Below, piece after piece: positions 1 through 64,000 of a stretch of DNA of 64,000 nt. Location: assembly GCA_002633005.1 (NCBI GenBank), contig NMRA01000204.1:576272-640271 (forward strand). The letters run 5' to 3'. The DNA comes from Phoronis australis. Taxonomy: Eukaryota > Animalia > Phoronida. The notes under the pieces were generated by a model, which did no database searches, had not been told where the DNA came from, and worked only from the letters and a program-made list of their open reading frames with translations. Numbering within the stretch: the stretch's first letter is position 1; each line of letters starts with the position of its first letter. Made by a program: the position numbers and the translations under genes.

Positions 1-435
1 CATGCGGAAAATGTCTCGTATTTTAATGGATTGCAAGCACTATGTTCAGAATGTGTGAAAAGAAAACACTACAATGCACAGATTCCCTAATCTGCCATTT
101 CTTAAACAATTTCTACACAAAAATGCTGCCATCGACATCCTCTCTGCTGTTGAAATTAGTTGTGTGGTTTAAGGCATAAATGGTCAATGCGCTTATCATG
201 TGAACAACAAAACAGTTCAGTAACTTAACAATGGACAGGAGGTAGTGCCCTCTTTTGGAAAAATGTCTCAGTTTGTGAGGAGACACAAGCAGGCAAATGG
301 AAGCAGTTCTCACGATTCAGTATTCTCATGTGAATGTTAACACCAGGCAAATGTGGATACCCTCTATTGAGTGTATTGAAGTCAAAACGTAAGCAAATGT
401 AGTGTATTTGACTAACAATTACTAAACAACATTAC

Positions 436-3400
436 CTTACAAGATCCTTATACATGAGCTGTGTTGTTTGAAGGTAAGGCCCCAGAACATCTTCATACTG
501 ACACACCTGTCCGCCCAGACACAGATGTTTGAAGAGCAAAAATAAGAATTCGCTTCGTTCTGAATCGCTGTACAAATCGAAGAAGTCTGAGTCTTCTATT
601 AACAACATCTGCAATGAACACACCACAGTTGCATAACGCATACAAAATCTGACATGAGAAGACCCCAGTACAGAATGGAACTTTTTGAGATTAACTAATG
701 AACACTTACTTAATAGAAAATTAATTCAGATTCTCAATTGACAACATTGCCCACGAGCAACGAGGAGCATTGATACGCACCCACTGTGTGCATTGCATAC
801 AGCGCAGATACAAGAGATGATCAGTATTTTAACATTCCCACTGATCAGAACAATACTTGAAATAGTCTATAGAGGGTGAAAAACAAGTCAGTAATTCAGG
901 GCTTGGAATGACCAATGACAAAAAACGCGGAAACTTTTACAGCCCAAATCATGCCCGATAACCCGTCTTGAAATGGTCAATGTGAACCTTTCCCCGACAA
1001 AAATCGGGAGGACTAACAAAAAAAAGGTTACCACCATCAGTAGCATGCGTCTGCGTCCTTTTAGGTCGGCCGTCCACACCCAAACCCACACAATTTTGGC
1101 TGCAGAGCGGTAGTATTTGTCGCCGCGCTTAACAATAACACGAGACGCCATTGAAAATCCCACCACGCTGTCCCAGATGCCTCGGCAATGTTGACAATTT
1201 ACGTTCCTCCGAAACATAAAGAGCAACTTCCGCTTTTCGAGGTGAATGTCGTCTGCAACGCCGCGGTAAGAAAGGAATTTGCTGCGCAAATTTTATATCA
1301 AATCGGATTTTTTTACGCGGAAATATTATAAAAAAAGCGGAAAGCACATTTGAAAAAAGCGGAAATCCGCGTTTCCGCGGAAAATTCCAAGCCCTGGTAA
1401 TTGTCTCCTCAATAAAAAGTACACCTTTCTTCGTGATAGTTCAAGCAGTTGGGAGGCACAGCATTAATAAAAAGGCAACGCAGGTGAAACATGGAGCAGC
1501 TGGTGTCAGCTACAAGTAACTTGATTGCCAAAAATGTGAACATCCATTACAGAACTTTCTATATATCAAGGCAAACACAAAGAAAACCAAAGTTACCACA
1601 AGGCAACTGCATGGCAGTCACATTTGTCTCGGAATACATGTCGGTTGCATACCCCTCAACAGAAACATTTCAAATTTCATGAATATCCATCAAGAAACCT
1701 CAAATGTGCACAGTGGTAGTTGGATCTGTCCCACATTGTCATACATTGTTGCATTCAAAGAAATAATTCCTAATTTCAACAAAGATCCCGCAAGGGTTTA
1801 GGAGAAACAAAGAACAAAAAAATGCCATAGTAGTCTAAGCCAACCCATAATTAATGTCAATTCAGCTCTTCTCAATAGGAACTCAGCTGCCAATTTTCAT
1901 TTTTTTGAATGATTTGGCAGATAGAGAGGTGAAGAGAAAAAGAAATGTAGAAATGGCTACTAGGTGGCACAGAACACGTTAATCCATCTGAAGATGGGAA
2001 GGCATCGTCGACTCCCAAGTTCCTGGACCATTTGCCAAATTTCATCAACTTGGCAAATGTAAAAATGTAATTGGCACTAGGAGGTAAAGAAATCATCCGA
2101 AAATTTGCTCACACCATCCCACCCACAATAGGAACAAGTCTGCAAAATTTCAGGATCATCTAGCAAGGGGTTTTGGAGATAGAGCAGCAGATACTAGACA
2201 CTAGATGGGGCTGACATCATTTTATGTTCTCACATATACATGTGGGCGCATGAAAATAACAAAAAAACCAAGCAATTTATAAGTGATATGTGAATTTAGA
2301 ATAAACCCTCAACATGTGTGCGTGCACTCAACATACCACTTTGATTATTTATCTCAAGTATTCATTGCAATGGATAGACATTTCCTGGCTAGACAGTTTT
2401 ATTGCATTTCAAAACACGATATCCACTGGCGTACCTAGGATGTCCTAAAGAGGGCACAGGTTTGATAACCCCTAAGAACATCATGGCGATGGGACTTTAT
2501 TCAAGGTTGCATCTTCGGGTCATTCCCGTCACTACAGAAAACAGAATTTTGTCAGATTCTTTGTCATGTGTTTAGATTTGACTTTTGATCAAAAAATGCC
2601 ACCTGTCCAATTTGTGCCCCGAGCTTATAAGAAACTGGTAAAGTTTCACAAAGAGGACAGTAGTCCCTTGCCTTTCGTAATTCATCTGATACTTGGAAGT
2701 CTTCGTAGAATTCATCAAAACATTTCTTTATGTATTTTTCTTCCCCTCGCACGATATCATCAGTGAGACGATCAAAGAAGCCCATGGATGTCAAAGTACA
2801 AGGGACAGCTTCCACGTTGACACTGGTAGCCTTGACGCCTACAATCAGTTCAATCAGTATGCGATTACAGAACTCAGTGACATGCAATAACTCACCGACA
2901 AGATACCTAGTATGTACTCTGCATATTACAATTGCCTCAGTGTAGGTGCACGAAGTTGTGAACATTCCTGACATTTATAATGAAAACATGCTTTTTGGAA
3001 AAAGCATGGAAAAGCATTATTTATATACATTTTAAGTAGCCTTGATGCTAAAGTAGATACAGAAACTAAATTCTGCAGCAAGGTTTTAGAAAGTTGGTCT
3101 AGGTAAGTGGACAAAATTTTAAAAGTACAATGTGAAGTTTTTAACAACGTATCCCACACAAAATAAAGAAATATAAGCAGAGAGTAAGAATGAAGTTGAC
3201 AAATATAAGGATATGGTAAGACAACATGTAAAATGTCCAAATTTGGCTAATAGGTTAATATATCTCGCAGATTGGCGATTGCATTCAAATGAAACTTTCT
3301 GTACTTTCGCCGCTGTTCTCTGAAACGCTATTAGGAATTGTTTTAAAGTGTTCCACTTTGGAATGAGGGGCTTTCAAAAATCATGACTTTCAGGATTTTT

Positions 3401-5979
3401 ATGATAAAAATCAAGTTGCGCAAAAAAAAACGAAAGGATAATTTAGAAACAACTAACGGCGTTTTTGAAATTTCTTGGCAATGTTATCGATACAACGTTT
3501 TGATGTGAATGATCTTTCTTTTTCATAATTTTTTGTGAAAAGACATGACACAATTTATGGATAAAAAGATGGATACGGATGGTGCAGATACATTAAAACC
3601 AAATGTTCCAAGTGGTGTGCTCTCCATCAGCAGTGTATGGTAAAATACATATCCATCGTTATACTTACCCTGTAGCCAGAATATTTCCATCATCAGTCTG
3701 CAGCATTTTACCTTACACCGCTGACGAAAAGCGCAGCCCTCAGAATGTTTGCTTTTTAATATGATCTGTACAAACTATATTCGTCTTTTCGTCTATTTTA
3801 TGTGTACATTTTTGTCAGTAATGGCACATAGCTGTTTACACTTCTAAGAAGTTTCAGGATTTACAATACATCAGAATATTCATTCAGCGAAAGCTGTACC
3901 CTATAGGGACTAGGGTAGTTAACAACGATCACTAAACACAACAACTGTGAAATGCAAAAAAAAATTACTGGGTTATTCAATGTATTGCTACACAGACCAG
4001 GTCCCAAAAATTGTAAGTAAACTAGACAGTGTGAAATACTTACCCACAGGGCACCATTTGTCATTAGACGATAAAATTTGTAAGTTGGTAGTCACATAGG
4101 GGTCTTGAAAAAAGGCCTGTAAAACAAAGTAACAAATTACTGAAAATTAAATATTTTAATAAAAATCTGGTACGTAAATGTTTGGTAGCACATTCATGAA
4201 CCTTACCACTATCCTATTTCTGTTCTGCTAAAAAGCAAATCATCAGACTGATACACCTAAAGTGAGAATAGTTGAACATGTATCTAAAGTGTTTTTTACT
4301 GAAATCTTATTAACGAGTGAATCAAATAGAACAAATTTCGTCAAAATAATGGTAAAAGAGTATTCTTGTTCAACTTTTCAGTGCTTTGCTAACGCTCAAC
4401 AGTTCTCAAAGCTCTGTGTAGGAATGAATACATTAAAAAAGGAAGTTAAAGTTAAACTCCAGTTCATTTTCTAATTTATGCTCAAATTGTAACCTTTAAT
4501 GCAAAACCACTAAATTCCAAAGTAAATGATTGATACTTAGTGTCCACCTACCAAAACTTGTAAAAACATACCAAAACAAATTCGTCTTTTTGATAACCCT
4601 GGAACTGTTGGTCAAAGGAAAATGACTGAGCCTTTATCCGTCCACGCATTCCCCTAAAAAGATTCGACATGTGATGGTGACACCTGAGTCAAGACATTTT
4701 ACCATTATCTCCCCTCGTGTATTATTGCAGCAATCTTCCTGTTAAGATGACATTGCCACCAATATACTAATGTATAAAGACTGCGGCGCTGCTCCGTGTT
4801 ATTTTCCGATTTGCGTTGCCATGACAACTAATCTGCAGACACTCCAGATTTCTGCTTACTTCGCGTGTGGACACATAGCCAGCCTTGATAGGTGTTTATA
4901 TGTGCCTGGCTTGGAACTAACATCTCTACGCCTTGAAATGCTTAATTGTCGTGGTGTCATGATAAGACACAATTATATTATAAAGACATGGTGATTTGTG
5001 CCCTACTATAGCTGACAGTGTTGCTGTGTTGCCTCATGCTCCTTTCCAGCCTTTCACTGTAGTCATAACTGTGCTACACGTGCGCATATTGTGCTTACGT
5101 TTGAGACCGTTCTTGATTTGGACCCTTACTAATGAACGTTAAGGATCTACCTCACAATTGTGCCTTAAATCGTGACATCTGGTCTGATCATATACTTGGT
5201 ATGGACTTTTACCAATAGATATACTAGTATTACATCTAAAGATGGTGCTGGACCAAATAATACCAGAGATCTACAACACACTGACAAGACAAGTGCAGTA
5301 ATAACTGAGATTACCAGTCCCGGGAACCGAACCAGCGACCCCGATAAAACTGGCAAGCATGCTAACCATTCAGCTAATAGGTAATTGCCCTTTAGCGAGT
5401 GGCTAACACAGACTCGTATGATTCACCAGAAGCACACCTACAACATTCCCTCTTCTTTTCCTGACGGAACAGGCACGCCACCTGGAAGGTGAACACCAGG
5501 TTGTCTCACATGCAGGTATATCAACTTCTCATACCCATGGTACCTTTACCACCACAACACATGTAAACATAAGGTTGTCTCAGTAATTGTTTATAACATG
5601 ACGACATAGACTTACACACATGTCTTTAGCTTTACATTTTGATACAAGTTTCACGGCGTGGTGACGAGCAGAACTACCGTGGCTGCGTGCAATTTCGGGG
5701 TCTACGGAAGAAATACACACAGTGGTACCTAGCTGTACTTTGACGACAGTCGTCATCGTCATACAGCTAGCTGGCTGGCTAAACAAAACCATGAAAATCT
5801 GTCGTGGTTCACTCCTATCGTCACGGTGATTCCAAAAATGTGGTACTCGTACCGATTGGTACCACTTACCATTTCATGAAATTGTCACTGGTTTCCTTGC
5901 CATCGATGGACAAGAATTTTTTGCCGTCTAAATACTGAAAGGAGAACGCAGCATTCTGTTTGTCGCCTTCCATGGTCAT
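436..5979 (-). CDS. CFAP300: Cilia- and flagella-associated protein 300 (C11orf70), exons 1-5; 3' end lies outside the window
   Basis: Phase-compatible exons 5979(or 5973)-5870 (MEGDKQNAAFSFQYLDGKKFLSIDGKETSDNFMKW), 4653-4572 (GMRGRIKAQSFSFDQQFQGYQKDEFVL), 4116-4044 (AFFQDPYVTTNLQILSSNDKWCPVG), 2838-2672 (VKATSVNVEAVPCTLTSMGFFDRL...SDELRK) and 608-436 (MLLIEDSD...EFLFLLFKHLCLGGQVCQYED...YKDLV). Matches remembered CFAP300 motifs (GRIKAQ.F.FDQ, FKHLCLGG.CQYED). GT-AG junctions except intron 4, which is GC-AG. Confidence 0.93.
897..1396. mobile_element. Non-autonomous DNA transposon (MITE), 13-bp TIR, 6-bp TSD
   Basis: TIR CAGGGCTTGGAAT ... ATTCCAAGCCCTG, flanked by GTAATT at 891-896 and 1397-1402. 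Confidence 0.85.
1830..2255 (-). mobile_element. Fragment of the Helentron-like (HINE-type) family also seen at 17.6-19.7 kb
   Basis: Reverse strand starts TTTTCATGCGCCCACAT, like the 31329 copy. Carries CTAC/CAC-TAG(G/A)(T/A)GG motifs near 1957, 2075 and 2199. Left boundary approximate. Confidence 0.5.
3250..3540. repeat. Interspersed repeat, inverted homolog of about 11750-12030
   Basis: GCTGTTCTCTGAAACGCTATTAGGAATTG...TTCCACTTTGGAATGAG matches the reverse complement of about 11915-11975. Boundaries approximate. Confidence 0.55.
5294..5445 (-). repeat. tRNA-like (A-box/B-box) interspersed repeat, copy 1, in CFAP300 intron 1
   Basis: Reverse complement of 6387-6538; on the minus strand it contains TAGCTGAATGG (A-box-like) and GGTTCGGTTCCC (B-box-like). 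Confidence 0.7.
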
Positions 5980-6256
5980 GTGCCCGCAAAACTACTGATT
6001 AATGAGAAAATCTCGGGTTTTTGAAAAATAATTCAAATACAGTCAAACGTATTAATAAGGTAATTGAGGTGCTTATTACTGCTAGAAATTTAACGAATTA
6101 GGTGTTACATAATAACTAAAGTCTGGTAAAAATTAGGAAGCAATTTTGTCATACATTCCAACGAAACATTTTCGCTCCGCAAAGTAACCTCGTTTTCTTG
6201 TTTTGAAAATTACAAATATCTAATCTTATCGTATCGAAACGCACGTAGACTGAGGT

Positions 6257-6277
6257 ATGAGCTCTTCACCGACAGAG
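6257..6277 (+). CDS. Candidate first coding mini-exon (MSSSPTE) of the zinc-finger gene
   Basis: ATG AGC TCT TCA CCG ACA GAG|GTGAGT: strong phase-0 donor, compatible with the phase-0 exon at 15317, about 280 bp head-to-head with the CFAP300 start. No homology support. Confidence 0.4.
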
Positions 6278-6386
6278 GTGAGTTGATTGGTGTTGATTTA
6301 TGATTCATTTTGTTGTGTTTCCTCCATCGCTATAAAGTGGTCCCGCATTTTGAGAACCAGCCTGCACTTGATCACTGAACAATGGT

Positions 6387-6538
6387 GTTGTAGATGTGCT
6401 TCCTGTGAATCATATTTGAGCCTCTGTTAGCTACTCGCTAACGGGCAATTGCCTATTAGCTGAATGGTTAGCACGCTTGCCGGTTTTATGGGGGTCGCTG
6501 GTTAGATCCCCGGGTCGGGTAATCTCGGCTATTACTGC
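6387..6538 (+). repeat. tRNA-like (A-box/B-box) interspersed repeat, copy 2
   Basis: TAGCTGAATGGTTAGCACG...GGTTAGATCCCCGG; inverted relative to copy 1. No convincing cloverleaf, so not called a tRNA gene. Confidence 0.7.
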
Positions 6539-7629
6539 AATGGCATATGACATGCGGTAGACAGTGATGGGCCGCCATTTCTGCAAAAAAACATAAAATT
6601 GTATATTCAATTCCATTTAATGAACTCGATGCGACAATTCAATCCTATCTTGTGTATTCAATGCTATTACATCAATTCAATCCACACTTGTCAACTCAAT
6701 GCTGTTTTGTATATATTCTATCGTGTTTTCTTAAACCAATGCTGTTTTATCGATTCTGTTTCGTGTATTCTATCGTGTTGTGAGTTTAATCCCATTTCAT
6801 GAATTCAATCCAGTTTCATCGATTCTGTTTCGTCAATCCTGGCAGCCTAATAACACAACTAATATATCGCATGTGCGCATGCGCATGGATAAGGACATGT
6901 GCTCTTTGGCGATCTTCCAGCCTGAGATGTAGACGACAAGACTCTCGAAATAGAAACTTTTAGAACATATCTTCGAGAAATGCAACAGTTCGATGACGGT
7001 TTTCTATATAGGTTGCAGCATTTGCTTCAGAGAATATTGGATGTTTCAGGGACATAAGATGTGGTTTTGCCCTTGTCACGCGAATAATGTGCGTTTGTGA
7101 GTAGGCGGAAGCTGACTGACATACTGTTAGCGAAGACACCCTGGAGTAAATACCTTCTTATAGGCAGAAACTTCCCGTTTGACTTATGACATTTCTTGCC
7201 TGCGATCTACTAGTGAGTGTTTTTAAACTGGTGTGATATAACTTTAACACGAACAATATCACAAGTGGAACTGGAAACTCACAAGTACTCAGCCTGTTGC
7301 CAGGTGCACATGCGGTGCCTGAAACAACGGCGAAGCCAGAGGCACTGGTGGGTTTTGCATCCGTTGTTTCTTTTCTTGTGTGGTATGCGTGATGCAGATG
7401 GTACAGCTTTCCAGACACTCGAAAAATACCCCGATGTTCACAAAAATATTCAGATCTTCATCAAGTAATAAAAAATAAATTTTCTAAATGGATGTAAAAA
7501 TCTCGACCCGAGTGAAAATAAGGTTTTATTCGATATGGTCTCAAATTTCTTTTTAATATTAAATCTCTTTGTGTGAGTCGATAAAATTGTATACAATAGG
7601 ATTTAAGACAAAGAAGGTCTTCGTTAACT

Positions 7630-8870
7630 CTCTATTGATATGCAAGGATAATACTTACATTACATGTGGTCCGTAATATTACTGGACTAAGATATGCATA
7701 CACAACATTTCCCCTCGTTTCAAAAAAGTTAAATCACAATAAGTAAGGTACAATCCGGTAACCATTTCGGTCATAAAGTCATCAAGATAACACTAAAATC
7801 TAACTCGTAAACAGGTTAACTAACTATATGCGAGTATATATAGTGTCTTTCACATGTCGTGAAATCTCGCCGGGAGCTTTACAGCTCGTCCCGACCTGAT
7901 GTGGTAGAGACCATCATTCGTAGAGGTTGACATTCCACCCAGGGGGGGCTCATTTGGCGAAGTGGGCAAAAAGGTCCGCCCCCGAGAGACAAAAATCCGA
8001 GGAAATGGGACAAAATTTCACTAAATAAGCCAAATGCACAAATCACAGTAGTGCTTCGGTTTTTTTTTTAGTCCGCCCGCTCTTTTGTTAGCAAATGGTC
8101 CACAACGCCGGCAATTCGAGCCCTCCCAAACTGAATGCTGGGTGCGCGCATAAGAGCACATCCAGTTGTATGGCTTCTTTCTCGGATGGGGTATAGTCAT
8201 CGGGAGGCTGTGTCTCTTCTTTCGTTGAGCGAATGTTTCGACGGTTTCGCTGAACTTCAACGCCTTTAGATTTGCGAACAATGTATGAGCTAGGTGCTTG
8301 TTTGCTCTTCTTTACGACTGTCGTAGGTTCCCATTTCTTAGAGATAGGGTTTTGCACTGTGATGTGTTGGTTGTCACTGAGTTCTGTAAGTGGTTGCATG
8401 TTAGTTGTTATATTCAGCTTGCTTTGTGGAAAAAATCTGTGTGTTTGAGGGGCTTGCTGGGGGTGGGGGGTAACGCGTCGGAATCATGGACGCCCTGGAA
8501 TATTGGGAATCCCATTTTGGAACCCTATTTTTGAAATCCTGGATAAAGGCCTGGCTAGGTGTTAGTCATTTTCGGTTATTCGTCGAATATCTTGTAAGCA
8601 CGGCGTTGTTACACTGACTAGACTGTCATAGACATCTGAAATAGCAAAGCCAGGAAGTGAGTTTCTAGAGAGAGCGTCTAGCAACAGGAATGTTCTTTCC
8701 TGGAGTGTAGGTCATACTGCTGTATGCGAAGTAACATACGTAACAGTCTAGGTGGGGCGCTTGATAGTTTCTTCTTGGTGATATTCATGAGCGGTTAGTG
8801 GTCAGTTTCGATTTTCACAGGTCACCCATACACATAGTGATGAATATGTTCAAGTACGAAGGTAACTGGC
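7630..8870 (-). mobile_element. Decayed Gypsy/Ty3 LTR retrotransposon (RNase H and integrase C-terminal relics, PPT, start of 3' LTR)
   Basis: About 8870-8660 translates with stops and frameshifts to HHYVYG*PVKIETDH*PL...SAPPRLLRMLLRIQQYD...PGK...DALSR (RNase H). 8399-8220 gives WEPTTVV...PSSYIV...VQRNRRNIR. About 7915-7850 gives YHIRSGRAVKLPARFHDM*. Polypurine tract GAAACGAGGGGAAA is followed by TG at 7707. Interrupted by MITE fragments. Confidence 0.85.
8450..8553. repeat. DNA-transposon end fragment shared with about 56330-56460
   Basis: Both copies read CATGGA(C/T)GCCCTGGAAT...CCCTATTTT(T/C)GAAATCCTGGATAAAG(G/C)CCTG. Confidence 0.7.
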
Positions 8871-8894
8871 CATTTTTGCACTGCGCATGCCAGG

Positions 8895-10016
8895 GGATAT
8901 GATGTCATACCACCTGACGTGCGCAGTGTTAAAAATTACTAGTTTCCGATTTTGAGAACTGAACGAGGGACTGATCGAACAAAAAGGTGAAATATAATGA
9001 GGCTATGCCTTCCACGTGCATGCAAACAAGTGTTGGTCTTTAGCAGAACTTATCGCGGGTGTTGTGCAAGAAATTCCAGGTGATATGCTACATCTGTGGT
9101 AGTTAAAATCCCAGGGGGTGGTTAATCGAGGAAGGCTGGCAATTAAAAAGAATTCCTCAGGGGATAGGCATACTTCTGTTGTAGTAAATCCAGAAATAGT
9201 GCTCTGTTGTAGTGAATCCAGGAATAGTGGCAGTTATGCAAGAATTTTCTAGGGGATAGTCAGCTCGTTATATTTAGCTCGTTATAGTGAGATGTACATA
9301 TATGTACCTATAGAAGTGGGTCCATCACGCGATGCCACTAAGAGTAGTATTTAAGGCACTGGCTCTTGAGACTAGACCAGACCGGATCTACCATAGATCA
9401 CAACCTCAGACCACGGGACACGATCCCAGAAGCAGACGACAACTTCGTGTGACCAAAAAGTCAAGAAGGTTCACAACTGAGGTATAGACACTTATCACAG
9501 ACGTTGGTCTCAGCCTGTTAGTCAATTTGAACCTGTCTAGCGATTGTTCTGGAGGAATAGTTCAGTTGTGACTTGTTTTGTGTTAATGTGTGTGGTAGCT
9601 ACAGGTAACTAGTGCCACTGTTGACTAGTAGTTTCTCCAGTAGGGATATCTTGTCTCAATCAGTTAGTCGTCAGTCTCACAACTTATTGTAATCTATTGT
9701 TTGTGAATCACAACGCTGTAAATTAATAGACATATTCTATTGTTAAAGTATTCGTGTGTTGTTTTATTTACTACCACGTGCGCGCCATCTGTCGGCCGCA
9801 ACACACATTGATCTACTACAACGGGAGTATTTTTTCGAGTCACTGGAAAAAATTAAATACATCAGTGGCCTCCTAAGGTGTGTCTCTATGCGCAAAAGGT
9901 ATTTATAACAACGTGACTTTGATGCTTTTGTCAGTGAGGCATAATTTGCCGAAAAAGCTTCCGGCGTATGAAGCTTCTATAGGTGCTACACCGTCTCTAG
10001 TTGACTAGATGGTGGT
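8895..10016. mobile_element. Partial copy of the 59140-59653 foldback family, interrupted by an insertion at 9060-9822
   Basis: 8895-8990 and 9823-10016 align in order with the centre and right arm of the 59 kb element (GGACTGATCGAA; GGCATAATTTGCC.AAAAAGCTTCCGG). Confidence 0.7.
9060..9822 (+). mobile_element. Putative solo LTR (about 760 bp)
   Basis: Begins TGTTGT and ends TACAA(C); CGGG on both sides is a possible 4-bp TSD; TATTTAA box near 9348; splits an older repeat. The terminal CA is imperfect and there is no second copy. Confidence 0.5.
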
Positions 10017-12591
10017 CATTGTCTAGATATTCGGTGGCGTGTAGAAAAATCCACGACCACATTACGTTACGATTCTACGTCCGAAGTCAGTGCTGCGTCA
10101 AATAATCGTTGGGATTGACAAGACTAGACAAGACATAGGTCGCATGCTGAAGGCGGGTATCGAAAACTGGCTGTAGGCATGATAGTCGAGTGTCTAAATC
10201 GTTCGACAGCTTGGCTAGCCTTGGTGCAAAGCTACGCTAAATATTAGCCTGCGAGCTAGCTGTATGGAGACTATCGTCAAAAAACAGCTAGGTACCATTG
10301 TGTGTTGAGCTCCATTAGACCCCGAAATTTCACAGAACCCGAGTAGTTTTGCTTGTCAAGTCGTGGGGTGGCATGCAAAATTTGTGAGTCAACCAAAACT
10401 CACCTTCCTCGTTGTAGCCGTTTAAGTGAAAAGTAATCTAATAAACATCATTTTCTTGCATAATTCTCCGCCTTTTCTTACAAAGAAACGTCTGTCGTTG
10501 TTTTGAAAACAGTATGCTCGTGACGGGCACACGCGCCATTTCCTAAATTTTTGTGGCATCTCTCAGTAGTTGTTGACAGCTTTCCTCTGAAATTTGTTTT
10601 GTTGGTATCAAAATATGAAAAAGTTGTAACGAAATGGAACGAGTTCTAGTAATTTTGTGACATGTACGCAACAGTTGATTGATGAATCGGCGAAAAAAAA
10701 AGAAGCTGGCCATTAGGTAATGCAATATTTCATGACACCGAAAGCCGGCGCAAAAGTTCGCTCCACAACTTTAGCAGCAGAATAACGGTAGAAGGCCAAT
10801 TTTTCAACACTGGTAAATATAATAGTTTATTCAAGAAAGAGTGTAGCTTTTAGGGACACTAATATTTTGTCACGACAGATTTTATGTGTCCAGTTTTTTA
10901 CCCACTTGGGCGCAGAGCCGTATATTTAGTATACAGCTTTGCACCAAATCTAATAAAATATAAGTTGATATATGTTTCACGACAAGGGGACGAACAGGTT
11001 CTAACTGAGCTCAACATACTGAGATACCTTGCTGTATTTTTGCATCGGCTTTTTGGGAACATCTTTTTGTGCTTTGACTGCGAATTTGTTGCGATCTCGC
11101 TGGAGCTGGACAGTGTGAATGGTACCAGAAGAAAGAAAATTACTAATGGTTTGTTGAAACCTTGTTTTGTGTAAATTTATTGAGTTTTGTGTGTTTGATA
11201 TGGACGGATGAAGTGAAGCACCTGTGGAATTTCTTGTCCTGATTGTCATACCTTGTAGTATTATACCGTAGGGAATTGGGGACGATCAGAAGCTGAGGAC
11301 GCTTCTGGTCATTACCAGCATTCAAAAAAGCAAGATTTTATGCACATGAGATTCAGTAAACAAGATGACATTGTACACAGTACAAGCTATTTGCTTCTGA
11401 GACTTGAACAGATTTCAGTGTATCAGGTATTCAAACCGAAATCGTCAGGTGTCGATCTAGAGTACACTGATGCTACATACATATGGGTCTTCTTATTTGC
11501 ACCATAACTCATCCACTGGTCATTGTCTCGCACAGAGTAACACCTTCAGCTTTGCTCTAGTTATCAGATATGTATGCGAATGCTTTGCTTTAAAGGTTAT
11601 GTAGGTCCTTATCGATAAGTCTATAATAAAAAACTGTAGATTTTAACCTAGTAAAAGTATAGAAAGCTTGCAAAACTTCATTTGTGACTGTTTCCCAAGC
11701 TGACACTAATTTGCCTTTTTAGTAAAATTTAGCTTAAACGGAAGGTTGATTGAAGAACAATTGTATCAATAACGTGACCAAATTTTGTTTAATACAAATG
11801 TTCAAAATGAAATCTCAAAATCGATGTTACACTTTTCTAAATTTTCTTTTTGTCTCCATTTCATACTGTTTTTGAGTTTTTCATAGAATTCATAAAAGTT
11901 CTATTTTTTGATAGCCTCTCATGCAAAAGTGGAAAATTTTAAAATCAATTCCTAACAGCGTTTTGGAGAACAGTGCTCAAATTATGGTTTCTGAAAATTT
12001 CTTATAAATCCACTCTGCCATTTCTGATGTATGGTGTTCCAAAGTTTACATAACTTTAAAATGGTGCAGGTTGAGCTTGTATATGTTGTTCAGGGCTAAG
12101 TCTGTGTGGATGGGAGTTTAGGTACGTAGGCTTTATACATCTGTATGTCATTAACCTTGGTGCCAAGTTGTATGCCGTATTGAATACATGTGTGGATGAA
12201 TCTTTTATCATCACTTCTGGTTAACTTTAAAATCGACATCTCCCTGTTCATGATAGAAAAAAATGATTTTCCAGACCCACTCCAACCAGGTGGAAATTAG
12301 TTTAAATTTGTTTTCTGCTATCAAAGGTCAAAGGATACAAAGCTGTCACTCCAATGGAATCTCCTGTCAGGCATATAGAGGTCTTCCATGTGTATCCTCA
12401 GTCCTTTCATTCACAGAGTTGCCATAATATTGAGTCAACGAGGTGTACTTGGCATAGAAAGATGCCAGTTGTGTGTCTGCGTGTATACGACCATTGAGAA
12501 TGCGTGCACCGAGTCTGAGTCAACGCGACACTCTGTGGTTTTGTGTTCATGAACATAGCAAGTTGCGAAAAAATATAAAATCCTCACCTAA

Positions 12592-13423
12592 CGGCGGCGG
12601 ACCTAGGATATCACAAGGGGGGCCTAACATTTTCTCTGTAAACATTTGCGCAAAGCACGATTGTAGATGCACATAGCACCGAATGGGGGGAGCCCGGGAT
12701 TGGGATTTGCCCCCCTCCCGCCAGGAAAATTTTCTGTTTTTTTTGCTCTAAAAAATCAAGCATTTTCCATGATTTCTGAAGTATTATCCAAGAAAAAAGG
12801 CAAAGAAAAAAAACACGGAGAACGTGTCAAACTTGAAAAAGTGCAATTACCACAGACTCAAACTCATGGCCTGGCGAATGAAATGCACGCGCTTTACCAC
12901 TGCCCCACCACGATTTCACTTTTGTACTTTGATTCTAAGAGACCTACTTGTTTATGGTCCACAGCGTTTGCACGCAAAACCTACTTCTTTTTGTAATGCT
13001 TATTACACTTTTTATACTTTGTGCAATCAGTTCGTAACAAATTTTTTGTATTTAAAATATTCTTAAATTGCCCAAAAGACCAAATCAGTTTTTTGTATTG
13101 GCATTAATGACGCGATTGCTTTGGAAATCGTCTTGTGTTAAGGTTTTACAAAGAAAGAATTATGAGTTTCTGAGTGATTCACTAAGGCTTCAATTAAAAT
13201 TCACATCTTACCAGCAGCTTCTGATTTTTCATCGTCACTCAGATTCCATTTTCTTTAAAAAATGAAGTAAAATTTTCTTCATTGCGTAGTGAAGCAGACG
13301 ACGGAAACGGAGTCATAGTGCACAGCGCCACTGCTGGTAGTCGGGGGACATCTCGGGAGAGCCTATACTTAGCTATAGTTCCGTTACGATTGCGCCGTGT
13401 TCCGAATTTGACACTTGAAATTG
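12592..13423 (+). mobile_element. Non-autonomous DNA transposon, second copy of the 50153-51122 family
   Basis: About 800 bp of direct colinear similarity to 50153-50946, e.g. TAAGAGACCTACTTGTTTATGGTCCACAGCGTTTGC and GAGTTTCTGAGTGATTCACTAAGGCTTC. Right end not located. Confidence 0.85.
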
Positions 13424-15316
13424 TTGGTTTTTTATATCAATCTTCCCAGGCGCGTGGTGTGTACACTGAACTGTTGGCCTACCTAATGCTGATTCCGCTT
13501 TTTGACCTAGTTCAATTTGGGGTATATGAAACCTCATGTGCAAAATTGAAACATTTTAGTAATAATTATGTTAATTACACACTGTTCAGTTGACATTAGG
13601 AGTGGATGTTGAAATAACGAACATGGTTAAAGCATGTTTAAGTTATATTGACCATAAACACGTTTTCACTGAATAGACTAAGCGATTAAACGAAAAGAGT
13701 CAGATTTTCAAGACTCGCGATGTTTTCCACCTGTTTTCAGCTTCGACATATCGACTTAATTTGAACTTGTGAATATGCGTTCTGGAAAATGACTTGGTGA
13801 ATTTCACTGAAACTTTCCAATTTTAATATTTATAATTTATTAATCTCAAAAACACTGTCCTAGTTTCATTGTACTGTGCCATAGACGAATATGGCTGCTG
13901 GTTGTTTACAAGAACGCCTTAGGTTTTGAGGGTTTATTTCGCGTAGAAACCCAACTGACTAATTGAAAATTTTCTATCAGAGTTTTTTAAGATATTGTCA
14001 ATTTTCATTATAATCAACTGAAAGGTTATTTTTGCGATGAATATACCTTTGTAAAAAATGAAAATTTGACTTAAAAAGGGTTGCCACGTCATAATAAGTT
14101 TGAAGTATATGTATTTTTATAGTTTTACAGAAAACATAAACTTTTACGGGTTGACACAGCCTAGTTTTTCTGATAATTGACTTTGAATTAATGCTCCTCA
14201 ATAATTTGCTATATAACTGAGGCAACTATAGATTATTACGTGACGAAGTCGTTACCCCCCCCTGTATTCTAGAGCCCGAGTGAATTTTGGAGAATTATTG
14301 CCTAAGGGGATAACGATTGAGAACATGGAATAATCTATTCCACATACTGAACAAGAAACATTGCAATTGATCGATCTACCTTTCTCGACTCGCCTCAGCT
14401 TTGTAACTACTTTCTATGTCAGAGGCCCAGGGTCGGAGGTCGTGATCTTTTAAGAAAAGCCGAGTTATTTTTGTCAAATAATGTTTTTACTCAAAACCAA
14501 TTGAAAATTTAAACAAAATAGAAATAAAGTGAATCTATAAATTAAGGTTTAGCAGTTATTATAGTTTACTACACATTTCATCACGTTAAGCTTCGACCGG
14601 GAAAATATCGTCTGCTAAAACAGGTTACCACTGGTAACTGAGTATAATGCTCAAGTCAAAGGATCCCGACGACACGATATCCGCTTTCAAATTGGAGATC
14701 GGTGACTTAAAAGTGAGAGTTAATGAGAGAAAAAAATTACTGAATTAAAATATCGTATTTTATTGAAATTATGCGTATCATAGCGTATAAATGTCGGTAC
14801 AATGCCCTTTGTTGAACATGCGATTGTTGCGCGTGCTCATTTAAGTATTCTATTTTCACGTTCGACGACATCAGCTGGTGAGTGGTGCATTGGTAGTCGA
14901 CCAACTCAAAACTCTTGCGCCCGGGTTCGGGTTCGAAACTGGCCTCGGTTCCCGCCAAAACGTTAAATCTCACTAGTGAGATAACTAAATTGGTTATTAC
15001 AGGGTTGTATTAGCCATTACTGGCTAATATTGTGGTATAAGGTCATGTTAACTGGACTTTAAATTGTCTTTATTAAATCCTTGTGTATGCTGAAATATGA
15101 TGCCTGTTACTTAATTTCCTAAAAATTATACAATGCAGTTACAAAGAGCCCTTCTTTAAGATAAATTTCCCTGTGTCCAGAGTTAATGCACCATACTTCA
15201 TGAATCATGTTTCTGGCTTTTATTGCTTTGAAAGTGCTCATTGTGGGGAGACAGTCTTGTTTACCTGACAGCTGCCTTTTATTTGTGGGCTGACCAGCTC
15301 TATCTGGTGGTTACAG

Positions 15317-15529
15317 GTCACTGCACAAACTAAGACATGCTATGTAGCACTCACAGACTGTAGGAAGGATCCCAGTTGTGAGAAGTTCATGACACCAGCC
15401 AGCTGTCAGACCAAGCCGCACACAAAGTCTGGGATGGCCACAACAGCCAAAATGAAAAAGGCTCAGCAGAGTCCAAAGGGGAAAAACCTCTTTCAGAAAT
15501 CAAAGGCTATGGCCAGAGAAGTTTTGAAG
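15317..15529 (+). CDS. Probable upstream coding exon of the zinc-finger gene
   Basis: TTACAG|GTC...TTG AAG|GTAGGC; 213 nt open in phase 0 (VTAQTKTCYVALTDCRKD...KAMAREVLK); joins in frame to the acceptor at 19855. Confidence 0.65.
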
Positions 15530-17613
15530 GTAGGCCATCTCATTCTTGCTTAGACAGATTTCATATAGTACAGAAATTATGTTTTTATTAGGATGTCATG
15601 TTCCATGAGTTTGATTAAATTTAAACTGCTGTGTAACTAGCTTGTGGTCAATAACTTTTCATTATTTTCCACTCCACAATAAAACGGGATATGATTTATG
15701 TGCGTGGAAAGAAGTGACAATCTGTCATTGTTTGAACCCGTGTCCATTGCAAAACAATACACCATGACAAGCTGAATCAGTTTATTGATACTGGCAATTA
15801 CAGCAGTCTCAAATTTTCTCGAGCCCTGGAATCTCCCTTAATCTGAGTAATTAAGGAAGAGTTTGACATTTACTGAAAGTTGCTGCTTTTAGGTAATGTC
15901 AACCTTCACGAAGTCGTTTCACTTCTAACGGTTTTTAACTGTTCCTTTTCAACACATAAAGGTGTGGTACACTTTCTGAGCCTTTGGTGAATGGATAACT
16001 TAATTCATGTTGTGAATGTCACTCTGTCGATCATGAAATTCATGATATATTCATGATATATCTTACTTAGTATGTTGGTTTGATAGTATTATTGATACTA
16101 TTACTTTACTAGCAGACTGTTTACGTTCACAGTAACTTGGTTTGGCTTCCAGCTGAATCAGTGACCCATTGGGGTGCATCCATAGATGCTCCTAGTCTAT
16201 GGTGCATCCACACATGTTTTGATGAACTCTGTAGTAAACTGGATTATGTAATGGTCATTCACAGAATCATTACCTCAAGACAGCTGACCATTACCAAATA
16301 TGGCAACCACAATAGAGTGGTTCTTATGATTGCTGTGAAAGTTCCTAGAGTTGCTTACTGATATTTCCTGTAGAACTTTGAATCATGAAGTTCAGTGCAT
16401 GCAACCCACACACTTGTGACTTGTATACAAACATTTCACTTGTCTAATAAAGAGAGTCTTCACTTTGCTACTGCCACTTGCTATTACTAATGTAATTGAG
16501 TGTTCTACACTTAGTTAGGGAATACAACTGTCATTGATGAACCGAGATGGTCAGCGCACAAAGCTGCTGCTAAGCGCTCTTCTACTCCTTGACCTACACT
16601 ACGCACTTGGTCATTTATAGTTTCTTGATTATGAAGATTGGGACATGAGTGGTTTTTGACGTTCATTGTATTTCTCAAATGACGGACATTGTGTTGGTTT
16701 TCAACTGTCTGGTACTAGTAATAGACTTGTCAGTTTCTGAAAATTGTGCATAATAGTCGCTGGTACAACATTTTCATTGTTTTTTGAACATTGATCGTAA
16801 TTTTTGAGTTTGGGATGGTTCATATTATTTCTAAAATTAGGTACAAGCTCCGATCTTGAGCAAAGTAATTAGTTTTTCATAGTCCCGAAACTGGAGAGTT
16901 TTTACGGGAAAAATGAAAAATAAAATTTATGCAAAATTAAATATTCAACTTGATTTTTTCGAAAATGACAATATTGACATATTGTATGTATACATCAAAA
17001 GATTGGCTTACCTGCTGGAGCGTGAACCCGGGTTCCGACTTGGTAACACAACGGTCTCATCACTGGCACTTATTAATAAGCTGTTACTCCAAATACAAAG
17101 CGTGACACTGTGGCGATTACGCGAAAGTCAGAGAACATAATTACATTTTCTTTGTATAAATAGTGAAACCACAATCAAAAGTGGCAAATATTTCGAGTCT
17201 GTGATTGCTACTGCCAAGAAAAGGTGTGAGATATACACAAACCATCCACATCGATAACTATTGACTGCAACAACAGTTAATACATTTCACCGACGGTAGC
17301 TTTAAACGATGTGTACATAATCACCATTACTTGAACTTCCAGATTTACATTCTGCCCCCGATCATGCGCAAAATCGCACTGTCCAAAATGTGAGAATTAC
17401 GGCCAGTGCCGCTAAAATCGACATGTCCAAAATTTAAGAAATATGGTGAATGTCAAATTCGACCGTGTTCCAAATTTCAGAATAAAAAAATTCAGTTTAG
17501 GGCTGGATTTAGGTTCCAAAATTCGGGAGACTGTCCTAAATTTGGAAATCTTTACCTTACGTGACCCAATCAATGATAGACTGGTGTAAAATACAAAATG
17601 AAATTCTACTCAC

Positions 17614-19685
17614 TTTTTATGCATGTTATGCTGTCATCCCTGTCCAGCCGTCCGGCGTCTGCTGCTCTATCTTCAAAACTGTTCAACGTAGGCTCATGAA
17701 ATTTTGCGCACATGTTCCTTTCATGCATAGAATAGCATGAGCGGACTTTGGGATGGATCCGACTACCGGTGTGCCCCTTAGTGGCAATTTTAATTTTTTA
17801 CGTTTACCTCTGTATCTTCAAAGGTCCTTGCTTATATGCCAAATTTTTTGAAAACATGTCATGTTTTAGTCAGATGACGCCATCCTTTTGTTTTCGGATG
17901 GATTTGACGTAGTTTGCTCCACCTAGTGGCCATCTTTGCTGTTTTTGAGTCTGTTTTTTGGCGTCCACCCCTCTATCAACAAAACGCCTCTAAGGATGAT
18001 TGTGAAAATTGACATGTATGTTCTTACTATGAAAAGGATGGCTGACGATGATTTCCCGACGATTTCGATTAATGTGGCGCCTCCTAGTGGCATTTTTTCC
18101 CATGGCTGTATCTCCTGAACTGTTTGCAGGATCTTTACTAAATTTAGCAAATGTATTTATATGATGTTGACAACGAACGAAGGCAACTTTCTTACGGATC
18201 TGACTACCCGTGTGCCCCCTAGTGGCAATTTTAGATTTTTACGTTACCTCTGTATCTTCAAAGGTCCTCAATGTACTTTCATGAAAGTTGGCATATAGGC
18301 ATCTATTAGTGAGATGACGCTTTACTCTCGTTTTCGAATGGATCCGACATAATTTACGCCATCTAGTAGCCATTTTGCTGTTTTCGAGTCTGTTTTTTGG
18401 CGTTCACCCCTCTATCAACCAAGCCGTTCTAAGGATGATTGTGAAAATTGGCACATATGTTCTTACTACGAAGAAGATGGCTGACAATGATTTTCCGATG
18501 ACTTCGAGTACTGTGGCGCCTCCCAGTGGCAGTTCTGTTTTTTGCGCCCTTGGCTGTATTTCCTAAATCGTTTGTAGGGCCTTTACTAAATTTAGGAAGT
18601 GTATTTATTTGCTGTTGACAACAGATGACAACAACTTTCAGACGGATCTGACTCTCATTGTGCCCCTAGTGGCAATTATAGTTTTTTAGGTTTACCTCAG
18701 TCTGTATCTTCAAAGGTCCTCAACGGATTTTCAGAAAGTTTGGCATATAAGCATCTATTGGTAAGATGATACTATCCTGCCATTTTCGGATAGAATCAAG
18801 GTACTTTGCGCCACCTAGTGGCCACTTTTGCTGTTTTTAAGTCTGTTTTTGGCTTCCAAGTTCCACCCCTCGATCAACCAAGCCATTTTAAGGATGATTT
18901 TGAAAATTGGCGTATATGTTCTCAGTGTGAAGAGGACTGCTGACGATGACGAATTTGACTACTATAGCACCTCCTAGTGGTAGTTTTGTTTTGGTTTGCG
19001 CCCATAGCTGCATCTCCTAAATCCACTGCAGGATCTTTATTAAATTTAGTAATTGTATTAGATGAAGCTAACAACAGACGACGACGTCTTTCAGGCGCAT
19101 CCAATGAACACTGTGCCCCATATTGGCAATTTCATTTTTTCTGTTTTCTTTTGTTTCTCTGAAATTCCTTGACAGATTTTTATGAAATTTGGTAAATAGC
19201 TTTCTAATAAAAAAGCGATGGCATGTACCCGTTTTTAGATGGATTAGATGTTTTTGTGCCATCTAGTGGTCATTTTCATGAAACAAACGACCCTAGAAGC
19301 ACACCATTTGTGGTCCAGCGACGGATTTAGGGGGGGGACAAGGGTGCCATGGCCCCCCCCTAAAATTCTACCAGATACCATTTGGAGAGTTTGGGTACGA
19401 ATTGCTGACTAGCACATGCGCAACCAGGGGGGCTCGGGGGTTGAATAAACAATGCATAGGCCCTGAACTACCCCGGTACCGTTCTTTTTTTTTAGTTAAC
19501 AAGTCCGCGAACCCAAAATTCGAATTCGAAACCCTTGCATCCCTGCATCTTAAGCTGAGCGCGCGCATCTGCCGAAATTCTGATTATTCCTGTGNNNNNN
19601 NNNNNNNNNCCCCCTACTCAAAATCCTGGATCTGCCCCTGTGGTCCATTCTTGGGCGCATTTCAATGCTCCGCGTTGCTCATGTT
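17614..19685 (+). mobile_element. Helentron-associated (HINE/DINE-type) element with internal tandem array (about 150-bp subunits in about 445-bp trimers)
   Basis: T-rich start TTTTTATGC, GTCC-rich head, tandem units with GGATC(C/T)GACT at about 17755, 18196 and 18644, and a short 3' tail ending TTGCTCATGT. Shorter relative at 31329-31798. Family assignment is from architecture only. Confidence 0.7.
19316..19640. mobile_element. MITE nested in the HINE tail, 5-bp TSD
   Basis: CAGCGACGGATTTAGG ... CCTGGATCTGCCCCTG with TGGTC at 19311-19315 and 19641-19645; contains a 15-N gap. Confidence 0.8.
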
Positions 19686-19854
19686 ATATACATATATATA
19701 CCTTTACTGATGAATATTATAGTTGTATAAATATATATTGTTACTGTTAAATTATGTAGTAATTATAAGTAGTCGTCTGAATGTATCAGACTTGCTGATA
19801 AGATTTCTTTTAACCTTAAACATCCTGGGTGATCTACCTTGCTGTACTTTTCAG

Positions 19855-22296
19855 GTGAAGTGGGGTCCCCATAAGAAGATGAACTCTCACAAGCAGTGGG
19901 TATCTGCCCTGGGTCTTTCAGTCCCGGACACAAATAAGGACTTTGGTGTGGACTTCGCCAACATGCCCAGCCAGTTTATTGCTTCCAGCAGACAGTCACC
20001 AAGCCAAGCACTTCCTGCAACATCCCAGCAAGTCCAGTCTATTATATTATTAGATGAAATGCACGTCTCACCTGATTTAAATAAGGTCACTGAAGATGCC
20101 ACAAACTACTCTCGTCAGCCCACAGGAGATCCAGAAGTGCCACTGCCTGTTCCCACTGCTGATGAAGCTTCCAGAAGTCTTCTCACGGCACAGTCTATTC
20201 GGAGCGTGAAGACAGTTGGTCTCAAGTTCTTTACTCATCGCTGCCATATTTGCTTGGCTTCCTTCCGCAGTAAAGAGGCTGTGGTGGCTCATATTGAGGG
20301 ACCAGTCCATTCTAAACAGACATTAGCTAGTCCTTGCCATTGTCCATATTGCTACTTTCCTATTCATGCTGTGTCTATGCTCAAGGAACATTTACAGAAT
20401 TCTCACAGCCACGAGTTACAGCGAGGACTTATTACATATAGCGGGAAATCTGTTAGTGTTGATTACTCTAACGTTTTGAAGCCTGAAATGTATATGCAGG
20501 TGAAGCCCGATGATGTGTTCGCTTGCCAAGCGTGTGACCAAGACTTTGATAGTTTCCACATGATGCACAATCACCTGTTTACCAAACACAAGTCAATGAC
20601 TACCATTTTCTGCACCCTCTGTCAGACCACCATACAAGAAACAGATGTTGTCATACACGCCTTAAAACATTCCGACGTTCCTAATGCACATACTCACATC
20701 TACAATCGGTTTGATGGAGATATGTCATCGGCGTTCTTCATCATATCCAGGAATGTGGACGATGACCACCCATTGAACGCTGACCCTAAAGTCAAAGGTT
20801 ATAGGTGCAAGTTTTGCCTTTATGAGCATGACAATCTCAACCGATTCAAGTCACACATCGACGTCCATCTTGTTGCTAGCCCTGCCAAGTGTAACAACTG
20901 TGGGGACCAACTGAGGAACACTTCTGACGTCTACTTCCACTATCTCCAGCATGACAGCAGCTTGACTAGTATGTCACTGGAACGCTTGATCAGGTCTCAG
21001 TTTTGCTGTGGCCCTATTGATCAAGTTCGTGCACAAGTTTCTTCGCTTGATCATTCTGTTGCTGATGTTCTATCAGGGAATGCCCCCAAAGTTGATTTGC
21101 TTTGTGCAGCTGTCAACTCAACGGGCTCTTCAGACGGTGCTAGCTCTGGAGCAGGCTTAAAGGAGTATAGCCAGAGGCGGACTTATGTTAAGATTGGTAC
21201 AAATAGACTCAGTGCCCTTATCAACGAAGGTGACATTTGCAGTTCAAATCCGCGCATAGCAGGCCATAGAACACCTCTCGCTGCAGACAGTCGTCCATCA
21301 GAGAGCACTGCTAGTGGCAGATCAGCTGATGATGGTGGTGGGGATAAAAGAAATGACATGATGATTTGTGATAACTTACAGGGCGAAAGATGTGCAGAAC
21401 CTGTCCAGCGTGGTAGTGCGATGGTGTTGGACTGTTCAGACAAGCAAGAAGAGCCCATGGGCAAAGCCAAGAGCTGTCCTAGCATAAGTGGTGTTCCTAG
21501 CACTGATAATTTGCCTACAACGACAACCCAGGCTAGTGCTAAGAAGTTGCTGGACTCTTCGGCCGATCAAACAAAACAGTTGGGAGAATCAACCAGCAGT
21601 GTCGTGGATGTTACTCCAGGAATACCCGACAATGCATCAATGGGGACCTCCCAAGCCAACTTTGGGACAGTGCTGGAGTCCTCAGATAAGCATAGAGGTG
21701 GCTTTTCTATCAGACACGGTGATGTTGGTGCACAACCGCATTCAGATGCAGTCGGAGATTGTTGGCTTGTGTCTTCTGTAGTCCCAGCAGAGCCACAAAG
21801 ACAACAAAACTGCACCAGCTCAGTAATTGCAGCAGGGCTGATCATGCCTGGCATTCCTATGTCCCGTAGTTTCAACCAGATAAGACACGATCTCCAGCCG
21901 AGATCACGTCCTATACAGATAGCAGTGTCGGCTGCACAGGTGCCTAAACAATTCACGTTCTCCATCAACAACGTTAATTGTAAATTATGTAAAACGTTAT
22001 GCAAGCAACATCACACACCAAATATTCTAGACAAGCAACCTGCTGCTGAACTACAGAGTAAGTATGACACCCTCCAGGATGGGTCATCTGTAACTGGCAA
22101 ATCGTTTAAATGCTTGGTCTGTTGTTTCAAGACCGAGTACTGTATTGTGATTGAGAGACACGTCCTGTATCATGAACCTCTTAAACCCTGTGCTGCTGAT
22201 ATGAAGTTCAAGTGCTCTGTTCCTGGATGCCAGTTTGCCACCTCATTTCAGCTGTTGTATGATTTTCACACAACACAGGATCATGCTGTTGTCTAA
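19855..22296 (+). CDS. C2H2 zinc-finger protein, large terminal exon (about 8 fingers arranged in pairs)
   Basis: 2.4-kb ORF entered at acceptor TTTTCAG|GTG. Fingers include CHICLASFRSKEAVVAHIEGPVH, CPYC..H..H, CQAC..H..H, CTLC..H..H, CKFC..H..H, CNNC..H..H, CLVC..H..H and CSVPGC..H..H, with a Ser/Thr-rich spacer. No orthology recognised. Confidence 0.9.
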   Translation: MKWGPHKKMNSHKQWVSALGLSVPDTNKDFGVDFANMPSQFIASSRQSPSQALPATSQQVQSIILLDEMHVSPDLNKVTEDATNYSRQPTGDPEVPLPVPTADEASRSLLTAQSIRSVKTVGLKFFTHRCHICLASFRSKEAVVAHIEGPVHSKQTLASPCHCPYCYFPIHAVSMLKEHLQNSHSHELQRGLITYSGKSVSVDYSNVLKPEMYMQVKPDDVFACQACDQDFDSFHMMHNHLFTKHKSMTTIFCTLCQTTIQETDVVIHALKHSDVPNAHTHIYNRFDGDMSSAFFIISRNVDDDHPLNADPKVKGYRCKFCLYEHDNLNRFKSHIDVHLVASPAKCNNCGDQLRNTSDVYFHYLQHDSSLTSMSLERLIRSQFCCGPIDQVRAQVSSLDHSVADVLSGNAPKVDLLCAAVNSTGSSDGASSGAGLKEYSQRRTYVKIGTNRLSALINEGDICSSNPRIAGHRTPLAADSRPSESTASGRSADDGGGDKRNDMMICDNLQGERCAEPVQRGSAMVLDCSDKQEEPMGKAKSCPSISGVPSTDNLPTTTTQASAKKLLDSSADQTKQLGESTSSVVDVTPGIPDNASMGTSQANFGTVLESSDKHRGGFSIRHGDVGAQPHSDAVGDCWLVSSVVPAEPQRQQNCTSSVIAAGLIMPGIPMSRSFNQIRHDLQPRSRPIQIAVSAAQVPKQFTFSINNVNCKLCKTLCKQHHTPNILDKQPAAELQSKYDTLQDGSSVTGKSFKCLVCCFKTEYCIVIERHVLYHEPLKPCAADMKFKCSVPGCQFATSFQLLYDFHTTQDHAVV

Positions 22297-25200
22297 AGTT
22301 TGTGGCATTGCTCTTATGTGGCTTTGTTCATGAAGAAATTTTATACTTAAAAGTGGCTGTAGACCAGTGTTTTGTCGAAGATGAGTCCTGTGATTTGGAC
22401 CACTTACTGCTGTGAATTTGGTTTCAACTTCAAGGACCTGTAGTCAGCAAACTGCGCAGTCATTCACAGGGCTTCCCCTTATTCAATTTTGTATTTTAGT
22501 TTTGTATTTTATACAACATCAAGTAAACTCACTGTTACTACTACTACTAATACTATTATAAAAACTGACAGTTCGTTATTCCTTGAGAACATGCTGGTGC
22601 CTGAATGCCTTTCCTTTACAGGCCAACTTGGCAATCCCGTTCTCCAGTGCTAATGAAGTGTCAGTTCTTTTGAAACCCTAAATTACTTCTAAGTTGACTA
22701 AAGGACAATTTAGGACTGAATTCATCATGTATAGTCATCTGAATCAAAAATCGTTTTTCGGGATGCAAGTTAGGTTTATAGCCGCTGAGACTCAGGGGAT
22801 TATAAGTGCCTCAATTTATTTGTATTGCTTACAAAATTCCCCTTGTTTGCTTTAAAAATTGTTTTTTCCAATTACATCAGTTTCCCGGCTTTGTGTCTTG
22901 GAAGTATTTTGACTCCAAAATTTTTGAAATTCTGAAATCGTTTTGTGATGATGAAGTTGCTAAAAAGGTGTCAAATACATAATTACCCATGCATTCGTCA
23001 AAGCCGTAGGAAGCGAGGGGGGCCGGGGGGCACGGGCCCCAAAAAAATTTTCAGGCGTCAGGGTTAAACCGTGGCAATACGCTTGGAGCAGAGACAGAAA
23101 AGAAAGACTGCTAAATGCGGATAAGAGAGAAAATTCAAGAAAACATTTAACAACTCTGTATCAGTCCATGGTTTACCTTTTGAGAATCCCGGTCAGGACA
23201 TTGTTGTTGGGGCCCAGTCCGCTTTCGCAGCACAGGTCGTCTAAACGCACTTGAAAACGTGCACGTAATGATTCATGAATGTATTTCAAAAAATCAACAA
23301 AAAAAATGTAAAGCGAAGCTTTTGTGGAGCGTATTAATTCACTGGATTTTTAAATTCAATAAGTCAATTTTGCTACTGCAAAACCACATTTTTCCAGAGG
23401 CCCCTCTCTGGCAAGGGATAACGGAGACAACTGTCGCTTTTTTCTCGAAATGTATATCACTTGAGGAAAATTGAGGAACTGAAAGATATCATCAATTGCT
23501 GTACATTTCTTGACTTTTCAAAATATAGATATTTTCAAACTGAGGGGCCCCAACTTTGAAGGAGGCCATTGATAAAATTCAGTTGACCACCCTTGTTATA
23601 TTTTTATTGACAAATTCTTAAGGGTCCACTCAGGAACAGAGAGCCCAAAGTTGGACTTGATTAGGACTACGTCTAGTTTCCGTTTTTTGTGAAGTCGTGC
23701 AACCGACTTTCATGTTGAGGAAGGTCACTTCCTGCACCGTCGTCTGACCACTCCACGGTGGAATGAACTCACTCTTTTCCAAGCTTAATGATGTTTAGCT
23801 TTTCATAATTAAGGTGTCCTATTTCAGACGGGACCCTCTCTCGGTGGAGCAGTTATGAGAAATGTCTCTTTGTCCCTATATACATGTAAATCTGACACTG
23901 CCAAGAGGCAAGTTGTGATTCGAAATTCACCAAAAAACACAAAACACTCGTGCATAGCACAGCAGTATCAAGACATTCGACCCAAACAACCAAAAAATGT
24001 GAAAAGATACAATAGGATTGACCGCCATCGAAAGGGAGTCAAGAATTTAAAAGAACGTGAAGACCGCTGTTTGTTAATTACACAAAAGGACTATTTCCGA
24101 TGGTTAGTTATAAATAACGTTACTGTTTCCCATATTATCACAAGAATAGTATCTCTTTTGAAGATGGTTACTATGAGTTGTTTGTAAGGAATTCCCACAT
24201 GTGGAAAACACTGCTGTCGAGGCTACCATTCGGGTTAACGTGTACATGTCGAATGAGTGTACTCGAATACTCGCCAAGTTCAACTCCTGAACCGTTGTAG
24301 GTACCTCGTAATTGAGCAAAAATACATCTTACTATATGAATGTTTAGTCTCCATTTTCCCCTGCTTACCCGTCAAAAATCTGCGAGCGTACAAGCGGAAA
24401 ATGCTTATAACATTCCGTTGTGATCAACAAATTCGTTGGTTTCTGATCAACATGTTGATGTATCTGCTAAAACCGACAGGTTAATAGATGATTTTTTGCA
24501 ATTACAAGCTAATTTTTTAAGAAATGATTGCGATTCAGGGAATTAAGTTGAAGCCTGAATATGGAAAAAAACTCTATAATCCGAGCCCCAAATAGTAAAG
24601 TGCACTTGGAGGCTTTTTCTCTATCTAAAATAACTCTCAAAGACATTGATGCAATTTGGACACCTCCCAAAAATTTACTCACAATTCAATTGACAATAAA
24701 TGCATTGCTTTTTGACTTGTTGTTTAAACTCACTAACAGGGGATCAAAAAAGAATTAAATCAAGGTAAACGCATTGCTATTGGATTTGATTGTTGGGTTC
24801 TGATTTACATGTTTATGAATCTATGAAAATGGAATGATTGAGAGATGATTTTTTTGACAATAAAAAACTAATTTTGTAAGAAATAACATTGCTTCAATGA
24901 ACTTAGTTCCAGGCCGACATTGGGAAAATTCGATCTATCATCATATCCCCAAAAATAAAAGTATACTAAACATTTTTGCCTATATGAAATAAGTCTCATT
25001 GGAAATTGAATTCCGGACAGCTCTACAAACTTAGTAGGCCAAAACCGGGTCATTACGGCGTTTTCCCGTTGCTCGAGTCCCAACTTGTCCGATCTACGGC
25101 CCAACAACAAGTTGGGAAGAGCACCTTGCAGCCATTGTCTTACACGACTGATTAACTCTATTCTGGCATTGATGGTTGGAGGGCCAGCTCTCTTTTGTTC

Positions 25201-26708
25201 GATAATTGCTCTAATTGCACCAATAAGATCGTATTTAGCCTGACTGCATGAGCTGTGCCGTTAAAAATAAAAGTTAAGTTTTAACATAATTTGAACATAA
25301 ACCAATAGCATTTCTGAATTTTTCGTCAATTGCTGATCATGTTTAGTTTTGAATAGCCACAATCGCCCCGAACCGAAGTTACGACTATCTATTTTTTCCG
25401 AACGTACCAAGTCGCTCTGAGTTTGATTGTGGTAACACGTACGGTCTGTAGCCTGGTAGATAATTGGCCTGCCTGTTGTCACACTAGACAAAAGACTGCT
25501 TGGCAGTTAACAAAAAAGCTATTTGCTATCACACGCTCACAACCCTTTACGTCACATGCGCGCACCCAGCCTAAATTATAGGGAAGCTCGAATTTTTCGA
25601 GTGAACCCCCCTCCCAAGTTGGTTTACTTGGGGTTGACACAAGCTAGCGCGGGTGCCGTTTTTGTTTTGCTGGAGACGTTTTTTTTATTTTTTTATTTTT
25701 GGGTCCTGTCCCGTACGGATATTGAGGCCACTCGAGACCAATTTTATGAGAATAAAAGGCATAATTCGTCGGGATTTTCGCTTCTAGGCAGCCAAACGGA
25801 ACGAAATGCAGCTGTAAACGGACAAACTGTAAGAATTAATTCTGAGTTATTACTGCTCCGCATGGCAGGCCGGCAATCAATACCGGCACCAAAAAGATTA
25901 GCAGAGCATATAGTGCTCTAGGCGCTGAATTATTTGGAGACATGTGCTCACTGACAAAAAAGAGGCCCATGATTTGCCATGAGTAAAAATGAAATGAAGA
26001 ATATAAATCGGTAAATAAAACAACAAGAATGGATCGACTGAAATTTGAAATTTTCGGAGGTAACAATTTCCTTTATCAACAAAAACAGAAATAAAGTAAA
26101 ATCAAACACAAAATGACAATTGACATATAAGATATGGTGTAATGAAAATGATCTTGTTGTTTTATTTACGATTTATATTCTTCATTTCATGAAACAATAG
26201 TATCCTTGGGAGGATCTAGATCGCCTTATTTAGTTTCAGATATATTTTCTACGTAAAAATGAAACAAATTCGCATATTTTTTTTCGCTAGGCCGGGTCCC
26301 GCGGCTGGATTTTGTTGTCGTGAGCAACTCAAAGATACTTCACCTATTGACTCGATTGTAAAAAATACCACACAAGGCAGACCAGAACCATCCATGCTTT
26401 TCGCCCTCAGTAAGTGAGAGCCCCCCTCCTTGGCTGCCGCCAGCAAAATGAAACAGCGTGAAGCGTGAAGAAATATTGAGTTCAGTAACTAGGACCGGTA
26501 GCGGCGGAATTGTGTTCCCTTTTCATATTTTTTATTATTTTTTTTTTAGTCCATCGATACATTTTCTGAACAGAAGGTCCACATCCAGGTCAGTCCCCGG
26601 CCGCCGCAACTTTCGACTTTCGGGCTGCCCGTGCACATACAATCGCGCTTTGCCCAATTCCCCGAGGCAACATGTTGCCCCCCCCCCTTATGGTATGCTA
26701 GATCCGCC

Positions 26709-27049
26709 NNNNNNNNNNNNNNNNNNNNNNNNNNNNNNNNNNNNNNNNNNNNNNNNNNNNNNNNNNNNNNNNNNNNNNNNNNNNNNNNNNNNNNNNNNNN
26801 NNNNNNNNNNNNNNNNNNNNNNNNNNNNNNNNNNNNNNNNNNNNNNNNNNNNNNNNNNNNNNNNNNNNNNNNNNNNNNNNNNNNNNNNNNNNNNNNNNNN
26901 NNNNNNNNNNNNNNNNNNNNNNNNNNNNNNNNNNNNNNNNNNNNNNNNNNNNNNNNNNNNNNNNNNNNNNNNNNNNNNNNNNNNNNNNNNNNNNNNNNNN
27001 NNNNNNNNNNNNNNNNNNNNNNNNNNNNNNNNNNNNNNNNNNNNNNNNN
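26709..27049. other. Assembly gap (N run)
   Basis: Run of n; smaller gaps at 19595-19609 and a single n inside the poly-C at about 46108-46167. Confidence 0.98.
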
Positions 27050-27614
27050 CAGTGTTTGTCAAGTCTGATCAGGGCGTGACTCCTGAAGCTAAGCTCATTG
27101 AGCATTACATTGCTGAGGTATGCTGTAGGTGTGGTCCTTGGACTGTGACTGTATGGCTGCATGAAGTTTGAATGAGAATCGTTTTGAAATAGGTCAGTTG
27201 AGTTGCAATTTGTGGTAAGTGAAACTGAAAGTACCTGCCTAACCTGAGATCATTACTCGAAGTGACTGGCCTAGTTTGTTATTTCTCAGTTGTGATTTCG
27301 CAAGCCATTATTTTGGTTCATGTTTGGAGGGAACTTCTTGTTTTGATTCTGTTGTAAATTTGGCCTATATGGTGGCCTGCAGTTGTCATAGTACTTATTT
27401 TTGCTTTCGCATTTTATGCTAGTCTTGGAACCAGCAACATTTGAATAAAATGGATTACCCCTCGAAGTGTTGGATATCAGGTAGCTCTTGATGCAGCGCA
27501 TCACAAGACACCTGATGACACAAAAGTTTTGCCGAACGTTTCCATAGAAACAGAAGAACTCAATAATACTGAAATGCAATATTGAAACGCATTATTGAAA
27601 CGCAGATAGCATGG

Positions 27615-28110
27615 TCCTATGGATTGTTAAGATTTACTGAAGATCTTAAATATCCATTGGACAATAAATTGGTTGACGGTTGTATTCTGATAGATCTATG
27701 AAAAGCTTTTGATATTTTGCCTCATGATTTGCTTCGATTTTAAGCTAAAAGCGTATGGTTGCTCTGATGGCACCTGGTCTTTCCTGTCTTTCTGTTTATC
27801 TGACAGATGTATGAGGGTAAAGGTAAACTCTGGGTATAGCTACTGGCAGGCAGTTACTAAACGGGTGCCCAAGGGTCTGTTTTAAGACCTCTTTTGTTAA
27901 ACATATTTATCAGTGATATTTTTACTGCCTTCAGGATAAATGTAAGGTTTACAGTTATGCTGATGATAATACTGTTGTTTGCAAGTTGGAACATCACTCA
28001 TCGTCTCCAAAGAAAGCTACCCAAGAAGTAATGACATGGTTTGAAGTTCATCATATGTTTGCAAATGCTGAAAAATTCAAAGCTATGATTCTTTCTAGAG
28101 ATGCAGTGCA
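27615..28110 (+). mobile_element. Decayed LINE (CR1/L2-like) reverse transcriptase fragment
   Basis: Broken translation LLRFTEDLK..LDNK...ILIDL*KAFD.LPH...KLKAYG...LSDR.MRVKV...VP/QGSVL.PLL.NIFI.D...YADD with stops and frameshifts. Confidence 0.85.
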
Positions 28111-31100
28111 GACATCAGTCAACTATTAATTGGAAATGATAATTAATTAAATGTGAAAATGTTGTCAAAGTCTCAGAGATATTGTTATGATCTGGGCATT
28201 TGTGTCAAAATCTGTCTGAGTAATGAAAATCAGCCAGACAAAATTCGCCATCGGTGGAGGGTTTATACATGATTCCATTACTGGTTGTCCAAATTTTCCA
28301 AAAAATTCAGTCCGAACATGCCTTGTTCCCACCAGCATTAGCGGTGTGTAGGTACCCCATTGGCAATGGTGCCCTGCGGTGGTGTATACATTTGTCTAAT
28401 AGGACTGAAGTGAACAGTAAAAGTGAAAATAAAAGTGTCATTGACATAACACAAACCTTTTATTTATTCAGTGACTTTAAAATGAAGTTCAACTCGCAAT
28501 TCAAACTCATTTTTCATATCAAATAAAGACATATTAAAAAATACAGCCTGTATAAATTTTGTTGAATGGCTTGCCTATGGCTGATTGGGGTTTTGCGACT
28601 CATTTCAAAATCTTGGCCTATATCCCTGTTACTGATCTGGAATGTGGCATTGATGTCTCTAATATCTCACCATTTTCAGAAAAAAAAAATCATCTTTGGC
28701 GATAAAAGTGATGGTCCAGAGGCTTTAATTGATTTTCAGTGTTCAATTTTGGATTCCCAAATCAGACTACAGATTAATGACATTTCAACAAATTTTTGAA
28801 CATTTTTAAAATTCAGTTTACATTCAGTTATAACAGGACATAGGTAAATATTTTGAAAATTGTGTCTTTACCTCATTCCAGTCCAAATTCATGAATGTTT
28901 TTATGTTTTCATCATTTAATTTTTTTAGAGTTTTCTTTGGAAGTGCATTTTTAACGTAAAAGTTTGGCCACAATTTACTGTGGCATCAAGTGTTTTCTGA
29001 TGCATTTGGTAAAAAGCTATCTCCTTATTCACACCAAGAGTTGTGGGTGACTCCAAACCTAAAGGTAGAGCAATTTTTTGCTTCTGGTGCCTCGACTATT
29101 TGTGTTGAAGTTTCTAAAATAGGGTGTTTTGATTGCTACATTTTCAAACCACCTGCTGTGAGTGCAGATGCTCTTCCCATAAACTTGCTCGAATTATTGA
29201 ACATAACATACTGCATTTGAGAACCACTTTTCTCCACTGATTAACGGGCATCAGACTGGTTCTCAAAATGTGGGCATGTTGACCTCAGTGATATACATGT
29301 TATATAAAGTACTTACAAGTTGTCTGACTTCCTTGATGTATATATGTTTACAAGCATGTCGTGAATCTAAACTTGTTTCAAAGGAGCATTCCACCATAAA
29401 TTCATGTATTTTGCAGGGATAATTTTAGGACTGCATCCTGCGTCATTGGCACAAAAATAACTTCCATTTATACTGTCATTGCTTAACTCGGCCAACGAGC
29501 TCATTAAGATTGAAAGAGAAAAAGGAAAAATAATGGGTTGAATGGCCATTACACAGTATTAAAAAATAACAAAATAACATGGCCCTTGTGGGTCAATTCA
29601 CCTATACCCACGTTTTTCTAAAATGATACCTGATTTTGCATCAGTTTATGTGTATCGGTACTAGTTCCATTCAATAACAGCACATTCAGTTCTTTTAACA
29701 TTACATTTTATGTTGAGTACTTGTCTGTCATTTGCTGCTGTTGTGGTTATTAAACAGAGTGATGCCATGTCTGCCGTGACTGTTTCTAAACACTTTATGT
29801 GAGTGGGGTTGGGTATGAATTTGTGTTACGTGATGACTTGATTGAAATGCCCTGAAAATGAGATAAAGTCAATTCTGCTTGCTCTGTTAAAGAAGTAAAG
29901 ATTTGGGTTCTGTGACCAGTTGAAAACAGGGCGGATCACTTCTACTGGGCTCTGTTGAGCTGGAAATCTTGTCAGGTCAAAACTGATTTTCGGATCGGAA
30001 TTGGACTTGTAGATTTGCCCTTATGAAAAGCACTGCCATGTTTGTCCCTGTGCAATACCTTAAACCTTGCCTGCTAATTGGATACATGTGGGAGGAAAGT
30101 GCATTTACACATCCATCATAAAATCACCATGTTATTTTCACCACACAACTGAAAGTGGGTTAGCTCAACAACCTTAACTGGAATTCTCTAGAGTCACCAT
30201 CTGCTTACAGTAACCTGGGGTAACTAACAGTAGGTACTGTCAACATATGAAGCTGTGAGTCAGTGTTTACCCTTTTGTAGGTCACATGGGTTGTGTTTAC
30301 TTTTAAGTAGGTCATTGCTTTGAGCTGATGCAAGTGTTGTGACTAACTCTGACCTTGAATGCTGATGTGTACTAAAAGTGAATTCCCGAGTTAACGGTAT
30401 AAATGACGAGAAATATGAATGATTTTAAGCAATGTTTTACTCAACGTCATGCGGAGAAGATTTATACCTACCTGTACTAATGTCACATATTACGACACAA
30501 GGTAGGGCACGGGAAACAGTCAAGTTTCAACGGGGTTAGGAAAAGTCAAATTACAAGTCTCAACTCTATCTGTCAATATCCATTCAATGCTTGTAGACAT
30601 AGAGTTTTTTCCAGTGTGTAAACACTTGCTATTGTTGAGTTCTGGTAATTGCCTTGCTTGATGGTTTATATGTTTGTTTTGTTTATGTATTCAGCAGTCA
30701 AGTCTACTTCACAGCTGGGGTTTCATAGTTTTATTCAACCAAATGACCAACTAGTTCATTCAGCTTCTCCTGTTTTATGCCTGTGATGTATGATATAATC
30801 TCACCAATTTTGGACAAAAATGTTTCCAAAATTATTAATTTTTTTCAGAAAATATTGTATCCATAGTAATCGTGGCAGCAATGCAGAACTTGAAACATTT
30901 ACAAACATAGTTAATTTGGTGCCGCCTGTCTTAGCATGAAATCTCATGAAACGTGATAAAGGCTTTCATTTTTCCCTTGCATTGTATCCTTTTTATCTGT
31001 CCGTGTTCCCCATATAGTTTGCTTAGAGGGTATATTTATACTGAATACGGTAATCATGAGAATACTAAATACCGGTACTTCTCCTGTGGGAACACAAAAT

Positions 31101-31328
31101 ATTGTTTGTACTTCATAAAAATGTTGATCTATAATTACAAATGTGCACTTCTTGGTTACACATCACATTCTATTTTTCTGTTTGATACTGTAGTTTGAAA
31201 TAACATTCATGTGTAAGTAACCTTTGACCCTTTCTTGAGCATCCTGCTGAACAGCAATGAAGACTAACTGTTCATGGTTTGATAAATGTGTTTTTGTGTA
31301 AGAGGTAGTTTCCATTTAATCATTGTCA

Positions 31329-31798
31329 TTTTTATGGCCCACTTATTTAGGTATGTGGGTGCATATTGCTGTCATCTCTGTCTGAGCATCTGGGTGTCTG
31401 TTGACCGCTGTTGTATCTCCTTAACCCCTTAGTGCGTGTTCTTAAAATTTTGCAAATGCGTTTGTTTCATAGATGGGATGGCATGAGCGAATTTTCGGAC
31501 GGATCTGACTACGGTTATGCCCCCTAGTGATAATTTAATTTTTTTAAGTTTGCCGCTGTATCTTCGGAGTTCCTTAAAGGATTTTTATAGAATGTGGCAA
31601 ATAGGTATCTATTAGAAAGATGACGCCAACTTCACGTATTTTGCACCACCTAGTGGCCATTTTTATTGCTTTCAAGCCTGTTTATTGGTGTCTGCCCCTC
31701 TGTTCAATGGGAATGTTCAAAAGAGTAATCATCCCTTGTACCTACATAATATGCGATACACACAGTGGGTGCATATCAACGCTCTGCCTTGCTCTTGT
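31329..31798 (+). mobile_element. Short copy of the HINE-type element
   Basis: TTTTTATGGCCCAC...GTGGGTGCATAT head, one partial array unit (CGGATCTGACTAC...CCCCCTAGTG; GCACCACCTAGTGGCCA at 31643) and tail GTGGGTGCATATC...TTGCTCTTGT. Confidence 0.7.
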
Positions 31799-32784
31799 AG
31801 CACTTCATTTCACAACCATGAATTCAATATCCCCAAAACAAGAATATAGAAGAAAAGCGACTTCAATTGAAAGTTTTTTAGCTCCACGGACATGACGAAT
31901 GAACATGCCCTGCGCTAGTGTGTCATATGTCCACCACAACGTGCGAGTTTATTGTACAAATTTGTGTCATATCCATGCTTCTCTGATTATGTCCCGTGAG
32001 AAAGTGAAAAGACCCACAGCATGGTCAAATACTGAGATCTCACGAGTACGTACCACAAATGCACGCCTTGCCATTCTTTATACCATAATCGCCAGGGAAA
32101 ACAAACAGCAATATGTGACTATTTATTTCTCAACAAAATAGTATTTAGGATGATTAATGCTACAATTGGTTGTCCCAATCCTGCGTAGCATGTATTGACC
32201 AATAAATGCTCTTAACATATCGTCAGATATGTAGTGTTTGGGGATGTTTTCATTCGACTGCTGTCCGGACTTTTTTTTCATATGAAATTAGTCATTTTTA
32301 GCACTTTAAGGCCTGGAGATGGGGTTTATGTTTTGCACAATAGATAGGGTGATGTATTGCATATTATGGAATGTGGCCTATTGCTGGAGACGTTAATGAT
32401 GACAACACCTTTTTTTCTAAACTTGTCCAAGCAATTGTTTTCAACAGGACTATTGAGTGTGTCAGGTCAAACAGGTTGTACTGACATGTTATAGAAAACG
32501 GGTGGTGGGAACACTGAGCTTGGTACGGCTACTTCAGGCTTTGTAAGTTAACAAAAATGCAACATCCTTGAATATAAAACCATAGCCTTACAAGTCCAAG
32601 AATTTTGTATAAAGTTACAAGGCAATTTATCATTTTTCCGCTAATCGTTAATGACAGAAATTTTAATTGGTGTCAAAGTTAGAAACAAAATATTGGTTGT
32701 ACACAAGTTTTGAATTTCAAATGTGGAATTAAAGCTCAGTTCACAACAGAATTCAAATCACCACAAATGTAAGAGCCTTGCACG

Positions 32785-33252
32785 GTGTACCGGGTGTATG
32801 TGTTAAAGGCTGAGGTTATATACCTGGTGTATGTGTGTAAGGCAGAGTTGATATACCGGGTGTATGTGTTTAAGGCAGGGTTGATATACCAGGTTTATGT
32901 CATTGTGGTTAAGGCAGAGTTGATAACTATGTGTATGTGTTTATGGCAGAGTTGATATACCAGATGTATGTGTTTAAGGCTGAGTTGATATACCCGCCAG
33001 GTGTATGTGTTTTAAGCAGAGCTGGCACCTAAAGTGTTTTGTTTTAAATTGAGTTGATATACCATGTGTATATGTTTAAAGCAGAGTTGATATACCATGT
33101 GTATGTGTTTAAGGCAGAGTTGACTACGATGTGTATGTGTTTAAGGCAGAGTTGATATACCATTTGTATGTGTTTAAGGCAGAGTTGATTACTATGCGTA
33201 TGTGTTTAAGGCAGAGTTGATATACCAGGTATATGTGTTTTAAGCAGAGTTG
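32785..33252. repeat. Minisatellite, about 32-bp unit
   Basis: Roughly a dozen copies of GTGTATGTGTTTAAGGCAGAGTTGATATACCA ending just before the acceptor of scramblase exon A. Confidence 0.92.
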
Positions 33253-33283
33253 GCATCTAAAGTGTTTTGTTTTAAATTTCAGC

Positions 33284-36200
33284 ATGGCTGAACAGATGCA
33301 ACCCCAAGCTGGAGCAGGTATGTTAAGTGCAGCCTTTAGTTGATTATGTAGGGTCCCACAAACATGGTGGCTAAGCCTTTTGTCCATGTTGTCTTGTCCA
33401 AATTGAGGAATGGCAGAGGCTTCACAGTCGAAGGCGTGGCATATCATAAAACATGCATATTGTTGCATTTACATTCCATTATTGTGATGTTGATCATTAG
33501 TAATTTCCAGGCCTTGAGCTTTGAATAGAGTCTACCTCACCTGTTTCACCCACAGCACCAGTAGTAGATTATGAAAGTGGGTCAGGGTAGCCCAGCATTG
33601 TAGGTATGCATTGTCCTGACAGGTTCTTCCAGCCATTGATCGAGAAATGACAGTTCAACTGCTATTTATATAAGGTGCACTCAGTGTTAGATTCCATATT
33701 TTTGAAAAATTCTGAAATTAAGTTCATTAGGATTTATTTTTGAATACGATAATGTCATTATGTTAAATGACAGTCACTTTGTACCGACATCTCTCCTTCA
33801 CCATGTTACTCCATTGTGTCCACTTGCGAGTGGCGGCCTCAGGCTTTGAATCTGCGATCCTTTGGTTCCCATGTTTGCAAACTTGAAAATTCATGCTGAA
33901 GCTATTGCAACAAGAGCTTATGTTTGTTTTAGGCGGTAGCCAATGGATGGCACCACCTCCAATGCCTGCCAACTGTCCGCCAGGCCTGGAGTACCTCACT
34001 ATGATTGACCAGCTTCTAGTCCACCAACAGGTGGAGCTGCTGGAAGGTATGACCTTGTCTGAATTGTATGTCTTGATATTCATGGAACTTTCAAGCAATC
34101 CATTTAATGATCACTACGTTACCTGCATTGCTGTCCTGAAAATTAGATAATTCCAACAGTATTGTGTCTTAAACATTCATGCTGGGTTGGGGTGCAGTGA
34201 ATAACCAGTCACTTATGTGTGACTGTGTCATGGAACCCTTGTGTTTTGGTCTTTATCAAAACGGATCTTCAGTAAATGGGAAATGGTTCTGCAATGCAAG
34301 AAAGAAAATGCTTTATAACATCAAGTCAACTTTGACAAGTTATTTTTCGAAAGGATTCTCCATCGTATTCAGCAACACCTTTTATTATATTGTAGATTAA
34401 ACGCAGTTATGCCAGTTAGCTCTAGAATTGATTTACGCAACTGGAAGCAGACATAAAGTGTATACCTATCAGGGATTGTCACAACCTTGTTATCTGTTTC
34501 AGCTTTTACTGGATTTGAGACCAACAACAAATATGAGATTAAGAACAGTATGGGTCAGAGGGTGTACTTTGCTGCAGAAGGTAATGTGTACCTTATATAT
34601 TTACTGTTACCCTCTGTGTATTTAACATGGGTATTGCTGTAACATTCCTAATGTTTTCTTATGTATCAGCTTGTGTAGTGATGTTACACGCTGTTTTTTC
34701 TGATGGACCTGCGAAGCGATCTTGCATGTACAATTTCCTGTGCACTAGATTACAAAGTGTCCGATCGTGCAGTTATAAGCCCATCAACTCTGTTGAAGGC
34801 TTGTGCCCATACGGTTAGTTTTGACAAGTGTATATGACTGCAGTTGTATTATGCTCTGTTTTTCCTGTTGTAAGTTTGATTAACACACCCAGCTTTCAAA
34901 AATTAGTTAAATTAGTTTCCACTAGTGATGTTCGCTGTTCTACTTGTCACTGATTACGGGGTGACGTTACACTTTTCTCTCATGCTCTTGTCTGGCACTG
35001 TATGACTACAGCACATTGATGGTTTCAATTGAACTCTGGTGTGTGCATATGAACTTAAGTACAACTGAAATTGATGATTCCTTTAAACCTCACTTTTGTA
35101 CCATTGTCACCTGTGAAACTCTTGTTATGGCATTGGCCAATCTTCAGTTCTGATGACATGAAATAGTACGATAATAAAAACTATATGCAAACTATGTCTT
35201 TTTCTGTGCACATAAACTTGTGATGTGATTGACAGTTATATCTCTGAGAATTTCACGGTATGGCAGATGTTACTGTCAAGGATGGTCTAGTGATCATTCT
35301 TGGATCTCTATCATAATGTAATCTGGCTAATTCCTGTACAACATTGACTGACGTGATGTTTCAATCCATCCACAGACAAGCACAACAGAAAGTTGACATA
35401 GCACTGCAGAAAAATGGACTTTAATTTTGTCACATTCCTCCACAAAATGACAATTAAACATGCCTTGCTGTGTTTTTAACTTGGTTTGCCCTGCACAAGT
35501 GTTGCAAAATAACAAGTTGGAGAGTTTTGAACATTTGCAAGAACATATTTTGAAATTGCGAAAAATGTCAATTTTAACTCATTTTGCGCCAGGTTGAAGC
35601 ATGTTTACCCTACTTTTACCTCTATTCACCCACGCTGTATTGTGAAACTGATGGAGGTGACGGCCATTTAAGGACAACTAACATATAGTTTACACATTTC
35701 TCTTGAAGACACGGGCTGCTGCACCCGCAACTGTTGTGGTCCCGTCCGACCATTTGACATAAAGATCATGGACAACCAGGGTCGCGAGGTTATTCACCTG
35801 TCTCGGGGATTACGGTGCTCATCTTGTTGGTTTCCCTGTTGTTTGCAGGTACAAAACGTGACCCTCCAGTGTATTATTTACTTGATATCTACCAAGAGAG
35901 TCACCCTCTTGTGTATCATGGCTTGCTGGCTTGGCTTGGTATTTTCTTCTCCTGCACGTGCTCTAATTGTAAAGTTCTCTTTATCCACATGCTTTAGTCA
36001 CTCTCCCTGTGTAGTCATGTATTACTGGTTTGGCTTGGCATGACACATTCTTCTCTTGCGTATGTTCCAATTGTTGTGTTTCTCCGCATGTTCTAATCAG
36101 CCATCGCTTGCCCAGTTTCTTCCTTTAGGTAGATTAAACACTGTTTAGGTTTTATGACTACGGTAGTAAGCTGGGATGTCTGAATGGAGCTCATGAATGT

Positions 36201-39200
36201 GTTATTTTTGGCTCAACAAGCTACTTCATTCTTATTAAATCTTAGTTAGAAATTGACTCATTTTGAGCTTGTCCCCAAATTCCCAGTTTAGACGGGGAGT
36301 CCATCCTGATATCTGTTCCTCTAGGGCCTGTTTTACTGAAACATGTTTAACGTTTTTGGTCTGCAATGTGACGGACATTGTAGTGGCAGTTCATAAGTTG
36401 CATTTTTTCTGAGATTTAAGACAGGCTTAAAGAAGACTAACTTCAGAATATGAGGAGCTTTCTATACAAAAATGCCATAAGACACCTCACTTTTGATTAT
36501 ACTAAGTACTGGTGGACAAAACTTGTGGATTTTTGTCGTGTGTTTGTGTATTTTTGATACGTGGTCATGTATTTTCACATAGTTTGAAAACTCAGAATAT
36601 TTATGGTATGAACAATTTAACTTGTGTCTGTTACTGGTAATTTTTGCCACATGGCCCTCTTGTCAATTGTTAAGTATTGTTCTTCAGTTGGTTGTCTAAT
36701 ACTGGCTAATTAGCAAGTGTTGACCTGTTGCCGACTTATGACCCCATGTCTGGTCTGCTGTATGAACATGACGTGCATTATTTCCATGGTTTAATATGTT
36801 GGATATGCTTTCTTCCTGATTTGCTTGACCAGCATTTAATATTCATCCATCTATCATGTTACCTTGGCTGTATTTTTAATGTGCTGGTTGCATGCTGACT
36901 ATAACATAATGGTTAGTCATTATTCAACGTCCTGACTAGCTATATGTGCATTTGTGAGGCAGAGGAGTGGTTATGATCCTTGGATTAGTTCCCTAACAGA
37001 TATATTTGTGCAGTCAAGAAAAGTGTGGTGGTTTTGGGTTTTAAATGGCCTGTTTTAGTAAAAACTCGTGTGTGTATTAATGTTCTGCTACTAGTATTCT
37101 AAAAGTCATCTGGGTGTCATTCTATTTCATCGGTTAACCCTGAAAGTGTTTTTGACAAGACATGCTGTTCTTTTCTTTGCGCAGTTCTTAACACTTTTCA
37201 AAGGTAATGTAGAATTTCTCCCTGTTTCGTAATTGTTTGTTTCTGTTTTACTAATACTGACTCAATACATTATAATGTCATTTGTGGACGTATGCATTGT
37301 TCTGTGTTACCATTTCCACTGTCTTTTCTTAACTGGCTGTACAAAAACTTGTGCATATTGATTATAACAAAGCTTAACGCAATAGATATTCTCTTTTCCT
37401 CAACCAACAACCTGGCTGTGCTTAGAAGCATTTATCTCAAATGCATTAACTTGGGAAAATTCTGCTTCAAGAATCCTGTGAGAGCACCTTCCTTCGGCCC
37501 TCGATACCTTGGAATTGAGGCCAAACATTGGCCACATTCCCCTATGAATATATTTAAAAGTTACTCTCATCAGACCCAAAAATTCGCCTCCAACGATTAG
37601 AAAATAAAATGACTCAAAATTAGAATCAAGTCTGTAAAATATTAGTCTCAGTTTATTGAGGCATTTGCCAATGAGGGGTGGCAACAAGGGGGATGAATTT
37701 TCCCTCCATCAAAAAATTTCCCTCAGAATGTGCTGGCACCTTTCCCATCAGGAGCACGAGTGTCCCGTCTTCCTAAAGAGTGGGTGGGGATCCTGAGTGG
37801 TATAATTAGTGCTACCAATAATTTAAAGCTTTACTTATGAAATCATAACAGTTCGCTTAATTGTGAGAATTTTACGTAAGTATCTTCTACAGACAAAAAG
37901 TTTGTTGGTAAAACTTTTTCTTTGGACCGATCTGCAAGTAGTGAACTTTGATTAGGAACTAAATCAATTGTGGCCTCTTTTTGAATACTGTTGCCACCTC
38001 AATATTTGCTTATAAGTTAAGAACTTGTGACAACAAGTTAATTCTTATTATAAAAAGTTGTTGATTTTGCTCAAGTTGTTTGCTTAGTTGAAGTGCTTGT
38101 TGCAGTTGTGTTAGCATAAGACACCCTGTGGCTGACTCTTGCTCCCTCTGTTGTAGAAAGTGACAGTGGAAGCACCACCTGGGAATGTGGTAGGCTACAT
38201 CCAGCAAGCCTGGTCCATCTGTAAACCCAAATTCTACATACAGAATGCCCATGGTGACACGGTCCTCACCATCCATGGACCCTGCTTCACATGCAACATG
38301 TGTGGTGATGTGGAGTTTGATGTATGTACTTTTTCAATGTTAGGAATGTCATTTACAGTACATGCTTGCAATATGCTAAAATTATTGAGTGAACTCAAAG
38401 GTGGTGCTTATAGTTGCTGAATTAGTGGACGTGTACTCAAGATGGATGTATAACTTGTATTGTTCAACATCAGAACTTGTGCTTCTCATGGTTTACGAGA
38501 TTTCCTGTTGTTAATTTTCGTGCTTGTACATTTCACCTGTAAGTGGTGGGCATTCAGGGTTTTATTCTTATAAACAGTCGGGTCTTACTGGACAAAACTA
38601 GAGTTTTCATGCATTGGTGTTTCTTTGTTGTCAATCTGGAAAAAAATACTACATATGCCACAGTGTTCTCATCAGGATTAAAGTTGAATGCTGTTAGTCT
38701 CGAAGTGGAGATCTCCCCGTGGTCCGTCTTTTTGGTTAAACACTTTTTTGTCAATAATTTAATCAGTGTTAGATACTAATTTTCACAAAAATTGTAATTG
38801 CACTGGGCACTAGATGGAAGAATATAACAGTGATGACTCAACATTTTAGAGTTTTAGATCATTTAAAAGCACTGTATACACGATTGATATGACCACCAAT
38901 TAAAGACTAAGCATGATGACTCAAAATTAGAGTGTGGTGGTAAAATTTGAGCACGGGGGTTGAAATTTGATGGCCCACAATACTGAAGAAGCCTACCTAG
39001 AATGCCACTGTTAAAATCGATTTTTAACACAGACTTTGAAAATTCAAACATAATGTCCACACCAACTACACCACATGCTGTATTGAGGTTGGTCAAGTGT
39101 AACAATGAAACTGAAGGAAATGGAACTGGTCTTGTAATTCCTCATCTCTGTTCATGTTTATTACTGTAGCTTTAATCCAGAGAGGTCACAGGATCTGTCC

Positions 39201-40293
39201 TATGTACTGAGAACTGTTACACATAACTCACAACACTCTTGTTGAATGTAAACATGATATCTCTTATCATTCAACCACCTTCCTGGTGATATGTACTGAA
39301 TTTCTTATTGTGTTCTACACTGACTGCCCACAACTTTTATTTCTTTCATTATGGCCATTTGTTAAAAATTGCCTTACCTAGAAATACCAGAAATCAATAA
39401 AATAAATCAGATACTAAAATGTAGATTTAGTTTATTTTTGTTTGATGTTGGGGGCTTTTGGCCTTTGATTACAATGTGGCATGACTCTTTAATCTAGATA
39501 ATGTCACATGTATTTGTAGCATGCAATTAAATAAATCAGTTTTGACAGTCATCTAGGGAGTTACTGGTTGAAACTGTTTTCTGCAGTTGAAAATTTGCTG
39601 TAGTTTTAAATTCTTGAATTTTATGCTTCGTCTTCACTATTGTTTTTCTGTTTTAGGTTATGTCCTCTGATGACGGCACTCAGATTGGCAGAATTTCCAA
39701 GCAGTGGACAGGCCTAGTCAAAGAAATGTTCACTGATGCTGACAACTTTGGGGTAGCATTTCCAATGGACTTGGATGTTAATGCTAAGGCTACAATGCTT
39801 GGGGCAGTGTTCCTTATTGTAAGTCTTACAAGATGTCGAATGTCTTCAGCTGAATACAATGGAATTTGAAAAATACATAGTTGTCATTCCATTAATATTG
39901 TGTATTAATTGTGTGTGACAAACATTTAAAGTCTTGTCTGCACGCCACCTGTTGGCCACATCAGACCAGACTTAGTGATCCATATTTCCACGCCAGCTCA
40001 AGATATACATATGAAATGTAAATGGCACGTTGACTAGGAAAATGCATGATATGAATTATTATAACTAAGTGCATTGTTACACTTATTGTCTGAGTTAATT
40101 ATTATGTAATAACCCTTTTAAAGTTATAGGACATAACAGCACCTAATCTGATTATTTCGTCCAGTTTATGTTGAACTAGCGAGAATATGAATTGTTTTTT
40201 TGTGAATTGAAATTTTTTTTCTGTCAATTTTAGGACTTCATGTTCTTTGAGAAGGAAGACAACAAAGAAGAACACAAGGTGGGCATGATGTAG
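33284..40293 (+). CDS. PLSCR: Phospholipid scramblase (PLSCR family): shared exons A-C plus 3' cassette 1 (D1-G1)
   Basis: Exons A 33284-33317, B 33933-34046 ([34 protein letters not shown]), C 34503-34580 ([25 protein letters not shown]), D1 35709-35848, E1 38157-38321, F1 39657-39818 ([31 protein letters not shown]), G1 40234-40293 (DFMFFE...stop). All phases fit; GT-AG introns; AATAAA at 40470 and 41428. Confidence 0.95.
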
Positions 40294-40668
40294 AGTTAGA
40301 AGTGGCTCATACATCTAGGCCAGGCTTCGTGTAGTGTCAGCTGTTTTACCGAGAATTTGTTGGGGGAAAGGAATTGCATGTTGAAAATCTTCTGCAGGAA
40401 AATTGTGCCATGTAATATTGGTTTTGATTTGTCAGTTGATCAAAGTTACTGTTAACTCGATTTGTATCTAATAAACTAACCCCTTGACTCTTGTAAAACT
40501 GGTCTCAACTTGTCCCTTACTTGGTTGAGGAGTGGTTTTTGTCTTGTTATCATGCTGAAGCCTTCTTATTGAACCTGTTCTCAATAACCAAGTGTTGCTT
40601 CTTTCCAAACCCTGTAATCTCTTAGTCTAAGCAAGGAACAAATGACCAGTTTTATTATGGTAAAAAAC

Positions 40669-40922
40669 GATAGAAGTTACTTACTATAAGACTATAAGTT
40701 AGGTGTGCATAACGGCCCTTGTTTACATGACTGATCTTCCAGTCGTTGTTGAACCGGAAGTAATACTTTGTCGTAAATGGGAGGAAGTTGTAGTTCCTGG
40801 TCAAGGTGTTACTTCCGGTTCAACGACGGTGGGAAGATCAGTCAGGTGAACAAGGGTCTGAGCTGCAGGCTCGAAACGTTATGCGTACCTTACTTATAGT
40901 CTTCTAGTAAGTAATTTCTATC
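40669..40922. repeat. Inverted repeat (about 110-bp arms), possibly Penelope-derived
   Basis: GATAGAAGTTACTTACTATAAGACTATAAG...TTGAACCGGAAGTAA pairs with TTACTTCCGGTTCAAC...CTTATAGTCTTCTAGTAAGTAATTTCTATC. The right arm has an extra GGGTCTG-AGCTG-CAGGCTC-GAAAC segment. Confidence 0.85.
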
Positions 40923-42982
40923 ATTTCTTTTCCATCATCACAGAAAACAATGATGAATTATGGACACTTTTAACCATTTTTTTTGTGTCAAGTTTTTGGC
41001 AGGACTGTTTATAGCTCCTTTAATTGATAAGTGCTGTTACAGGTATCTTGTGTAGCATATGCCTATTAAAGTTGTATATTTTGATTCACTCTGTAATTTG
41101 ATTTTAAGAATTTGCAATTTGCCTACATTTTATATATTGAAGTTCTAGTATTTGTGCAAATGTTTGATATGTCTTGTCATTCTTCATTAGTGTTGTTCAT
41201 GTTATAGGGTGTAGCATATCATTTTAAGCCAAAAAGATAATTGGTTCTAGTCTCTTTTGATTCAAGGTGGTGTGGTATTTTTAGATGCTCACTTTTTCAA
41301 ACAAACGAATTCAGGTGGAATGAGCCCAAATGATGCATGATTTGTTTGTTTTTACTCCTCACTTGGCAAATCATAGCGTTTCAAACCTTGCTTACTCTAA
41401 TGTGTGTGCCTTTGTGCAGCTTTTTTGAATAAAACATCACAAAGCCTTTTAGTTGAAATTGATACCAGAGGTTTTTTAGTTGGGGTAAAGACCAAGACCA
41501 ACTTTGCATTTCTTGGCCTTATATTGTATTGGATTGTATATACTGTATAAAATTGTGTTTGAGAAAGATGACACGTTGCCTTGCGACATTGCTTTATTTA
41601 TTCCTGTGCATGCATGTTCATTCACTGTATTTGATCTGTTCTTTGTCCAGTGCCTTTCAACAAAGTAGTTTAGGACTTCAGTTCTATTTCAACTTACAGT
41701 ACTCTTTTTTAAATTTCACGTAAAATTTTATTTCTCCAGTGTGTCCCAGTCTTTGATATTTTAACAACTACCTTTTTAGGTGTCCACATAAGTGACTTTA
41801 AGGTTGAGTTGAAAACATAGGTCATGTAGGTTTAAGTCTCATTACTAGCTAAAAATCCACTTTGGTTCCCAAATGGTTGCTAGGTCAATATGAAGAATAA
41901 GATTTGAATTGTCTGTAATAACACCTACTGGTCTTTGACATTCTTCAGCACCTGGAAGTAAAATAATGCAAAATCAACTATGTTATTTTTACTCCTTAAA
42001 GATGATTTCGTTGTTTTATAGACGGAAGTACTAATATGTCACTGGAGCTGAGATATTTACCACACTTTGGTCAATCTTTGAACTCGACCTTATTCTTTTG
42101 GTTGAAATTTGATTGGGCATAGCTAGGACTATGATGTACCTCTTAGCATTCACTTTTCAGTTCTCTACTGTTAGAAGATAATTTGCTGACAATTTCTGTG
42201 TGTTGATGGGGGTCTCATCAACCTTTTACTGGATATCCCTGTTATTCAGCTTTCTTGAAATTCAAAACTTTGATATTGCACTCTTTGTTAAAAAAAGAAA
42301 TCGGTATCTCAATATTGAGCATTTTCTTATTCTAGTTTTAATGTCTTTCAGTTTCATAAATTAGCTTTAAATGGTTTATTGTGATGCAGCCCCTTTGTAA
42401 TAGTTTTTATCACGGAAAACTTATACCTACATGGTCCTCCTGAGTCTAAGTGAAATGAAGGTTCTCACTGGCATTTTATAATAAGTCGAGTATCTGACAA
42501 AACTTCAAATTTATGGAATCGTTGGATTTGTAACCAGTTTTAGAGGTGTCCGTTAAATTAATATATTTTTAAAAGAAAACGTGATTGTACCTATGTACTC
42601 CTGAAATACAGTTGTCTTTTGAATTGTGGTTTAATGATTTTTAATAGCAGTTCAATTTTGTGCGCAAATTTGACTGTTGCTGCTGGGAGTGAAAAGAAGC
42701 ATTGTCCTTCACGTCACCACCAGTTTAGTTTGTGTGTCATTGTTCCTTGGTTGTTGGCCATTCTTGTTACCATCCCCTGATTACCGTAAATCATATTTAT
42801 ACTGTCTTCTGTCGTTTGTTTCCCAGTGCTGGTCGGACCAATTCTGCTCTGTCAATTAATTTTCGTTCCTTATCGGGGTGCACCTCGGCTATCGACCTCC
42901 CTTCGCCACCCCAAGCTACTGCCGCTTGACTTGCAACAGATTGTATCAGAATGCAGCCATTGGCATGTGTGTATTGTTTTAG

Positions 42983-45208
42983 ATACGGATTGTTTGACTC
43001 GGATGTGCTGTGGCCGCTTTCGTATTTTTGATATGAAAATCTTCGACAACTACGGCAGAGAAGTAATTCATCTGAAACGCCCGTTCAGGAGTGACTCTTG
43101 CTTTTGTCCGTGTTTCCTACAGGTAACTGGTTACTGCAGTTGTTTCGATGCGCGTCACCACACTTCGCAGTACGTAAAAATGCCATTTGGTTCACACTCT
43201 TCTTGCGTTCTCTTCACTGACGTACATTTTACAAATGGTCATGAAATTACCTGAAACAGCGTTGGTGGTTCACACCATGTTAAAACGGAGAGTAAAAGCA
43301 TCTGCTTGTCCACAGTGTGACAGTATTCACATGATACAGCTAAATGCATGTCTAGTCTATGGAATAAAGGAAGTATAGCACACATCCTATTTGAAAACTC
43401 CCTTTTCCTAGAAAAAAATCAACTGCAAAATGTGTGTATCTGTTCATTCCTCAAAATTTAACTTGGGACCTCTCGCGCTCGTGATTACTACGTTAGTACT
43501 AGGCTTCCTCTTCCGTAATTTTGTAGGTCTTCTTAGTTAACGAAATGTCACACAACGCAGCTAACCCATTCACTTTATGTGTTAAGTACTATTCGCTGTG
43601 ATATTTTCTTGTGTTTTTGTAGAATTTTTATGTCTCAATTTTGTCAGGCTGTTTTGTTCACGAATAAACCGTTATGGAGTAAGTCAATCCGAAATCTGAA
43701 TTTCCATGAAACAATTTTCAGGAAATATGGTATACTGTTCACGAGTAAAGAATTGCGTTACTGGACAACGGCGGACGTTGTTCATGAGAACCTCCGTGCG
43801 CATCGTTAGGAAGGATGATTGGCAGCCCTGCCATTGGGCAATTCTTTTTCTGCTTGTGATTGGCGAAAAATCTAGCAATTGTAATTTAACTATTTTTGGC
43901 CGGGCTGAAATCTTCGTTCGATGTGCATCTCTGTCTACGTCGACTGTTTTCAGGAGGTGGAAGTGTGTGCACCGCCTGGTGTTGTCGTAGGTTATGTAAA
44001 ACAAGGCTGGTCCATCATAAAGCCAAAATACTACATTCAGAATGCCGTTAGAGAGACTATGTTGGTTGTCAACGGGCCGTGCTGTACGTGTGCGGTGTGT
44101 GGCGATGTGGAGTTCGAAGTATGTATTATTGTTAGGGGTTGTAAACTTGAGTAAACCATCGGTAGAGTTCAAATTTTGTTGAAAAGATCATGCTTCCACG
44201 AAACCTCACATGACTGAAACATGCCAGCTTCAAAAAAGTGAGAGGCGACATCAGCAGAAAAAGAACACCACTTAGAACTTCATAATAAAAACAAAAAGTG
44301 TTTATTTTACACCCATTTGGGTTGTCGAGAAGAGCTTCAACAATCTGTTCCTTATGGGTGCGCCCATTCGTCCTATCATAGGCAGTAATGATTTGTTTAT
44401 GTATAGAAACACCATGGCGATGTGGCTAAAGGTGGTGCCAAACGCCGGGCTGTGCGGCTAACAACGCTCTGTCTTCAGTGCGCAACCATGGTTATTGCTG
44501 TGTTATTTCACTGTTTGGCTAGGTGCATTCCCAAGATGGGTCTCAACTGGTTGGCAAAATCTGCAAGAAAAGGGGCGGTCTTATGAAGGAGTTATTCACC
44601 GATGCAGACATGTTCTCTGTTGAGTTCCCGTTAAATCTAGACGTGAATGTCAAGGCAATCTTACTTGGGGCCGTCTTCTTAATTGTAAGTAATGAAAATA
44701 CAAGCAGACTAGCTTTCAGTGCAGCTTCCTTGTTTGATGTGCAGGTATATAGTAGGAGGGTTCCCTCATTGCTCTGCCACAGTTATAGTCCTATTGCCGC
44801 AATGAAGAGTGCCACCCTTGGTTTATACACAACAATAGTCAGACCGTGCGGCCTGTGGTCACCAAACCGGATCCGATGATTTAATGCATTAATTGCAGAG
44901 ACACGCCGGGGAAATACTTTTTCCGTATTATGTCAGTAATATTCCACGCATTCACAATTTACCAAGTATTATTGTCAAAACTTTCAACGCCTAACTTCGT
45001 TAGTGGATCTAGGATGTCGTTGGAGGACACATTTCGAAGTACAATTCCAAAAAACGGCATTCCGCGGTCTTTTTGATCGTGACCGCTAAATGAAGCTAGA
45101 GTTCTACACTCTTCATCTTTGTCAATACTTGAGAATTGGTGTTTCCGTTCACAGGACTTCATGTACTTCGAAGAAACTCCGCAAGATGATAATGGAGGTA
45201 TTCTCTAA
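42983..45208 (+). CDS. PLSCR: Phospholipid scramblase 3' cassette 2 (exons D2-G2); no 5' exons of its own found
   Basis: D2 42983-43122 (140 nt, phase-1 start), E2 43954-44118 (165), F2 44523-44684 (162), G2 45155-45208 (DFMYFEETPQDDNGGIL*). D-F lengths equal cassette 1, frames open, splice sites canonical, AATAAA at 45320. Confidence 0.9.
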
Positions 45209-46107
45209 CTGCTTAGCGAGCCCTGTGGACCGTACTGTCGTCCAATGTCGCCCAGGTGCAGCATGAGTCTACTGTTTTCATTTTGTTCTCATTTCCTCTT
45301 TGGTTTGGCATTAAGTGCAAATAAATACCATTTGAAAGTGATACAAATTGTCTTACCGATTTATTTTGTTAAGAAATGTATGCTATTCTTTTCGCTAAAT
45401 TCTTGGGTCCACCTGTACGGAAAAAACGACAGTTAAACCGTCTAACCGAAGGATTTCTATTATGAAGCAGGATTTTCAACTTGTCGAAACTATTTTTAAT
45501 TGGTATCATACGAATGAACCTCATTTGGTCACGGCTGAAAATTCGGCGAAGTTAAGAATCGAGTAAGTCATGAATTTTTGCTTTTAATCCGAACGTGGTT
45601 CAAGGTGTAAATTAAATTTTGACCCCCGTGGAAAAATGACCCAGAATCACTTTTCCAATGGTTCATTTTCCAATAGAATGGTGACAATTTCTAACGTTGA
45701 AAATTGACCCGTTCAGTTAGATAACGACCGCGGCTCCTCACAAGTGAAAAAGTTCCCTCGTTAAAATTTGACCTCCGATTTTGACGTTTGTTGGAGGATG
45801 CTCAGTTACGGCATGAGTCTCACTCTCACACTCGGCGAAACATTGGCGAGTAACAGATGCGGGGGGTGGGCAGGGAACAACTTCCTCTATGAACACTAAA
45901 TAAACCAAACAACAATACCGAGTGAATATCCCTGACCACGGCATAGAGCAAATGGGTTGCATCTCCGGGGACCACTGGCGATTTCACAAGTAAACGACGA
46001 CCACTGACAGCTGCTCGGCGATCGGGACAGTGAACTCAGCAACCAGGGTTCATGGTGTAGCCTATAGCCGGGGGGATTACTCACGGTCGCGTGTCCACAA
46101 GCACTAG

Positions 46108-46153
<46 letters not shown>

Positions 46154-49100
46154 NCTCCCCCCCCCCTGGCTCCCAGGAGGTAGGCCTACTCCAGTATTAA
46201 AGTGACGGGGTGCTCCGCCCGAAAATCAAGTACCCGTGCACCCTTCCGTAGATATTTGCCAGAAGATATCCTTCCGTAGAGAATTTCCAGATAAAGTCAC
46301 CCTTCCGTAGAAAAATCCCACAAAAAGTCTCTTTTTTGCGATCCTGCCGGTGACACTGGTAAACGATACGGGAAATTGATGCACGCCGAGAAACCTGGGG
46401 CGAAAAACTGCATCCCAGCTGCGGATTGCATTCAGGCTGAACTCGTGGAAAGCGGAAATATACTCAGTCTGGTGAGTGAAAGTGATTATCTCTGAAGCTA
46501 CCCTCAGGCAGGTATCACTTAATTTTCCTCGGGAAATTTTTTTACAGGCACCGGCGTTTCTGATTGGCTAGTCGTATTCTTAACAGGCAGCGCATTAAGC
46601 AAACCGTTGACAAACTGGCATGACTGATGGATTGAAGTGTAAATATGGTCTCTTTTTGTACAGACAAATCGGTGCTTCAGTAACTAAGGAACGTGAATCC
46701 TAGAAATTGTTGCGCATTTTCGGAGTACGTCTTTCTTCTGTCGATGACTTTGGTTTACGATACTGTCCTGTATTCTTACCGTATGATTCATTCTGCCAGA
46801 TATGTTTTTATTGTACATGTATGTGCTTCAAGCACGCGGCTATGAAACATTATACTGCAGAAACGAAATAGTTGCTGCGACGCCACTTGCATGATAAGGC
46901 TAAAAATCGTTCACAGTCCGCCATTTTTTCATGGTGTTGTAAAGCTAACCAATGACTGCTGAGGTTACATCAACCAATGCTAAAGCGCGTGCCACTGGGT
47001 GATACCTGCGTGCTGGCTAGGCACGTAGGGAACCAGCGAGGGTGGCTGCCATACTGTCGTAACCGTAAACTGAAAGGGTTTCCCAGATTTCAACCAATGT
47101 GAATGACTGAATGTTATGACGTCATTTTCATTACCAATGAGAAGCCATGATAAACAGCTAGCATCACAGTGCTACCTTAATTCGTAGCTCTGTGAAAGAG
47201 TGTACTCGATCTGAAGCGGGACTAAATCATATCGATCCTTCAGTACAGATTCGTGATGAAAATGGCTGTTCTTTTTGTATTGATTTTTTTGCCAAAATTT
47301 TGAACCCTTTCGTGCAGTCTTAAGACGAAAACGTCTCCTTTCTTCCCGTAAAAGTGATCCTTCCGGGCTGCACATTCTGTTTATAACTACATATGAAAGT
47401 AGCCCCCCGGGCCTGACCCTCTTCTCATTGTTTCGGATGCCCCGGGGGCGTTGCCCCCCTTCTCTGCATGACACTACTGTCTACGGCCTCCTTGATTAGG
47501 GGGCTTAGCTATATCTTGACCCCGGTGGAATCCCGGCGCAATGTCGACGAGAATGACGAACCGTCTTTGTTTTAGAGTAAAAAACCAATGCACTTTTTAA
47601 ATTTAATCCGACTAAGAAACAAGTTGATATTAATCCGGAGCACAATTTTCAAAGGACAGGTCAAAATAGCCCTAAAATGCGCGGTAGGAAGGGTAAACCC
47701 TTCATCGAAAAAATCTTGCGTAGATTCGCCTCTGTACACGCCCGTTTGGCATTGAAATGCAGTAATACGAGACATCGAGCCTGGCGTACTCTACTGTGGC
47801 ACTGCATGGTCCTTGCGGGACGACCGATCACGGCTATAGGTTGGCTGGAGTAGCAAAAATTTCACCGGCTATAAGACGCCAGCGAAAACCGTTTTTTTCC
47901 AAACAAACGAGATGTCTACGAATTGGTCGTTTTCCCCAACACATAATTTGCTTCCCCACCACCCGAATCACTGTTAAGCGAAAGTTATTTCAAAACATCG
48001 CGGAGACAAAACAAAAGCTTGTAACTCCTGCGCACGGTTGTCCTTTGAAGTAAGGGGCCTCTATAAAAGTTCTACCTACAACGCCAATAGTTTTAGGATG
48101 ACGCAGTCCTCCAACAAAACTCCAGCAATTAAAAGTCGTGACTCTGGCTTATTGCGACAGTTTTAACTGTTAAAACATTACTGCAAGCAAAAATGCTAGC
48201 GAAAATGGCTAGAGTTTTAGCCAGTATGTGAACCGTGTACATGTTACCCACAGCATGGATGGCAGCATAGGTCATCAGAGATGTAGTATACCGCCGACCT
48301 GCAGATGTGTGGTCGCCCTATCTTCGGCATCAGACATCTTTTGGTGCACAGCAGAATTGTATGCCGAAACATTTTATTTGTTTAAGTGAACCTACATCAC
48401 AAAAAGCAGCGTGTGCGTCTTTTAAGGTGTACATTTTAAAAACTGTTTCCTGGTCCTTACGTGTGAAATGGGAACAATCACGTAATTTCCCCAACAGAGT
48501 TGAACTGACGGGTTATCTTCTTTTCATTTATTAAATTGTGCTTTCTGAGGTATTTGTGCTTTTCTTTTACGAGCACCAGCGGGTTATGAGGGCTTGAATT
48601 TATTTTTGTTAAAAGGATACTAAACCCTGTTTTGATCGGTTGATTTTCGCCAATTCTCGTTCTGTCACCTGCTAATGCTTCATTGGCGTCAATGTTCCAA
48701 GTTAAAGGCACATAGCCTAATCCCTATGTCACAAATTGAACATTATGGTCCGCCTCAGGTGTGGGTGGTCTTTTCCCACAGTTGCCGTGCAATTCGCTAA
48801 AAGCGTATAAAGCTGGTCACGCTTACCCGTTTAGCAGACTTTGATGGAGATTTAAAAATTTCCTCCAAGTTCTTGAGCGTTGTCTAGGGTTATCTTGTTT
48901 CAGAGAACTGGATGGGAAAATCGTTTTCAGTATCTCAATAGGTCAAAACCGGATTTTGTATCCTTTTAAATTACAAACAATGTTTTTGCTCTATATCATG
49001 TCTATTCACTGAACGGTGTACGTTGTACGAACATATATTGAATCATAGGCAAGTCCAAACTTGAAAGGCAATGCGTAACCCATAATTTGTCCTAAATGCG

Positions 49101-50152
49101 TTCTTTGGATTGTATCGCCCGAGTACAAAGCTGTATTTGGCACCTTAGTAAGAGGTCAGTGCGCACCAGCCTAGAAATCTACTACCAACGCTCTTGTCTT
49201 TCCGCTCGTAGCACAGATAATTATTATATATATAGCACAACCGACACGTATCGCCGGGTTTATGAACGAATAAAATCGGCACACGTTTCGGGCAAAGATC
49301 TTCACAGTGTTATCTCGGATAAATGGGCTACTGTGCAAGCCAACACAAAGAAAAATTATATATGATTACTTTTGTCATCGATGCACGGCCCTTCATCGGG
49401 GCCCCCTTCATCAGAAGACAAATGTTGCGAAAGGCCTTCTTATGGCAACCTGTTCAAAACTACAAAAGGGAGGGACATAAGAAAGTAGAACAGAAGGCCG
49501 GAGAGGAAATGGTTAGAGAGGTAGTGGTTCCTGTGGCCTTGGTACCTGTTCCACGAAACTGACTTAAATTCATCTTTTACTTAAGTCTAAGATTTGTATC
49601 AACTTCCAAACTTTGAAATTTCCACATCCGGTACGATAGTCCAAAATCAAGACTTAATTAAGTAAAAAACTGAAGTCAAACTTAAGATCTCTTTGTTGAA
49701 ACGGTCGTGAGAAAAATTTAAGATTTGCCATAGCCAAGTGAGTGTTGAAAAACAAAATCGATGAGATTTATTTAGATTTGGTGTTATCAAGATTCCTCAT
49801 CAGCGCACAGACCGTGAGGTAATTGTCACTGCTGTAAAATGTCAAGCCCGTGTCTTTATACCAAATGAAGGACTTCTCCTGCCTTAAGCAAATAATTTTT
49901 ACCTGACTGTCATTTATCAGGTTTTACATTGTCTCATTTTATCAGGTTTCAACACATGGGAAGGGGAATTTTTTATACATTTTGAGGATTAATTTCGTCA
50001 CTGGGATTGCAATGTTTAGATCGTTAAAGGGATTGAAGTGTACCTTTAAAAGTTTGAATTCAAGCGGTCTTTCTCAAACAGTGAACCACAAACCATTGCT
50101 AAAATCGTGACTGGTATTTCAACATTTCTATCTTAAATCCGTGTTCTTTCTA

Positions 50153-51122
50153 CAGTGGCGGATCTAGGATATCGCACGGGGGGGGGCCCAACATTTTGTC
50201 CGGCTGTAAGCATTTGCGCAAACCACGATTGTAGATGGGCATAGCACCGAATGGGGGGAGGTCGGGAGGGGGGTTTGCCACCCTCCCGCCCAGGACATTT
50301 TTCTGTTTTTTCCTCTAAAAATCAAACATTTTCCTTGATTCCTGAAGTATTATCCAAGAAAAAAGGCAACGTGTCAAACAGAAAAACTGCAAGCTACCAG
50401 AGACTCGAACTCAAAACCTGGTGAATAGAGCGAGCACGCTTTACCACTACACCACCACGACTTAACTACTGATAGTATACCTAAGAGACCTACTTGTTTA
50501 TGGTCCACAGCGTTTGCGCGCGAAACCTATTTCTTTTTGTAATGCTTATTACACGTTTCATATTTTGTGCAATCGGTTCTTAACAAATTTGTTGTATTTA
50601 AAATAGTCTTCAAATGCCCAAAAGACCAAATCAATTTTTCGTGTTGGCAATAATGACGGGATTGCTTTGGAAATCGTCTTAAGTTAAGGTTTGACAAAGA
50701 CAGACTTATGAGTTTCTGAGTGATTCACTAAGGCTTCGATTTAAATTCACATCTTACCAGCAGCTTCTGTTTTTTCATCGTCACCCACGTTCCATTTTCT
50801 TTAAAAAATGAAGTAAATTTTCTTCATTGCACAGTGGAGCAGACGACGGAAACGGAGCCGTAGTGAGCAGCGCCACTGCCGGTCGCCTGGGATATCGCGG
50901 GAGAGCCTATACTTAGCCATAGTTCCGAATTTGACACTTGAAATTGGATCTGAGCCCCCCCCACAAACACTAAAACTGCACACATTTAAATGTTGTTTCA
51001 TCCGTATAATTTTAATCACCGGGGTTAATTAATAAACTCAACATTTCCCTACGCTCTTGCTGTTTTATTTTTTGCGGCAGCCAAGGGGGGGCCCTGGCCC
51101 CCCTCCCCTAAATCCGCCTATG
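50153..51122 (+). mobile_element. Non-autonomous DNA transposon, imperfect TIR, 5-bp TSD, internal tRNA-like segment
   Basis: CAGTGGCGGATCTAGG ... CCTAAATCCGCCTATG with TTCTA at 50148-50152 and 51123-51127. Minus-strand GGTGTAGTGGTAAAGCG...GAGTTCGAGTC at about 50400-50458. Confidence 0.88.
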
Positions 51123-52385
51123 TTCTAGAATAAGAACTCATAGACCAGACTATCAAGACTATAACATTGGACTGAACATATAGGCTGTATATACACAAAA
51201 CGTACCGAGAGTGGCGTACATGAAGTAATATCCCACGAGAAATTATTCCGCGTATCGACCGAGATCGAATTGTATTTATCCCATACGCTTCGAATTCCTA
51301 AGTTTCTTTTGCTTTTTCCGCAATTTTTTTAAAAACTTCACTCAGACTGTTCACGTTTTCTCTAGTAAAAGAAACAGTTTTAAATGTGACAATTTATTAC
51401 TTGTAAAGTGATAACAAAGATGAAAACAAGGGTAACTTTTCATTGAAATTGTAACATATTCTGAAAATAGTTAAATAACAATATTGAATATTGTAGTTAC
51501 CGAGGCATCGGCGCCTGAGTTGCAGGCGATAAGATGTTTAGCAAATGAAAACTAAGACAGAACTGTCATATAATTAACAGTCCTGTTCCAGATGTTACGA
51601 TTGATACCTGACTGTATGTTGAGCGTTATTTACACTGCTACAATTGCATTACTTTAAACTATTTTCCGAAAGTTTGGTAATCGAACCGGCTAATGACGTC
51701 GAGTCGACATTGACCTACCTTTTGACTGAATTTTCCATGTCAGAGGTCACTTTTGTAGTGCGGGAGGTGAATACGGAAAACTTTATCACATGGCCGTATT
51801 TCCCTCGACAGATTCAACGCGTATGGGATAAACTTGAATTCAGTTCGTTCCTTCAATTTTTCAAAAATTGTGGGCTAAACCAAAACTGTTACAGTTTTTA
51901 GTAGTAACGCGAGGATCATTGTAGAAAACATGGGTGTGGGTGAACTGACCCACACAGCCTAAAGTCCATGTGCCAACTGAATTTGGAGGACCTGTGAGCC
52001 ATGTTAGTTTTTGTCCTCTTTCGCCTCTAATTTTAATTGGCCCAGGCCGTTGTCCCGAATTAAGTAATCGCAGTACGCCAATGAAATTGTTTTTGCGCCA
52101 ATGATGCGGTGACACTAAATATTATCTCTGGTAGTAAACGGACAATCAACGTTGCTGGAGCCGCCGAGTTGTTGAATACAACGTCTAAAATTTAAATTAA
52201 ACCAAAAATTCCCCAAACCGTGAGCATTCACTCAACAGCAGTCGCGAAAATAGTGTCTGCGGAGGACAAAGCTAAAAGGTCCGCTGGCACAATATCGCAT
52301 TTCCTCGTTTTTGCAATAGCTGACCACGATGATGGAGTATACAAAACATATAAAGATATCAAGTGTTTTTTTTTAATGGCACCAG

Positions 52386-55142
52386 AAACCAGCGTCTGTT
52401 CACGGATACTGTGCCGAGGTCACAGAGCATTTGAAATGACGTTCGTCGACTGGCAGATGAAGCCAATCTTGCACCTGTCTAGACCTCTGCGCCTTGAGTG
52501 CTGCCTTCCGTGTTGTCTACAGGTAAGATAATGTTCTGGGATAATATCATATGTCTTAGTTTTAAGCAGTTGAATTCTGCATCATTCTGAATAATGTACA
52601 TTGCTACAATATCTGGTTTAACACTACTGTAATTCTAATGTATCGAGACACTTTGTTCCAAGTGATGTTTAGAGAACAATTGCGTCTTCACAAAAATTAC
52701 ACCCAATGAACCGAGTGAATTTTCAATTAAATGGGCGCCTGATCCTGCGCACTCACGAGTAAAATCTCTTCCGAATTGACTTCCGATGTTTTCACTAATT
52801 GTATAATGCGCGCATTTAGGCCCATGTGCCTATGTATATTGCAATCGATGTGTTTTAAAAATAAAAAGAGTATTACGAAACTGTTACCCACCTGAACATG
52901 TGTGCCCAAGCGTCCCTAGTTGATGGGTGCGGGCGTTACGTCTTGTCTACCACATATGCGCAGCGTTCGAAATACATGCTGGCCTGATGTCCCCGGGGCC
53001 AGTGGATTTGCCACCGGGCCAGTAACTTTTAAAAGATAAAACATATGGCACCTGGGCCGGTAAATTTTTAGACTAACTGGCCCATCGGGTCAGCCCATTG
53101 ATTTACTGAAGTTCGAACACTGCATGTGCGTGTAGTTTTACGTCTACACAATTCGTTTTTTCAAAAACTACTGAGCAATATTTTCGCATGCAGATGCACA
53201 CGGTTCACATGGAGGTGCATGACTCTAAGTACGGACATATGAAGTAAGTGCACAAACTGAGCGATTTCTCACTGTTTCCCCATCCATTCGTAAATTGAAA
53301 ACATCAATTTTTACAGTAGCAACACAACCACCGCTCTCATGCGCCGTTGCTTACTGTACTCACGTTTTTCACGTAAGTTACACAAGCGCCTCCAGTAAAA
53401 GCATGCGCCGTAAACTTAAAAACTGATCAGTTCAAACTTAATGGCTATCCCCACAACATTGCGCAGTTTCAAGAGTTATTTTATGTCGGCCAAGTTAACA
53501 AACCATTATGCACCGTGCATCTGACCTATGGCCAAGCAGAAAATACGTAATGTTGACAGGAGGTGGAAGTGCAAGCTCCACTAGGCTGGGTGGTGGGCTA
53601 CGTTAAACAGGTGTGGACATTGGTGTGTCCTCAGTTCCATATTACAAATGCTAACCGGGACACTCTACTACTAGTGAATGGACCCTGTTGTACATGTGGC
53701 TGTTGCGGAGATGTGGAATTCGAGGTGAGCTTTACAAGCTTTTTTGAGAACTATAATGACATAAGTCTCAATAACCTAGTATAAAAGAACGGCAGCAAGC
53801 CGCCTTCCATCACGAACACCAACTATTGACTCGATCACGAATTAGTTTCAAATTGTTTCTCAATCAAATTGAAGACAATTTCACGGCTTCGAAAGATGTG
53901 ACACTTCGCTATTGCTCGCAATCAGGATCTACAAATTGGCTTAGCGCGTCATATTTTTGCACCAAGCACGATTTCGAAAAATAACGACCTTTCAGTTCTT
54001 TGCCATACCGTCATACACTATTTCTCTTCTGAAAAAGATACAAGTTCAGAACCCGTGGTCCAAATCAAGTTCGCTTCCTAAACGAAAGGCGGATTTACAG
54101 CCGGACATAACTTCTGAAAAGCAATCCATACCAATTACGGGTAGGGACACAGCTGTGTTGATCCAATTCAATTTCTGTTTTCTCCGTTATATAGGTTCTC
54201 ACGACATGCTCCTTATGAAGTGCATACAACTGCTGTTTTTTGTAGATTACTACAAAATCTTACCAAGCTTCTTGTTTGGTTTGAAACTGAAAAGCTTACA
54301 AAACGTTAACTTATTCAACAGACCACATCATTGCTAGGTTTTTAAGAATGACTATGTAAACCACGTGACAACGAGGTTATGTAGGATATTACTGACAGGT
54401 TTGGCATTTTATCAAATATCTACAGAACTGTAGATTTCAAGTCAGTAAAAGCAGGAAGACTTCAGCGCTTAAACTCAAGACAGACTGAGCTGGAATTACA
54501 CCAGTGAGCACGAAAATGTCACAAGAACATGTTGCAATAGCAAGCATTAGCACTTTGCAATAAGAGACTCAATGCTAACCTTCACGATTTCATTTTCACG
54601 AAAGAGGTCGCTCTAGCCGGCTGGTGACTGGTTGCCAAGCGAAGCAATATCTTTTCGAGAAAGTTTTCATGATTTATCGCCTGACAGGTAAGATCTTCAG
54701 ACAACGTAACTGCACTAGGCAAAATTGCCAAGAAACGAGGCGGCTTGGTTAAGGAAGTGTTCACCGACGCAGATTCATTCGCAGTGTCATTTCCCATGGA
54801 CTTGGACGTCAAAGTAAAAGCAACCTTGCTTGGAGCCATTTTTTTAATTGTGAGTAATCCAGAAATGAATATATACAGGGATAACCACTTACAGTAGGCT
54901 TCCCAACAACTCTTTTTGTCTGGTATAACATAACTTAAACATAACTTCACCTTGGCCTTGGGACCAGTCTAGCAGTGCAACAAGGACGTCACAGAAACAA
55001 AAATATCAGTGGTTAAGTTTTCCTGTCCACAATACACATGATTTTGCTAAAACTCCCTAAAAAGTCATACACCAATCTTGTAAAACTTATTCTAATACTG
55101 TAAATTTCTATTTTATAGGATTTCATGTACTTTGAGAGATAG
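52386..55142 (+). CDS. PLSCR: Phospholipid scramblase 3' cassette 3 (exons D3-G3); no 5' exons of its own found
   Basis: D3 52386-52522 (137 nt, phase-1 start), E3 53560-53724 (165), F3 54688-54849 (162; GKIAKKRGGLVKEVFTDADSFAVSFPMDLDV), G3 55119-55142 (DFMYFER*). Frames open, splice sites canonical, AATAAA at 55305. Confidence 0.9.
52961..53122. mobile_element. hAT-like MITE with 8-bp TSD
   Basis: TIR CAGCGTTCGAA / TTCGAACACTG; flanks CATATGCG and CATGTGCG (one mismatch). Confidence 0.75.
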
Positions 55143-56892
55143 ACAGCCTCACTACAACAGTGACAGAGCTTGCCAACAGTCTGGTGACATTAAATAGAGT
55201 AAATGTTACCATTACCTGAATAGTCAACTTCATTTTTACATTCACCATTTCTGTAACATTTACTTTCATACCTGAAGCTCAAACAGCAACTTCATGGTAT
55301 TATTAATAAAACTTTTGGTTTGTAATGAGTTTATTCTTTTTTATGCAAAACAGTCAACATTCTCAGGCAGAATTTTAATAAGACAGTGTGACATAGCACT
55401 AACTCTGCGTAGTACAAGGTTATTCTGATGAATAATCTACCATAGATGAACCATTACTTCGACAAAGAACAGTTTTTCTTGCACGGACAGTAGACCACTA
55501 ATTTCTCATACACAGCTGTTATTTTTATGAACCAACTGTGAAATGTATGAAATATAAGAAACTAATGATTAAAAGTGAGTGACAATGAAACATCAGGACT
55601 TGAATTGGCTACCTGCAGGGTAACCGGAAGGATCCCTTAATGACTTGTGCACAATATGCCTTTCCTCTAGGTAGGAAGTGTGTCTGCATGGAATATTGGG
55701 TCCCAAGGGGGTAATTGGGCATTACCAACAGGACTTCATGCAGCGTTGTCCTGGGCGTCCATTGGGACGCCCTAGCACTAATCTGGACGCCCTGACAAGG
55801 ACGCCCAATGTATCATTTGGAGCCCTGTCAATCAGAATTTCTCCTTTGGACACCCACATTGTAAGATTACTAGGACACCCCAGTTAATGAAAGAGAGAAG
55901 TTGGGCCTTTCAACTAAAAAATAGATATACAATGAATACAAAATGTATGTAAAGTGTTACAATGTTCAAACCATTTTCAAAGTATTTAGTAGACCTGTAA
56001 TCATAAGCAGGTGCTTGGTTGCCAGAGTGTCTGCCATAGACATGTTAGCATCATCTGTGTATTTTTCTTGTGTTGGTAACTGCAGCTTTGATGACTCATT
56101 GTACATTATATAAAGCTAGTTAAGATGATATGATAAACTTTATACCAGCAATTTGCACTCATGGTTCAACCAAAATCTGTAATATCTGTAATACTTGTTT
56201 GGTTAGAAATTTGGCTGTTTTCGTAAATTTAGACATAAAAGTCTTGATCCACATATTTTTTTTTTAGTAAAAAGATCACTACAAGAGAGATGTTTTTGAA
56301 AACGTACATGTAAAAGACTTGTTCTGTGTGTGGGGGGAGGGGGTTACTGGTGAATGGTGGTGGGGAGTGGGGATAATGCGTCGTTGCAATCATGGATGCC
56401 CTGGAATCCTGGGAACCCCAGTTTGAACACCCTATTTTCGAAATCCTGGATAAAGCCCTGATTACCAAGTGCAAAACGCACTCCTAATCTGACTGAAAAC
56501 TCCACCTGATGGATATTGCGCAAACATCTGCCCACTGCATCAGCTTTTTAATTCGAGTATCTTGACTTTTTCATTTCCTGCTTCTGACAATAACGCGTAG
56601 TTTCTGTTTCATAAAATCAGCGACACACGTTAAGGCTGAGTTATTGACAACACAAGTTTTAACCCTGTCATGCACTCTCCTATAGTCCCATGATTCTGTT
56701 CATCCAATTGCTGCCAGTTAAAGCAAGTGCGTAGTTACATTGCAGTGTGAATTAACATATCCACAACTTCCTCGCTCTTTCCTCTCTCTGGGGCACTAAT
56801 ACACTCCAGACAGAAATGTGTCTCCCTCTCTCTGTAACCGAGGCATTAACAAGTGCCAGTCACAATAGATACTTGACTATTCTCTCCATCTT

Positions 56893-59800
56893 CTACTTCC
56901 CTATCCTCTGCACAACCCATTCTTGTTGACAGAGAGGACATCTGTTGTTCTGTTTCACCCACAACGACATACAACAGTTATGAAACGAATGATTGCACTC
57001 TCCCCATACAACTGAAATAACAATCATGCAGTCATGTCAATAAAATGAAATTCAGAGTTGACCACAGTTGAAAACAATGCTAAAGCCTAACCTCTGAGCA
57101 TCTCATTCTGGCAAATGAAAGTCATTGAGCAGAGTTCTGTACCACACTACAGGGATCTGTACTACGCTGCAGGGTTCTACCACACTGCATATAAGTGGTT
57201 ACATACCTGTGTTCCACAAACTTTTGACTTAAACATCTCATTGTTGGGACAACTGTTCCAAAGTCAAATAAGAAGTGATTTCTGGGTTTTGAAGGAACTG
57301 ACTGATTTACAGAAACTTTAAACCAGGCTCTACATGTTGACATGTTCCAATGGGTCAGTTTATGTGTTCATCACGGTCTTAAAATAACTGCCATTTCTTA
57401 CGACCCCAGACACCACTCCTGGTCTTAGGAACAAGATGAGATCAGTTATATTACCAACAAGTGGTCTTGATCAACAGTTTAGTCTCTGTGATGAATGCCT
57501 GTTTACAAAGGCAATTTATCTTACTAATATCTCATAAGCAAAACATTGACCAGCATATTCAAAACTGTTCCACATATGTCAGACTATGGGCAAATTAACT
57601 TATATTATTGGTATTTTTCTGAAAATGAACCCTTAACTGTTACTGCTTTTATTACACTGGAGATCTGGTAAATAGAAAGACAGTGACACTTCAAAGGGTT
57701 CCTCTATAAAAGAAGGAATAGAGTGACTTTACATTTCACCATTAAGACTAAAAGACATATGTTGGGCCATTGCACTTCTGCACTGTTAACAAGAACCTCT
57801 CCCCTTCAGCTGTTATCAGGGACAGCAACCACCTCCGGTAAAAAATCTGAGGTTATGACCTGTTGAGAATACCTAAGTGACCTAGGTCCTGAGGACAACG
57901 ATTGAATAGCTAACTTTCGAAATAGCCGCGCCATATTGAAATTCACAAACTCCTCAGACAGGGATCAGATCTTTGGTGGGTAGGCGTTCAGCTCCAGCTA
58001 GAGATCCCATGCAATGGGAACAGGTTTCAACCTACTGGTATAAACACCGTTTTAACACCTTTCCTGCTATTTCAGTGCCGCCAAATTTCCACTGCTGTGT
58101 AGTGCTATGTACTAATGCCTTACGAAAAAGGCAAACCTTTTCAAATATCAATGAATGAACAAGGACATCATGTTCCCTACAGTTCCCACTGCGAAGAAGT
58201 ATCCGCCAACAAAGCCAGTGGCTGTGGCCTGTAAAGCATGAGAATTTCAAACCCAGACAGTGTCAAAAAGCTAAAATAAATTAGTGAACTTAAACTAGTC
58301 AAAAAATGGGAGGGGCTGACATGGGAATTCATAATGAACCACTATGAAATAATTTTATTTCTGTCCACCAAATCTGAGTTGGAATCAATCGGAATTCACT
58401 TTCGTGCTCTCATTACTCTAGAGAGCACCAATACGAAAAGTCTCCTATTGTAGTGTTAGGGCCTTCACTCATCTGAGTGGAAAGTTGCCGAACAAAGAAT
58501 TGAGAGTCTTGACTTATCAGCACACACATCTAGTTCATAAGTATGGAATGAAGTGAGTTCCTCAAATTGTGTGAAAGCTATGAGAAATTTTTTCCAAGGC
58601 ATACACACATTGTCTTTCTACAGTCATACATACCAACACACTCCTCTCGTTTATTTTCTGGCTGACATCTTAAACAAGCATCTGAAAGAGGTAATGTTTG
58701 CATTTATTACACAACAATTACATTAATTTACATAATAACATTTTAGCATCGTGTCCGCCTCATTTCAAGGATTATGTTACTGATAGGTCTTCATTATCCT
58801 AGGACATGATGTTTTCTTAGTTATACTTTGTTCCATTGTTAGGTTCATGGGCACAAGTGCCCTGGTGGATGTCAGTACTCAGTTTATCATTACTGGACTT
58901 ATTTAGATTACCCAGTGCTAGAAAGGGAGTTATTCTCTCCACCCAAGCCCACCCTCTCTCGGACCAGGGGCCCATGCTCTCAAAAATCAAGAGAAGTGTT
59001 GTGACATACTGTCATACAGAACCTCTTTAAATCGCTTGCCTTGTTATTGAACGGTTTGGACACTTGACTCTCATACTGGTGACCTGTGTTCAACACCTGT
59101 CGTCGGCACGTTTTTTTCTACAGGACCGATTAGACAATACCACTGTCTCTACTGGCTCCAGTAGAGATGGTGGCCATCCCATAGGCCCTCAATACGTCGG
59201 AAGCTTTTTGACGAATTATGCCACAAACTGATTAAACCATCAACATCATGTTGCACATAGAGGGCCACCTTAGGAGACTTGATGTCTTTAATTCCTTCCA
59301 ACTCAAACAAATGCTCCCACAATCTAAACTTTTTTCAATCAGTCCTTCATTCACTTGCCTAAGAGATATGACATTATATCCCGAGGTGTGAGCGATTTAA
59401 AAATGGCGAGTTCTTGAATCAGGCAACTGAATGAAGGACTGATCGAAAAAAAAGTTTCATTGAGGGAGCATTTGTTTGAGTTGGAAGGAATTAAATATGT
59501 CAATGGCCCCCTACAGTGTCCCTCTATGTACAATGGTTCGCAACATGATTTTGATGGTTTAATGAGAGTAAGGCATAATTTGCCAAAAAGCTTCCGGTGT
59601 ATGGAAAGCCTATGGATGACTACCATCTCTACTGCAGCCAGTTGAGACAGTGGCACTGTCTCAGGTCCAATATGCTCAGTGCATTACTGTACTAAAATGT
59701 TGTATAGCACTTGTAGTGAATGCGCTTCAGTGCATCTACGGTAGTGGCGTCACGCGGAAGTTTACATCACATCCTGGGACTTTAGAATTCCTGTAGAGCA

Positions 59801-60680
59801 GCAGTTCAAAGTTAGGGAGTTACCACTGTGAAGTCTGGGTGTTCAGATGGGTTATTGCTGTGTGTTTGACTTGAGATAGTCACTGTGTACATTTGTGTAT
59901 AAATGTATATATTAGCTTGCACGCAGTACTAGCAGTTTGTAGAGTTCTGAGTGGACTGAGAGAAGCTATTCTAAGGTAAGCTGTTCTAGTAGTAATACTT
60001 GCTTCTATCTTGTGACTCCGAAAGACGAGACTTGTTCAGAGAGATTAAATCATATTATTCAGAGTATTTAGTGTAACAGGCCAGGGGCAGGGTGGAGTCA
60101 GTTAAGTTGCATTATATTGTAACAATGTGTTTAGGGTGGCACACAACACATTTAACCAAACCTCTTAAATTGTTTTAAAGGAAAAAAGAATGCTCTTGGT
60201 CAGTTCTTGCATGAAGTTGTGGTTTTATCAAAAATTGAATTCGTGTTTCTAGATCACTTAATTAGACCAGGCAGAAACTTCATAAAATTCTTTACTCAGT
60301 AGGTTATTCAGGTATCAACCAGCTGCTCTACAGCTTTCAAAATTGCTGCACAGATAAATCAAGAACAATACTTAATGACATGGGTTCTTCCAGTATTTAG
60401 TAAATTATCTGCAAAGTGAATCGAAAGTGACAACTGACCAAAGCGTGATGTTCTCATGTTCACTCTTTCTCATCTCAGTTTCTGTCAAATTAGTTTTCTG
60501 GACAACCCAATCTCCATACTGTGACCAAGATAAAAACTTACCCATAACTTGGACTCTACAGATTGCACACGTATCACTTTTTACGTCCCAGCTCCACATA
60601 GCAACCGCATTCCACTTCTTCAATGTGAACATTTTATCTGTTTTTGGTGGAGTTTCCCGATCTACTTCCATCTCCGACAT
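56893..60680 (-). CDS. RNF7: RING-box protein 2 (RBX2/SAG), 101 aa, complete
   Basis: Exons 60680-60542 (MSEMEVD...[30 protein letters not shown]), 58681-58634 ([16 protein letters not shown]) and 57011-56893 ([38 protein letters not shown]); 306 nt in total, GT-AG introns. Confidence 0.97.
59140..59653. mobile_element. Foldback MITE with about 220-bp inverted arms in RNF7 intron 1
   Basis: CCACTGTCTC...TTAATTCCTTCCAACTCAAACAAATGCTCCC...ATCAGTCCTTCATTCA is mirrored by TGAATGAAGGACTGAT...GGGAGCATTTGTTTGAGTTGGAAGGAATTAA...GAGACAGTGG. Confidence 0.88.
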
Positions 60681-61040
60681 TTTGTCTGATTTGTCACGCT
60701 CCCTGGTGGTAAGTTTACAGAAATGAATAATATTTTGTTTTAAACTTTCTTGTTGGTTAGGTTAAACTGTAATTATCGGACTGTTATTACTAATTTATTT
60801 TGATGTGTTAAAATATCATGTAGGTTGTTTTCTCTACAAAGGCGAATAAAAACAAAGGCGAATGAAAAAGGTATTAGTCACGTGACAAAAGATGGAGGTC
60901 ATAAACAAGGAAGTACCCTGTAGTTTCGAATTGGCATGGTGTGTTTACGTGAATACTGGTTGTGCGAATAGGTAATTACCTCGTAGGAACACGGTGCTGC
61001 GTCAAGTAATCTCTCAAGGGTATACACACGACAAGACAAG
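60681..61040. promoter_or_regulatory. Probable bidirectional promoter between RNF7 and the SH2 gene
   Basis: 360 bp between divergent ATGs; palindromic E-box GTCACGTGAC at 60877-60886; ETS-like AGGAAGT near 60908; YY1-like AAGATGG near 60889 and 61038; direct repeat ACAAAGGCGAAT twice. Confidence 0.6.
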
Positions 61041-61281
61041 ATGGCTAAACTTATTCACGATAATAAAGACCGTATCAATTCTAATGGAATTCAAGGCAAA
61101 TTGGAGATTGAAACCCTTTTAAAGGACCTAAGTCTAGAAGGTTGCACAGGTTCTATGGCCACGAGAAAAGTCGACGAAATTGTGAGAAAGGATGAAAAGG
61201 AACAAAGGAATACTGACCACACTATCTCTTGGTATCATGAGAAAATGAATAGAGAGGCAGCTGAAAAACTTCTGATGGAAG
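61041..61281 (+). CDS. First coding exon of an N-terminal SH2-domain protein (possibly Shark/HTK16- or Syk-type kinase); gene continues past the window
   Basis: ORF ends in WYHEKMNREAAEKLLME G|GTTAGT, the start of an SH2 domain (WYH...R..AE.LL) followed by a phase-1 donor. The start could also be the internal MATRK. Confidence 0.75.
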
Positions 61282-61348
61282 GTTAGTTTTGTGACCTCCA
61301 TGTCCATGGCTCCCACCAAGTAGACTCCTACACCGAGGTGCACTCTAC

Positions 61349-63775
61349 CAGTGCTCGACATAACGAGCTGCAGGTCGCATTTGCAACCTGAAATTTGGAA
61401 ATGCGAGCTTAGATTTTTGTCAGCTCATATCAAGTCGCAGAATGTGACCTGGAATTTCCAACGAATGGGAGCTGAGTTTTTACACTTCTCGGCAAATATG
61501 AAGCAACTCTTGATAATCCGACCATTATTTGGTTGTTGCCAAATCCAAGTTCAAATGATCACTAACCGACAACAACCCTCCCGATGACTTGTAAGCAAGT
61601 CGCGTGAACATGGGATATGCAGAAGCGATCTTTTACGCGTTTCATTGGCTAACATTTTCGGCCAATTTTGCAAATTTCCGGATTCAACAAAGAAAGTTTC
61701 TGCTTCTACATAACACGTGAAAAAACGTCACAAAACAGCGGAGTTTCTACTAATTCTTAAGCGATCAACTTACCAAACTTTGTGGTGGACAACTATGTTT
61801 ATTTTTCGCGCAAGATGTCCTTATCACATGAACAAATATCCACGACAATATCCCTGATCGCACTGCAGCAGTGCCGGTCGGTCCCGTTGTTAGTGCGCAA
61901 GTGGTACCATGACTTGGTGTGCGTCTCGTTTTCATAGCATAAGAAAGTCAAAGTAAAAATGGGAACCCCATTTCTGATAAATCGCCAATCGACGGCCACG
62001 TCTTTACTTTTAGTTGCCAAGAAATTCTCAAACCCCTTTACTTGTTTGTGATTTGCTTTCACACGCTGTTGTCAACATAAAGTGTAGGCCTACTCCATCT
62101 ATTCAAGTGCATGAACTCACACATGCGCTTCACTTCAAAGCTGCTCATCAAAAGAAAACGGCGACAGTCCTAAATGAAAGAGTATGCCGGCTTGGCTAGA
62201 TGTTAAGCACCCTGGTTCCAGTGGTTTATTTAAAAATGAACTCAATAGATTTCCGGCGGCTATAAAAGAGCCAATGCTTTACGATATTCCCCGGGACCGA
62301 TATAACCCAGAACTGATATTTTCCTGTTCCAATGTTTCCCAAGGTCGATGTTCCCTAAACCCTATGCCCATAGCCAGCTATTGCAACTTTTTGGGTACTA
62401 GATGCAAAATTGTGGTTTTAAAGCGAACTTTTTATTCTTCTCTTCATATTCGATCAGGTTAACGACTATGCTCATGCACAAATCTACTCCCTACCTTTGA
62501 AGTGTTTCATAATAAGCGCTCACTGATCTGCTAAGCGTACCTCCTCAACTTTTGAGAATGTCCAATTAAGCACCCACAGTTCAGGTTAGCGCCCATCATT
62601 GCGCACTGCAAACAACCGTGCGTGGTTTTAAATTAACATGCAGCCTGTACGGTGTGTCACTTTCATTTCACCAGGAAGAGGCTTGGGCCCAATTTGGCAA
62701 ACTGGGCAAAACGTTCTGCCCCAGTGAAATAATAAGTACACTTGACAAAAGTCCACAAAGTCCACAGGAATTCGGTGCGGATGCACGATTGGCAGGCCTG
62801 AAGCTAGTGGCCCCGTTTTTTTAGTCCTCGTTGATATTTTTCAGTAAAAGGTCCGCATATCGAAGATCTCGAGCCCCCCTATAATTTAGGCTAGGTGCGC
62901 GCATGTTTACACAACAAATTCAGTTTTCAAAAAAACGTCTTTTCTCAATATGTAAAATCAAATCCCTGCTTTGTTTTATATCTCCAAAAGAAAGTCATCA
63001 CTAGTGACCTGCATGTCGTTTTTCCTGTAATTGGAAGGTATTGAGGAGCAAACTCACCATTACCCAATGGAAACCCACACGGAAGGAGCCGGGAATTATT
63101 TTGAGTCTATTGATTTTATGGAAAACTAATTGTTGAGTACGTAAACAGCACAAGTATCACATTGTTGTTGTGAAATTTGCACTGAACTGTTCCCGCGCAT
63201 CCAAATATGTCATTCGGTTAGTGCATCGTTTCACAGATTTTTTTCGATAGATGTTTTTCAAACGTCAAGTTAAGTGGCAAAATTTGGACTGCGAACAAAA
63301 AGTGGAGAGAATTTGCACTCCGAGTTAGTTTGGATCTCTAATGACTTTGATCAAAGCCAGTAGCAGTTCAGACCTAGTAAAATACTTTTTCAACGGGCAT
63401 TTTCTCACTTTTCACATCGCAAACTTAGCTACTCGAATGCACGTGTGAGTTAGAGAGCACTGATTCAAGTTTCATTTCGGCAGCTTGCCTTGCACTTTAG
63501 AGCCTTTCAATGGCAGTCTTGAAGAACAGTAACGCTGTAACTGCATGAACGAACTCAATTTTGCGATCTGAAATTTGTGAGTATTTAACGATGTAGGTAA
63601 GAGCATAATCTAAACATTTTATTGATGATATAAAAAATCAATTTTGGCGGGGAAAATAGCGGGAATATTTTGCGACCTGGCATTTATGAATGCGAGCTAG
63701 ATTTTGAAAAGGCGATCTGGGATTTTGGCTAGGTCACAAAATGCGACCTGGCGATTTTAATAGCGTCGAGCCCTG
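61349..63775. mobile_element. About 2.4-kb non-autonomous DNA transposon in intron 1 of the SH2 gene
   Basis: TIR CAGTGCTCGAC / GTCGAGCCCTG, subterminal CAGGTCGCA / TGCGACCTG repeats, flanks TCTAC and CCTAC (possible 5-bp TSD). No transposase ORF. 62860-62905 matches 25555-25605 in inverted orientation. Confidence 0.7.
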
Positions 63776-64000
63776 CCTACCATAAATGATTGAAATCTGA
63801 ATATTTGCCATAATTTTATAGTAACCAGTCTTTCCTAAAGTGGATTTCATTTTTATGAACTTTAGTTTTTTACAATTTCTATTTGAGGAGAGAGTAAAAA
63901 TGATAAAAAGCTTATGAAAATGAAATTGACTTGAGGAAGTCTATTTGACAGACTACAAACTTGAGGTAAACATTCAAATTTGAGTGGTAGGCTGCAACTC

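Follow-up and report, generated by a model that had tools for sequence, protein, structure and literature searches.

The diversity of PLSCR scramblases in vertebrates lies in whole-gene paralogs. In the Drosophila genes PGRP-LC, CG42235 and pip, a multi-exon 3' cassette has been duplicated and the common upstream exon is joined to one of the copies; each cassette has its own 3' end, and its use depends on tissue (Pan et al. 2018, PMC6191721). CG42235 has five such cassettes of five to eight exons and pip ten of two to four, and competing docking-selector RNA pairings are shown in the fly genes (PMC6191721). For human PLSCR1, two reports give a barrel predicted to have 12 strands and to bury the C-terminal helix, a cysteine cluster for palmitoylation, and a lowered antiviral activity when Lys or Arg occupies position 262 (PMC10371867; PMC2639001). 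Isoforms of Drosophila scramb1 arise from alternative promoters and are unequal in tissue abundance (PMC11335299).

We examined a 64,000-nucleotide stretch of the Phoronis australis genome (GCA_002633005.1, contig NMRA01000204.1, positions 576,272 to 640,271), here called the window. We read it as holding one PLSCR-family gene with three tandem cassettes of four exons each, where the single exon C is joined to the opening exon of one cassette, with a choice that varies sharply by sample, likely with tissue or stage, and we put the probability of this reading at nearly nine in ten. Elements of the tandem 3' cassette class present here are single-copy shared exons B and C, homologous tandem cassettes, one donor joined to three acceptors, and a stop and 3' end for each cassette. 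The architecture is of the kind known from PGRP-LC, CG42235 and pip, and its multi-exon block version is new for PLSCR as far as our searches show.

All 15 exons were present with AG/GT ends on the plus strand (Table 1), and their lengths were those given in the first-pass annotation (D 140, 140 and 137, E 165 and F 162 in every cassette). That annotation had proposed a single set of exons A to C followed by three sets of D to G. A six-frame search of the window with HMMs built from 224 homologs returned exactly one B, one C and three each of D, E and F, which upholds the proposal for these exons. The next-best B or C matches in this search had E values of at least 2, in line with the claim that no B- or C-like exon precedes D2 or D3, and tblastn agreed with single B and C exons among the output listed, the poly-C run at 46.1 kb giving low-complexity proline matches only. 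As also claimed, the introns of the cassettes could not be aligned to one another.

Table 1. Exons of the scramblase gene in window coordinates, with reads at joints given for RNA runs X2/X3/X4
Feature	Coordinates	Strand	Evidence and remarks
Exon A (shared)	33283..33317; coding part 33284-33317	+	Acceptor 33283, ATG 33284; A-B joint 225/210/103
Exon B (shared, single copy in window)	33933..34046	+	RNA and profile matches; strand 1 in stand-in model
Exon C (shared, single copy in window)	34503..34580	+	Strands 2-3 in stand-in model; donor 34580 is the switch point
D1, opens cassette 1	35709..35848	+	Cys-rich motif at its end; C-D1 joint 22/11/89, also X1 contig
E1	38157..38321	+	D1-E1 joint 12/15/80
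F1	39657..39818	+	E1-F1 joint 24/17/82; canonical Gln-Trp strand and most of core helix
G1	40234..42583 (end approximate; coding to 40293)	+	Stop 40291-40293; F1-G1 joint 46/18/125; 3' UTR about 2.3 kb
D2, opens cassette 2	42983..43122	+	C-D2 joint over 8402-nt intron, 253/187/0
E2	43954..44118	+	D2-E2 joint 225/203/2
F2	44523..44684	+	E2-F2 joint 317/257/2, also X1 contig; Lys-Arg replaces Gln-Trp
G2	45155..45340 (end approximate; coding to 45208)	+	Stop 45206-45208; F2-G2 joint 167/171/0; short 3' UTR
D3, opens cassette 3	52386..52522	+	17805-nt intron from exon C; exon C end on 12 (X2) and 14 (X3) reads, none listed for X4
E3	53560..53724	+	D3-E3 joint 16/19/0
F3	54688..54849	+	E3-F3 joint 18/11/3; Lys-Arg replaces Gln-Trp
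G3	55119..55325 (end approximate; coding to 55142)	+	Stop 55140-55142; F3-G3 joint 22/14/2; AATAAA 55305

RNA came from three raw-read runs of one study (X2, X3 and X4; 151-nt reads, 18-19% of each run read) and from assembled contigs of another study (X1). The exon C donor at 34580 was joined to all three cassettes. The predicted junctions from 34580 to 35709 and to 42983 were found as GT..AG joints, and that from 34580 to 52386 in 12 + 14 reads; the 5' portion left unaligned in them equals the final 30 letters of exon C, which occur once within the window. All nine within-cassette junctions were covered by reads, and one X1 contig covers D1 to G1 with coordinates that agree with A to C upstream. 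Reads at the C-D1, C-D2 and C-D3 joints numbered 22, 253 and 12 in X2, 11, 187 and 14 in X3, and 89, 0 and 0 in X4. At these junctions X4 shows cassette 1 only, and in X2 and X3 cassette 2 accounts for about 88% and cassette 3 for about 4-7%, percentages that are rough because C-D3, taken from loose ends at a different mapping likeness (94 versus 90), was counted differently from the other joints. C-D1 and C-D2 counts differ between X2 plus X3 and X4 (Fisher p 3e-76, on read counts) and agree between X2 and X3 (p 0.36), in a comparison of coded samples that confounds tissue, stage, treatment and genotype. X4 also carries cassettes 2 and 3, since two to three reads fall on each of four of their junctions, and X1 assembles mainly cassette 1 plus a weak E2-F2 contig. 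Cassette choice appears near all-or-none between RNA samples and is likely tissue- or stage-dependent.

No cross-cassette joint was seen among the 15 joints listed (74 weaker ones stand besides), nor a foreign loose end at E3, F3 or G3 among those listed (one besides), and exons of cassettes 1 and 2 may mix at a low level. The proposal that one gene makes three scramblases is borne out in that C is joined to D1, D2 and D3 in RNA; we infer its further elements, strict mutual exclusivity on full-length molecules (the C-to-G span of cassettes 2 and 3 exceeds any 151-nt read) and coupling of cassette choice to alternative polyadenylation.

Both ends of the gene needed revision. Exon A had been taken as the first exon, and this is wrong: in the RNA a further exon upstream is joined to 33283, and 249 and 215 reads have loose ends before 33281. 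No match to the final 30 letters of this upstream exon occurs in the window at up to three mismatches; the 341-N gap at 26709-27049 is a candidate place for it. A short trans-spliced leader as the source of the unplaced 5' sequence was judged unlikely, because, by the coordinates of the X1 contig, at least about 106 nt should precede exon A. At the 3' side, each cassette does have the one stop codon and the AATAAA ascribed to it (40470 and 41428 for cassette 1, 45320 for cassette 2, 55305 for cassette 3), and read depth ends near 42.6, 45.3 and 55.3 kb, which places the poly(A) sites approximately. The G2 and G3 AATAAA positions agree with the ends of read depth; six molecules begin at 45309 in X3, and sense depth drops after 55320. 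Those of cassette 1 are not its sole or last 3' end, as its sense depth continues to about 42.6 kb, beyond both, and seven molecules begin at 42583 in X4. An opposite-strand transcript overlaps G3.

The three spliced frames are open, as claimed (250, 248 and 237 aa), and the proteins are identical over their first 75 residues. Between cassettes, amino acid identity is 57-60% (38-67% for single segments), pS 0.81-0.88 and dN 0.34-0.37 (about 0.35), so that synonymous sites are saturated. The first-pass annotation had named a dN/dS near 1 as evidence against its reading; the ratio is far below 1, and the cassettes are under purifying selection. Among 67 columns at least 90% conserved in homologs, cassettes 1, 2 and 3 retain 65, 59 and 54, cassette 3 having lost 13 of the 67.

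Exons B, C, D1-3, E1-3 and F1-3 were scanned, and each of the 11 passed the cut-off of the Pfam Scramblase profile PF03803 (25.4 bits), and profile positions 6-214 were covered consecutively in exon order. As a structural stand-in we used a model of Lineus P0186, a 78%-identical homolog (pLDDT 82), which has 12 strands and a helix at 216-234. The junction falls at residue 73; strands 36-42, 57-61 and 67-73 lie before it, and nine strands and the helix after it. On this model the shared exons would supply barrel strands 1-3 and a cassette strands 4-12 with the core helix; each isoform would be one 12-stranded barrel in which the Cys-rich anchor, basic strand, Ca-binding loop and core helix are swapped. 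A Foldseek search with the stand-in model placed Tubby and At5g01750 in its top three rows at E 0.002-0.006, none at or below 0.001, and the F-exon profile had no PDB sequence match. The first Atlas match scored 0.82, which we note as a lead only.

The swapped motifs differ between isoforms. In the predicted palmitoylation motif each isoform has Cys at three of the five aligned primate positions, in differing patterns. The equivalent of Phe281 in the Ca-binding loop, located via primate rows, is retained in all three; the conserved Gly next to it is altered in isoforms 2 and 3, and a conserved Asp in isoform 2. Cassettes 2 and 3 carry Lys-Arg at positions where nearly all homologs have Gln-Trp. 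The isoforms most likely differ in membrane or nuclear targeting and in lipid contact, with cassette 1 keeping the ancestral role.

In the mechanism we propose, choice of the D1, D2 or D3 acceptor would compete with cleavage at the 3' end of the upstream cassette. By default the proximal cassette 1 would be used, and the distal cassettes would need skipping of D1 and polymerase read-through of the cassette-1 3' end, probably set by cell-type-specific splicing factors. A docking-selector scan in this one species, pairing intron C with the 500 nt upstream of D2 or D3, gave best duplexes of -23.6 and -24.1 kcal/mol, within the shuffled background (15 shuffles each, best -24.6 and -26.6 kcal/mol). 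A 20-nt inverted match (34686-34705 with 48395-48414) was taken as chance (E 0.12).

Other readings of the RNA can be set against this one. If individuals carried alleles favouring different cassettes, the switch between samples would be genetic; X4 does differ from X2 and X3 at many SNPs and is probably another individual, and the samples are coded. Nevertheless X4, with several heterozygous sites within the gene, still gives 89:0 for C-D1 over C-D2, and it contains the rare cassette-2/3 reads; X2 and X3 have mixed alleles but agree in cassette ratio, and X1, from another study, is also mainly cassette 1 with its weak E2-F2 contig, all of which makes a genetic switch improbable. Drosophila mod(mdg4) and lola reportedly use trans-splicing between separate pre-mRNAs, and the distal isoforms might likewise be made so and not across long cis introns. 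For them the polymerase must read through one or two 3' ends, and the introns needed measure 8.4 and 17.8 kb; depth is zero in bins 45474-46140 (X2, X4) and 47475-48141, as would fit either scarce nascent RNA or transcription that breaks off. Since all the cassettes follow exon C in order and on its strand, cis-splicing suffices; moreover, no reads extend D3 at its own 5' side (zero depth at 52201-52320), and with isoform 3 rare, little intron signal is expected. We consider trans-splicing quite improbable.

Three separate genes, or one gene with two truncated or dead copies, could be argued from an in-frame ATG at 52376-52378, just before the D3 acceptor, and from the conserved columns that cassette 3 has lost. 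The C-D2 and C-D3 junction reads contradict this, cassette 2 is the major form in X2 and X3, and the open frames show a dN much lower than dS, so that we give it hardly any weight. Choice among three cassettes of one gene remains our preferred reading.

How the cassettes arose is a separate matter. Cassettes 2 and 3 are sisters in the tree (support 99/97) and fall outside a 20-row lophotrochozoan group that contains cassette 1, a placement contrary to expectation for a recent duplication; cassette 1 is the conserved lophotrochozoan form, and cassettes 2 and 3 are fast-evolving. The same splicing could have another origin, in which cassettes 2 and 3 come from an older adjacent PLSCR paralog, captured by the exon C donor after the loss of its own promoter and of its exons A to C. 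The tree position would fit, as would the saturated synonymous sites, the introns with no shared alignment, and the two PLSCR proteins that Lingula and Actinia each have among the matches listed. However, the AU test does not reject a tree that unites the three cassettes in one clade (p-AU 0.385), and the branches of cassettes 2 and 3 are long, so that root attraction is plausible; the six-frame window search found no B or C remnant upstream of D2 or D3, and Lineus models also have exon D duplicated behind the same donor. We regard capture as possible but rather doubtful. The most likely history is an intragenic duplication of D to G, fast change in the copy, and a second duplication that gave cassettes 2 and 3.

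The claim that no such PLSCR gene had been reported stands as far as the literature goes, our search finding none (supplementary genome-wide exon lists were outside its scope), and needs qualifying for gene models. RefSeq models of Lineus longissimus (XP_064639677-81, 83-85) and Lingula anatina (XP_013418544/47/48), 75-78% identical to isoform 1, have duplicated alternative segments that are homologous and start at the same residue after exon C. In Lineus there are two versions of D (80% identical), two of F (81%) and four of the last exon; Lingula has three of the last exon. These automatic gene models differ from the present locus in that alternatives combine exon by exon with E constant, whereas here D-E-F-G is swapped as a block and the cassettes diverge far more. 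Homologs were taken from the best 120 of 1782 and the best 120 of 592 matches. Among 224 homologs of 200-400 aa from these listed matches, no block-swapped pair (B-C the same but each of D, E and F diverged) was found; the same-species pairs flagged were Lineus isoforms only, other pairs being cross-species or unnamed, and differences among Mytilus, Ostrea and Crassostrea isoforms were confined to the N-terminus and extreme C-terminus. Exon E2 alone against longer proteins gave none of five candidates, which is weak evidence.

Tentatively, and with less than even odds, we suggest that lophotrochozoans repeatedly duplicate scramblase exons behind one donor and not the gene (single exons D, F and G in Lineus, exon G in Lingula, here the D-G block), and that a near all-or-none switch here may swap three quarters of the barrel for an old, possibly captured Lys-Arg variant whose role differs, for instance in nuclear import or in binding anionic lipids. 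If so, this is a natural chimera set that isolates what the PLSCR barrel does. The true function of PLSCR is disputed, and the locus offers three naturally occurring proteins that share promoter region and N-terminus but not palmitoylation motif, core helix or basic strand. It is also a compact system for how the spliceosome skips a whole four-exon block together with its 3' end. For annotation it carries a warning, being easily miscalled as one gene and two truncated paralogs.

The tandem 3' cassette architecture, best studied in flies, now has junction reads in a lophotrochozoan. Compared with PGRP-LC, CG42235 and pip, the architecture is the same in another gene family and host, although the competing RNA pairings of the fly genes were not detected at the scramblase locus in our one-species scan. 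Human PLSCR1 has in common with the three isoforms the scramblase domain, the Cys cluster and the Phe281 equivalent; the long proline-rich N-terminus is absent here, and isoforms 2 and 3 carry Lys-Arg at the positions of His262-Trp263. The scramb1 isoforms differ in the N-terminal proline-rich part and have the barrel in common, the reverse of this locus. Finally, PGRP-LC swaps whole PGRP domains, whereas in the stand-in model the scramblase switch falls within a domain, after strand 3 of a 12-stranded barrel.

The scramblase (PLSCR-family) locus of Phoronis australis consists of shared 5' exons followed by three four-exon 3' cassettes, with exon borders set from splice sites and reading frame. 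The exon lengths claimed in the first-pass annotation were confirmed (D 140/140/137, E 165 and F 162 nt across cassettes), and joining A-B-C to cassette 1, 2 or 3 gives open frames of 250, 248 or 237 aa. The Pfam Scramblase profile was matched above cut-off by 11 of 11 scanned exons at consecutive profile positions. When HMMs from 224 homologs were run in six frames over the whole 64 kb, B and C were each found once and D, E and F three times each; the next-best B and C matches in the window lay at E of at least 2, as expected from the single 5' half proposed earlier. The cassettes share 57-60% protein identity, and given a dN of 0.34-0.37 and a saturated pS of 0.81-0.88, dN/dS, the ratio by which the annotation had proposed to check them, is far below 1.

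Exons of the scramblase locus (window positions)
Feature	Position	Remark
Shared exons A, B, C	33284-34580	upstream of all cassettes
Cassette 1 (D-E-F-G)	35709-40293	
Cassette 2 (D-E-F-G)	42983-45208	
Cassette 3 (D-E-F-G)	52386-55142	

Four runs carry the species label, namely a contig set (X1) and paired raw RNA-seq from a single study (X2, X3 and X4, the order of counts below), of which approximately 18-19% each was read at a read length of 151 nt. RNA was examined over 32801-52800 for cassettes 1 and 2 and over 52201-55800 for cassette 3. The three junctions predicted from exon C were all seen: C-D1 in 22/11/89 reads, C-D2 in 253/187/0, and C-D3 in 12 (X2) and 14 (X3) reads with unaligned exon-C letters before D3, none being listed for X4. 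The consensus of these letters equals 34549-34578, the end of exon C, a string unique in the window. Internal joints were covered by 12-46, 15-18 and 80-125 reads in cassette 1 and by 167-317, 171-257 and 0-2 in cassette 2; in cassette 3, D3-E3 had 16/19/0, E3-F3 18/11/3 and F3-G3 22/14/2. Among the rows listed for 52201-55800, which are all but one, there was no foreign loose end at E3, F3 or G3, despite a more than tenfold greater abundance of cassette 2. Over 32801-52800 the strongest 15 of 89 joint rows were examined, and rare mixing of cassettes 1 and 2 is compatible with the remainder. An in-frame ATG (52376-52378) precedes the D3 acceptor by 8-10 nt; a separate start there has no read support, depth being zero over 52201-52320.

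Cassette use is near all-or-none between samples. Rough shares of cassettes 1/2/3 are 8/88/4% in X2, 5/88/7% in X3 and 100/0/0% in X4, approximate values as D3 was counted from a different lay and measure than D1 and D2. On read counts, cassette 1 versus 2 differs between X4 and X2+X3 (p 3e-76) and does not differ between X2 and X3 (p 0.36). The few cassette-2 and -3 junction reads in X4 indicate that these cassettes are present in that animal. We infer that the difference reflects tissue or stage, the sample types being known as codes alone.

The transcript ends departed in part from those first drawn. Exon A had been taken as the first exon, but RNA carries another exon spliced ahead of it at 33283 (249 and 215 reads), whose sequence is absent from the window. 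The leader spliced to exon A measures at least ~106 nt, and the missing exon perhaps lies in the 341-N gap at 26709-27049, 6.2 kb upstream. A minisatellite of ~33-nt units (32760-33254) ends right before the exon A acceptor. The AATAAA signals of cassette 1 at 40470 and 41428 are present, but its RNA runs on past both to ~42.6 kb and stops some 400 nt before D2. This 3' UTR contains a long, MITE-like inverted repeat (40662-40929) whose arms, 53 and 55 nt in length and 85-87% complementary, would fold the mRNA into a long hairpin; similar elements occur at 48609-48969 and 59132-59661.

The introns from exon C to D1, D2 and D3 measure 1128, 8402 and 17805 nt. All cassettes lie in order on the same strand, so cis-splicing is enough. 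The first-pass annotation had proposed mutually exclusive choice coupled to alternative polyadenylation. Distal cassette use would require skipping of D1 and transcription past the cassette-1 3' end, with acceptor choice probably competing with cleavage and the balance presumably set by cell-type factors. In fly 3'-cassette genes, choice is governed by competing RNA pairings (PMC6191721). In our one-species scan, duplexes between intron C and the 500 nt upstream of D2 or D3 were no stronger than in 15 shuffles each. The 7-kb region between cassettes 2 and 3 (46100-52100) is rich in repeats, for which every run has reads of both strands, and contains a poly-C run at 46109-46166.

Isoform 1 is closest, among the matches listed, to a database protein (82.5%), followed by those of Lineus (78%), Owenia (77.5%) and Lingula (75%). 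In a tree of 39 rows hand-selected from search matches, cassette 1 fell within the lophotrochozoan set (support 95/96), while cassettes 2 and 3 were sisters (99/97) on long branches outside it, a placement expected if they are a captured old paralog that may have lost its own 5' exons. However, a constrained clade of all three cassettes was not rejected (p-AU 0.385), and the simpler reading is that D-G was duplicated inside the gene and that the copy then changed fast.

The relatives also vary behind exon C. Eight RefSeq isoforms of Lineus form one cluster, and their alignment gives two versions of D, beginning exactly after exon C, two of F and four of the last exon, with E constant; three Lingula isoforms vary in the last exon. 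Bivalve isoforms have no such pattern, and no further block-wise cassette case was found among the 224 homologs (best 120 matches per search). Judging from these automatic gene models, exon duplication behind the exon C donor seems recurrent in lophotrochozoans. Two database proteins, P0015 and P0023, repeat the E-F segments in tandem and could be gene models fusing duplicated scramblase cassettes of other animals.

The Lineus homolog P0186, 78% identical to isoform 1, served as stand-in for structure; its model (pLDDT 82) shows 12 strands together with a long helix at the C-terminus. The best Foldseek rows were Tubby and At5g01750, but at E of only 0.002-0.006; a Tubby-type fold has been proposed for PLSCRs (PMC2639001). 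The C/D boundary falls at residue 73, where strand 3 ends, so strands 1-3 would come from the shared exons, and strands 4-12 together with the core helix from whichever cassette is used. According to PMC10371867, deletion of the first strand region or of the helix hurt the antiviral activity of human PLSCR1 most, which agrees with a D-G block not functioning alone. Among 67 cassette columns that are shared by at least 90% of homologs, 65, 59 and 54 are retained in cassettes 1, 2 and 3. Both cassettes 2 and 3 carry Lys-Arg where homologs have Gln (92%) and Trp (99%), a pair aligning with human His262-Trp263, which is reported to lie within a non-classical nuclear localisation signal; Lys or Arg at 262 lowered antiviral activity (PMC10371867). 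The Cys cluster pattern is distinct in each cassette, and the Phe281 equivalent is present in the cassettes. The lost columns, the Lys-Arg change and the Cys differences make functional divergence of the isoforms likely.

Several neighbouring features were recorded. An opposite-strand transcript covers G3, its 3' UTR and the last cassette-3 intron (54800-55800), with depth climbing toward 55800 in X2-X4, and probably represents the 3' UTR of a neighbour transcribed toward the locus. Its signal peaks at ~55.6-55.8 kb in X4, the sample with next to no cassette-3 expression. An 857-codon open frame at 19723-22293 (+) has, by eye, C2H2 zinc finger-like Cys/His spacing; its only Pfam match, to OrsD, is below threshold. 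A CFAP300 exon lies at 435-725 (-) (PF14926, E 1e-25). The exon at 60408-60761 (-), without a Pfam match, we take to resemble the N-terminus of RNF7/RBX2; human RNF7 and the PLSCR cluster are both on 3q, so the arrangement may be an old linkage.

Duplicated 3' regions used as alternatives are also known from Drosophila lola and mod(mdg4). The locus is a real, RNA-supported case of an already known architecture. What is noteworthy is the gene family, the phylum, the switch point within a single barrel and the near all-or-none use between samples. The claim that no PLSCR case had been reported held in a literature search judged from titles and abstract openings, and PLSCR is not named in the main text of PMC5740500. 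Isoforms of fly scramb1, as described in PMC11335299, vary at the N-terminus through alternative promoters, whereas in Phoronis the D-G block is exchanged by splicing.

Follow-up and report, generated by a model that had tools for sequence, protein, structure and literature searches.

In a study of Drosophila genes, PGRP-LC, CG42235 and Pip are described as having 3′ variable regions whose pairing elements are conserved across species and were proven by compensatory mutation (PMC6191721). The docking site of PGRP-LC overlaps a 5′ splice site, and its selectors, which are alike, are situated 0.3 and 1.25 kb away (PMC6191721). Tandem 3′ clusters that lack pairing are described there as well, together with a conserved pairing prediction whose mutation had no effect (PMC6191721). 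For human ATE1, a study reports competing pairings that hinder a 3′ splice site, and a pairing over 30 kb that tunes the isoform ratio in a manner dependent on elongation rate (PMC7797038).

A phospholipid scramblase gene with a 3′ variable region is described here from the window, i.e., the whole 64,000-nt stretch of DNA that was analysed. All positions refer to the window.

A scramblase gene with tandem alternative cassettes

The phospholipid scramblase gene is a real 3′-variable gene, in which shared exons A to C are followed by three tandem cassettes, each consisting of exons D, E, F and G. The exons and cassettes are as follows.

33283..33317, + strand: shared exon A, with the ATG at 33284; loose read ends before exon B match exon A
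33933..34046, + strand: shared exon B; the B–C joint is found in 299/238/96 RNA-seq reads (runs X6/X7/X8)
34503..34580, + strand: shared exon C, with the donor common to the cassettes; joints to D1 and D2
35709..40293, + strand: cassette 1 (D1 35709–35848, E1 38157–38321, F1 39657–39818, G1 40234–40293 with stop), from RNA-seq joints
40294..42602, + strand: long 3′ UTR of cassette 1, from depth, molecule ends and a contig end; it ends at ~42583–42602
42983..45208, + strand: cassette 2 (D2 42983–43122, E2 43954–44118, F2 44523–44684, G2 45155–45208 with stop), from RNA-seq joints
52386..55142, + strand: cassette 3 (D3 52386–52522, E3 53560–53724, F3 54688–54849, G3 55119–55142 with stop), from the reading frame and D3/E3 reads

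The acceptor in front of exon A implies a 5′ UTR exon further upstream. There are a single B exon, a single C exon (the window has no other C-like exon) and three D–G sets; all are in frame, and G1, G2 and G3 each have their own stop. The translated cassette 1 isoform comprises 250 amino acids, and a hexamer search found no AATAAA near the 3′ end of this cassette (~42583–42602). The cassette 2 isoform has 248 amino acids, with AATAAA at 45320 and an RNA end at 45310–45340; that of cassette 3 would have 237 amino acids if spliced to C, and an AATAAA is present at 55305.

By its sequence, the gene product is a phospholipid scramblase (Pfam PF03803). The exon translations match proteins bearing PF03803, a profile of the F exon gave 464 matches, the 120 listed all being PF03803, and a profile built from relatives recovers the scramblase exons. 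Isoform 1 scores best against lophotrochozoan scramblases, the closest named relatives being those of Lineus, Lingula, Owenia, Capitella and Tubulanus. No database protein is clearly nearer to cassette 2 or 3 than to cassette 1, and orthologues of either were not found in that comparison; the I-x-K-K-R-G-G-type motif of cassettes 2 and 3 occurs in 0/280 compared proteins. The versions, just 57–60% identical, exchange ~70% of the scramblase sequence, and the four-fold sites that differ between cassettes amount to 29/44, 25/40 and 24/39. Annotated isoforms of Lineus vary in the D-, F- and last-exon segments and those of Lingula in the last segment; a triplication of the whole cassette was found only in this gene among those compared.

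Choice among the endings

The joint of exon C to D1 is present in 22, 11 and 89 reads of runs X6, X7 and X8, respectively, and the joint to D2 in 253, 187 and 0 reads. This is a near-complete switch between endings 1 and 2 from sample to sample. RNA-seq joints show full internal splicing in both cassettes. Separate tandem genes are rejected as an explanation of cassette 2, given the direct C–D2 reads and the absence of B- or C-like exons between cassettes; for cassette 3, which also is without B and C exons of its own, this arrangement is unlikely.

Cassette 3 is expressed and spliced, with a depth of 10–26 over D3 and 20 reads whose loose ends lead from D3 to E3, and ending 3 is probably joined to exon C. 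The C–D3 joint is absent among the joints and loose ends listed (74 joints and 102 loose ends lie beyond these), which would fit a separate or read-through unit that is not spliced to C and would leave just one distal ending selectable. That reading is very improbable: besides the absence of B and C exons, a C–D3 splice would keep the reading frame, reads over D3 have the strand of the gene, begin at the acceptor and run into E3, and depth is zero over 52128–52359. In addition, B–C reads exceed the sum of C–D1 and C–D2 reads by 24 in X6 and 40 in X7, approximately the depth of D3. The cassette architecture that the preliminary description had assumed is thus borne out by joints for cassettes 1 and 2, and is likely for cassette 3.

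Candidate pairing over the D1 branch region

It had been proposed that sites upstream of D2 and D3 pair with the same segment of the intron before D1 and that either duplex masks its branch point. The elements that bear on this proposal are listed below.

35706..35708, + strand: D1 acceptor AAG, in use (joint 34580 to 35709), the sole non-YAG among 15 acceptors
35652..35696, + strand: candidate docking region, which spans the likely branch point of D1 and the first part of the pyrimidine tract; predicted pairing
35613..35661, + strand: predicted local hairpin, into which the 5′ half of the dock would fold
42702..42731, + strand: D2 selector as first proposed, 25 bp with 35645–35677; net −11.1
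42731..42775, + strand: better candidate for the D2-side selector, 33 bp with 35653–35696; net −16.8 kcal/mol; pairs A35681
43138..43174, + strand: third dock-complementary stretch, immediately past the D2 donor; hybrid energy −35.8, but net just −10 to −12.3
51993..52029, + strand: candidate D3-side selector, 32 bp with 35652–35694; net −17.4 kcal/mol; pairs A35681; reciprocal best
51915..52127, + strand: dispersed repeat of ~200 nt enclosing the D3-side site; DNA depth 57–762 versus 40 in single-copy flanks

The observations behind the proposal are partly confirmed. All of the quoted strings are in place (9/9), the weak AAG proves to be the acceptor used for D1, and RNAduplex yields both duplexes, with energies of −29.2 and −28.6 kcal/mol. 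D1 is the sole acceptor with CTAAC among the 15 listed (35678–35682), and motif and position together point to A35681, at −28, as the likely branch point. The corresponding intron in three other loci ends in CAG, TAG and CAG.

The interpretation in terms of pairing is partly supported. The D1 branch region does emerge as a common target, since dock windows come first and second among 291 intron windows when pairing is scored with the D2- and D3-upstream regions together, and D1 is the best of 12 acceptors as their common partner; the dock is predicted to pair with 42731–42775 and 51993–52029 via the same bases. On the D2 side, however, a position 30 nt further downstream suits the selector better, in a stretch adjoining the site first proposed. 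The predicted masking applies to the D3-side duplex, which includes A35681, but the 42702–42731 duplex stops at 35677 and leaves CTAAC with A35681 unpaired. The ranking of both sites at the top, offered as a sign of real pairing, is recovered in part: by raw RNAduplex (45-nt windows, peaks in 35850–52385) the D3-side site is 7th and the original D2 site 10th, but opening energies, over 35850–55400, bring the D3-side site to first place and the shifted D2-side site to second.

The 42702–42731 duplex has 1 G-U pair among its 25 bp, its local complementarity is above that of shuffles (19/1000), and TTGTCCT is common to both sites as first drawn. These properties would suit a classical docking/selector competition, with 42702–42726 and 52001–52027 as selectors and competition alone setting the ending. 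Such a competition is nonetheless improbable, as the branch motif is left unpaired, the dock is only the 5th best partner of 42702–42731, and a net value of −11.0 or better, comparable to its −11.1, is reached in 14/256 window blocks of 500 nt. Moreover, a ratio of 89:0 in one sample against 22:253 in another could not be produced by fixed sequence pairing alone.

When opening energies are taken into account and both strands of the window are considered, 35630–35700 pairs best with 51993–52029 (−17.4) and next with 42731–42775 (−16.8), and both are reciprocal best with the dock. The next partner within the gene is at −12.1, and the best chance sites elsewhere are at −15.9, −15.2 and −15.1, so that the margin over these is small. 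Chance had been left as a possibility for both sides by the preliminary description. Against target shuffles the D3-side site stands apart (0/130 global, 0/130 local and 0/81), whereas 42731–42775 is matched in 8/130, 13/130 and 3/81. Shuffled docks matched the D3-side site in 0/133 cases, the D2-side site in 7/133 and both sites in 0/133. The D2-side stretch is U/G-rich and promiscuous, as numerous unrelated windows pair with it at −19 to −22, and its pairing may be considered borderline above chance. Local alignment of the D2- and D3-upstream regions gave just 12–16-nt chance-level matches, and the candidate selectors, which have no more than short words in common, are unlike each other.

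Among control acceptors the rank pattern was copied by 1/11, namely F1, whose top two partners are upstream of sibling exons, and the ranks are therefore fragile. A second docking system at F1 was rejected: the two partners rank 1 and 2, yet compared with shuffles they stand at 1/81 and 46/81. Cofolding with an 86-nt dock placed the sites first and fourth among 2099 windows (shuffles 0/116 and 0/116). This result is down-weighted because the window was picked post hoc without the 5′ arm of the local hairpin, and the gain drops to −11 and −13.3 once that arm is included; the hairpin itself is no stronger than shuffles (26/200). The loops would span 7 and 16 kb, at an extra cost of roughly 6–7 kcal/mol.

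The D3-side site is inside a repeat that has a second copy at 29440–29627 on the − strand, and other copies carry much of the D3-side motif. This repeat looks much younger than the cassettes. A high-copy repeat is also present at 51780–51832. The dock as an inverted remnant of the ~200-nt repeat was rejected, since its alignment is no better than shuffles (176/1000, 153/1000). A single contig across the D3-side site differs at 2/807 nt, too few differences for within-species variation at the site to be informative. An Rfam search of 33000–56000 gave 0 matches at the gathering score.

Conservation is the usual proof of such pairing. A metagenome scan, in which 80/117 loci were confirmed, displayed no intron similarity and no second D-E-F set among the loci listed, and 0 non-exonic matches were found in the 80 loci.

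The complementarity may also be a coincidence, a quite plausible reading that we hold at somewhat below even. A purine-rich branch region would by chance match a U/G-rich stretch after a poly(A) site and a repeat, and the ending would depend solely on proteins that regulate the weak D1 acceptor, on read-through at the poly(A) site of cassette 1 and on proximity, with D2 coming ahead of D3. The all-or-none switch between samples agrees with this, as do the borderline and sticky D2-side site, the D3-side motif largely shared with other repeat copies, chance sites within 1.5–2 kcal/mol and the F1 control. The locus was also chosen because the match had been noticed, and the Drosophila study suggests that pairing may be rarer in 3′ variable regions, for which scanning suffices as a model (PMC6191721). 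Coincidence would nevertheless have to place both best partners in 128 kb upstream of two sibling exons, each of them reciprocal best and over the likely branch point; the joint chance of both sites, after allowing for the choice of dock, is put at a rough 1e-3 to 1e-2.

Proposed mechanism and relation to known systems

The explanation tentatively preferred, at close to an even chance, is that a regulated weak D1 acceptor makes the main choice of ending and that a secondary lock is added by pairing between the dock and the D2- and D3-upstream sites. The starting points are the strongly sample-dependent ratios in which exon C is spliced to D1 or D2, and the AAG acceptor of D1 with its consensus-type branch motif. 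In samples such as X6 and X7, a cell-type factor or the elongation rate may hold D1 unspliced, and transcription would then pass the cassette 1 3′ end near 42590. The 42731–42775 stretch would emerge ~140 nt later, pair with 35653–35696, hide the branch point and bring C near D2. Less often, the dock would await 51993–52029, and cassettes 1 and 2 would be looped out to give the rarer ending 3. The D3-side site probably arrived by repeat insertion long after duplication of the cassettes, and would then be at most a late addition.

The scramblase gene is a solid new case of a 3′ variable region. A broader claim can be made only as an unlikely one: that a lophotrochozoan dock over the branch point of the first 3′ cassette serves as an off-lock, with a third-cassette selector obtained ready-made from a dispersed repeat, over 7 and 16 kb, and that docking/selector pairing thereby reaches beyond arthropods and vertebrates. 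A literature search outside most subscription journals found no relevant paper on scramblase cassettes or lophotrochozoan docking/selector pairing. If the pairing is real, competing long-range pairing would extend to a lophotrochozoan, with a dock that acts by hiding a branch point, and insertion of a repeat already matching the dock would be a concrete route to new selectors. If not, the locus is a warning that pairing which passes shuffle and reciprocal-best tests may still lie in a repeat.

PGRP-LC, CG42235 and Pip resemble the scramblase gene in that common 5′ exons precede tandem 3′ cassettes, each with several exons and an end of its own, and in tissue-biased choice, as well as in one dock (here a candidate) with selectors upstream of cassettes and the nearer cassette favoured (PMC6191721). 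Unlike in PGRP-LC, the candidate dock lies over the likely cassette 1 branch point, the partners are dissimilar and far more distant, cassette 1 has no selector and one partner is within a repeat. Dscam1 exon 6 is similar in having one docking region and several partners upstream of alternative exons, but there the exons are internal, choice is stochastic and the dock is downstream of the constant exon, whereas scramblase choice is terminal and sample-specific (PMC11802352). The Alu pairs in TBXT provide a repeat-derived arm of an exon-removing loop (PMC11802352), as the D3-side site would; TBXT has two copies of the same family and long stems, in contrast to the scramblase dock with its shuffle-level alignment to the repeat. 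ATE1 resembles the scramblase proposal in 3′ splice-site hindrance and pairing over tens of kb, but there a pair of single internal exons is involved, with five conserved elements, compared with terminal four-exon cassettes and a pairing predicted from one genome.

Cassette architecture and choice of ending

The + strand gene is a phospholipid scramblase: all 120 of the matches listed for its F-exon profile carry PF03803, and isoform 1 gives the highest scores with proteins of nemerteans, brachiopods, annelids and further relatives, which makes a lophotrochozoan source probable. Exons A, B and C are single-copy, a profile built from relatives finding no extra B- or C-like exon, and are followed by three D-E-F-G sets (cassettes 1-3). 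Open frames of 250, 248 and 237 residues result when C is joined to cassette 1, 2 or 3. The cassettes are 57-60% identical to one another and differ at 29/44, 25/40 and 24/39 four-fold sites; these values are near saturation, which suggests that the duplications are old. Searches for relatives found no orthologue of cassette 2 or 3. Annotated scramblase isoforms of Lineus (P0010, P0121-P0127) include two versions each of D and F and four of the last exon, those of Lingula (P0014, P0128, P0129) have three versions of the last exon, and those of mussel and oyster vary at the C-terminal tip. The gene's 3' end thus commonly varies at the exon level, which is uninformative on pairing.

Choice of ending was followed in three stranded RNA-seq runs (X6, X7 and X8; ~18-19% of reads examined). 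C→D1 reads number 22, 11 and 89, respectively, and C→D2 reads 253, 187 and 0; the C→D1 joint is also carried by a contig from a separate study (X5). Within cassettes 1 and 2 every joint is seen, and none of the 15 joints listed crosses cassettes. The 3' end of cassette 1 lies at about 42583-42602. Reads on the gene's own strand cover D3 to a depth of 10-26 in X6 and X7, with 20 reads of X7 extending into E3 and zero RNA depth over 52128-52359. As the excess of B→C reads over C→D1 plus C→D2 (24 in X6, 40 in X7) approximates D3 depth, a C→D3 joint, absent from those listed, is inferred, and a cassette 3 unjoined to C is very unlikely. Ending 2 is used roughly ten-fold more than ending 3. The scramblase gene fits the definition of a 3'-variable gene; the case is real and newly described, and its switch is strong and depends on the sample.

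D1 is the only one of 15 acceptors to read AAG, and the only one with a CTAAC branch motif; the same intron in three other loci ends in CAG, TAG and CAG.

Further features were observed in the window:
40662-40929 (+), long hairpin in the cassette-1 3' UTR (-161.7 kcal/mol, z -19.4); A-to-G RNA read differences at 40697, 40835, 40840, 40896 and 40898, mostly partial and all on A-U pairs, look like A-to-I editing
54686-54693 (+), GTAAGA directly after the F3 acceptor AG, donor-like and recursive-splice-like
19723-22296 (-), 857-residue stop-to-stop frame with many putative C2H2-like zinc-finger motifs
60405-60761 (-), frame that we take to resemble the start of a RING-box protein

Candidate pairing over the likely D1 branch point

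The elements considered are:
35652-35696 (+), candidate docking region (dock) over the likely D1 branch point
42731-42775 (+), D2-side site
51993-52029 (+), D3-side site

The preliminary description proposed that two selectors, upstream of D2 (42702-42726) and D3, pair over this branch point. The nine strings it quoted are all present where it placed them, and both duplexes form in RNAduplex (-29.2 and -28.6 kcal/mol). The D3-side duplex does cover the branch point; the 42702-42731 duplex pairs with 35645-35677 and ends one base short of CTAAC, leaving the likely branch A (35681) uncovered, and the model in that exact form is very unlikely. Nor do the sites lead on raw duplex energy, where they rank 7th (D3-side) and 10th among peaks in 35850-52385, no better than chance.

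Accounting for the opening of local structure alters the picture. The best two partners of 35640-35690 in 35850-55400 are then 52001-52029 (-15.3) and 42730-42775 (-14.7); the original D2 register reaches only -11.1. Among 500-nt blocks on both window strands, 4/256 reach -14.6, two of them containing these sites, and 14/256 reach -11.0. Widening the dock to 35630-35700 puts the D3-side site (-17.4) and then the D2-side site (-16.8) ahead of every other partner on both strands, the next reaching -15.9, -15.2 and -15.1. Each has the dock as its best partner within the gene; for the original D2 site the dock comes fifth. Out of 291 intron windows tested in the dock role, the pair located at the D1 branch point ranked first and second for pairing with both upstream regions. 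On cofolding, D1 is top of 12 acceptors and beats all 70 other windows in its own intron.

Shuffled sequences never reach the D3-side site (0/130 whole-region, 0/130 50-nt-tile, 0/81, and 0/133 shuffled docks) and sometimes reach the D2-side site (8/130, 13/130, 3/81 and 7/133). No shuffled dock of 133 matches both, the nearest giving -23.2 vs -23.7. Coincidental complementarity is a serious prospect, somewhat short of even: the D2-side stretch is U/G-rich, many unrelated windows cofold with it at -19 to -22, and one of 11 other acceptors with sibling exons used as matched controls, the F1 acceptor, likewise has its two best partners upstream of sibling exons. Ranks alone are therefore not to be trusted. 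The F1 pairing does not stand clear of the next sites, and shuffles reach it in 1/81 and 46/81 cases. We roughly estimate the joint chance at 1e-3 to 1e-2; this figure takes the choice of dock into account, and not the fact that an observed match was what drew attention to the locus.

The F1 acceptor region (39598-39647, +) has its partners at 44107-44151, upstream of F2, and 54447-54661, upstream of F3; only the first survives shuffling. Complementarity to the dock recurs in a third stretch (43138-43174, +), 16 nt past the D2 donor, which forms 33 bp (hybrid -35.8, net -10 to -12.3). It has a 9-mer in common with the original D2 site and another word, a 10-mer, in common with 52068-52077.

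A metagenome scan (80 loci retained of 117 confirmed) gave no non-exonic matches to the gene. In the one X1 DNA contig that spans the D3-side site, 2/807 positions depart from the window sequence, neither of them inside the site, too few to inform on conservation.

A dispersed repeat at the D3-side site

X1 contig depth is 40 on single-copy flanks vs 57-762 over 51925-52127, peaking at 51983-52011, and 17 contigs break off at 51980 into related upstream sequence. DNA run X4 gives the same pattern. The window holds a further copy:
29440-29627 (-), second repeat copy upstream of exon A, more diverged (85% over 41 nt, 70% over 99 nt)

This copy fails to pair with the dock (-2.9 vs -19.9). Copies matching at 88% or more suggest insertion long after the cassettes duplicated. 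By eye, the matching motif is largely common to other copies and probably arrived with the repeat; the dock-repeat alignment is no better than shuffles. The D3-side site thus cannot descend from a selector that duplicated along with its cassette; it is a chance match or a late recruit.

In the same repeat, 52045-52078 (+) pairs with 35634-35665 and, on cofolding, extends the D3-side duplex in nested order. The intron before D3 (46504-51832) is packed with repeats drawing reads on both strands, and DNA depth reaches about 90,000 vs 40 over 51780-51832.

A possible lock and known systems

Fixed pairing cannot be the sole cause of the choice, because C→D1 and C→D2 stand at 89:0 in one sample vs 22:253 in another. 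Transcription also reaches the D2-side and D3-side partners only 7 and 16 kb beyond D1, and another factor must therefore first restrain D1; the likeliest is a weak acceptor under regulation, together with read-through of the cassette-1 3' end. The acceptor would stay unspliced while transcription passes that end, and pairing would then serve as a lock. Emerging ~140 nt beyond the cassette-1 3' end, the D2-side site would mask the branch point and draw C near D2; the D3-side site might act likewise, less often, consistent with the excess of ending 2 over ending 3. Since loop closure costs an extra ~6-7 kcal/mol and a predicted local hairpin occupies the 5' half of the dock, net stability would be modest. 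That the predicted pairing is such a lock, secondary to the D1 acceptor, falls just short of an even chance. The pairing is kept as a testable candidate with roughly even odds; its D2-side site is relocated to 42731-42775 and its D3-side site marked as repeat-derived.

The literature searched yielded no relevant work on scramblase cassettes or docking/selector pairing in lophotrochozoans. PMC6191721 describes docking/selector control of the Drosophila PGRP-LC, CG42235 and Pip 3' cassettes, with PGRP-LC pairing distances of 0.3 and 1.25 kb, as well as some tandem 3' clusters without pairing and a conserved predicted pairing upstream of LCa without effect. PMC7797038 reports competing ATE1 pairings that hinder a 3' splice site, and a 30-kb pairing in that gene; PMC11802352 covers Dscam1 and Alu-mediated looping. 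In the docking/selector family the selectors resemble one another, whereas the D2-side and D3-side sites do not.
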